A stretch of DNA of 64,000 bases, taken from positions 48,732,001-48,796,000 of the forward strand of contig JBMRGM010000040.1 in assembly GCA_052327205.1 (NCBI GenBank). Direction: 5' to 3'. Position numbers and translations under genes: made by a program. Under the pieces are notes generated by a model that worked only from the letters and a program-made list of their open reading frames with translations, searched no databases and was not told the DNA's origin. Below, piece by piece: positions 1 through 64,000 of the stretch. Source of the DNA: Somniosus microcephalus. Lineage: Eukaryota. Positions within the stretch are counted from its first letter, which is position 1. Each line of letters begins with the position of its first letter.

Positions 1-10599: not shown

Positions 10600-13500
10600 A
10601 TAGGGTCCCCAAGAGATGTGGAAATATCTTCCCCGGGCTCCATCACCGGCTTGTTCTGGCTCCAGTGTCTCTAACTTACATCCAATTTTTCCTGTAGGCA
10701 AACGGAGGTTCCTGTACTTAGGAGGATCTGGACGGGCCCATCCCACCGTGGCTCAAAGGTACCTCGAACCCAAGGCGGAGCTTCTCAATTCCCCTTTGTC
10801 TTTTGGCATCATGTGCCTCCTGCAAGTGTTGAACCCGAAAGTGGTTGGCCTGATTGGCCACACGGATCAGGTATTGATATGTCAGGAGAGTTGTCTGTAA
10901 TTGGGAAGAGTCCCCAGTACCCTGAGAGGGTGCGTCTTGGGGTAACACCATAGCTCGTCCAGTCATTAGTTGGAAAAGGTTTAAGCCAGGGCGTTTGGCT
11001 GGTGGGGCTCGTATGCCCCAAAGAATGGTGGGGAGAACAGCGTGCCACCCCTTTCCGGTCTGTATAATGGCCTTAGTCACAGACTGTTTTATAGTACGGC
11101 TCATCCGTTCCACCATTCCTGAGGATTGCAGATGGTAAGGGTGTGGAACCGTTGTCGAACCCCCAGGAGGGCTAAAGCCTTTTTCATGGCCTTGCCGGTG
11201 AAGTGTGTTCCCTGGTTGGAATCTATCTGGTAAGGCACCCCCCATCCGGGAATGACTTCCATCGCTAGGATTTTCGTAGCTGCTACGGCTGTATTCCTCC
11301 TAGAGGGGAACGCCTCGAGCCAACGGGTAAGAATGTCGATGCCGCTGTGGGGTAAGGGGCACGCCCGGTGGTCCAGTGTCCCCTGGGCCGCCAGGCATGC
11401 CCCATACATACACACATGTGACAACCGAATCCCGTTTGGAGGCAAGGTAGATATAGGCGCCCATACGCGTGGATCTCTCTGGCCATGCTGGGCCACCTCC
11501 AGGTGTCAGCGAAAATGAAATATAACTTATGCCCTCCCAAATGCGCAGGCTCGTGATAAGATTGTATCAGGGCACGTGAAAGTGACGTAGGAAACATGTA
11601 CTTTGTCTCGTGATGCCAAAACCCACTTGGGTCTTTGTACGCTCCATCATGAAAGCAAAAATGTATATTCTCTGGGGACTCGGAAAGGTACGCGGTTAGG
11701 AGCGGATCGTTCGGTAAATCGTCAGCCAGGGAAGCCTCTTCATTTTGTACTGCTTCCTTAGGACTAACGGCCATCACAGGGAGAGCCAACGCGGCCCATC
11801 GGGTGGTGAAATTGGCGTGTCGGTTACCCTGGATTACTGGGTTCTACCCTGCCTGGTGGGCGCGAATCTTGACGACCACCCCCAGCGTGGGGCCATCCGT
11901 TGCCCGAAGGAATTCGGCGATCGCGGAAGTGTGTTTAATAGTGTTGCCGAAAGTAGTCAAATATCCCCGCCGCTGCCACAGGAGGGAGCAGTTGTGGACG
12001 ATGGAGTAGGCATACTGGCTCTCTGTATAGATATTGGCGGTTGTTCATTCAGCCAATTGAAGGGCTCTAGTGAGGGCAGTGATTTCCGCCAACTGGGCTC
12101 CTCCCATGCCCAGTGCCCCTTGGGTGAGGGTCTGTCCTGACGGGTCTCCTACTGCTCATCCAGTGACCCGTCGGCCCTCGTGTTAATAACTAGACCCAGC
12201 CACGTACATCTCTAGCCAGGCCTCAGCTATGGGTTCGGTTAGGACGGGTCCCTGACTGTCGCGATGTAAGATAGTGGTGCAGTCATGGGGGGTCCCTTCC
12301 TCGAATAGGAAGGATGCTGGATTCACTCCAGGGTCGGTTACCACCTCGACCCACAAACCCCCTACCCAATAAATAAGCCTCCCATCTCGCACACCTCTGG
12401 TTGGAAATAGTTTTCAGGCTGGGTGCAAGAGGTTTCACGAGGCTGTGGCGGGTATGAAGGATTACCTGCCTGGGACCGACCATGGACTCTATTGCTTCTA
12501 CTGCCCAGGCTGCACAATCAGTGGCCGCCAGGCACGGGGCCTGTCCTGTCATGGAGGATGGTACTGGGCACGAGTAATATCCTACCGGTCGCATTCGATC
12601 ATTCCGGGATTGTCCCACTACCGCTCTATACGCCCAATTCCCCAACCAATTCCACAGGTGGAATGGTTTCACTGTGTCTGGGAGACCCAGGGCAGGTGCG
12701 TTGGCGAAAGTGATTTGGACCATCTCAAAGGTTTCAACTGCCTCTGATGTCCAATTCAGCCTTGCCTCTCCCGGGGGCCCTCCCTTTAGGAGATCGTTTA
12801 GAGGGCTTGCCAATTTGGTGAAGTCAGATACATAGGTACGGCAAAAGTTAAACAATCCCATCACACTTCGCAGGCCAGAGGCAGTGATGGGTCGATGCAT
12901 CTGCAAGAGCGCTTGTACACTTTCGGGGGTCAGGGTCCTCCCCTCTGGGGAGTTGATCTGACCAAGGTAGGTAACCCGAGCAAGCCCAATTTGAGCTTTG
13001 ATCGGATTTAGTTTGAAAACCCCTAGAACTAAAGTCTCCAGGACACACGTCAGGGCGTCCAGATGAGCTGAGGGAGAGGGACTACCAATGAGAATGTCAC
13101 CAACAGCTTGAAGACAGACAGAATCTTGCATTCGGGTAACTGCCAAAGCTGATTGGAGAACCTTCTCCAGGCTCTCGTGAAAAATAATATGGGCATTGTG
13201 AAATCACTGAGGCAACCGGGTCCAAGTATATTGGGTGGATCGGACAGTGTAAGCGAAGGGCTCTTGGGAACCGGGATCCAAAGGACATGCCTAAATCCAT
13301 TTTGGATGTCCAGTGCCGTGAATATGGATAGGGCTGGGTGGAGGCCGTTTAAAATAGTGGCGGAATTCGCCACTAAGGCATGGAGCATGGCAGTGACCCG
13401 ATTCAGAGCCGTATAATTAATGGTCATTCTCCAGGATTCATCTGGTTTCTGCACTGGCCAAAACAGAGAGTTGGTATGGGAGTGGGTCTTTGTTACTATA

Positions 13501-13653
13501 CCGGTTGGTAATAAGTGTACGACTATAGACTCAACGGCTCATTCGGCTTCTGATCAGAGCGGGTGTTGTTGGTGGGCTTCGTGGTAGGGACCGTGGACTC
13601 TAACTGGGTCCATCTCCGGTCTACCACAGCCTAATTTGTGACTGGCCCATGTG
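10600..13653 (-). pseudogene. Retroviral pol pseudogene (RT, tether, RNase H, integrase)
   Basis: TWASHKLGCG; WPVQKPDESWRMTINY; FTALDIQNGF; LQAVGDILI (decayed LQYVDD); tether APALGLPD..RPVGYYS; RNase H MYVAGSS..IYTESQYA..KIRAH; integrase HEPAHLG, WLEAFP, IDSNQGTHF, QSSGMVERM. Confidence 0.93.
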
Positions 13654-16600
13654 AGAGAGTAAGTCTCACAAACTCACCCCCATGGTCCTTCCTCCGTCCA
13701 TGTGAGAGGGTAAGTCTCATAAAATCTCCCCAATGGTTCTTCCTGCCCCCATGTGAGAGTGTGTGTCTCACAAACTCTCCCCCATGGTCCTTCCTGCCCC
13801 CATGTGAGAGGGACAGTCTCACAAACTCTCCCCCATGTTCCTTCCTCCACCCATGTGAGAGGGTAAGTCTCATCAAATCTCCCCCGTGGTTCTTCCTGCC
13901 CCCATGTGAGAGGGTAAGGCTCACAAACTCTCACACATTGTCCTTCCTCCACCCATGTGAGAGGGTAAATCTCACAAACTCTACCCCATGGTCCTTCCTC
14001 CGCCCATGAGAGAGGGTAAGGCTCACAAACTCTCACACATTGTCCTTCCTCCACCCATGTGAGAGGGTAAATCTCACAAACTCTCCCCATGGTCCAGCCT
14101 CCGCCATGAGAGAGGGTATGTCTCACAAACACACCCATGGTCCTTCCTCCACCCATGTGAGAGGCTAAGCCTCACAAACGCTCCCCCATGGTCGTCCCCC
14201 GACCATGTGAGAGGGTAAATCTCGCAAACTCTACCCCATGGTCCTTCCTCCGCCCAAGTGAGAGGACAAGTCTCACAATCTTTCATCCTTGGTCCTTCCT
14301 CCGCCCATTTGAGAGGGTAATCTCACAAACACTCCCCATGGTCCTATCTCTGCCCATGTGAGAGGGTAAGCATCACCATCTCTCCCCCATGGTCCTTCCT
14401 CCGCCAATGTGAGAGGGTATGTCGCACAAAATCTCATCCATGGTCCTTCCTCCACCCATGTGAGAGGTTAGGCCTCACAAACTCTCCCCCATGGTCCTTC
14501 CACAGCCCGTGAGAGAGGGTAAGTCTCACAATTTCTCTCCATGGTCCTGCCTCCGCCCATGAGAGATGGCATGTCTCAAAAACACACCCATGGTCCTTCC
14601 TCCGCCCAGGTGAGAGGGTAAGCCTCACAAACTCTCCGCATGGTCCTTCCTCCCCCCTTGTGAGGGTAAGTCTCACAATCTCTCCCCCATGGTCTTCCTC
14701 TGCCCATGTGAGAGGGTAAGTCTCACAAACTCTCCCCCATGGTCTTCCTCTGCCCATGTGAGAGGGTAAGTCTCACAATCTATCCCCCATGGTCCTCCTC
14801 TGCCCATGTGAGAGGGTAAGCATCACCATCTCTCCCCCATGGTCCTTCCTCCGCAAAGTGAGAGTGTATGTCGCACAAAATCTCATCCATGGTCCTTCCT
14901 CCGCCCATGTGAGAGGGTAAGCATCACAAAATCTCCCCCATAGTCCTTCCTCACCTATGCGAGAGGATAAGTCTCGCAAACTGTCCCCCGTGGTCCTTCC
15001 TCCGCCCATGTGAGAGGGTAAGTCTCACAAACACTCCTCCATGGTCCTTCCTCCGCCCATGTGAGACGGTAAGTCTCACAAACTCTCCCATATGGTCCTT
15101 CCTCCGCCCATGTGAGAGGGTAATTCTCACAAACTCTCAAGCATGGTCCTTCCTCCGCCCATGTGATAGGGTAAGTCTCACAAACTCTCCCCCCTGGTCC
15201 TTCCTCTCCCCAATGGTCCTTCCTCCGCCCATGTGAGAGGATAAGTCTCACAAACTCTCCCCCATGGTCCTTCCTCCGTCCATGTGAGAGGGTAAGTCAC
15301 ACAAACTCTCCCCAATGGTCCTTCCTCCACCCATGTGAGAGGGTAAGTCACACAAACTCTCCCCCATGGTCCTTCCTCCACCCATGTGGAAGGTTAAGCC
15401 TCACAAACTGTCGCCCATGGTCCTTCCTCCACCCAAGTGAGAGGGTATATCTCAGACTCTCTCCACCATGGTCCTTCCTCCGCCCATGAAAGAGGGTGTG
15501 TCTCACAAACTTTCCCCCGTGGTCCTCCCTCCACCCATGCCAGATGGTAAGACTCACAAACTCCCCCCCATGGTCCTACCTCTCCCCATGTGAGAGGGTA
15601 AGTCTCACAAACTCTCCCCCATGGTCCTTCCTCTGCCCATCTGGGAGGGTAATTCTCACAAACTCTCCCCATGGTCCTTCCTCCGCCCATGTGAGAGGGT
15701 AAGTCTCACAAACTCTCCCACATGGTCCTTCCTCCGCCCATGTGAGAGGGAAAGTCTCACAAACTCTCCCCATGGGCCTTCCACCGCCCATGTGAAAGGG
15801 TAAGTCTCACAAACTCTGCCCAATGGACCTTCGTCCGCCATATGCCTCAGATATTCTCCCCATGATCCTTCCTCCCCCCATGTGAGAGGGTAAGTCTCAC
15901 AAACTATCCCCCATGGTCCTTCCTCCGCCCATGTGTGAGGGTAAGTCGCACAATCTCTCCGCCATGGTCCTTCCTCAACCCATGTGAGAGGGTAAGTCTC
16001 ACAAACTCTCCGCCATGGACCTTCCTCCCCCCAAGTGAGAGGGTAAGTCTCACAAACTCTCCCCCATGGTCCTTCCTCCGCCCATGTGAGAGGCTAAGTC
16101 TCACAAACTCTGCCCCATGGACCTTCGTCCACCCATGTGAGAGGCTAACTCACACAAACTCTCCCCCATGGTCCTTCCTCCGCCCATGTGATTGGGTAAG
16201 TCTCGCAAACTCTCCCACATGGTCCTTCCTCCGCCCATGTGAGAGGGAAAGTCTCACAAACTCTCCCCATGGGCCTTCCTCCGCCCATGTGAGAGGGTAA
16301 GTCTCGCCATCTCTCCCCCATTGTCCTTCCTCCACCCATGTGAGCGGGTCAGTCTCACAAACTCTCCCCCATGGTCCTTCCTCCGCCAATGTGAGAGGAT
16401 TAAGTCTCATAATCTCTCCCCCATTGTCCTTCCTCCGCCCATGTGAGAGGGTAAGTCTCACAAACTCACCCCATGGTCCTTACTCCGCCCATGTGAGAGG
16501 GTAAGCCTCACAGACTCACCCCAGGGTCCTTCCTCCGCCCATGTGAGAGGCTAAGTCTCAAAAAATCTCCAGCATGGTCCTTCCTCCCCCATGTGACAGG

Positions 16601-19600
16601 GTAAGTCTCACAAACTCTCCCCCATTGTCCTTCCTCCGCCCTTGTGAGAGGGTAAGTCTCACAAACTCTCCCCATGGTCCTTCCTCTGCCCATGTGAGAG
16701 GGTGAGTCTCATAAACTCTCCCGCACGGTCGTTCCTCTGCCGATGTGAGTGGGTAAGTCTCACAGACTCACCCATGGTCCTTCCTCTGCCCATGTGAGTG
16801 GGTCAGTCTCACAAACTCTCCACCATGGTCCTTCCTCTGCCCATGTGAGAGGGTAAGTCTCAAACACTCTCCCCCATGGTCCTTCCTCTGCCCATGTGAG
16901 AGGGTAAGTCTCACAAACACTCCCCCATGGTCCATCCTCCGCCCATGTGAGAGGGTAAGCCTCACAAACTCTCCACCATGGTCCTTCCTCCGCCCTTGTG
17001 AGAGGGTAAGCCTCAGAAACTCTCCTCCTTGGTCCATCCTCCTCCCATGTGAGAGGGTAAGTCTCACAAACTCTCCCCATGGTCCTTCCTCTGCCCATGT
17101 GAGAGGGTGAGTCTCACAAACACTCCCCCAAGATCCTTCCTCCGCCCATGTGAGAGGGTAAATCTCACAAACTCCCCCCATGGCCCTTCCTCTGCACATG
17201 TGAGTGGGTAAGTCTCAAAAACTCGCCCCCATGGTCCTTCCTCCGCCCATGTGAGAGCGTAAGTCTCACAAATTCCCCCCGTGTTCCTTCCTCTGACATT
17301 GTGAGAGGGTAAGTCTCACATCTCTCCCCCATGGTCCATCCTCCGCCCATGTGAGAGGGTAAGCCTCACATCTCTCCCCCATGGTCCATCCCCCGCCCAT
17401 GTGACAGGGTAAGTCTCACAAACTCTCCCGTATGTTCCTTCCTCCGCCCATGTGACAGGGAAAGTCTCAGAAACTCTCCCAGGTGGTCCTTCCTCCGCCG
17501 ATGAGAGAGGGTATGTCTCACAAACTCCCCCATGGTCCTTCCTCCGCCCATGTGAGAGAGTAAGTCTCACAAATTCTCCCCCGTGATCCTTCCTCCGAAT
17601 TTGGGAGAGGGTAAGTCTCACAAAATCTCCCTCATAGTCCATCCGCAGCCAATGTCAGAGGGTAAGTCCAGCAAACTCTCCCCCATTGTCCGTCCTCCAC
17701 CCATGTGAGAGGGTAAGTCTCGCCATCTCTCCCCCATTGTCCTTCCTCTGCCCATGTGAGAGGGTCAGTCTCACAAACTCTCCCCCATGGTCCTTCCTCC
17801 GCCAATGTGAGAGGTTTAAGTCTCATAATCTCGCCCCCATTGTCCTTCCTCCGCCCATGTGAGAGGGTAAGTCTCACAAACTCTCCCCCCTGGTCCTTCC
17901 TCTCCCCAATGGTCCTTCCTCCGCCCATGTGAGAGGATAAGTCTCACAAACTCTCCCCCATGGTCCTTCCTCCGTCCATGTGAGAGGGTAAGTCACACAA
18001 ACTCTCCCCAATGGTCCTTCCTCCACCCATGTGAGAGGGTAAGTCACACAAACTCTCCCCCATGGTCCTTCCTCCACCCATGTGGAAGGTTAAGCCTCAC
18101 AAACTGTCGCCCATGGTCCTTCCTCCACCCAAGTGAGAGGGTATATCTCAGACTCTCTCCACCATGGTCCTTCCTCCGCCCATGAAAGAGGGTGTGTCGC
18201 ACAAACTTTCCCCCGTGGTCCTCCCTCCACCCATGCCAGATGGTAAGACTCACAAACTCCCCCCCATGGTCCTACCTCTCCCCATGTGAGAGGGTAAGTC
18301 TCACAAACTCTCCCCCATGGTCCTTCCTCTGCCCATCTGGGAGGGTAATTCTCACAAACTCTCCCCATGGTCCTTCCTCCGCCCATGTGAGAGGGTAAGT
18401 CTCGCAAACTCTCCCACATGGTCCTTCCTCCGCCCATGTGAGAGGGAAAGTCTCACAAACTCTCCCCCATGGTCCTTACTCCGCCCATGTGAGAGGGTAA
18501 GCCTCACAGACTCACCCCAGGGTCCTTCCTCCGCCCATGTGAGAGGCTAAGTCTCACAAAATCTCCAGCATGGTCCTTCCTCCCCCATGTGACAGGGTAA
18601 GTCTCACAAACTCTCCCCCATTGTCCTTCCTCCGCCATTGTGAGAGGGTAAGTCTCACAAACTCTCCCCATGGTCCTTCCTCTGCCCATGTGAGAGGGTG
18701 AGTCTCATAAACTCTCCCGCACGGTCGTTCCTCTGCCGATGTGAGTGGGTAAGTCTCACAGACTCACCCATGGTCCTTCCTCTGCCCATGTGAGAGGGTA
18801 AGCCTCACAAACTCTCCACCATGGTCCTTCCTCTGCCCATGTGAGAGGGTAAGTCTCAAACACTCTCCCCCATGGTCCTTCCTCTGCCCATGTGAGAGGG
18901 TAAGTCTCACAAACACTCCCCCATGGTCCATCCTCCGCCCATGTGAGAGGGTAAGCCTCACAAACTCTCCACCATGGTCCTTCCTCCGCCCTTGTGAGAG
19001 GGTAAGCCTCAGAAACTCTCCTCCTTGGTCCATCCTCCTCCCATGTGAGAGGGTAAGTCTCACAAACTCTCCCCATGGTCCTTCCTCTGCCCATGTGAGA
19101 GGGTGAGTCTCACAAACACTCCCCCAAGATCCTTCCTCCGCCCATGTGAGAGGGTAAATCTCACAAACTCCCCCCATGGCCCTTCCTCTGCACATGTGAG
19201 TGGGTAAGTCTCAAAAACTCGCCCCCATGGTCCTTCCTCCGCCCATGTGAGAGCGTAAGTCTCACAAATTCCCCCCGTGTTCCTTCCTCTGACATTGTGA
19301 GAGGGTAAGTCTCACATCTCTCCCCCATGGTCCATCCTCCGCCCATGTGAGAGGGTAAGCCTCACATCTCTCCCCCATGGTCCATCCCCCACCCATGTGA
19401 CAGGGTAAGTCTCACAAACTCTCACGTATGTTCCTTCCTCCGCCCATGTGACAGGGAAAGTCTCAGAAACTCTCCCAGGTGGTCCTTCCTCCGCCGATGA
19501 GAGAGGGTATGTCTCACAAACTCCCCCATGGTCCTTCCTCCGCCCATGTGAGAGAGTAAGTCTCACAAATTCTCCCCCGTGATCCTTCCTCCGAATTTGG

Positions 19601-22600
19601 GAGAGGGTAAGTCTCACAAAATCTCCCTCATAGTCCATCCGCAGCCAATGTCAGAGGGTAAGTCCAGCAAACTCTCCCCCATTGTCCGTCCTCCACCCAT
19701 GTGAGAGGGTAAGTCTCGCCATCTCTCCCCCATTGTCCTTCCTCTGCCCATGTGAGAGGGTCAGTCTCACAAACTCTCCCCCATGGTCCTTCCTCCGCCA
19801 ATGTGAGAGGTTTAAGTCTCATAATCTCGCCCCCATTGTCCTTCCTCCGCCCATGTGAGAGGGTAAGTCTCACAAACTCTCCCCCCTGGTCCTTCCTCTC
19901 CCCAATGGTCCTTCCTCCGCCCATGTGAGAGGATAAGTCTCACAAACTCTCCCCCATGGTCCTTCCTCCGTCCATGTGAGAGGGTAAGTCACACAAACTC
20001 TCCCCAATGGTCCTTCCTCCACCCATGTGAGAGGGTAAGTCACACAAACTCTCCCCCATGGTCCTTCCTCCACCCATGTGGAAGGTTAAGCCTCACAAAC
20101 TGTCGCCCATGGTCCTTCCTCCACCCAAGTGAGAGGGTATATCTCAGACTCTCTCCACCATGGTCCTTCCTCCGCCCATGAAAGAGGGTGTGTCTCACAA
20201 ACTTTCCCCCGTGGTCCTCCCTCCACCCATGCCAGATGGTAAGACTCACAAACTCCCCCCCATGGTCCTACCTCTCCCCATGTGAGAGGGTAAGTCTCAC
20301 AAACTCTCCCCCATGGTCCTTCCTCTGCCCATCTGGGAGGGTAATTCTCACAAACTCTCCCCATGGTCCTTCCTCCGCCCATGTGAGAGGGTAAGTCTCG
20401 CAAACTCTCCCACATGGTCCTTCCTCCGCCCATGTGAGAGGGAAAGTCTCACAAACTCTCCCCATGGGCCTTCCACCGCCCATGTGAAAGGGTAAGTCTC
20501 ACAAACTCTGCCCAATGGACCTTCGTCCGCCCATATGCCTCAGATATTCTCCCCATGATCCTTCCTCCCCCCATGTGAGAGGGTAAGTCTCACAAACTAT
20601 CCCCCATGGTCCTTCCTCCGCCCATGTGTGAGGGTAAGTCGCACAATCTCTCCGCCATGGTCCTTCCTCAACCCATGTGAGAGGGTAAGTCTCACAAACT
20701 CTCCGCCATGGACCTTCCTCCCCCCAAGTGAGAGGGTAAGTCTCACAAACTCTCCCCCATGGTCCTTCCTCCGCCCATGTGAGAGGCTAAGTCTCACAAA
20801 CTCTGCCCCATGGACCTTCGTCCACCCATGTGAGAGGCTAACTCACACAAACTCTCCCCCATGGTCCTTCCTCCGCCCATGTGATTGGGTAAGTCTCGCA
20901 AACTCTCCCACATGGTCCTTCCTCCGCCCATGTGAGAGGGAAAGTCTCACAAACTCTCCCCATGGGCCTTCCTCCGCCCATGTGAGAGGGTAAGTCTCGC
21001 CATCTCTCCCCCACTGTCCTTCCTCCACCCATGTGAGCGGGTCAGTCTCACAAACTCTCCCCCATGGTCTTTCCTCCGCCAATGTGAGAGGTTTAAGTCT
21101 CATAATCTCTCCCCCATTGTCCTTCCTCCGCCCATGTGAGAGGGTAAGTCTCACAAACTCTCCCCCATGGTCCTTACTCCGCCCATGTGAGAGGGTAAGC
21201 CTCACAGACTCACCCCAGGGTCCTTCCTCCGCCCATGTGAGAGGCTAAGTCTCACAAAATCTCCAGCATGGTCCTTCCTCCCCCATGTGACAGGGTAAGT
21301 CTCACAAACTCTCCCCCATTGTCCTTCCTCCGCCCTTGTGAGAGGGTAAGTCTCACAAACTCTCCCCATGGTCCTTCCTCTGCCCATGTGAGAGGGTGAG
21401 TCTCATAAACTCTCCCGCACGGTCGTTCCTCTGCCGATGTGAGTGGGTAAGTCTCACAGACTCACCCATGGTCCTTCCTCTGCCCATGTGAGAGGGTAAG
21501 CCTCACAAACTCTCCACCATGGTCCTTCCTCTGCCCATGTGAGAGGGTAAGTCTCAAACACTCTCCCCCATGGTCCTTCCTCTGCCCATGTGAGAGGGTA
21601 AGTCTCACAAACACTCCCCCATGGTCCATCCTCCGCCCATGTGAGAGGGTAAGCCTCACAAACTCTCCACCATGGTCCTTCCTCCGCCCTTGTGAGAGGG
21701 TAAGCCTCAGAAACTCTCCTCCTTGGTCCATCCTCCTCCCATGTGAGAGGGTAAGTCTCACAAACTCTCCCCATGGTCCTTCCTCTGCCCATGTGAGAGG
21801 GTGAGTCTCACAAACACTCCCCCAAGATCCTTCCTCCGCCCATGTGAGAGGGTAAATCTCACAAACTCCCCCCATGGCCCTTCCTCTGCACATGTGAGTG
21901 GGTAAGTCTCAAAAACTCGCCCCCATGGTCCTTCCTCCGCCCATGTGAGAGCGTAAGTCTCACAAATTCCCCCCGTGTTCCTTCCTCTGACATTGTGAGA
22001 GGGTAAGTCTCACATCTCTCCCCCATGGTCCATCCTCCGCCCATGTGAGAGGGTAAGCCTCACATCTCTCCCCCATGGTCCATCCCCCGCCCATGTGACA
22101 GGGTAAGTCTCACAAACTCTCACGTATGTTCCTTCCTCCGCCCATGTGACAGGGAAAGTCTCAGAAACTCTCCCAGGTGGTCCTTCCTCCGCCGATGAGA
22201 GAGGGTATGTCTCACAAACTCCCCCATGGTCCTTCCTCCGCCCATGTGAGAGAGTAAGTCTCACAAATTCTCCCCCGTGATCCTTCCTCCGAATTTGGGA
22301 GAGGGTAAGTCTCACAAAATCTCCCTCATAGTCCATCCGCAGCCAATGTCAGAGGGTAAGTCCAGCAAACTCTCCCCCATTGTCCGTCCTCCACCCATGT
22401 GAGAGGGTAAGTCTCGCCATCTCTCCCCCATTGTCCTTCCTCTGCCCATGTGAGAGGGTCAGTCTCACAAACTCTCCCCCATGGTCCTTCCTCCGCCAAT
22501 GTGAGAGGTTTAAGTCTCATAATCTCGCCCCCATTGTCCTTCCTCCGCCCATGTGAGAGGGTAAGTCTCACAAACTCTCCCCCCTGGTCCTTCCTCTCCC

Positions 22601-25600
22601 CAATGGTCCTTCCTCCGCCCATGTGAGAGGATAAGTCTCACAAACTCTCCCCCATGGTCCTTCCTCCGTCCATGTGAGAGGGTAAGTCACACAAACTCTC
22701 CCCAATGGTCCTTCCTCCACCCATGTGAGAGGGTAAGTCACACAAACTCTCCCCCATGGTCCTTCCTCCACCCATGTGGAAGGTTAAGCCTCACAAACTG
22801 TCGCCCATGGTCCTTCCTCCACCCAAGTGAGAGGGTATATCTCAGACTCTCTCCACCATGGTCCTTCCTCCGCCCATGAAAGAGGGTGTGTCTCACAAAC
22901 TTTCCCCCGTGGTCCTCCCTCCACCCATGCCAGATGGTAAGACTCACAAACTCCCCCCCATGGTCCTACCTCTCCCCATGTGAGAGGGTAAGTCTCACAA
23001 ACTCTCCCCCATGGTCCTTCCTCTGCCCATCTGGGAGGGTAATTCTCACAAACTCTCCCCATGGTCCTTCCTCCGCCCATGTGAGAGGGTAAGTCTCGCA
23101 AACTCTCCCACATGGTCCTTCCTCCGCCCATGTGAGAGGGAAAGTCTCACAAACTCTCCCCATGGGCCTTCCACCGCCCATGTGAAAGGGTAAGTCTCAC
23201 AAACTCTGCCCAATGGACCTTCGTCCGCCCATATGCCTCAGATATTCTCCCCATGATCCTTCCTCCCCCCATGTGAGAGGGTAAGTCTCACAAACTATCC
23301 CCCATGGTCCTTCCTCCGCCCATGTGTGAGGGTAAGTCGCACAATCTCTCCGCCATGGTCCTTCCTCAACCCATGTGAGAGGGTAAGTCTCACAAACTCT
23401 CCGCCATGGACCTTCCTCCCCCCAAGTGAGAGGGTAAGTCTCACAAACTCTCCCCCATGGTCCTTCCTCCGCCCATGTGAGAGGCTAAGTCTCACAAACT
23501 CTGCCCCATGGACCTTCGTCCACCCATGTGAGAGGCTAACTCACACAAACTCTCCCCCATGGTCCTTCCTCCGCCCATGTGATTGGGTAAGTCTCGCAAA
23601 CTCTCCCACATGGTCCTTCCTCCGCCCATGTGAGAGGGAAAGTCTCACAAACTCTCCCCATGGGCCTTCCTCCGCCCATGTGAGAGGGTAAGTCTCGCCA
23701 TCTCTCCCCCACTGTCCTTCCTCCACCCATGTGAGCGGGTCAGTCTCACAAACTCTCCCCCATGGTCTTTCCTCCGCCAATGTGAGAGGTTTAAGTCTCA
23801 TAATCTCTCCCCCATTGTCCTTCCTCCGCCCATGTGAGAGGGTAAGTCTCACAAACTCTCCCCCATGGTCCTTACTCCGCCCATGTGAGAGGGTAAGCCT
23901 CACAGACTCACCCCAGGGTCCTTCCTCCGCCCATGTGAGAGGCTAAGTCTCACAAAATCTCCAGCATGGTCCTTCCTCCCCCATGTGACAGGGTAAGTCT
24001 CACAAACTCTCCCCCATTGTCCTTCCTCCGCCCTTGTGAGAGGGTAAGTCTCACAAACTCTCCCCATGGTCCTTCCTCTGCCCATGTGAGAGGGTGAGTC
24101 TCATAAACTCTCCCGCACGGTCGTTCCTCTGCCGATGTGAGTGGGTAAGTCTCACAGACTCACCCATGGTCCTTCCTCTGCCCATGTGAGAGGGTAAGCC
24201 TCACAAACTCTCCACCATGGTCCTTCCTCTGCCCATGTGAGAGGGTAAGTCTCAAACACTCTCCCCCATGGTCCTTCCTCTGCCCATGTGAGAGGGTAAG
24301 TCTCACAAACACTCCCCCATGGTCCATCCTCCGCCCATGTGAGAGGGTAAGCCTCACAAACTCTCCACCATGGTCCTTCCTCCGCCCTTGTGAGAGGGTA
24401 AGCCTCAGAAACTCTCCTCCTTGGTCCATCCTCCTCCCATGTGAGAGGGTAAGTCTCACAAACTCTCCCCATGGTCCTTCCTCTGCCCATGTGAGAGGGT
24501 GAGTCTCACAAACACTCCCCCAAGATCCTTCCTCCGCCCATGTGAGAGGGTAAATCTCACAAACTCCCCCCATGGCCCTTCCTCTGCACATGTGAGTGGG
24601 TAAGTCTCAAAAACTCGCCCCCATGGTCCTTCCTCCGCCCATGTGAGAGCGTAAGTCTCACAAATTCCCCCCGTGTTCCTTCCTCTGACATTGTGAGAGG
24701 GTAAGTCTCACATCTCTCCCCCATGGTCCATCCTCCGCCCATGTGAGAGGGTAAGCCTCACATCTCTCCCCCATGGTCCATCCCCCGCCCATGTGACAGG
24801 GTAAGTCTCACAAACTCTCACGTATGTTCCTTCCTCCGCCCATGTGACAGGGAAAGTCTCAGAAACTCTCCCAGGTGGTCCTTCCTCCGCCGATGAGAGA
24901 GGGTATGTCTCACAAACTCCCCCATGGTCCTTCCTCCGCCCATGTGAGAGAGTAAGTCTCACAAATTCTCCCCCGTGATCCTTCCTCCGAATTTGGGAGA
25001 GGGTAAGTCTCACAAAATCTCCCTCATAGTCCATCCGCAGCCAATGTCAGAGGGTAAGTCCAGCAAACTCTCCCCCATTGTCCGTCCTCCACCCATGTGA
25101 GAGGGTAAGTCTCGCCATCTCTCCCCCATTGTCCTTCCTCTGCCCATGTGAGAGGGTCAGTCTCACAAACTCTCCCCCATGGTCCTTCCTCCACCAATGT
25201 GAGAGGTTTAAGTCTCATAATCTCGCCCCCATTGTCCTTCCTCCGCCCATGTGAGAGGGTAAGTCTCACAAACTCTCCCCCATGGTCCTTCCTCTGCCCA
25301 TGTGAGACAGTAAGTCTCATAAACTCTCCCGCACGGTCGTTCCTCTGCCGATGTGAGTGGGTAAGTCTCACAAACTCTCCCCATGGTCCTTCCTCTGCCC
25401 ATGAGAGAGGGTTAGTCTCATAAACTCTCCCGCACGGTCGTTCCTCTGCCGATGTGAGTGGGTAAGTCTCACAGACTCACCCACGGTCCTTCCTCTGCCC
25501 ATGTGAGAGGGTCAGTCTCACAAACTCTCCCCCATGGTCCTTCCTCTGCCCATGTGAGAGGGTAAGTCTCACAAACACTCCCCCATGGTCCTTCCTCCGC

Positions 25601-28600
25601 CCTTGTGAGAGGTTAAGCCTCAGAAACTCTCCTCCTTGGTCCTTCCTCCTCCCATGTGAGGGGGTAAGTCTCACAAACTCTCCCCATGGTCCTTCCTCTG
25701 CCCATCTGAGAGGGTGAGTCTCACAAACACTCCCCCAAATCCTTCCTCCGCCCATGTGAGAGGGTAAATCTCACAAACTCCCCCCATGGCCCTTCCTCTG
25801 CACATGTGAGTGGGTAAGTCTCAAAAACTCGCCCCCATGGTCCTTCCTCCGCCCATGTGAGTGCGTAAGTCTCACAAATTCCCCCCGTGTTCCTTCCTCT
25901 GACATTGTGAGAGGGTAAGTCTCACATCTCTCCCCCATGGTCCATCCTCCGCCCATGTGACAGGGTAAGTCTCACAAACTCTCACGTCTGTTCCTTCCTC
26001 CGCCCATGTGACAGGGAAAGTCTCAGAAACTCTCCCAGGTGGTCCTTCCTCCGCCCACGTGAGAGGCTAAGTCTCACAAACTCTCCCCCATGTTCCATTC
26101 TCCGCCCATGTGAGAGGGTAAGTCTCACAAACACTCCCCCATGGTCCTTCCTCCGCCCATGTGAGAGGGTAAGTCTCACAAACTCTCCCCCATGGTCCTT
26201 CCTCCTCCCACATGAGAGGGTAATTCTCACAAACTCTCCCCGATGGTCCTTCCTCCGCCCATGTGAGAGAGTAAGTCTCACAAACACTCCAACATATTCC
26301 TTTTTCCGCCCATGTGAGAGGGTAAGTCCCACAAATGCTCCCCCATGGTCCTTACTCCGCACATGTGAGAGGGTAAGTCTGACAAACTCTCCCCATGTTC
26401 CATCCTCTGCCCATGTGAGTGGATCAGTAGCACAAACTCTCCCCCATGGTCCTTCCTCTGCCCATGTGAGAGGGTAAGTATCAAACACTCTCCCCCATGG
26501 TCCTTCCTCTGCCCATGTGAGAGGTTAAGTCTCAGAAACACTCCACCATAGTCCTTCCTCCGCCCATGTGAGTGGGTAAGCCTCACAAACTCTCCCCATG
26601 GCCCTTCCTCTGCCCAGGTGAGAGGGTCAGTCTTACAAACTCTCCCCCATGGTACTTCCTCTGCCCATGTGAGAGGATAAGTCTCACACACTCTCCCCCA
26701 TGGTCCTTCCTCTGCTCATGTGAGAGGGTAAGTCTCACAAACACTCCCCCATGGTCCATCCTCCGCCCATGTGAGAGGGTAATCCTCACAAACTCGCCAC
26801 CATGGTCCTTCCTCCGCCCTTGTGAGAGGGTAAGCCTCACAAACTCTCCTCCTTGGTCCTTGCTCCTCCCATGTGAGAGGGTAAGTCTGACAAACTCTCC
26901 CCATAGTCCTTCCTCTGCCCATGTGAGAGGGTGAGTCTCACAAACATTCCCCCAAGATCCTTCCTCCGCCCATGTGAGAGGGTAAATCTCACAAACTCCC
27001 CCCATGGCCCTTCCTCTGCACATGTGAGTGGGTAAGTCTCAAAAACTCGCCCCCATGGTCCTTCCTCCGCCCATGTGAGAGGGAAAGTCTCACAAACTCT
27101 CCCCATGGGCCTTCCTCCACCCATGTGAGAGGTTGAGTCTCACAAACTCTGCCCAATGGACCTTCGTCCACCCATATCTCCCCATGATCCTTCCTCCCCT
27201 CAGGTGAGAGGGTAAGTCTCGCAAAATCTCCCCCATGATCATTCCGCGACACATGTGAGAGGGTAAGACTCGCAAACTCTCCCCCATCCGCCTTCCTCCG
27301 CCCATGTGAGAGAGTAAGTCACACAAACTCTCCCCCATGGTCCTTCTTCCGCCCATGTGAGAGAGTAAGTCGCACAAACTCTCCCCCATGTTCCTTCCTC
27401 CGCCCATGTGAAAGGTTAAGTCTCACAAACACTCCCCATGGACCTTCCTCCACCCATGTGAGAGGGTAAGTTACACAAACACTCCCCCATGGGCATTCCT
27501 CCCCCCATGTGATTGGGTTAGTCTAACAAACTCTCCCCCATGACGCTTCCTCCGCCCATGTGAGAGGGTATATCTCAAAATCTCTCATCCACGGTCCTTC
27601 CTTCGCCCATGAAAGACGGTGTGTCTCACAAACTCTCCCCGTGGTCCTCCCTCCGCCCATGTGAGAGGGTAAGTCTCACAAACTCACCCCCATTGTCCAA
27701 CCTCCGCCCGTGTGAGAGGATAAGTCTCACAAACTCTCCCCCATGGTCCTTCCTGCGCCCATGTGAGAGGGTAAGTCTCACAAACTCTTCCACATTGTCC
27801 TACCTCCGCCCATGTGAGAGGGTAAGTCTAACAAACTCTCCCCCGTGGTCCTCCCTCCGCCCATGTGAGAGGGTAAGCCTCACAAACTCTCCCCCATGGT
27901 CCCTCCTCCGCCCATGTGAGAGGTTACGTCTCACAAACTCTCACCCATGTTCCTTCCTCCGCCCATGTGCCCCGGAAAGTCTCACAATCTATCCCCCATG
28001 GCCCTTCCTCCGCCCATGTGATAGGATAAGTCTCACAAACTCTCCCCCATGGTCGTTGCTCCGCCCATGTGAGAGGGTAAGTCTCACAAACACTCCAACA
28101 TGTTCCTTCCTCCGCCCATGTGAGAGGGTAAGTCTCAGAAACGCTCCCCCATGGTCCTTCCCCCGCACATGTGAGAGGGTAAATCTGACAAACATCCCCC
28201 ATGGTCCTACCTCCGCCTATGTGAGAGAGTAAGTCTCACAAACTGTACCCATGGTCCTTCCTCCGCCCATGGGAGAGGGTAAGTCTCCCAAACTCTCCCC
28301 CATGGTCCTTCCTCCGCCTTTGTGAGAGGGTGAGGCTCACAAACACTCCCCCATGGTCATTCCTCTGCCCATGTGAGAGGGTAATTGTCCAAAACGCTCC
28401 CCATGGTCCTTCCTCCGCCGATGTGAGAGGGTACGTCTCGCAATCTCCCGCACATGGTCATTCCTCCGCCCATGAGAGAAGGTATGTCTCACAAAATCAC
28501 CCATGTTCCTTCCTCCGCCCATTTGAGAGGATAAGCCTCACAAACTCTCCCCATTGTCCTTCCTCCCCCCATGTGAGAGAGTAATTCTCACAAACTCTCC

Positions 28601-28707
28601 CCCATGGTCCTCCCTCTGCCCATGCGAGAGGGTAAGCCTCAAAGGCTCACCCCCATGATCATTCCTCCACCCATGAGAGAGGTTAAGTCTCACAAACTCT
28701 CACCCAT
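13645..28707. repeat. 51-bp tandem satellite, left block (~295 monomers)
   Basis: Consensus CCCATGTGAGAGGGTAAGTCTCACAAACTCTCCCCCATGGTCCTTCCTCCG, head-to-tail, with diverged monomers. Confidence 0.99.
15185..25272. repeat. Higher-order repeat of ~2.7 kb (~53 monomers), 4 copies, one lacking ~0.7 kb
   Basis: The variant marker CTCTCCCCCCTGGTCCTTCCTCTCCCCAATGG occurs at 15185, 17881, 19877 and 22575 (spacings 2696, 1996, 2698). Identical spurious ORFs recur at the same periods. Confidence 0.93.
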
Positions 28708-29492
28708 TGTAATGTATATACCTTTAAGGAGGGAACTATTTTTTACAGCTCATGTATACTGCAGTACCGGCAGTGACCACACCTGTATATAACTCTGAGT
28801 AGTAATCTGTACAGATCAGTTGCAGTGTGAGCAAAGTTAAGTAAACACCTGTTGTACCGTTCTCTGCAGTCTGTGTCTTATTATACACGGACGCAATATT
28901 GGCGACGAGGCAGGTTCGAACCTATCTGCAACTCTGCATCACCTCCCGGGGATTCGTTCCTGGAGATCAGTGGATTGGAGGTGAAGGCCAGAGAATTGGG
29001 CGTCGACCAAGGGCAACCTCCCAGTCATCCAGCAGAGACTCGAGAATTGCAGGGGAGGCTGTCGAGAGCCAGGCTTGGCTTTCCAGTCGAGGTGGTCCAG
29101 CGAAACGGGCTGGCAACAGGTAGTGCACAGACCCTTCCCGGACAGTGGCGGGCTAGAACCCGACCAAGCACACAGCAAAGGGCCGAGCAGCATCGACGAG
29201 GTAGAGAGAGAGAGAGGGCAGAGCGCACAGGGCGCAGCCAGGGTTCAGTGGCCGAGCAGCGTCGGAGAGAGGGAGAGAGAGCCGCACAGAAACCCGCGAG
29301 ACGCCGCCATTGCCATGAGGACTGCCGAGCGCGGCGTTGGCAGCAGTGCAGGAGAAGCGCACAAAACCTACAGGGCGGCGCCATTGCCACGAGAACCGCC
29401 GGGAGCGGTGTTGGCAGCAGCAGGGGAGGAAGGAAAACGCGGGAGACGCCATTTTAAGCCATTGGGAGACGCCATTTTAAACCACACCCAAA

Positions 29493-32400
29493 ATGCCGAA
29501 GAGTGGCAGTATCACCGCATTTGACAATGAAGTCGAAGATTGGACTACATATGTCGAACGAATAGAGGTGTCCTGCAAGGCAAATTATGTGTCAGATGGC
29601 AAGAAAGCGTCGGTATTGTTAAATTTAATGGGTGCAAAGACGTATGGTTTATTACGAAATCTAGTAACCCCAACGAAGCCAATGGAAAGGAGTTTTGAAG
29701 ACATAGTAACGAAACTAAAGGAACATTTAAACCCCACACCGCTGCTGATAGCAGAAAGATTCAAGTTTCACAAACGGAACCAGCATAAGGATGAAAGCAA
29801 TGCTGATTATTTAACAGAACTGCGCAAACTAGCGAAACACTGCTAATTTGGAGCGGGACTGGCAGATACCTTAAGGGACAAGTTTGTGTGTGGGCTTCAA
29901 ATTGAAGGAACCCAGAAACGACTTTTATCTGAAAAGGACCTTACGCTGGAAAGGGCTTTCAGCATTGCGGTATCATATGAAGCATCAGCACGGGGCGCTG
30001 CAGTGATATAACAGAGACCGCACGAATATGGCACAAACGAAATGTCATATGGAACAGAGAAGTGCTATCGCTGCGGCAGAACAACACACGACCAGAATGA
30101 TTGCTGGTTCAAAGACAAAGTGTGCAGACAGTGTGGAAAAGTAGGACATATAGCACGAGTCTGCAGGTCGGGAAGAAAACAAGCAATAAGAAACCTACCA
30201 AAGGAAAGTCCAAGAAGGTACATAAGATGACGGAGAATAGTTCAGACGAACAAAAGAGTGATAACGACTCCAAAAGCAGGGAACTGAGTTGTCTGAAACT
30301 GCATAATGTGATCACAATGGAGATTCACGGAACCATTTGGGTAACTCTCAAGATAGCAGGAGTCAAGGTAAAGATGGAATTGGACACAGGATCAGCCCTA
30401 ACAGTCATAAACTGACGTTACTACGAGCGGCTATTCTCAGACATACGCTTGAGAGACACAAGCATTATTTTGAAGACGTACACTGGGCAAAAAGACTACC
30501 CGAAAAGATAAATAAGGGTGACCGTTATATATATCGGTGAGAAAACATCAAAACTAGACCTGTGTGTATTGCAAGATGGAGGACCACCATTACTGGGACC
30601 TGAATGGATCCGGAAAGCACAGCTGCATTGGCATTCCATACAGGCACTGACTGTGGCTGACAAAAAGGATGATGACTTCACACCTGGGCGACTGTCAAAG
30701 ATCCTAACTGACGCGAAAGAAGTGTTCCAGCAAGGACTCGGAACACTAAAAGGCATGACAGCGAAGATTAAATTTGAAGAAAACGCAAGCCCAAAATTGT
30801 TTACGGCCAGACCGGTACCTTATACGATCCGCCCAGACGTCGATGCAGAGCTGGAGAGTCTGGAACGTTCAGGTGTACTGTCCAAGGTAGACTGGAGCGA
30901 ATGGGCTACACCCATCGCCCCTGTGATGAAAAAGTCATTGAGCAGCACACCTGGGGAACCAAGGAAGGTTCGCATCTGTGAGGACTTTAAGGTAACAGTG
31001 AACCCGATCCTTCACACCGTACAATATCCACTTCCGTGGAATGAAGATATTTTCGCCTCGCTATCTGGAGGGAAACGCTTCACTAAGAATGATCTGGCGT
31101 AGGCGTATCTGCAAATGGAGGTAGAAGAAGCATCAAAATAATACCTCTAATCAACTCGCATAAAGGTCTCTACCAATACAACCAGCTGGTATTCGGGGTA
31201 GTATCAGCTCCGGCTATTTGGCAGAGGGCAATGGAACAAGTCCTGCAAGGGATCCCAGGGACCCAATGTTATTTGGACAACATCCTCGTCACGGGCAAAA
31301 ATGACAGTGATCACCTTGCCAAGCTGGAGCAGGTGCTCACTAGATTGCAGGAATATGGGTTCCGAGCTAACCGCCCCAAATGCGAGTTATTTAGAAAACA
31401 GATCTCGTATTGTTGCCACGTTATCGATAAAGAGGGGTTACATAATTCCCTAGAGAAGATTGAGGCTGAAGTCAAGGCTCCAGCACCGGAAAATGTGTCA
31501 CAACTGAGGTCGTTCCTCGGGCTGGTAAACTACTACCATAAGTTCTTGCCAAATTTGTGTACAATTCTACACCAACTGAACACCCTACTGCAAACTGGGG
31601 TGCCATGGAAGTGAAGTGACGAATGTAGACGAGCTTTCCAGAAGAGCAATACACTAATCACATCGAAAGAGGTCTTGGCCCATTACAACCCGGCATTACC
31701 AATTCGTTTGGCATGTGATGCGTCACCCTACGGCATTGGAGCGGTGCTGCCGCACAAATTCTCGAACGGCTCAGAGAGGCCAACAGCCTTTGCGCCACGA
31801 TCACTAACCTCTGCCGAGCATAACTACGCCCAGATTGACAGGGATGCCCTCAGCCTAGTGTGGGGAATGAAAAAGTTCAATCACTATCTGCACGGGCAGA
31901 AATTCACCTTGCTGACTGATCACCAGCTTCTTGTCTCCATTTTTAATCCGAAGAAGGGCGTTCCGGTGATGACTGCACAATGACTACAAAGATGGTCACT
32001 TTTGCTAGGGGCGCACCTCTATGAGATTGAATATAAGGGCACGAAACAGCATGGAAATGCTGGTGGGCTATCACGCCTGCCACTGCCTACTGCGGAGGAA
32101 GCACCAGCAGTGGATCCTGTCGAAATATTCCATTCGACTATCGTTGAATACCTACCGGTAACTAACGCGTGTATCGAAAAGGAAACCCAAAATGACACGA
32201 CACTGTCTCGGGCATATGATTTGACGGTGAATGGATGGCCAAAACATGGTGCCTGACTGTTGCCAGCATTCTCGACAAGGAGAGAACAGCTGTCAGTGTG
32301 CCGGGAGGCCTTGATGTGTGGATCCCGAGTGGTAATTCCACCCAAGTTAAGGGATAGAGTGCTCAATGAGCTTCATGAGGGTCATCTGGGAGGGGTAAAA

Positions 32401-33445
32401 ATGAAAAGCCTAGCCAGGGCTAATGTGTGGTGGCCGGGAATCGATAAACAAATCGAGGACCTGAACAAGAGCTGCTCCGGATGCCAGATAGTGCAAAATG
32501 CACCACCACAGGCCCCTCTACACCCATGGGAGTGGCCCTCATCTCCATGGCAACGACTGCATATTGATTTTGCTGGTCCATTCATGGGCTCAATGTTTTT
32601 AATAGCCTTGGATGCGCACTCGAAATGGCTTAAAGGTATTCAAGATGTCCGCCACCACCACGGAGAGAACTATTGCAGTCCTACAGACCATCTTTGCCAG
32701 GAATGGCTAGCCAGAACAGATTTGCTCCGACAACGGACTACAGTTTGTGGCCGAAGATTTCCAGAGGTTCTTGAAAAAGAATGGGGTAAGGCATTATACA
32801 TCCGCCCCGTATCATCCAGCCACAAATGGATTGGCTGAGAGGTTCGTACAAACCTTTAAGAAGGCAATAAAGGCTATGTACAATGACAACATTCCACTGC
32901 AGCACAAGGTGGACAATTTCCTGTTCGCCTACTGGAATGCGACACATGCAGTCACCAACCAGGCCCCAGCCATGATGTTCTTTAACCGAAGGTTAAGATC
33001 TCGCCTGGATTTGCTCAGACCAAACGTACGAAGAGATTTTGAAAGTAAGCAACTCCAGTACATCCATGAGAAGCCAACAAGGAGCTTCAATGTTGGTGAA
33101 CCAGTCTTGGCCCACGATTACCGAACAGAGAAATGGCAGCCAGGAACGATATGCACACGGCAGGGCCGACTAATGTACACAGTGGACGTTGGGGAGAGCA
33201 TCGTGAGACGCCATGCTGAACAGATCATAGAGTCACAGGAACAAATCAACCACATGCCTCATCCATACGTACCTGGTGAAGAACCCAACGTACAGGTCGC
33301 ATCTAACCCAGAAAAAGCAGCATCGGAAGCTGATGAACCAACCGACGACAGGGGGCCAGAATCGCCTCCACACCAAGAGCAAGACACTCGGGAAAGGCGC
33401 TATCCAGAAAGGATAAGGAAGACTCCCCAAAGACTGAATATATAA
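29493..33445 (+). pseudogene. gag-pol of Gypsy element A (frameshifted, stops)
   Basis: Double CCHC (CYRCG..H..C; CRQCGKVGHIARVC), protease LDTGS, RT WATPI..CYLDNILV, RNase H CDASPYG, integrase HEGH..C..C, HIDFAGPF, GLAERFV. Confidence 0.93.
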
Positions 33446-33568
33446 ATAGACTACTTTCAGCTCATGTTGCATGTTAAAAGTGTTAATTGTAATTAGTTTG
33501 ATAGTTAATTGTTAAATGAGTGTTATGTTACTGCTAATCTAAAAGGAGAGGATTTGTAATGTATATAC

Positions 33569-36500
33569 TGTAGTGTATGTACCTTTAAGAGCCCCTGTGT
33601 ACTGTAATGCCGGTAGTGACCACTCGGGTATATAAGCCTGTATAGCATCTTGTATCTTTTAGTTCACCTCCAGACTTTGTTCAGTAAACACCTGTTAAAC
33701 CAACTCCTGCATTCCGTGTCTCCATTAACACACGGATACAACAGTGGCGACGAATTGGAAACGGAAGTACCTGCAATTCGGCAGCACCTCAAGGAGATCG
33801 ATTCCTCAGACGAAGGTCGAAGAAAAATAAGAAAAAAAGAAAAAACTGTGGTTTCACCAGCTAGCCGGGCTGGTGGCAGGTACTGCACTAATTCTTCCTG
33901 GGTGGCAGGCTGGGGCTCGATCGGCTGGCTCTGCAGCGGGGCCGAGCAGCGAAGGCGGAGGCAAACAGAGATGGAGGGTGGAGCACTCGGGAGACGGCCG
34001 GCGCTGCAAAGCAGGTCGGCATTCGGACCAAGCAGAGGGAGGGAAAAGTCCCAGAGAGTCCGGCGGGAACGAGTCTCCAACTATTAAAAATATCTGTGTA
34101 AATAAAAACCACAGAGAACAGCGTTGTCAGCAGCGGCAGCGGCGGGAAAGCGCGGGAGCGCCATTTTTTCTCATCGGGGAAGAAAGGAAAGTGCGGGAGG
34201 CGCCATTGTTGATTTTCAGGATGCCTAAAACTGGCAATATTACTGCTTTCGATAGTGATATAGAGGATTGGACCACATATGTGGAAAGTGTGGAGGTATA
34301 TTGCACAGCGAATGAAGTAGAGGATGTTAAAAAGGCATAGGTACTTCTAGATCTGATGGGTGCAAGGACATACGGGCTGTTACAAAACTTAATCACTCCA
34401 GCCAAACCGATGGACAAGAATTTTAAGCAGATTGTTGATACCCTACAGGAGCACTTCAACCCAACACCGCTGCTGATAGCGGAACAATTCAAATTCTTCA
34501 GGAGAAATCAGCACAAGAATGAAAGTAATGCTGATTACATCGCCGAATTAAGAAAGCTGCCAAAGCACTGCCAATTCGGGGCAGGACTGGCAGATTCTCG
34601 ACGAGACAAATTGGTCTGCGGTCTCCTAAGTGAAGGAACACAGAAAAGGCAACTTTCTGAGCAAGATTTGACACTGGACAAGGCTTTCAGTGTGGCTGTA
34701 TCATACAAAGCAGCAGCAAGAGGAGCTGCAGAGATACAGCAAAAGCCACAGGACTTCGGCACCCATGAAATGACACGGGGTTTCGAGAGATGTTATCGCT
34801 GCAGCAGATCCACCCATGACCAGAGGGACTGCTGGTTCAAGGACAAAGCATGCTGCCAATGCGGAAAGATGGGATACATTGCACGTGTATGCTGATCTGG
34901 AAACAAAAAATCCACTGACAGAAAAAAAATCAACAAGGAAAAGTACCGAAAGGTACAAATGATGATGGACAGTAGCTCCGAAGACCAGAAGAGTGATAGC
35001 GACTCCGGAAACAAGAGACTAAGCTGTCTCAAATTACATAATGTAATTGCCAAAGAAGATTACCGGACCATTTGGGTTACCCTCACGATAGCGGGGTCCC
35101 CAGTTAAAATGGAGCGAGATACAGGATCAGCTCTGACCGTCATATGTCGTTGGATTACAAGCGGCTATTTCCGCATATACCTTTGAAAGACATATCCATT
35201 ATCTTGAAGACATATACGGGGCAGAAAGTATACCCCAGAGGGAAAATAAGGGTGCCTGTTGTATACAACGGCAAGGAAATACAGAAGTTGTATTTATACG
35301 TTCTGCAAGATGGTGGTCCACTGCTGTTGGGACGTGAATGGATCAGGAAGATACGTTTAGACTGGCACTCCATTCAGGCACTGACGGTGACCAGTAAGAA
35401 AATAAATGATGATGACGTCATACCTGAACGATTAAAAGACATCTTGGCCAACGCCAGAGAAGTGTTTCAACAGGAACTAGGAACCGTGAAAGGCATTACC
35501 ACCTCAATAAAAGGGAAGATGCGGCAATTCCCAAGTTTTTTAATGCAAGGCCGGTGCCATACGCAATTCGTCCTGCAGTCGAGGCAGAGCTGGAGAATTT
35601 GGAAAAGGCAGGCATGTTATCCAAGGTAGATTGGAGCGAGTGGGCAACACCCATCATCCCGGTCATGAAGAAAATGTTGAATAATGATAAATCTGAAGAA
35701 CAGAGAAAAATTCGCATCTGTGGGGACTTCAAGGTGACTGTAAACCCGGTCCTTCACACGGTACAGTATCCTCTTCCGAGAATAGAAGATATTTTCGCCT
35801 CACTATCCGGAGGGAAACGTTTCACCAAAATTGACTTCGCACAGGCATATCTACAGATGGAGGTTGAGGAGACCTCTAAAAAGTATCTCACGATAAAGAC
35901 ACACAAAGGCCTGTACCAGTACAATCGACTGGTTTTCGGAGTAGCATCAGCTCCAGCTATCTGGCAAAGAGCTATGGAGCAAGTCCTGCAAGGTATTCCG
36001 GGGACTCAATGTTATTAATCGCTGGTGATGCACACTCCAAGTGGCCAGAGGTAATCAAGATGTCCTCCATCACCACGGAAAAAACGATCACAGTATTAAG
36101 GGCCACATTTGCCAGGAATGGGCTCCCTGAACAGACCTGTTCTGATAATGGACCGCTATTTGTGTCCGAAGATTTCAGGAAGTTCTTAAAAAACAATGGG
36201 GTTAAGCACTACACGTCCGCCCCATACCATCCCGCCAACAATGGATTGGCTGAAAGGTTTGTCCAGACCTTCAAGGAGGCCATAAAGGTCATGAGTATTG
36301 AAGACATAAATCTACAACAATAGGTAGATAACTTCTTGTTTGCGTACAGGAATGCAACACATGTGGTTACAAACCAAACTCCCGCCATTATGCTTTTCAA
36401 TAGAAGGCTAAGTTGCCGGCTGGATTTGATTAAGCCATACATCAGAAGGGACGTAGAGAACCGGCAATTTCAAGGCATGAATGAAAGGCCAACTAGAACC

Positions 36501-37151
36501 TGTCAGATAGGTCAACAAGTTTTGGCCCGGGACTACCGTACAGAGAAATGGCAGCCTGGAACAATTTGCACACGACTAGGACCGCTGATGTATACCGTGG
36601 ACATTGGTGAAAGCATAATAAGGTGCCATGCTGACCAGATCATACAGTCATCCGAAAAGGGACAACCTACACCACAACTCTATACGCCTAATGATGAAGC
36701 AGAGATACCCATAGCATCTACCTCCGATCCGGTGATACTGGAACCAGATTAACCCGACACTGGCATTCAAGCCGAATCGACCTTGCCAAAAGAACCTACG
36801 ACACCACCGAAAACTACGACACCACTGAGGCGTTATCCGGTCTGAGTCAGAAAGCCTCCAGAGAGACTGAACTATAATTGATTAACTGCAGGAAATGTGT
36901 AGATTATTGTTCTTGTAATCATGTTAATTAATTATTACTTAAAATTATATGTACTAATTAACTAAAAGGGGAGGAATTGTAGTGTATGTACCCTTAAGAG
37001 CCCTGTGCACTGTAATACCGGTAGTGACCACTCGGTTATATAAGCCTGTATAGCGTCTTGTATCTTTTAGTTCACCTCCAGACTTTGTTCAGTAAACACC
37101 TGTTAAACCAACTCCTGTATTCCATTTCTCCATTAACACACGGATACAACA
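33569..37151 (+). mobile_element. Gypsy (Mag-like) element B nested in the 3'LTR of element A; internally deleted
   Basis: LTRs 33569-33743 and 36978-37151 (TGTAGT...ACAACA); PBS TGGCGACGA at 33745; PPT AAAAGGGGAGGAA; TSD TATAC at 33564-33568 and 37152-37156. Confidence 0.96.
34221..36877 (+). pseudogene. gag-pol of Gypsy element B, lacking RT C-terminus, RNase H and integrase N-terminus
   Basis: Homologous to element A. The RT segment GIPGTQCY is joined directly to integrase LIAGDAHSKWPE near 36015. Confidence 0.92.
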
Positions 37152-37333
37152 TATACCTTTGTGGAAGGAACTATTTATTACAGCTCATAAATACTGTAGT
37201 ACCGGCAGTGTCCACACCTGTATATAACACTGAGTAGTAATCTGTACAGATCAGTTGCAGTGTGAGCCACGTTGAGTAAACACCTGTTGTACAGTTCTCC
37301 GCAGTCTGTGTCTTATTATACATGGACGTAACA

Positions 37334-40300
37334 CCCATGGTCCTTCCTCCGCCCATGTGAGAGGGTAAGTCTCACAAACGCTCCCCCATGGTCCATCCTC
37401 TGCTCATGTGAGAGGGTAAGGCTGAAAAACATCCCCCATGGCCTTCCTCCGCCCATGTGAGAGGATAATCTCACAAACTCTCTGCCATGGTCCATCCTCC
37501 GCCCATGTGAGAGGGTAAGTCTCACAATTTCTCCGCCATCGTCCTTCCTCCACCCAAGTGAGAGGATAATTCTCACAAACTCTCGCCCATGGTCCTTCCT
37601 CTGCCCATGTGAGAGGGTAAGCCTCACAAACACTCCCCCATGGTCCTTCCTCCGCCCATCTGAGAGGGGAAGTCTCACCAACTCTCCCCCATGGTCCTTC
37701 CACCGCCCATGTGAGAGGGTAAGTCTCACAAACTCTCCCCCATGGTCCTCCCTCTGCCCATGTGAGAGGGTAAGTCTCACAAACTCTCCCCCATGGTCCT
37801 TCCTCTGCCCATGTCAGAGGGTAAGTCTCACACACTCTACCCCATGGTCCTTCCTCCACCCATGTGAGAGGGTAAGTCTCACCAACTCTCCCCCATGGTC
37901 CTTCCACTGCCCATGTGAGAGGGTAAGTCTCACAAACTCTCCCCCATGGTCCTTCCTCCGACCATGTGAGAGGGTAAGTCTCACAAACTTTCCCCCATGG
38001 TCCTTCCTCCGCCCATGTGAGAATGTAAGACTCACAAACTCGCCCCCATGGTCCTTCCTCCCGCCATGTGAGAATTTAAGCCTCACAAAAGCTTCCCCAT
38101 GGTCCTTCCTCCGCCCAAGTGAGAGGATAAGTCTGACAAACACTCCCCAATGGTCCCATCCTTCGCCCATGTGAGAGGGTAAGTCTCACAAACTCTCCCC
38201 ATGGTCCTTCCTCCGCCCATGAGAGAGGGTTCGTCTCACAAACTCTCCCGCACGGTCGTTCCTCTGCCGATGTGAGTGGGTAAGTCTCACAGACTCACCC
38301 ATGGTCCTTCCTCCACCCATGTGAGTGGGTAAGCCTCACAAACTCTCCCCATGGTCCTTCCTCTGCCCATGTGAGAGGGTCAGTCTCACAAACTCTCCCC
38401 CATGGTCCTTCCTCTGCCCATGTGAGAGGGTAAGTCTCAAACACTCTCCCCCATGGCCCTTCCTCAGCCCATGTGAGAGGGTAAGTCTCACAAACACTCC
38501 CCCATAGTCCATCCTTCGGCAATGTGAGAGGGTAAGCCTCACAAACTCTCCCCCATGCTCCTTCCTCCGCCCATGTGAGTGGGTAAGCCTCACAAACTCT
38601 CCCCATGGTCCTTCCTCTGCCCATGTGAGAGGGTCAGTCTTACAAACTCTCCCCCATGGTACTTCCTCTGCCCATGTGAGAGGGTAAGTCTCACACACTC
38701 TCCCCCATGGTCCTTCCTCTGCTCATGTGAGAGGGTAAGTCTCACAAACACTCCCCCATGGTCCATCCTCCGCCCATGTGAGAGGGTAAGCCTCACAAAC
38801 TCTCCACCTTGCTCCTTCCTCCGCCCTTGTGAGAGGGTAAGCCTCACAAACTCTCCTCCTTGGTCCTTCCTCCTCCCATGTGAGAGGGTAAGTCTCACAA
38901 ACTCTCCCCCAAGATCCTTCCTCCGCCCATGTGAGAGGGTAAGTCTCACAAACTCTCCCCCATGGTCCTTCCTCTGCCCATGTGAGAGGGTGAGTCTCAC
39001 AAACCTTCCCCCAAGGTCCTTCCTCCGCCCATGTGAGAGGGTAAGTCTCACAAACGCTCCCCCATGGTCCTTCCTCCGCCCATGTGAGAGGGTAAGTCTC
39101 ACAAACTCTCCCCCTTGGTCCTTCCTCCGCCCATGTGAGAGGGTAAGTCTCACAAACGCTCCCCCATGGTCCTTCCTCCGCCCATGTGAGAGGGTAAGTC
39201 TCACAAACTCTCCTCCTTGGTCCTTCCTCCTCCCATGTGAGAGGGTAAGTCTCACAAACTCTCCCCCAAGATCCTTCCTCCGCCCATGTGAGAGGGTAAG
39301 TCTCACAAACTCTCCCCCATGGTCCTTCCTCTGCCCATGTGAGAGGGTGAGTCTCACAAACACTCCCCCAAGATCCTTCCTCCGCCCATGTGAGAGCATA
39401 AGTCTCACAAATTCCCCCCGTGGTCCTTCCTCTGACATTGTGAGAGGGTAAGTCTCACATCTCTCCCCCATGGTCCATCCTCCCCCCATGTGACAGGGTA
39501 AGTCTCACAAACTCTCACGTATGTTCCTTCCTCCACTCATTTGACAGGGAAAGTCTCAGAAACTCTCCCAGGTGGTCCTTCCTCCGCCCACGTGACAGGG
39601 TATGTCTCACAATCTCTCCCCCATGGTCCTTCCTCCGCCCATGTGAGAGGGTAAGTCTCACAAACTCTCCCCCATGGTCCTTCCTCTGCCCATGTGAGAG
39701 GATAAGTCTCACAAACACTTCCCCATGGTCCTTCCTCCAACCATGTGAGAGGGTAAGCCTCACAAACTCTCCCCCATGGTCCTTCCTCCACCCACGTGAG
39801 AAGGTAATCTCAGAAACACTCCCCCATGGTCCTTCCTCCGCCGATGAGAGAGGGTATGTCTCACAAACTCACTCATGGTCCTTCCTCCGCCCATGTGCCA
39901 GGGAATGTCTCAGAAACTCTCCCAGGTGGTCCTTCCTCCGCCCACGTGACAGGGTATGTCTCACAATCTCTCCCCCATGGTCCTTCCTCCGCCCATGTGA
40001 GAGCGTAAGTCTCACAAACTCTCACCCATGGTCCATTCTCCGCCCATGTGAGAGGGTAAGTCTCACAATCTACCCCCATGGTCCTTCCTCCTCCCACATG
40101 AGAGGGTAATTCTCACAAACTCTCCCCGATGGTCCGTCCTCCACCCATGTGAGAGAGTAAGTCTCACAAACACTCCAACATGTTCCTTTCTACGCCCATG
40201 TGAGAGGGTAAGTCTCACAAATGCTCCCCCATGGTCCTTCCTCCGCCCATGTGAGAGGATCAGCAGCACAAATTCTCCCCCATGGTCCTTCCTCCGCCCA

Positions 40301-41272
40301 TGTGAGAGGGTAAGTCCCACAAACTCTCCCCCATGGCCCTTTCTCCGCCCATGTGAGAGGATAAGTCTCACAAACTCTCCCCCATGATCCTTCCTCCGCC
40401 CATGTGAGAGCGTAATTCCCACAAACTCTCCCCCTTGGTCCTTCCTCCGCCCATGTGAGAGGGTAAGTCTCGCAAACTCTCCCCCATGGTCCCTCCTCCG
40501 CCCATGTGAGAGGGTAAGCCTCACAATCTCTCCCATATGGTCCTTTTTCCGCCCATGTGAGAATGTAAGTCTCACAAACTCTCCCCCATGGTCCTTCCTC
40601 CCCCCATGAGCGAGGGTATGTCTCAAAAACTCTCCCCATGGTCCTTCCTCCCCCCATGTGAGAGGGTTAGTCTCACAAACTCTCCCCCATGGTTGTTCTT
40701 CCTCCCATGAGGGAGGGTAAGTCTCACAAACTCTCCCCCACGTTCCTTCCTCCGCACATGTTAGAGGGTAAGTCTGACAAACTCTCACCCATGGTCCTTC
40801 CTCCGCCCATGTGAGAGGGTAAGTCTCACAAACTCTCCCCCATGTTCCTTCCTCCGCCAATGTGAGAGGTTATGTCTCACACACTCTCCCCCATGGTCCT
40901 TCCTCCACCCATGGGAGAGCGTAAGTCTCACAAACACTCTCCCATGGTCCATCCTCCGCCCATGTGAGAGGGTAAATCTCACAAACTCTCCCCCATGCTC
41001 CTTCCTCCGACCCTGTGAGTGGATAAGTCTCATAGGCTCGCCCCCATGGTCCTTCCTCCGCCCAAATGAATGGGTAAGTATCACAAACTCTCCCCCGTGG
41101 TCGTTCCTCCGCCATTGTGAGAGGGTAAGTCTCACAAACTGTCCCCCATGGTCCTTTCACCGCCCATGTGAGAGGATAAGTCTCAGAAACTCTCCCCTAT
41201 GGTCCTTCCTCCGCCCAGCTGAGAGGTTAAGTCTCACAAACTCTCCCCCTTGGTCCTTCCTCCGCCCATGTG
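37334..41272. repeat. 51-bp tandem satellite, right block (~77 monomers)
   Basis: Same monomer and orientation as the left block. Resumes at the TSD of Gypsy A. Confidence 0.99.
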
Positions 41273-42143
41273 CATATAACTGGGCGGAGGGCTTGTACTC
41301 TGCATTGTCGATCTTTATATTCCTTAAAGGGAAATCTCCCCCCTTGGGGCTCCCCTAATATTCTAATAAACCATAGAGGGACGTTTCACCTCGATAATAT
41401 CTTTTATGCCTTGTATGGCCATATTAAAGTGTCGGGCAGCACTTCGTTTTTTTGCCGACACCTCTACATTGGGATTGTGTCTTTTGAGGTCGGGAATGAG
41501 AAGGATGATGCTGGATCTCTCCTGGGGTGTAAAAGGCTGTGCCTCGCCCATCGTACCCCGTCCACCTCTATCTGGATTTTGGGCTCCTACCGCCTGGTTA
41601 TCTCTGACGGGGGCCACGGGATTGGATTTTTCGGCCCCTGACTGAAGCGTTAAGTGGGTTGGGTGGTCTCAACTCATAGAACTTCTACAGTCCCCGACCG
41701 GGGCCTGGGATTTAAGGTCGATGTATCTCGAGTCTCTTTTTGTAGAGCATCGACAATGTCACCCAAGCATTTTAAGTTGTCTAGATTCTCAGTCCCTGGT
41801 GGCTTCAGGTGCAGGAGACTACGGAACTGGACTTTAGCCTCCTGCACGGGTCTCAAGATTTCTTGTAACAGGGCCGGTCTCCCCCCCGCCCCTCGCCCAC
41901 AATTATGGTTCCCATCTGATCCATCCAACTAGCACACAAAACCGCCCCGTAATAGGCTTGTTTGGCGTCCTTGTGTTCCTCCCGCCACTTTATTTGGTCA
42001 ACTACTGGGCTTGTTTCTTTCCACCCATTTTTAATCATCTCACTTTGAAATTTCAAATTAGCCTCTCGGACCCATGGAACAAGAGTGACAATGGTGGACA
42101 AAGCTGGAACATCCGGTGAAGGAGGTCTCCCCTCTTCACCCAT
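41273..42143 (-). pseudogene. Retroviral gag pseudogene (N-terminal part)
   Basis: First ATG-initiated frames downstream of the PBS and leader (MGEEGRPPSP..., ...AQPFTPQERSSIILLIPDL...). The call rests mainly on position. Frameshifted. Confidence 0.65.
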
Positions 42144-42454
42144 GTGACCTCTGTTAATTGTTATGTATATTCTTATACTCTATCGGCACAAACGTATCAC
42201 CTTATACTCTAAGTCAGAAATATACATTTATGCCTAATCAACTCCGTCAGTCCACAGTCTCCATGAGGAATAATTTACTATGTGGGTAATTTAATACTGA
42301 CTGGCCCATACACTGTTTTAGCCCCACTGGTGAACGAGCGTGTCCTTGTTACTCCTAAAAACCTTACTCTGACTTCTTCCCTTAGGACGCGATGCGGTTC
42401 TCGCCTCAGTCATCAATTCCAGTGTTGTTTAACTCCGATGGTACTTAGTGCAGT

Positions 42455-42472
42455 ATCCCACTTCTGACACCA
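42455..42472 (-). promoter_or_regulatory. Primer-binding site for tRNA-Leu(CAA)
   Basis: Minus strand TGGTGTCAGAAGTGGGAT is an 18-nt complement of the vertebrate tRNA-Leu 3' end ATCCCACTTCTGACACCA, 2 nt after the LTR end ...CTAACA. Confidence 0.9.
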
Positions 42473-42474
42473 AC

Positions 42475-42873
42475 TGTTAGATTCGAATTTGGAGAAACTC
42501 CAGACAGAGCCGGAATTGAGGCGAAGGACAGAATTTATTAAAACAACTAATTGAAAATTGTGCACAAGGGAGAGCCACTCAGCTTGCACAAGCTAGGGGT
42601 GCACTCTCAGGGGACAAGCAGTTGATCATTCCAGTTATGCAATTCTATAAGCAACGCCCACTTACCATAGAATGGGGGCGTTCACGTACAAACAGTGTCA
42701 CAACAGTTGCTCTTTATTGGTTTATGTGGTTACTCACTCAGCTGTCGACCCACCCCTTGAACTCGGGTACACTCTGACCATACCAGTCACAATGTTGGTC
42801 ATCTAATCCTACATCACACATTCCTGCTGTTATCTCTTCCCCTTTGTTGGCATAGTTTATAGTTTGAGAAAAC
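42475..42873 (-). repeat. 5' LTR of the ERV (outer boundary tentative)
   Basis: On the minus strand: CCAAT (~42716-42720), TATA-like TTATAGAA (~42643-42650), AATAAA (~42534-42539), terminal AACA next to the PBS, and a candidate TGTT start at 42873. No partner LTR is present to fix the boundary. Confidence 0.7.
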
Positions 42874-42929
42874 ATGTTCATATTTAAATCAAATTGCCAA
42901 AAATGTGCACATTCAATTAAACTATGAAC

Positions 42930-43420
42930 ATCTGGTCAAATTTCTTGCTTCAATCTCAACTGATGAAAATGACGCCTACCTTTTTTGTCATCGTCTAACT
43001 TGGATGTGTGGCTCTCAATCCCGTCAAAAAAATCGTTAATAAAATTCGTGAATAGTTAAGGTCCCGAATGTGATCCCTCAGAGACATCACTCGTCATATG
43101 TTGCCAATTAATGGAAATGATCATTATCCATAAACGATGTCTCCTGTCGCACGACCAATTTCCAAGCAGGTCAATAATTTGCCTTCACTTCCATGAGTTT
43201 CAACTTTAGCTAAAAGTCCCTTATTCGTGACATTATCAAATGTATTTTTCTCCATGTCTACTAACTAATAATGATTTGTGAACTGGCACACATAAACCTC
43301 TTTGCTCCTCAACAGTCAATAGCTTCCCATTATTTAGAAAATATTCTGAACTATCTTAATTTGTTCCAAAGTGGATGGTGTCACACTTGCACACAGTGAA
43401 CTCGATTGCCTTTGTTGTGC
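42930..43420 (-). mobile_element. Old CR1-like LINE fragment
   Basis: Similar to 45770-46080 (shared CCAATTTCCAA..CAGGTCAATAATTTGCCTTCACTT), which encodes a decayed GVxxGSxxGP RT motif. Confidence 0.6.
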
Positions 43421-43448
43421 CGGCTTACTTTGGTTACCTTTGGTTACC

Positions 43449-44557
43449 TGTAAAAAGTCACACAACACCAGGTTATAGTCCAACAGCTTTATTTGAAATC
43501 ACAAGCTTTCGGAGCGCAGCTCCTTCTTCAGGTGAAGTGGAGAAATGCATAAAGACACAGCTCATATAGTCAGAGAATCATGTCAGATGTTTACAGGTAA
43601 CCTTTCCAACTGCCATTAATCACACCTCGGCAGAGAGATAATCACAGCAGTCAAAGGTGTGAATGGTATCCAAACAGGTCAGTCAGGGAAACATTACATC
43701 AAAGAACAATGAGGTGGGGTCACAAGGGGTCAAATATTGCAGATGCTGGGGCCTGTATGAAAAACAAAAAAACAGACAAAAAACATTTTTTTTTTTTTTT
43801 TTGGCTGGAAATCACAGCAGGTCCGGCCGCATCCGTGTAGAGAGAACAAGCCAATGTCGACTCGAGTCTGGATGACCCTGCATCAGGTGGGGTTACATGT
43901 AGCGTGACATGAACCCAAGATCTCTGTTGAGGCCGTCCTCATGGGTGCGGAACTTGGCTATCAGTTTCTGCTCGACGATTTTGCGTTGTCGCGTGTCTCG
44001 AAGGCCACCTTGAAGAATGCTTACCCGAAGATCGGAGGCTGAATGTCCTTGACTGCTGAAGTGTTCCCTGACTGGGAGGGAACACTCCTGCCTGGTGATT
44101 GTTGCGCGGTGTCCGTTCATCCGTTGTCGCAGTGTCTGCATGGTCTCGCCGATGTACCATGCTCCGGGGCATCCTTTCCTGCAACGTATGAGGTAGACAA
44201 CGTTGGCCGAGTCACATGAGTATGTACCATGTACCTGGTGGGTGGTGTCCTCACGTGTGATGATGGTATCTGTGTTGATGATCTGGCATGTCTTGCAGAG
44301 GTTGCTGTGGCAGGGTTGTGTGGTGTCGTGGTCGCTGTTCTCCTGAAAGCTGGGTAATTTGCTGCGAACGATGGTCTGCTGGAGGTTAGGCGGCTGTTTG
44401 AAAGCGAGTAGTGGAGGCGTGGGGATGGCCTTAGCGAGGTGTTCGTCGTCCGAAAGCTCCGAAAGCTTGTGATTTCAAATAAAGCTGTTGGACTATAACC
44501 TGGTGTTGTGTGACTTTTTACATTTGTCCACCCCAGTCCAACTCCGGCATCTCCACA
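43449..44557 (-). mobile_element. Penelope-like element, 5'-truncated, with inverted pLTR segment
   Basis: GIY-YIG endonuclease (NVVYLIRC...WYIGETMQTLRQRMNGH...E..LI...GLN) at ~43893-44450; 43449-43515 is inverted at 44456-44522; CCTTTGGTTACC flanks both sides (43437-43448, 44558-44569). Confidence 0.92.
43499..43535 (-). ncRNA. Minimal type I hammerhead ribozyme motif in the Penelope pLTR
   Basis: Minus strand TCAC-CTGAAGA-A-GGAGC-TGC-GCTCC-GAAA-GCTT-GTGA: CUGANGA and GAAA cores, stem II, palindromic AAGCTT, and TCAC/GTGA stem I. Confidence 0.75.
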
Positions 44558-44924
44558 CCTTTGGTTACCACCATTTCCCAACTGCATTACGAACGGACCG
44601 AGTAACTTAGTGCAATCTTCAAAATACGATCTACAGTGCTCTATTGCTCCATCCAAGTCAATCATAAATACGCTGAAAAGTTGAAGATCCAATGCAGATA
44701 ATTGGGAGACGGCACTTGTCACATCTGACACCGTTGCTAAAGAGCATGTCGTTTGTGCGAGGGATAATCTTTCTGAAGTGATGGAGGTCTGAAGCAGTCA
44801 GTCTGGATTTGCGGCAGAATTGCGCTGTACAGGCTGGATTATAGACAAGAAAATTGAATTTGTAGGAGGTGCAGTAATGCACTGCAGCCAATGAAAGTAC
44901 TTTTGAGTGCTTTGGCTGGCAAGA

Positions 44925-44996
44925 GCCCGGGTAGCTCGGTCGGTAGAGCATCAGACTTTACTCTGAAGGCCCAGGGATTAAATCCCTATTCGGTGC
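44925..44996 (+). pseudogene. tRNA-Lys(TTT) pseudogene
   Basis: GCCCGGGTAGCTCGGTCGGTAGAGCATCAGACTTT-ACTCTGAAGG... matches vertebrate tRNA-Lys. Anticodon loop and T-loop are damaged. T-run follows. Confidence 0.85.
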
Positions 44997-45106
44997 AGCT
45001 TTTAAATCGTGATACTCATCTTTACATTCGCGCTTTGATCCTTTAACAAAGAGAATAACAACAGGGGTACGCCTTTTAACCCCTCGAGCCTTTCTTCGAT
45101 TCAAGT

Positions 45107-46140
45107 AAATTTGTGATCGAAATCCATTTCCATCCCTTTGCTCCAGATCCCTTAATACCTTTAGTTGAAAAACATCTCTCAATCTCAAGTTTGAAATTGA
45201 CAATTGACCCAGCTTTAATTGCTGTTTGCGGAAGTGTGTTACAAATTTCTGTCACACAAACTTCTCTCCTGAAAGGCTTGGATCTAATATTGAGGCTGCG
45301 GCCCCTACTCCCAGATGGGTCAATCATCAGAAATAGCTTCTCGCTATCGACACTATCAGTTCCACTTAATATTTCGTGAATAATTCAATCAAACCACCAA
45401 TTGAGCTTCTAAGTTCCAGGGAATACAACGCAAGTTTGTGCAATCTCGCCTTTTATGTTTTCCCTTGGACTCTCTGTGTCCTTCTGGTAAATCTATACTT
45501 CACTTATTATACCTAATACTACCTTCCTAAGCTGTGATGCCACGAACTGAACATAGTACCGTAGGTGTGGCCCAACCTGTGCTTTGCATAGCTGTGGCAT
45601 AATTTCTCCCTCTTACATTGTAATCCTACAGATATAAGTATCAGCTTTCAATTAGTCTTTTTGAATCAATTCTTGCTAATATGTAAAACAATTTGCCAGA
45701 GATTTGCCCATTCGCTCAATCTATGACAATCTTTTCCAATTTCTTACTTCCATCTAAATGCTTCAAATGCCGCCTGTCTTTTTTGTCACCGTCAAACTTG
45801 GATGTGTGTCTCCCAATCCAATCAAGTAAGTCGTTAATGGAATCGATGAATAGTTGAGGCCCCCAAAGAGATCCCTCCGAGACACCACTCGTAATATGCT
45901 GCCAATGAATGTACCTGATCATTATCCATAAACTTTGTCTCCTGTCGTGCAACCAATTTCCAACCAGGTCAATAATTTGCCTTCACTTACATGAGTTTCA
46001 ACTTTAGCTAAAAGTCACTTATTCATGACTTCATAAAATGTATTTTGCTCCATGTCTACTATCTAATAATGATTTGTGACCTGGGACTCAATTTTAAACT
46101 TCAGATTGAGAGATGTTTATCAACCAATTTCCTAACCAGG
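45107..46140 (-). mobile_element. Old CR1-like LINE fragments (RT C-terminus and 3' end)
   Basis: Decayed motifs ITSGVSEGSLWGPQLF..INDL..KFDGD and SRGRSLNIRSKPFRRE...CNTLP. Confidence 0.75.
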
Positions 46141-46145
46141 TCAAT

Positions 46146-46907
46146 GGCCCAGACTTTCGGATCCCGAAGGGTGAGTACGCGTTGGGTACTCACGCATAGG
46201 CCCAACGAAAGTGCCGGTTTCGTGCATGCACTTCGCATGTGCGGGAAACCAGAACTTCCGTTCCCTTAAAGGAAGGGGTTCACAGGTCGATTGCATGCAC
46301 CAGAGAGGCAGCGCCTACGCCTAAACTTCCGTTTTTTTTCCAGTTTTTTCCGGGATTGTAAGTCTCCAGCAGCTCCGCTTATAAAAAGCACGTGCAGGAC
46401 CAGCTTTCAACAAGGTAAGTGGTGAATTAAGTAAAATTAAAACATTTCTTCTGCAGGTTTATTATTTATAAATATTTTAAAGAAGGGTAAGTTTATTTTT
46501 AACCCCGTTAGAAACTTTAATTAATTTTTTCAAAAATTTAAATTATTGTTTAAATATTTATTTTACGTCATTAATAGTTATTTGAAAAATGTGATTTATT
46601 AAAACATTTATTTGAAGTTTTAGTCCTGTTTTGTGGCCGAACTCAAATTCATTGATTTGACAGGTCATCCTGTCAAATCTATGAATAGAGATTTCCTGAT
46701 ACGATTAGCTCTCCATGGCCCACGTGATCTCAGGGGACGCTTCAAACTAGCTGCGCCCCTGGGATACGCAAACACTGCACATTGGCAGTTGGAGCAGGCC
46801 CAGTATCAGAATCCCACGTGAGCCCACAGCTCAACAGCCAGTGCGCTAGCTAAATGCAGGATGGGAGCTTGCACCCGCGTGAATCCACTGACCCGACTTT
46901 CTGGGCC
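46146..46907. mobile_element. Non-autonomous DNA transposon (PIF/Harbinger-type MITE)
   Basis: Imperfect TIRs GGCCCAGACTTTCGGATC and GACCCGACTTTCTGGGCC; 3-bp TSD AAT; AT-rich core. It interrupts AGGTCAAT|AATTTGCC, which is contiguous at ~45965 and ~43170. Confidence 0.85.
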
Positions 46908-46974
46908 AATAATTTGCCTTCACTTCAACAAGCTTCAACTTCAGCTAAAAGTAACTTATGCGGTATTTTATCAA

Positions 46975-47975
46975 ATGTTTTCCAAGTGCTCTGCTATTAC
47001 ATCTTTTATAATGGACTCCAGCATCTTCCCCACTACCGATGTCAGGCTTACTGGTCTATATTTCCCCGTTTGCTCTCTACCAACTTTTTCGAATAGTGGG
47101 GTAACTTTATCTGCCCTTAAATCCATGGGAACTGTTCCAGAGTCTATAGAGTTTTGGAAGATGACCAGCAATTAATCTACTATGTCTAGGGCCACTTTCT
47201 TAATTACCCTAGGATGTAGATTATCAGGCCCTGGGGATTTATCGGCCTTCAATCCCGTCAATTTCCCTAACACCATTTCCCTACAAGTATTGTTTTCATT
47301 CAGTTAATCCCTCTCATTAGAAACTATTTCGCCCGACATATCTGGGAGATTATTTGTGTCCTGCTTTTTGAAAACAGAACCAAACCATGTATTATTTGGT
47401 CTGCCATTTCTTTCTTCCCCATTATAAATTCTCCTGATTCTGACTCTAAGGGACCTACGCTTGACTTCACCAATCTTTTTCTCTTCACATGCCTATAGAA
47501 GCTTTTTCAGTCAGTTTTTATGTTCCCTGCATGTTACTCTCATACTCTATTTGCCCCCCCTTAATCAATCCCTTTATCCTCCTTTGCTGAATCCTAAACT
47601 GCTCCCAATCCTCTGGTTCGCTGCTTTTTCTGCCAATTTATATATGCACTCATTGGAGCTTATGCTATCCATAATTTCCCTTGTAAGCCAAACAGAGATA
47701 AACAAATTCTGTCGTTCATCCATGCGATCTTTAAATGTTTGCCGTTGCCTATCCACCGTCAACCCTTTAAGTAAAGGTCCCCAATCCATCCTACCCAACT
47801 TGCGATTCATACCATCGTAGTTTCCTTTTTTTAAATTATGGACCCTAGTCTCTGAGTCAAATACTTCACTCTCCATCTTAATGAAGACTTCTATCATATT
47901 ATGATCGCTCAGCCCCAAGTGGCCTCGCACAAAATAATTGTGAATAATCCTTTCTCATTACATCATACCCAATCG
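46975..47975 (-). mobile_element. CR1 LINE ORF2 fragment (endonuclease end to RT start)
   Basis: HLGLSDHNMIE; IFQNSIDSGTVPMD..VTPLFEK..YRPVSLTSVVGK. Confidence 0.88.
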
Positions 47976-48019
47976 ACCTGTGAGCAGAGGGTAAAGAGGC
48001 AGAAGGGACAGAAATAATA

Positions 48020-48690
48020 ATCAGAACAGAAGAAATAGGAGCAGGAGTGGATCATTCGGCCCCACGAGCCTGCCCCGCCATTCAATAAGATCATGGCTGA
48101 TCAGATCATCGATTCAACACCACTTTCCTGTCGCTCGCCATAACCCTTGACTCACCTGTAGCTCAAATATATGCCTATCTCCGCCTTGAATATAATCAAT
48201 GACCCAGCCTCCACAGCTCTCTGTGGTAGAGGATTCCAAAGATTCACGACGCACTGAGAGAAGAAATTGCTCCTCATCTCCGTTTTAAATGGGCGACAAA
48301 TTTTCCTGAAACTTTGCCCCTAGTTCTAGATTCCAACAGGAGGGGAATCATCCTCCCTGCCTCTACCCTGTCAAGCCCTCTCAGAATCATATACTGAGAC
48401 AAAGAGGGAGACAGAGACAAAGATAGACGTAAGAGCGAAAGCCTCGGTTTGATGTCTTACAGAGTGGTCTGAGGTATAAGGGACTTCAGTTATGTTGAGA
48501 CTGTGCAGAAGCTGGGATTATTTTCCTCAGAAGTTTAAGAGGAATTTTAATGGAGGCTTCCAAATTTAGAAGGGGTTTTGATAGAGGAGATAAGGGGAAA
48601 CGTTATCTAGTGTCAGGAGGGAAAGTAAGCAGAGGACAACGATTGAAGATAACCGTCAAAAGAACCAGTATGGGGAGAATTGTCTTTCGC
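48020..48690. mobile_element. CR1-type LINE 3' end (minus, to ~48390) plus a short plus-strand LINE fragment
   Basis: AGAAATAGGAGCAGGAGT..CCATTCGGCCC..GAGCCTGCCCCGCCATTCAATAAGATCATGGCTGAT terminus. Paralogous to 54270-54880. Confidence 0.75.
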
Positions 48691-49319
48691 AGCAAGGGCT
48701 CAGGCCTAATGAATATCTTAATGCTCTGGATAAGTTATCACAGCCCAGGCACTCCCTCATTCCAGTCCTGCACACGTTGCTAATGTTTCAAATGTGGCAC
48801 TTTTCACACTGGCAATTAATTGATTAATAGCCGTGCTGTGATAAGCTAAGTTTGTTAGGGAGTTGCAGTCGGCAAGAAAATACATGGAAATCTGACAATA
48901 CCCGTCACTGTTCTGACACTGTGAGCTACAGTTAAATGTGGGCATGTAAACATTTAACGGGGTAAAAATTCGGTAACGCCCCATTTGGGGCACCATTATT
49001 GGCGGTGCACAAAGTTTAGCGCCTGGCGCTAATTATCGCCTCTGACATCAAACTTGACTTTTATCGCCCCTGGAGATGATTGGAGCACTAAATCAGGTGC
49101 TACACACCTCTGATAAGGCGCTAAGGCCGAGGAGCGAGGCGCTAGCTCAGAGTGCGGGCACAGCGCAGGTGCTATCAGTTAGCGATGGAACACAGACACA
49201 CTGGCGCTGGTTAGTTCTTAAAGGGGTGGGTCGATCTTGCGCTGCAGCCACACATTACTCAATGGAGCCTTGAATCTCGGCCTGGACAGACCTGTGGCTA
49301 AATCTTGCAGCCAAGGACT

Positions 49320-51168
49320 ATGGAGCAGGCGAGGGAGCCAGCACAGCGCTTCATCGAGCGGGCCTTGGAGGCTCTGGTTGACACTTTGGAGCACAGAAGA
49401 TGTATTCCTTACCCAGAGAGTGGCAGGAGGCCTTTGCCACGTGAGTACAGAACAGTGTGGAGGGAGGTGGCTCAGAGAGTCTGCTTAAGCAGCATGGTGC
49501 CTAGGACCAATCTCCAATGTAGGAAAAAGTTCAACGACCTCACTCGGGTCGTCAGCGTGAGTGAGATTTTTTACAAAACCTCTCCATCCCTCCATCTCAA
49601 CCTCACTTTATGGCCAGAGGGTTTTAAAAGCCCCAATGCCGAACACTCATCAACACCTATGGCCCTTTCATCAAACGCACACGCACATTCCACACTTTGC
49701 ATACAGTAAGGGCTATGCAACTAAGGCAGGCATTTCAGGGAAGACCATGGCTGCATACAATGAGGGCTATTCAACTATGGGAGTCATTTCAGGCAAGACC
49801 ATGGCTGAATACAATAAGGGCTATTTAATTATGGGAGGCATTTCAGGCAAGACCATGGCTGGATATTTACTCAGACGCCGTCCTTTTTCTTGCAGGCCAA
49901 GTTGTCTCATAAGAGGAGACAGCAGCAATGGACTTGTGGAGGGTGGCCACAGCTGCAACCACTCAGCGACCTTGAAGTGCATGTCCAGAGGATTGTGGCA
50001 AGCTGGGTGATTGGTCCCATCACCACTGGAGACGCCGACCCCGTCAAGGACAGCAATGGTAAGGTCATCACATTTTTGTCCTCTCCCCTTCCACTTGTTC
50101 CTCACAACACCAGCCTTTGACACTTTCAATCCAAATTACTAAATCGCTGCACTCATTCCTCGCTTGCTGCCACCCTGTCCTCACGCTAAAGCCACTCTTA
50201 TACCTTCCTGCTTTCAGATGGTGATCCACCAGGTGAGGAGACGGGCCCTCAAGCTGCCAGTGGGAGTGAAGCTGAAGGCGAGGCAGAACAGGAAGCCGGA
50301 GCATCAGTTCCACCATCTCCTGTGGAAGCCCATGCCCACACTGGGAACATGCCATCCCTGGAGGGGAGCAGGGGGGAATGGTCTGATGAGAGTGAAGCTC
50401 CAGGACCCAGCGCGCTGCAGCAACGCGAGGGGGTAGGGAAGCTTGGGGGCCCTCTCCCCGGAGGGAGAGTATGCCATCGAGGCCTGCTGCACTGGATGCA
50501 GAGGAGGAGCAGGTCCTCGCTGAAATGAGCGCCCAGGCACACTGAACTCATGGCTGCAGTGGCAAGGTTGCCCGAATGCATTGAATCACTGGCAAGGAGT
50601 TGGAGCACTTCAGCGTAGCACAGGCGGCTGCCACGCAAATGGTTACTGTTGCAATGCAGTCACTGGCTGGTCTCATGCAGAAGTATATTCAGGCCATGCG
50701 AGCACTGACTGCTGCCACCCTCGCTTGAAAGTCAAATTACCCTGGGGCTCTCACCGCACCACAGCAGGCCAGCAATCTGTGCTCCTTCAGTTTGCTCCAG
50801 ATGCTGAAGCGCTGCCCCGTGGGAGTGCCAGTGTGTCATTCGAGCAGGGAGTTGCTGTCCTCTCTCAAGATTACAGCATTCCTGCTGACACGACTGGCAC
50901 TTCTCCACTGCAGTTGCCACCACCTGTAGGACAGACTGCTGCCGCCCATGCAGAGTTGGTGCAGTCTGCAGCCGGGCCCTCCAGGCCCAGAGCCGAACCA
51001 GGCCGTCCTTCCAGTGCATCTGCACTCTCAGTTTGTGACAATCAGCAACCTTTCTCCAGTCTTGCTCCAGCCACTGGGGCCCGATTCCGGAGGGGCTGCA
51101 GGGTCGGAAGGGGGGAATTTCGCAAGGGAAGGAGATCACCCTTGAAGGGCAAAAAGTGGGAGGTATGA
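49320..51168 (+). pseudogene. Harbinger Myb/SANT-like DNA-binding protein gene (spliced; end approximate)
   Basis: MEQAREPAQRFIERALEALV...VWREVAQRV...RTNLQCRKKFNDL; candidate introns GTGAGT(49557)..TTGCAG(49894) and GTAAGG(50059)..TTTCAG(50217). Confidence 0.8.
49706..49863. repeat. 54-bp tandem repeat x3 in the Harbinger intron
   Basis: AGGGCTAT...CATTTCAGG(G/C)AAGACCATGGCTG repeated three times. Confidence 0.85.
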
Positions 51169-51419
51169 CAAAATGTTTTTCATTGTTTTTTTAATTGTTC
51201 ATGGTCAATTTTTTGTAATTGTTTGGGACCTTGTCTCCATGTTGTGAGAGGCAGTTAGTTAATGACTGTTTTTTCTGTGCTTCTTTCTATTAGTTTGTCA
51301 GGCAGAAATGAAACACACAGAGTTTGTCAAATAAAGATGTGTCTGTATTCAAAATGTATATGTTTGGTCTTTGCAATCATTGTTGCGTTGACCGCCTTAG
51401 GGGTTGCGGGATGATTTTA

Positions 51420-52604
51420 TTCAGGTTGTTTGAATGGCAGAATCCATTTCCTCAGAGGGGGACCAGAAGCGACTTGCTATGAGCCTTTGATGGACGGCCC
51501 TTCCACTTTGTACATTGTGTGCCTCCCTTCCACATTGGTGCTACTGAAGATCACCCTCCTCATCTTCCTCCTTCTCTCCCTCCTCCCCCTCTGCTGGTGC
51601 TCCAATTCCTGGTTGCATTGGCTGGGTCCTGACGATTGCCAGGTTAAGCAGCATGAAGCAGACAACAACGAAGTGGGAGACTCGCTCAGGTGAGTAGTGA
51701 AGGGCTCCTCCAGAATGTTCCAGACAGCGTCACCATTGCTTGAGCAAGCCGATTGTGTGCTCAACGATGTTCCTGGTATCTTGATGGCTCTCGTTTTATC
51801 GCAGCTCAGCGGGGGTGTTGGGCGTATGAAGCGGTGTCATCAGCCAGGTTCACAGAGGATATCCCTTGTCCCCGAGAAGCCAACCTCCTGGGTGATGCAG
51901 TGCCTGGGAAGGTCTGCCACGGAAGTCTGGCGCTTGATGAAAGTAGGAAAGTGGGCATTGACAGCGAGTATCAGTCTTTTGTGGTCACAGACCAACTGAA
52001 CGTTTATGGAAGTGAAGCCCTTTCGGTTGCAGAAATTATCGGCATTCTCTTGCGTTGCAGGAAAAGCCACATGTGTGCAGTCAATGGCGGCCAGCACCAT
52101 GGGGAAGCCCGCTATCATCGCAAAGCCCGTTCTGCGTTCTTGCTACTTGTCCAGGGTCATGGTGAAAGAGATTTACGTCTCCTTCTAAAGAGGGCATTTG
52201 TGACCTGACGGATGCAGCAATGCACCACGAACTGGGAGATATTGGCGATGAACCCAGTAGCTGATTGAAATGAGCCAGTGGCATAAATGTTAAGAGCCAC
52301 TGTTATCTTCACTGCCACCGACAGGGACGTCCTGCTCCTCAGTTGAAAGCTGCAGATCTGGCTGAAACAGGTGGCAGAGCTCAGTGACCACCTCCTTGCT
52401 GAAGCGCAACCTTCACAAACACTGCTCCTCAGACATAGTAAGGTTGGAGAACTGTTGGCGAAAAACCCTGGGAGGGTAAGGTCTCCTGTACAGAGGCCTG
52501 CTGGCCCTCCTCCGTCAGGCCATGGATGCCACTCTCTCTCTTCGTCTCTGAGCTCTCCAAATGTGATGGAGAAGGACGTCAATCGCATCCATTGCAGCCC
52601 CCAT
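51420..52604 (-). pseudogene. Harbinger DDE transposase pseudogene (HARBI1 family)
   Basis: LSVAVKITVALNIYATGSFQ; GFPMVLAAIDCTHV; NRKGFTSINVQLVCD. Frameshifts and stops present. Confidence 0.92.
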
Positions 52605-53338
52605 AATATCTAGGCAACCAAAGTTATGTCGGTCAAAAAGCAAAGTATCTGCAAAGTTATGGTCAGAAGCCAAAACTAGCTCAGACAGCTTTGACTCAAT
52701 GCAGAAGTCTTTCTTTCTCTCTTTGTCTCTGAAAATCTCTCTCTCTCTCTCAGAAGGAGTGGTGCAAAAATGGCTACCACACAGAAGCCAGGAAGAGGTC
52801 CCCTTTAAATAACGTCCCCCCAGCCCCACAGCGACTGAGAAGCATTCCAGTCAACCTGTCTTTCGGTGCGCCAGGTGGAAAGGAGGAGACGCCACTCAAT
52901 TTCCATTCCGGGGCATCACAAGGGTGTTGCACTCTCGAATGATGTCAAGATCTCCGTGCGCAGGAGATCGGCTGGTATTAGTTAGCACCGCCGCAAAATG
53001 TCCGGTCAATTTCGCTGGAGGTGCAGATATCACTGCACCCAGGTGCTAATTGCTTTGTGACCCAATTGGCACCCTCTTAAGGCGATAACAGGAGGCGCAA
53101 CCAACATAATTTTTCCCCCAAAGTTTCTAGTTACAAATGTCATTTCTTGCTGACTTTGAACCAGCAGGCATTTTACAGAAGTGAAGGCAGTGCCTTTTGT
53201 ACCTCTGTACCGAATGATGCACTGCTGACTGTTGAGGCAGCATCAACAGTGTGGAAAGTTGAAAAGTTGATGAGGAGCAAGTATTGCTTCGCGTGGTTGC
53301 TTTGATTGGTAGCATTTCAAAAGCTCCAGAATGCACTC

Positions 53339-53412
53339 TTCCCTGACTGGGAATTGAACCCAGGCCATGGCGATAAACACGCTGAACCCTAACCACTAGG
53401 GATACTGCAGGA
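53339..53412 (-). pseudogene. tRNA-Glu pseudogene
   Basis: TTCCCTGACTGGGAATTGAACCCAGGCC..GGCG....CTAACCACTAG is the reverse complement of vertebrate tRNA-Glu, with CpG-type decay and a damaged anticodon arm. Confidence 0.8.
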
Positions 53413-54130
53413 AGCTTCCTGCCAGGAAGCACCGCAACACAATCTTTCCACCTTGAAGCTTTGAAATTCAGATCACTTTCACACCAGGCAAACCTTTCGT
53501 ACAAGATGACATTTTTCAGGCGAGATCACAAAGGACATGTTCGCAAAAGCACAGCACCAAGTGCAGGTAGGCAGCCTCTTGACATCTATCTCCTTCTGTG
53601 CTTTTCTCAGAGACAGAGACATACAGTCAGGGAGAAGCCGTCGGGGTATTGAATACTCACCACTATAATATCAAGGACAATGCAGAGGAAATGGTTCTGC
53701 AGTGCTTGAGACAAAGACTCAAACACACACAAAATACCCGTGTGTGCTCTCCTTGTGTGAGTATGTCTCAGATATCCATCTGTGTGTCATAGATTCATGG
53801 CGGCCTGCAACACAGCGGGAGGCCATTCGGCCAATCGTGCCAGTGCTGTCTCTTTGAAAGAGCAGTTGTGCATGGTCCCGCACCACCGCTTTTTCTGCGT
53901 ATACCTGTTATTTCATTTTCTCTGTCCTCTCTCCCTCCTCAGTGCCCCACATAAAAGGGAAAGAGAAGGAGAACTCTATACTAACGAGGAATTGGGGCAG
54001 CGAGTTGTTATTTAGTTCTTCATATGTCAGTACGTCTTTTAAAATTATTTTAGTTTATATTTTTATGTTCAACTTTTCCAAGGAGCATTTTAAGGAGCTG
54101 CCCACAGGTTTAAAATTGAGGATGTTAAAA

Positions 54131-54196
54131 GTCCTCGTCATCGGGTAATTGAACCCTGGCCACCCGCGGGGATACTCACCACTATTCTAATGAGGA
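54131..54196 (-). pseudogene. tRNA-Asp pseudogene lacking the anticodon loop
   Basis: ...GAACCCTGGCCACCCGCG|GGGATACTCACCACTATTCTAATGAGGA matches the reverse complement of tRNA-Asp with the GTGACAG segment missing. A second 5'-end remnant CTATACTAACGAGGA lies at ~53975-53990. Confidence 0.8.
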
Positions 54197-54269
54197 ATTG
54201 AGAGATACAGATGCTGGCAGAGCAAGAATCGACATGTGAGCAGAGGGACAAAGAGGCAGAGGGGACAGT

Positions 54270-54882
54270 AATACGAATAAGAGCAGAAGATGTAGGAGCA
54301 GGAGTCGGCCATCCGCCCCTCGAGCCTTCCCCGCCATTGAATATGGTCGTAGCTGATCAGATCTTTGAATCAACGCCACTTTCCCGCCCACTCCCCGTAA
54401 CTTTTGACTCCACTGCAGCTCAAATTTACGCCTATCTCCACATTGAATATAATCAATAACTCCGCCTCCAGAGCTCTCCGGGGTAGAGGATTCCAAAGTT
54501 TCACGACCCTCTGAGAGAAGAAATTCCTCCTCATCTCCGTTTTAAATGGGCGACCCCTTATCCTGAAGTTTTGCCCCCTTGTTCTAGATACCCCCAGGAG
54601 GGGAAACATCCTCCCTGCGTCTACCCTGTGAAGCCCCTTCAGAATCATATACAGAGACAAAGAGGGAGACAGAGACAAAGATAGACATAGAGAGCAAGAG
54701 CCTCAGTTTGACGTCTTACAGAATAGGGATAAGCTACTTCTGTTATGTTGAGAGTCTGGAGAAGCTGGGATTGTTTTGCTCAGAAGGTTAAGAGGAAATT
54801 TAATAGTGGGTTTCAAATTTACAAGGGGATTTGATAGAGGAAATATGGAGAAATGCTTTCCAGTGGCAGGAGGGATGGTAAC
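54270..54882. mobile_element. CR1-type LINE 3' end (minus) plus plus-strand LINE fragment, paralog of 48020-48690
   Basis: ILKGLHRVDAGRMFPL.GVSRTRG..FRIRGRPFKTEMRRNFFSQRVV.LWNPLP; same junction AGAGACAAAGAGGGAGACAGAGACAAAGATAGAC as at ~48395. Confidence 0.82.
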
Positions 54883-57800
54883 TGTCTTGTTTTGCACACT
54901 TTGTAGAAAAATAATAAATTGCAGGACAACGGAGTACTACAGTTTAAACTCTTTTAATGAAGCATCAGGTCTGCCTGACTCACAACAGTACAGCACCGTG
55001 TGGACAAGTTGGTGTCAGGACACTGGGACTTCCCATACAATAGCAGTCCTTACAGATGCCTGCAGGCCAACGACAACTCAGCATGTGATCATATGTGAAT
55101 ATAATAGGAATTCCTTACAGATGCCTGCGGGCCAATGATAAATCAATATGCAAATGTTTCATCCCCTTTCTTTCAAAAGAAAACTGTGATGCATTACTTT
55201 TGAACTTTTCTTCTACATAATGTTCTCAGTAGCATCAACATATAAGTAAACTCAACATTTAACTAACACTGAAAACATCTCAACGTTTCATAACGATGTA
55301 CAGATTTTTTTTTCGGGCAGCTATCCGCCTACACGATTTGACAGTTCACAAGTCAAGGATAACTCTAGGCTTGACCTCTCGTCCCGACCTTGTGTGGTAT
55401 GCAACTGAGCATGCTCCTGAGTTGGTGAACAATTATGTTTCAGGTTTAGGTTCAGGTAAGTATAATGTGTTTTTATATTGCTCTGTTCATCACACTCTGT
55501 TGAACAGACCCTCTCATCGGTATGACGGTGTTGTTTCTTGGTGTCCAGGAGGTGCCTGCAATTGCGGCGGTACACCTGTCCTTCTGGGTTGCAGATATGA
55601 TACGATCGCTCAGTGTCAGCTGACTGGATGACGACTGCTGGCATCCAATAGTCATGCTCTTGGATTCTGATGGATTCTCCATTGTGCAGTGGCGGCAGTA
55701 GTCCAGCTGACCTGTCATAGTTCTCTTTTGGTGTTGCTGTATCTGTACACGTTTTGCATGCACTTGCTTGCAGCTGACAACCTACCAGGGCCTGTCTGGG
55801 ATACGGTGAGCTATCATGGGCTCTTTGACATTTGATGGGCGGCGTTCAAGACAAATGGAACATTTTCCGACAATGTCCTCTATGTGTTTGCACATTCCGG
55901 GCCAAAATATAATGTCACGTGCTCTTTGTTTGCATTTTTCCATGCCCATATGTCCAGCATGAATTTTTGTCAACATCTCTTCTCTGAGACTGGTAGGAAT
56001 GATGATTTCCTCCCCTTTGAAAACGACTCCATTGATTTGTGACAGTTCATCTCTGTGGTTCCAGAATTCAGATATGCCCTGAGGTCATTTCCTCCTTTCC
56101 TCAGGCCATCCTTCATGTATGACTTTGCTCAGCAGTGTGAGTTGTGCATCTTTCTCTGTTGCTGCTCGGATCTCCTTCAGTTTTGAGTCACTCACAGTTA
56201 AGCTGTTGTAAACCATGTGCACCTGCACATCCATGCCTTCACTGAGGCTGCTTTCCTGGTAGCTAACAGACTTTCTGGAGAGCGTGTCTGCGACAGGAAT
56301 GTCTTTGCCTGGACGGTGAATGATTGTGAAGTCATACTTCTGTAGCTGATGGATCATTCTCTGTAGCCTTGGTGGGGCTGCGGCTCGTGGTTTCCTCATG
56401 ATTGACTCGAGGGGCTTGTGGTCGGATTCCACAAGGACTTGTCGGCCATAGACACACTGATGGAAACGCTTACATCCGAACAGAATTGCATAAAGCTCTT
56501 TCTCGAATTGAGCATAGTTGATTTCACTGTCTGTGAGGGATCTGGAAGCGTAGCCGATGGGCTTTCCTTCTTGCAGTAATACTGTGCCTAGTCCGTACTT
56601 TGATGTGTCCACTTGTAGTCTGATCTATTTGTTGCGGTCGAAGTAGGCAAGAACAGATCCTGGTTCTCCGGTGATTAGGTCTTTCATTTTCTGAAATGCT
56701 GTGTCATGTTGTTTGTCCCGCAGGAACTCAAAGGATTGTTTGAGCAACTGACGCACGGGTGCTTTGATTTCGGAGAGGCTCGGAGCAAACTTGGCTAAGT
56801 AGTTAACCATGCCTAGTACTGTTTCTAGCTCTGCGCGGTGCTTTGGCAGCTTCATCTTCTTGATGGCAGAGATTTTCTCTGGATCCGACTTAAAGCTGAT
56901 GTCGGAAATAACTGATCTCGGTGGATCCGATTATGCTTTTCTCCGGGTTGAGCCGGATGACTTTCTCCCATGATCTTTGTAGCATCGCACGGAGGTTCCT
57001 GTCATGTTCCTCTCTATTCCTGCCATAGATGAGGATGTAATCTAAGATTGTGACTACTCCATCAAGGCCTTCATAGGTTTCGTCGATCTTCCGGTGGAAT
57101 TCATCCTGAGCTGAGATAAGACCAAATGGTAAACGCAGAAATCGGTAGCGTCCAAATGGTGTGTTGAACATTGTTAGCTTAGATGACTCTTCCATGAGCT
57201 TGATAGTCCAGTATCCTGATTGTGCGTCCATTACACTGAAGTAACGTGCTCCCACTAGCTTGGGTGTGATGTCATCTAGCGTTGGTAGAGGGTAGTCATG
57301 GCGTTTGATAGCTTTGTTCGAATCTCTGGGGTCGAGGCAGACTCTGAGCTTTCCTATGCGTGGTTTGGCAACCATTACTTCCGCGTTGACCCACTCTGTC
57401 GGTTCTGTTTCCCGGACGATGATTTCTGTATTCTCCATGCTCTGCAGCTCCTCCTTCAGGCGACTACGTAGAGCAAGGCGTATCCTTCTCGGTGGGCAAA
57501 CCACAGGGGTTGCTGCTGGGTCAAGGTGAATAGTGTATTCAGCAGGGAATAGTCCGATTCCTTTGAAAACGTCAGCAAACTCCTCCACGACTGTCTTCTT
57601 CTCAACTGGTGCTGTCAATGATAGCATTAGCTTGACGAGATCCATGTCTAAACATATCTTTAGACCTAGCACTGGAGGTGCTTATGTGTCAAAAATGTAA
57701 ATGTTCAACATCATGTCGCTTTCTTTGTACTTGCATTTCATCATGCATGTGACTTTTTCATTGAGCTGCTCACCCCGCTAGCCGGTCAGTCTGCGTCAGG

Positions 57801-58424
57801 TGGGCTGTTGCTCAAACTCATCCTTCAAGCTGTGATACTCACTCAGAGGAACTACATTAACCTGAGATGCAGTGTCTAGTTTAAAATTACACTCTTTGCC
57901 CTGTTTTCCTATCTCAATATCGGCAAAAGCTTGCTCAGTCTATGAAATCTGTTTTTTCTGTGACACAAAATCAATAAACAGATCGTCTGCATTTGGCTCT
58001 CTATCTGGCATTTGGCTGTCACTCACTGTGTCTACCATTTTTCCGAAAACCGTCCTGCAAACTTTGGCAAAGTCGTTCCGTTTACCACATTTAGTACATT
58101 GTCTTCCTTTGGCAGGGCAGTACTCCTTTTCTCCATGGCAGTTGTTCCCACAATATCCACAGTTTTTGAAGCGTTTTATGTCTGTGTCGCCCATTTTTAG
58201 AACTCTCGCTGTTCTTTTAAAGAAGCATCAGGTCTGTCTGACTCACAACAGCACAGCACCGTGTGGACAAGATGGAGTCAGGACACTAGGTGTTCCCAAA
58301 CAATAGCAGTCCTTACAGATGCCTGCAGGCTAAAGACAACTCAGCATGTGATCACATGTGAATATAATAGGTATTCCTTACAGATGCCTGCGGGCCAATG
58401 ATACATCAAGATGCAAGTTTTACA
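54883..58424 (-). mobile_element. Gypsy LTR retrotransposon C, internally deleted
   Basis: 3'LTR 54883-55161 with adjacent PPT (minus GAAAGAAAGGGGA); partial 5'LTR ~58214-58424; TSD GTAAC; double CCHC, RT (RVCLDPR, YRFLRLPFG, ILDYILI), RNase H (DTSKYGLG), integrase HAGH..C..C. PBS, most of gag and the integrase core are missing. Confidence 0.93.
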
Positions 58425-58953
58425 GTAACCAGAGGAAACCGAGTGAAGATAACCAGCAAAAGAAACAGAGGGGAGATGAGGTTAATTGTCTTACGCAGCA
58501 AGGGCTCAGGCCTAATGAATATCTTAATGCTCAGGATAAGTTATCACTGCCCACGGCCCAGCCACTCTCTCATTCCAGTCAAGGACACTTAGATAAGATT
58601 CAAGGGTTGCATTTTTCTCACTGGCAATGAATTGTTTGAAAGCCATGCTGTGAGATGCTAAGGCTGTTAGGGAGATGCAGTTGAAGAAGATGCCTGGAAG
58701 ACTAATGATATGCTGACTGTTCTGTCATTGTGAGCTGGAGTTAAATGCGGGCATGTAAACATTTAGATTGCCTAGTTCCAAATGTAATTTCCTGCTGACT
58801 GCAGGCATTTTACAGAAGTGTATATTGTACCTCTGGACCGAATGATGTGCTGCTGGTTGTTGAGGCAGTCGCAGCGAAGTGGAAAGTTGAAAGTTTTCTC
58901 AGGAGCGAGCATTGCTTCACGGGGGTCTGCAGAAGGTGACCATTCAGCACAGC

Positions 58954-59026
58954 ATTTCCGTAGTGGATTGGTCAGCACGGTCGCCTAACAGGTGAAAATT
59001 TCCCGGTTCGAGACCGAGTGGAAACA
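58954..59026 (+). pseudogene. tRNA-Val(AAC) pseudogene
   Basis: ATTTCCGTAGTG..TGGT..CACG.TCGCCTAACA.G.GAAA...CCCGGTTCGAGACCGAGTGGAAACA followed by TTTT. 73 nt, with multiple stem mismatches. Confidence 0.85.
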
Positions 59027-59567
59027 TTTTGAAATCATATTCAATGAAATAGTAGAAAAATGGAAAATTTCTCATTCTTGGTTCAATGTTTAAAGCCCTG
59101 TTACATTTGTTGTTTCTCTGTGCAGACTTCTACACATTCAAAGTCTACAGTGTCTCTCACTCCCTCCCCTTTCCAGCCCTGATCTTGCAGAAAACCCCTC
59201 TCAATGCTGCATATTCCGGCTGCTTTCAGTTGATTTGTGAGAGATTATTAAAGGATCCTGCAGCATTGCCTCGGTTCACAACAGCAGATCTAAGCCGCGT
59301 TTCTGCAAACTACTGGCCATGTTCTCCGGAATTCCAAGGTGTATAAGGAAATCAAGCATCAAAATCCCTTTCATTAGCCACAGGTGTTCAGACAATATTC
59401 TGAACGCAAAGCGTGTTAGTCCTTGCCAATATTTCTTGTCCATTTCCCAGTGTTTCCCAATTCTGCCTGTCTCTCTGTTTCTGTTTATTGTGTGTGTGGC
59501 CACTTGTGCGTTGATTTTGAACGAATACCTGCGTTTTTGTCTGCTTGCTGCTTTAAACAAATGAGGG

Positions 59568-60730
59568 CATCAGGCGCTTCTGTGCATGATTCTGGGGAAT
59601 GATTGAAACAGGCCTTAGAGCAATGTCTGGTTCCTCTATCCCCATTCTCAAAGTTAATGGAGCTGAGCACTTGAGTGCAAATGCCAAGGCTGAAGCGCAT
59701 AAAGCCACCTTTAGCCAGAAGTGCAGAGGATGATCCATCTCGGCCTCTTCCTGAGGTCCCCACCATCACAGAAGCCATTCTCAAGCTAATTCGATTCACT
59801 CCATGTGATAGCAAGTAACGACGGAGCACACTGGAAAAAGCAAACGCTAATGGGACCCTACATCATCCTGGCTGTCATGCTGAAGACTTGTGCTCCAGAA
59901 TTAGCCACGTCTCTAGCCAAGCTGATCCAGTACAGCTACAGCACTGGCATCTATCTGACAATGTGGAAAACAGCTCAGGTATGTCCTGTCCACAAAAAGC
60001 AGGATAAATCCAATCCGGACAATTACTGCCCATTTAATCTACTGTCAATCATCAGTAAAGTGATGGAAGGTATCATCAACATTGCTATCAAGCAGTACTT
60101 CTTCGGCAATAACCTGCTTACCAATGCTCAGCTTTGGTTCTGCCAGGACGACACAGCTCCAGACCTCATTACAGCCTTGGTCCAAACATGGAAAAAAGAG
60201 CTGAAATCCAGAGATCAATTTAGAATGACTTCCCTTGACATCAAGTCCGCACTTAACCGTGTGTGGCATCATGGAGCCCTCGTAAAATTGCAGTCAATGG
60301 GAGACGTGGGGGTTGTGGGGCTGTCGGGGGGAAACGCTCCACTGGCTGGAGCCATAAATAGCACTAGGGAAGATGGTTGTCATTGATGGAGGTCAATCAT
60401 CTCAGCCCCTGGATATCGCTGTACGAGTTTCTCAGGGGAGTGTCCTAGGCCAAATCATCTTCAGCTGCTTCATCAATGACATTCCCTCCTTCATAAGGTC
60501 AGAAGTGGGGATGTTCGCTGATGTTTGCACAGAGTTCAGTTCCATTCACAACTCCTCATATAATGAAAATTTCCATGCCCGCATGCAACAAGACGTGTAT
60601 GACATTCAGGCTTAGGCTGCTAGGTGGCAAGTTACATTTGTGCCACACAAGTGCCAGGCAATGACTGTCTCCAACAAGCGAGAGTCTAACCATCGCCCTT
60701 TGACATTCAATGGAACAAGCATCACTGAAT
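59568..60730 (+). mobile_element. CR1-type LINE ORF2 fragment (same family as 7765-9275, more diverged)
   Basis: LKTCAPELA..LAKL; KQDKSNPDNY; VSQGSVLG..IFSCFIND; MFADVC. Confidence 0.88.
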
Positions 60731-60773
60731 CTCTGGCCATCAGCATTGCAACAACGCGATGCACCTTGATTAT

Positions 60774-60845
60774 ATCCAGCTAGTTCAGTCGGTAGTGCGG
60801 TGCGATTTTTAATTTCTGTCACGTGGTTCGAGACCCACGTGAGAC
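60774..60845 (+). pseudogene. Highly degenerate tRNA-Lys(CTT)-like pseudogene
   Basis: CCAGCTAGTTCAGTCGGTAG.GC...GATTTTTAAT...CGTGGTTCGAGACCCACGT resembles tRNA-Lys D arm and T arm. Confidence 0.6.
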
Positions 60846-61004
60846 TTATGATTGATTTAAACTTTTTGGTTGCTTACACGGGAAAGCAACATTAATTAAC
60901 TGATAACCTTCTTTTGCAGGACGAAGGTAATGCTAACTGAGGGAGAGTCATTACTTCAATAATCTGTTAACTGTTAAACCATACCCCATGTTATACACTG
61001 AATT

Positions 61005-62020
61005 TAGAATCATTGAATTACAGCAATGGTTACAGCACAGTGGAGGCCATCCGGCCCATCGAGTCCATGCCTCCTCTCTGCAAGAACACGTCAGCTAGTC
61101 CCAGTCCCCCGCCCTTTCCCCGTAGCCCTGCAATCTTTTATCCTTCAGGTACTTATCCAATTCCATTTCGAAAGGCACGATTGAATCTGCGTTCACCATG
61201 CTTTCAGGCAGTGCATTCCAGATCCTAACCAATCGCTGAAAAACATTTTTTCCTCAAATACGCCTGTGGACCTTCTGCGAATCAGCTTAAATCTGTGTCG
61301 TCTGGTTCTCGACCCTTCCACAAATAGCATCAGCTTCTCTCTATCTACTCTGTCTAGAGCCCTCACGATTTTGAACACCTCTATCAAGTCTCCTCACAAT
61401 CTTCTCTGCTCCAAGGAGAACAAATCCAGCTTCTCCAGTCTATCCACGAAACTGAAGTCTGTCATCCCTAGAACCATTCTTGTAAATCTCTGCAGCACAC
61501 TCTCTAACGCCTTCACATTCTTCCTAAAATGTTCTGCCCAGAAACCTCCCTCTGAGGCCTAACCAATGATTTATAAAGGCTTTGCATTACCTCCTCGGTG
61601 GTGTACTCTATATCTCTATTAATAAAGCCAAGGATCCCGTATCATTTTTCACAGCCTTCTCAACTTGTCCCGCCATCGTCAAAAATAGATAAATACACCC
61701 GAGGTCTCTCTGTTCCTGCATCCCAATTAAAATTATTGCATTTAGTTTATATTTCCTCTCCTCATTCTTCCTATCAAAATGGATCACTTCACACATCTCC
61801 GTGTTAAATTACACCTGCTATGTGTCTGACCATTTCACCACTCTATATATGTCCTCATGAGGTCTGTTATTTTCCGTTCTTCAGCAGTGTTTGAAATTAT
61901 GCCTAGTATATCCAAGCCTAGGTCATTAATATATATCAAAATGAGCAGTGGTCCTAATACCGGCCCCTGGGTGATACCACTGTATACTTCCCTCCAGTCT
62001 GAAAAACAACCGTTCACCAC
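61005..62020 (-). mobile_element. CR1-type LINE 3' fragment
   Basis: SGITQGPVLGPLL; CEVIHF; LIEVFKI...DRVDREKL...SRTR.HRFKL. Confidence 0.85.
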
Positions 62021-62077
62021 TATTTACAACTGACACCCACATTGTTATAAGCACCACACACATATACGCAACGACAA

Positions 62078-62295
62078 ACAAACTTGCATTTATATAGCGT
62101 CTTAAAAGTAGTAAAACATCACAACACGCTTCACAGGAGCGACTTTCAGACAGAGCTTGACACCGAGCCACATAAGGAGATATTAGAACAGATGACCAAA
62201 AGCTTCTTCAAAGTGGTAGAATTTAAGCAGCATTTTAATGGTGGAAAGAGAGGCGGAGCCTTTTTGGGAGGTAATTCCAGAGGTTAGGGCTTGGC
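62078..62295 (-). mobile_element. L2-type LINE/SINE 3' tail fragment
   Basis: Minus strand ends ...GACGCTATATAAATGCAAGTT, typical of L2-family 3' tails. Confidence 0.55.
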
Positions 62296-62346
62296 TCACA
62301 AACCCACAGCTTATATTTTTACACAGCCTTGATTTTAGATCTGAGT

Positions 62347-64000
62347 ATAGAAACATAGAGTCATAGAAACATAGAAGATAGGAGCAGGAGTAGGCCATTC
62401 TGCCCTTCAAGACTGCTCCGCCATTCAATGAGATCATGGCTGATCATCAAAATTCAGTACCGGGTCCCTGCTTTCTCCCCATATCCCTTGACCCCTTTAG
62501 CCTTAAGAAATATATCTAACGATTTCTTGTATATATTTAATTATTTGGTTGGAACTGCTTTCTCTGGTAGAGAATTCCACAGGTTCACCACTCTCCAGTT
62601 GAAGAGATTCCTCCTAATCTCAGTCCTAAATGGCTTAAACCTCATTCTTAGAGTGTGACCTCTGGTTCTGGACTCCCCCGCCATCGAGAACAGCCTTCCT
62701 GCATCTAGTCTGTCTAGTCCTGTTAGAATTTTATAAGTTTCAATGTGATCCCCCCTCAATCTTCCAAACTCTAGCGAATATAAGCCTAATCGACCCAATC
62801 ACTCTTCATACATCATTCCTGCCATCCCAGGTATCAGCCTGGTGAATCTTTGCTGAACTCCTTCCATGGCAAGAACATCCTTCCTCAGATAAGGCGACCA
62901 AAACTGCACACAATACTCAAGGTGTGGTCTCACGAAGGCCCTGTACAAGTGCAGCAAGACATCCTTGCTCCTCCACTCGAATCTTCTCGCTATGAAGGCC
63001 AGAATACCATTTGCCTTCTTAACCACCTGCTGTACCTACATGCTTACCTTCAGCGACTGGTGCACAAGGACACCCAGGTCTCGTTGCAATTACCCTTTTC
63101 CCAATCTATTGCCGTTCAGATAATAATCTGCCTTCCTGTTTTTGCCACCAAAGTGGATTAACTCGCATTTATCCACATTATACTGCATCTGCCATGATTC
63201 TGCCCAATCACCCAACCTGTCCAAATCATACTGGAGTTTCCCTGCATCCTCCTCACAGCACACATGCCCACCCAGCTTTGTGACGTCTGCAAATTTGGAG
63301 ATATTATATCTAGTTCCCTCGTCTAGATCATTTATATATTTTGTGAATGGCTGGTTTCCTAGGACCGATCCCTGCAGTACCCCACTAGTCACTGCCTGCC
63401 ACTCAGAAAAAGACACGTTTATTCCAACTCTTTGCTTCCTGTCTGTTAAACAGTTCTCTATCCAACCAACACCTTACCCCCAATCCAATGTGCTTTAACT
63501 TTACATGCTACTCTCTTAGGCGAGACCTTATCGAAAGCCTTCCGAAAGTCCAAATGCACCATATCCACTGGTTCTCCCTTATATATTCTACCAGTTCCGT
63601 CCTCAAAAATATCCTGTAGATTTGTCAAGCATGATTTACCTTTAGTAAATCCATGTTGACTTTGTCCGATCCTGTGACTGTTTTCCAAGTGCTCTGCTAT
63701 TACATATTTTATAATTGCCTGTAACACTTTCCCCACTACCGATGTCAGGCTAACTGGTCTATATTGCCCTGTTTTCTTTCAAATACCTTTATTAAAGAGT
63801 GGGGTAACATTAGCTACTCTCCAATCCATGGGAACTGTTCCAGAATCTATAGAATTTTGGAAGATGACCGGCAATGCGTCTACTATTTCTAAGACCACTT
63901 CTTTAAATACAATGGGATGTAGATTTTCAGGCCCTGGGGATTTATCGGCCCTCAATTCTGGCAATTTCCCTAACACCATTTCACTACAAATACTGATTTC
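62347..64000 (-). mobile_element. CR1 LINE ORF2 RT and 3' end, running off the window edge
   Basis: QHGFTKGKSCLTNL; LDFRKAFDKV; SGVLQGSVLG; KFADVTKLG; VRPHLEYCVQFWSP; terminal (CATAGAAA)n-type repeats at ~62347-62375. Confidence 0.93.

What the first reader, a model, noticed from the sequence alone, without database searches (positions are those of the whole stretch)
13645..41290. A ~19-kb satellite born from 51 bp of a retroviral pol gene, with its birth site preserved
Seen: both ends of the array carry the same 9-mer GCCCATGTG (13645-13653 and 41264-41272). On the minus strand the monomer reads WGRVCETYPLTWAEEGP. Upstream ERV sequence enters in this frame (...RVQALRPVICTWAEEGP). The array exits in the same frame into pol (...VCETYSLTWASHKLGCGRPEMDPVRVHGP...NSLFWPVQKPDESWRM). 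Known: a P-x-x-W-A-x-H-K-x-D-(C/V)-G-like motif precedes RT in fish and other non-mammalian retroviral pol proteins, and here its first half is supplied by the monomer itself. Inference: the ancestral provirus had one 17-codon segment flanked by two CACATGGGC microhomologies, and that segment was amplified about 370-fold in place. This would be a rare, fully traceable de novo origin of satellite DNA from viral coding sequence.
Basis: partly seen in the sequence, partly recalled or inferred. Interest (0 to 1): 0.9.

Follow-up and report, generated by a model that had tools for sequence, protein, structure and literature searches.

The report
Satellite DNA born from retroviral pol
A 51-base piece of an old retrovirus's reverse-transcriptase gene has grown into tandem arrays of four to several hundred copies at dozens of places in this animal genome while other copies of the virus keep it once, so a satellite's origin can be traced step by step; it was likely born once and then spread, and this window is only one of its many duplicates.

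Summary
Confirmed: 373 units of 51 bp (13645-28707, 37334-41272; 19.0 kb), split by an 8.6-kb nested Gypsy insertion, lie inside a decayed provirus. The unit is native pol: 30 of 30 paralogs found with a single-unit query carry it once and in frame, bounded by an Ala-Trp-Ala microhomology. A 47%-identical database protein keeps the motif. A related organism has the virus but shows no array signal, while two others have the array. Not confirmed: a unique preserved birth site. The window is one of at least 29 segmental duplicates, its provirus lacks ~1 kb just upstream of the array, and arrays of 4-5, 5-11, 22-25 and 75+ units sit on at least five different pol backbones ~15% apart. All share the same commonest letter at 51 of 51 columns, with a three-letter signature seen in 0 of 14 single-unit copies. 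Three lineages swap their halves at or near the array. Best reading: one microhomology-guided duplication, growth by unequal exchange, spread by segmental duplication and ectopic recombination. The kind is known (TE-derived repeats); the retroviral coding origin and the full ladder of stages are unusually clear.

The parts
13645..28707 (-). 51-bp array, left block (~296 units), with kb-scale higher-order copies (offsets 1996 and 2698 bp, 97-99.5% alike)
37334..41272 (-). 51-bp array, right block (~77 units)
13645..13653 (-). 3' boundary microhomology (pol sense), Thr-Trp-Ala codons leading into RT
41264..41272 (-). 5' boundary microhomology (pol sense)
28708..37333 (+). Gypsy-type LTR retrotransposon inserted into the array (LTRs ~91% alike, target duplication CCCAT), with a second element nested in it at ~33570-37150 (LTRs ~95% alike)
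10700..13644 (-). decayed pol: RT, RNase H, integrase zinc finger and core, broken by stops and frameshifts
   Evidence: family RT closest to foamy-virus and MLV RT in PDB (with paralog L137)
6745..10600 (-). 3' part of the provirus (env-like position, function not tested), interrupted by a LINE-like piece at ~7770-9280; no 3' LTR in the window
41273..41357 (-). ~85-bp remnant of the protease end / linker; ~1.05-kb deletion just upstream of it
41366..42454 (-). leader and 5' part of gag-like region
42455..42472 (-). primer-binding-site-like TGGTGTCAGAAGTGGGAT (match to tRNA-Leu recalled, not tested)
42474..42878 (-). 5' LTR, lacking its first ~290 bp

Best explanation
The array is a tandem repeat of 17 codons from the start of an endogenous retrovirus's reverse transcriptase, which other copies of the virus carry once; it was likely born once by slippage between two 8-9-base Ala-Trp-Ala repeats 51 bases apart, and likely grew and spread inside the chromosomes afterwards. 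Steps: (1) origin from native pol (shown). (2) One founding duplication in a copy with three signature letters that make a perfect 7-bp inverted repeat inside the unit (shared unit shown; single birth and a role of the hairpin inferred). (3) Early passage of the young array to paralogous proviruses by ectopic crossover or conversion at the repeat (chimeric halves shown; the direction inferred). (4) Locus-wise growth by unequal exchange, later in 2.0- and 2.7-kb blocks (block copies shown). (5) Recent segmental duplication of the whole provirus-plus-array block at least 29 times on contigs C40/C39, and Gypsy insertion (shown). No function is indicated: most likely selfish, neutral heterochromatic DNA.
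For: Single in-frame unit in 30 of 30 loci, in outgroup L152, and at protein level in P0001, aligned WAEEGPWGKVWEAYPLAWATHKLDCG to WKKEGLVGLLCQALPQVWATGKQDCG. Ladder of 4-5 (B), 5-11 (F, G), 22-25 (C), 75+ (E) and 90 to ~370 counted units (D; spans 4.8-48.4 kb at 27 paired loci). The commonest letter is identical at 51/51 columns among 6 arrays of 5 lineages; the signature A at unit column 31 stands in 0 of 14 single-unit copies. Arrays of different lineages share no runs of variants beyond shuffles, so the transfer was early. C/F/G: protease side and 5' LTR belong to another subfamily (100/100 with L152-154), while RT side and C's 3' LTR are main family. G/H differ from C/F, and E from D, in the 3' half while sharing the 5' half and host flank. 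D copies share host flanks at 96-99%. Organisms B and C show 100- to 300-fold higher contig depth on the repeat than on pol; organism D has pol and one unit with the single-unit letter, and depth falls to ~0 past it.
Against: The pol tree is a star. Monophyly of array-bearing backbones is rejected only modestly (p-AU 0.017), which fits recombination, viral-phase origin or repeated birth alike. Unit divergence from the column mode (5.5-9.5%) equals the proviruses' age (7-9% root to tip), so a few units may already have been present at integration. Chimerism is not confined to array-bearing copies: single-unit L041 has 5' and 3' LTRs that differ by a ~140-bp indel. Microhomologies of 8 bases or more at 30-100 bp spacing are common (8 per ~5 kb in two proviruses), so they do not explain why this one grew. 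Hairpin energies overlap between arrays (mean -3.1 to -4.5 kcal/mol) and single units (0 to -5.1). One search's query was a single-unit copy, so its 30/30 shows that such copies exist, not how common they are. Absence in organism D rests on contigs.
Confidence: 0.62

Rival explanations
1. Viral-phase repeat: the duplication arose by reverse-transcriptase template switching at the microhomology, a few-unit virus or defective element integrated at several sites, and only some copies later grew large (as for Ogre 3'UTR repeats or LTR12).
For: Identical commonest unit on backbones ~15% apart; unit divergence about equal to provirus age; no shared variants between lineages; the three signature changes all keep a stem in RNA (inference).
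Against: C/F/G have 5' and 3' LTRs of different subfamilies, which a single integration cannot give. E ends in a single-unit-type last unit and shares only its 5' half with D. Two of the three signature changes are at CpG sites, typical of host methylation decay (established knowledge).
Confidence: 0.22
2. Repeated independent birth: a viral sub-lineage already had the hairpin-perfect unit, and each of its integrations duplicated it on its own.
For: Array-bearing backbones not monophyletic (p-AU 0.017); C, F and G arrays expanded separately; a perfect 7-bp stem occurs in only ~2% of 60-nt provirus windows.
Against: No single-unit copy with the signature: among 71 junction-pattern hits, every signature-bearing type that I fetched was multi-unit (not all 71 were fetched). 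Folding energy does not separate the classes.
Confidence: 0.11
3. One reading: this window is the one birth site, amplified ~370-fold in place.
For: The window's lineage (D) has the most diverged units (9.4%) and 9/9 boundary 9-mers, so it is a fair candidate for the founding lineage.
Against: At least 29 copies at 96-100% with shared host flanks; other backbones carry the same unit; the window's upstream flank has a deletion that sister lineage E partly lacks.
Confidence: 0.04
4. An older host satellite inserted into the provirus, and the coding match is chance.
For: Some arrays have an ERV flank on one side only and abut other satellites.
Against: The unit is in-frame pol in outgroup copies and in a distant protein; every array fetched has at least one ERV flank; listed exact matches start on C39/C40.
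Confidence: 0.01

Closest known systems
Minisatellites flanked by short direct repeats (Haber and Louis model, as summarised in PMC3389668 section 3.4; original not read)
   Same: 5-20-bp direct repeats bound the repeated segment, and slippage or unequal exchange adds copies; ERV internal sequence is a known source of tandem repeats in human.
   Different: Here the single-copy state with both repeats survives in dozens of paralogs, arrays reach tens of kb with higher-order blocks, and the source is RT coding sequence.
Ogre LTR-retrotransposon-derived satellites of Lathyrus sativus (PMC7004042; abstract and Discussion read)
   Same: Short arrays inside an LTR element, various stages of expansion, a few loci grown long.
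   Different: Those arrays lie in the 3'UTR and are spread by transposition; here the unit is pol coding sequence in a vertebrate ERV and the spread seen is by segmental duplication and crossover.
TE-ORF-related satellites (chicken HinfI/CR1 ORF2, Phodopus PROsat/L1 ORF2, rye gag; PMC9659126 section 2.2 and table passages read)
   Same: Satellite sequence drawn from a retroelement reading frame.
   Different: Those are reported as similarity to ORF fragments; the passages read list no retroviral pol case (the Ctenomys retroviral case is LTR-derived).
Snowy-owl ERV1-like centromeric satellite (10.1101/2024.07.05.602039; abstract and passages) and OwlRep (PMC5765563; abstract)
   Same: Vertebrate satellite linked to an ERV; OwlRep shows segmental duplication plus tandem amplification traced across species.
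   Different: The owl satellite holds no ERV gene and its seeding is stated as uncertain; OwlRep derives from HSAT6, not viral coding sequence. This array is far smaller (order of 0.5 Mb) and no centromere role is shown.

Membership tests
Endogenous retrovirus | LTR and primer-binding site | tested here: met
   Partial 5' LTR and PBS-like site in the window; paired LTRs in paralogs
Endogenous retrovirus | pol order PR-RT-RNaseH-IN with retroviral-type RT | tested here: met
   Pfam RT, RNase H, integrase in that order; best PDB hits foamy-virus and MLV RT; protease DTG motif read by eye in paralog L041
Endogenous retrovirus | env gene; genus-level placement | tested here: inconclusive
   A post-integrase region exists, but the one ORF scanned had no Pfam hit; no reference tree built
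Direct-repeat-flanked (Haber-Louis) minisatellite | Short direct repeats at both array ends, one unit apart in the unexpanded state | tested here: met
Satellite DNA | Long head-to-tail arrays, higher-order repeats | tested here: met
   15-kb and 4-kb blocks; 2.0/2.7-kb block copies
Satellite DNA | Heterochromatic or centromeric location | not testable with these tools
   Needs FISH or CENP-A ChIP
Satellite DNA | Spread free of the parent element | tested here: inconclusive
   All arrays fetched keep at least one ERV flank; only the first 100 of 1100 and 100 of 237 exact matches were listed
Ogre-type transposon-borne repeat | Array in a non-coding UTR | tested here: not met
   The unit is pol coding sequence
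Ogre-type transposon-borne repeat | Array dispersed by retrotransposition | tested here: inconclusive
   D and C/F/G copies share host flanks (duplication); no target duplication could be read for B, D or C

The most novel reading that the evidence does not exclude
A 17-codon piece of retroviral reverse transcriptase became a self-spreading satellite: born once, it is break-prone and invades the single-unit site of paralogous proviruses (even a 78%-alike subfamily) by recombination at the repeat. One genome thus preserves every stage from one unit to tens of kilobases, and related species date the birth.
Probability: 0.4. Interest if true: 0.75.

Novelty: new variant of a known kind. Interest (0 to 1): 0.58.

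Why it matters
The origin of a satellite monomer can rarely be shown because the source is lost. Here the source codons, the microhomology, single-unit relatives, intermediate arrays, giant arrays and a species without the array signal are all at hand. This makes long-standing models of satellite birth (slippage at short repeats, unequal exchange, spread between loci, viral versus chromosomal phase) testable on one family. It also shows old proviruses swapping halves at a repeat.

Tried and rejected
The repeat peptide found no database protein (5098 candidates, none at E<=0.001). Shared-variant runs between B, C, F, G and D/E arrays were not above shuffles; the positive controls D-D and E-E were. 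Hairpin folding energy did not separate array units from single units. Target-site duplications could not be read, because LTR ends are lost or mixed. A tight regular expression for the pre-RT motif hit only 3 of 25 relatives; by eye about 9 show a W/F-x-x-x-K/H-x-D-C/T-G-like stretch. Expression: no RNA holder listed; 88 reads from 16.7 million records of one RNA run lay mostly on the repeat, nearly all under 95% alike, too few to call transcription. One search's feature columns were mis-indexed and redone; one search's script ended in an error after its tables; one search's megablast printed no blocks and was redone. No earlier scan findings. Eight literature searches (listings only unless named) showed no retroviral-pol-derived satellite; subscription journals are not covered, and supplements were not read. 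PMC1461170 was not held.
Full report
Observation. The window is G000:C40:48732001-48796000 in a 6.4-Gb genome. TRF finds period 51 at 13645-28707 (295.8 copies) and 37334-41272 (77.5 copies), 19,002 bp. Between them lies a Gypsy-type LTR element at 28708-37333 with TG..CA ends, a CCCAT target duplication, LTRs 91% alike and a second element nested inside; it inserted into an existing array. GCCCATGTG ends both sides, but it is the unit's own boundary (182 copies inside, 0 outside). The left block holds 2.0- and 2.7-kb block copies at 97-99.5%.

Surroundings. On the minus strand: partial 5' LTR (42474-42878), a PBS-like site, leader and 5' gag, an ~85-bp protease-end remnant, the array, then decayed RT, RNase H and integrase. 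About 1.05 kb is missing ~80 bp upstream of the array relative to natural copy L161. The family's RT is closest to foamy-virus and MLV RT among solved structures; one database relative is named as a Heterodontus protein by its source.

The unit is native pol. Loci L041/L042 carry one unit in frame between protease and RT. A search with that stretch gave 40 full-length hits; the 30 fetched all have 60 bp (51 + 9) between the anchors, with end 9-mers 9/9 alike in 6 and 5-7/9 in 24 (the query favours single-unit copies, and many hits are duplicates of a few insertions). The microhomology is the Ala-Trp-Ala codon repeat. The 78%-alike outgroup L152 has one unit. P0001, 47% identical over the RT query, aligns through the unit and the following DCG motif. 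This refutes an older host satellite.

The window is not a unique birth site. The pol flank has 29 copies at 96-100% among 40 listed; 20 of 20 fetched have the array at the same junction, as do 20 of 20 gag-side loci. They share host flanks at 96-99%, so they are segmental duplicates (lineage D). Pairing ends gives 27 of 28 pol ends a partner, with spans of 4.8-48.4 kb, 632 kb in all, inserts included. Other lineages: B, 4-5 units (9 loci, 3 more); F, 5, 5 and 11; G, 9-10; C, 22-25; E, 75 or more; and a truncated H. Exact 32-mer and 56-mer matches number 1100 and 237; the first 100 listed lie on C39 and C40. Five of the ten extra stretches fetched belong to arrays that keep an ERV flank on one side only; four of these abut other satellites.

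Relations. Pol trees (62 rows, four short rows dropped; 23 rows; 16 rows) are star-like: D, E, B, C+F and G+H are separate branches ~15% apart, and holding array-bearing rows together is rejected at p-AU 0.017. Yet the commonest letter is the same at 51 of 51 columns among six arrays of five lineages. Three columns (27, 31, 43) differ from single-unit copies and together make a perfect 7-bp inverted repeat; column 31 has the array letter in 0 of 14 single-unit copies. The junction CpG decays both ways in the arrays while columns 27 and 43 do not, so the signature is a founder's. Units differ from the column mode by 5.5-9.5%, about the proviruses' age, and different lineages share no variant runs. 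The unit thus has one source and reached the backbones early.

Swaps at the array. C, F and G share a host flank (86-89%, tRNA genes nearby). Their protease side groups with the outgroup subfamily (100/100) while their RT side is main family, and C's 3' LTR is main type whereas its 5' LTR is ~70% alike. G's RT side is not C/F's. E shares its 5' LTR (93%), leader (89%) and host flank with D but has another pol half and ends in a single-unit-type last unit. A provirus integrates with identical LTRs (established knowledge), so these are chromosomal chimeras. Against over-reading: single-unit L041 also has unlike LTRs.

Other organisms. Four of 14 listed runs were laid on 12900-13900 at 85% likeness. 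Organisms B and C show repeat depth of ~1-4 x 10^5 and ~2-8 x 10^3 at peak bins against ~10^3 and ~20-90 on pol, and contigs 96-97% alike across the junction. Organism D has pol (depth ~20-180), one unit with the single-unit letter at column 31, and depth near zero beyond it. Contigs show presence better than absence, and B is from the same study as the best holder, so this polarity is good but not final.

Mechanism. Shown: coding origin, microhomology, ladder of sizes, shared unit, chimeric halves, block copies, segmental duplication, Gypsy insertion. Inferred: one founding slippage (hairpin help unproven: energies overlap; microhomologies are common; a 7-bp stem is in ~2% of windows), early spread by ectopic exchange, growth by unequal exchange. 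I put this at 0.62, a viral-phase cassette at 0.22 and repeated birth at 0.11. The origin from pol itself I put above 0.95.

Known work. TE-derived tandem repeats with short flanking direct repeats are described, and ERVs are a frequent source in human (PMC3389668, passages and section 3.4). Staged expansion inside LTR elements is shown for Ogre 3'UTR repeats (PMC7004042, abstract and Discussion). ORF-related satellites are listed for CR1, L1 and gag (PMC9659126, section 2.2 and passages). An ERV1-like owl satellite lacks ERV genes (10.1101/2024.07.05.602039, abstract and passages). OwlRep is traced from HSAT6 (PMC5765563, abstract). Eight searches listed no retroviral-pol case; the library lacks most subscription papers and supplements were not read.

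Verdict. Real, and the origin is shown; the 'preserved birth site' is not, and is replaced by a richer multi-locus record. New variant of a known kind; interest 0.58.

Noticed in passing
L150, L151, L155, L156, L157, L159, L160, L177 (C5, C39, C40): An unrelated ~54-bp AT-rich satellite lies beside these provirus copies; in L155, L156/157, L159 and L177 it follows the LTR end in nearly the same register although the copies are ~15% apart (one old insertion, or target preference).
   Followed up: partly
L185, L187, L193 (at ~3240-3480 or equivalent); L191: One-sided 51-bp arrays run directly into a 26-bp satellite (three loci) or a 74-bp satellite (one locus).
   Followed up: partly
L190:6097-10000: An array whose gag side is gone joins sequence 99.8% alike to window 54762-58665, a very recent rearrangement.
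   Followed up: no
window 700-6755: 28S rRNA fragment (4621-4787, Rfam) beside a LINE-like element (by eye) and 27-/206-bp repeats that replace the provirus's 3' end; shared with L112 and L176 only among D copies seen.
   Followed up: partly
L147, L148, L163, L100 upstream flanks: C/F/G proviruses sit in tandemly repeated DNA with tRNA genes; L163's truncated array is fused to a tRNA-like sequence.
   Followed up: partly
L041 and L096 (C36): 5' and 3' LTRs of one single-unit provirus differ by a ~140-bp indel; both LTR forms occur across the family.
   Followed up: partly
C40, places: Single-unit and 4-5-unit proviruses recur about 43-46 kb apart, and several D pol ends have an inverted gag copy ~12 kb away: large repeated blocks across C40 20-53 Mb.
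   Followed up: no
window 43449-44522, 49300-52850, 54950-58424: By eye: a GIY-YIG (Penelope-like) piece with 67-bp inverted ends, a Harbinger-like transposon with a 54-bp repeat, and another Gypsy element (LTRs 92% alike); names recalled, not tested.
   Followed up: no
C5:322944701 and many small contigs: A protease-RT fragment with one unit recurs identically on at least 20 contigs, embedded in the 54-bp satellite in L155.
   Followed up: no
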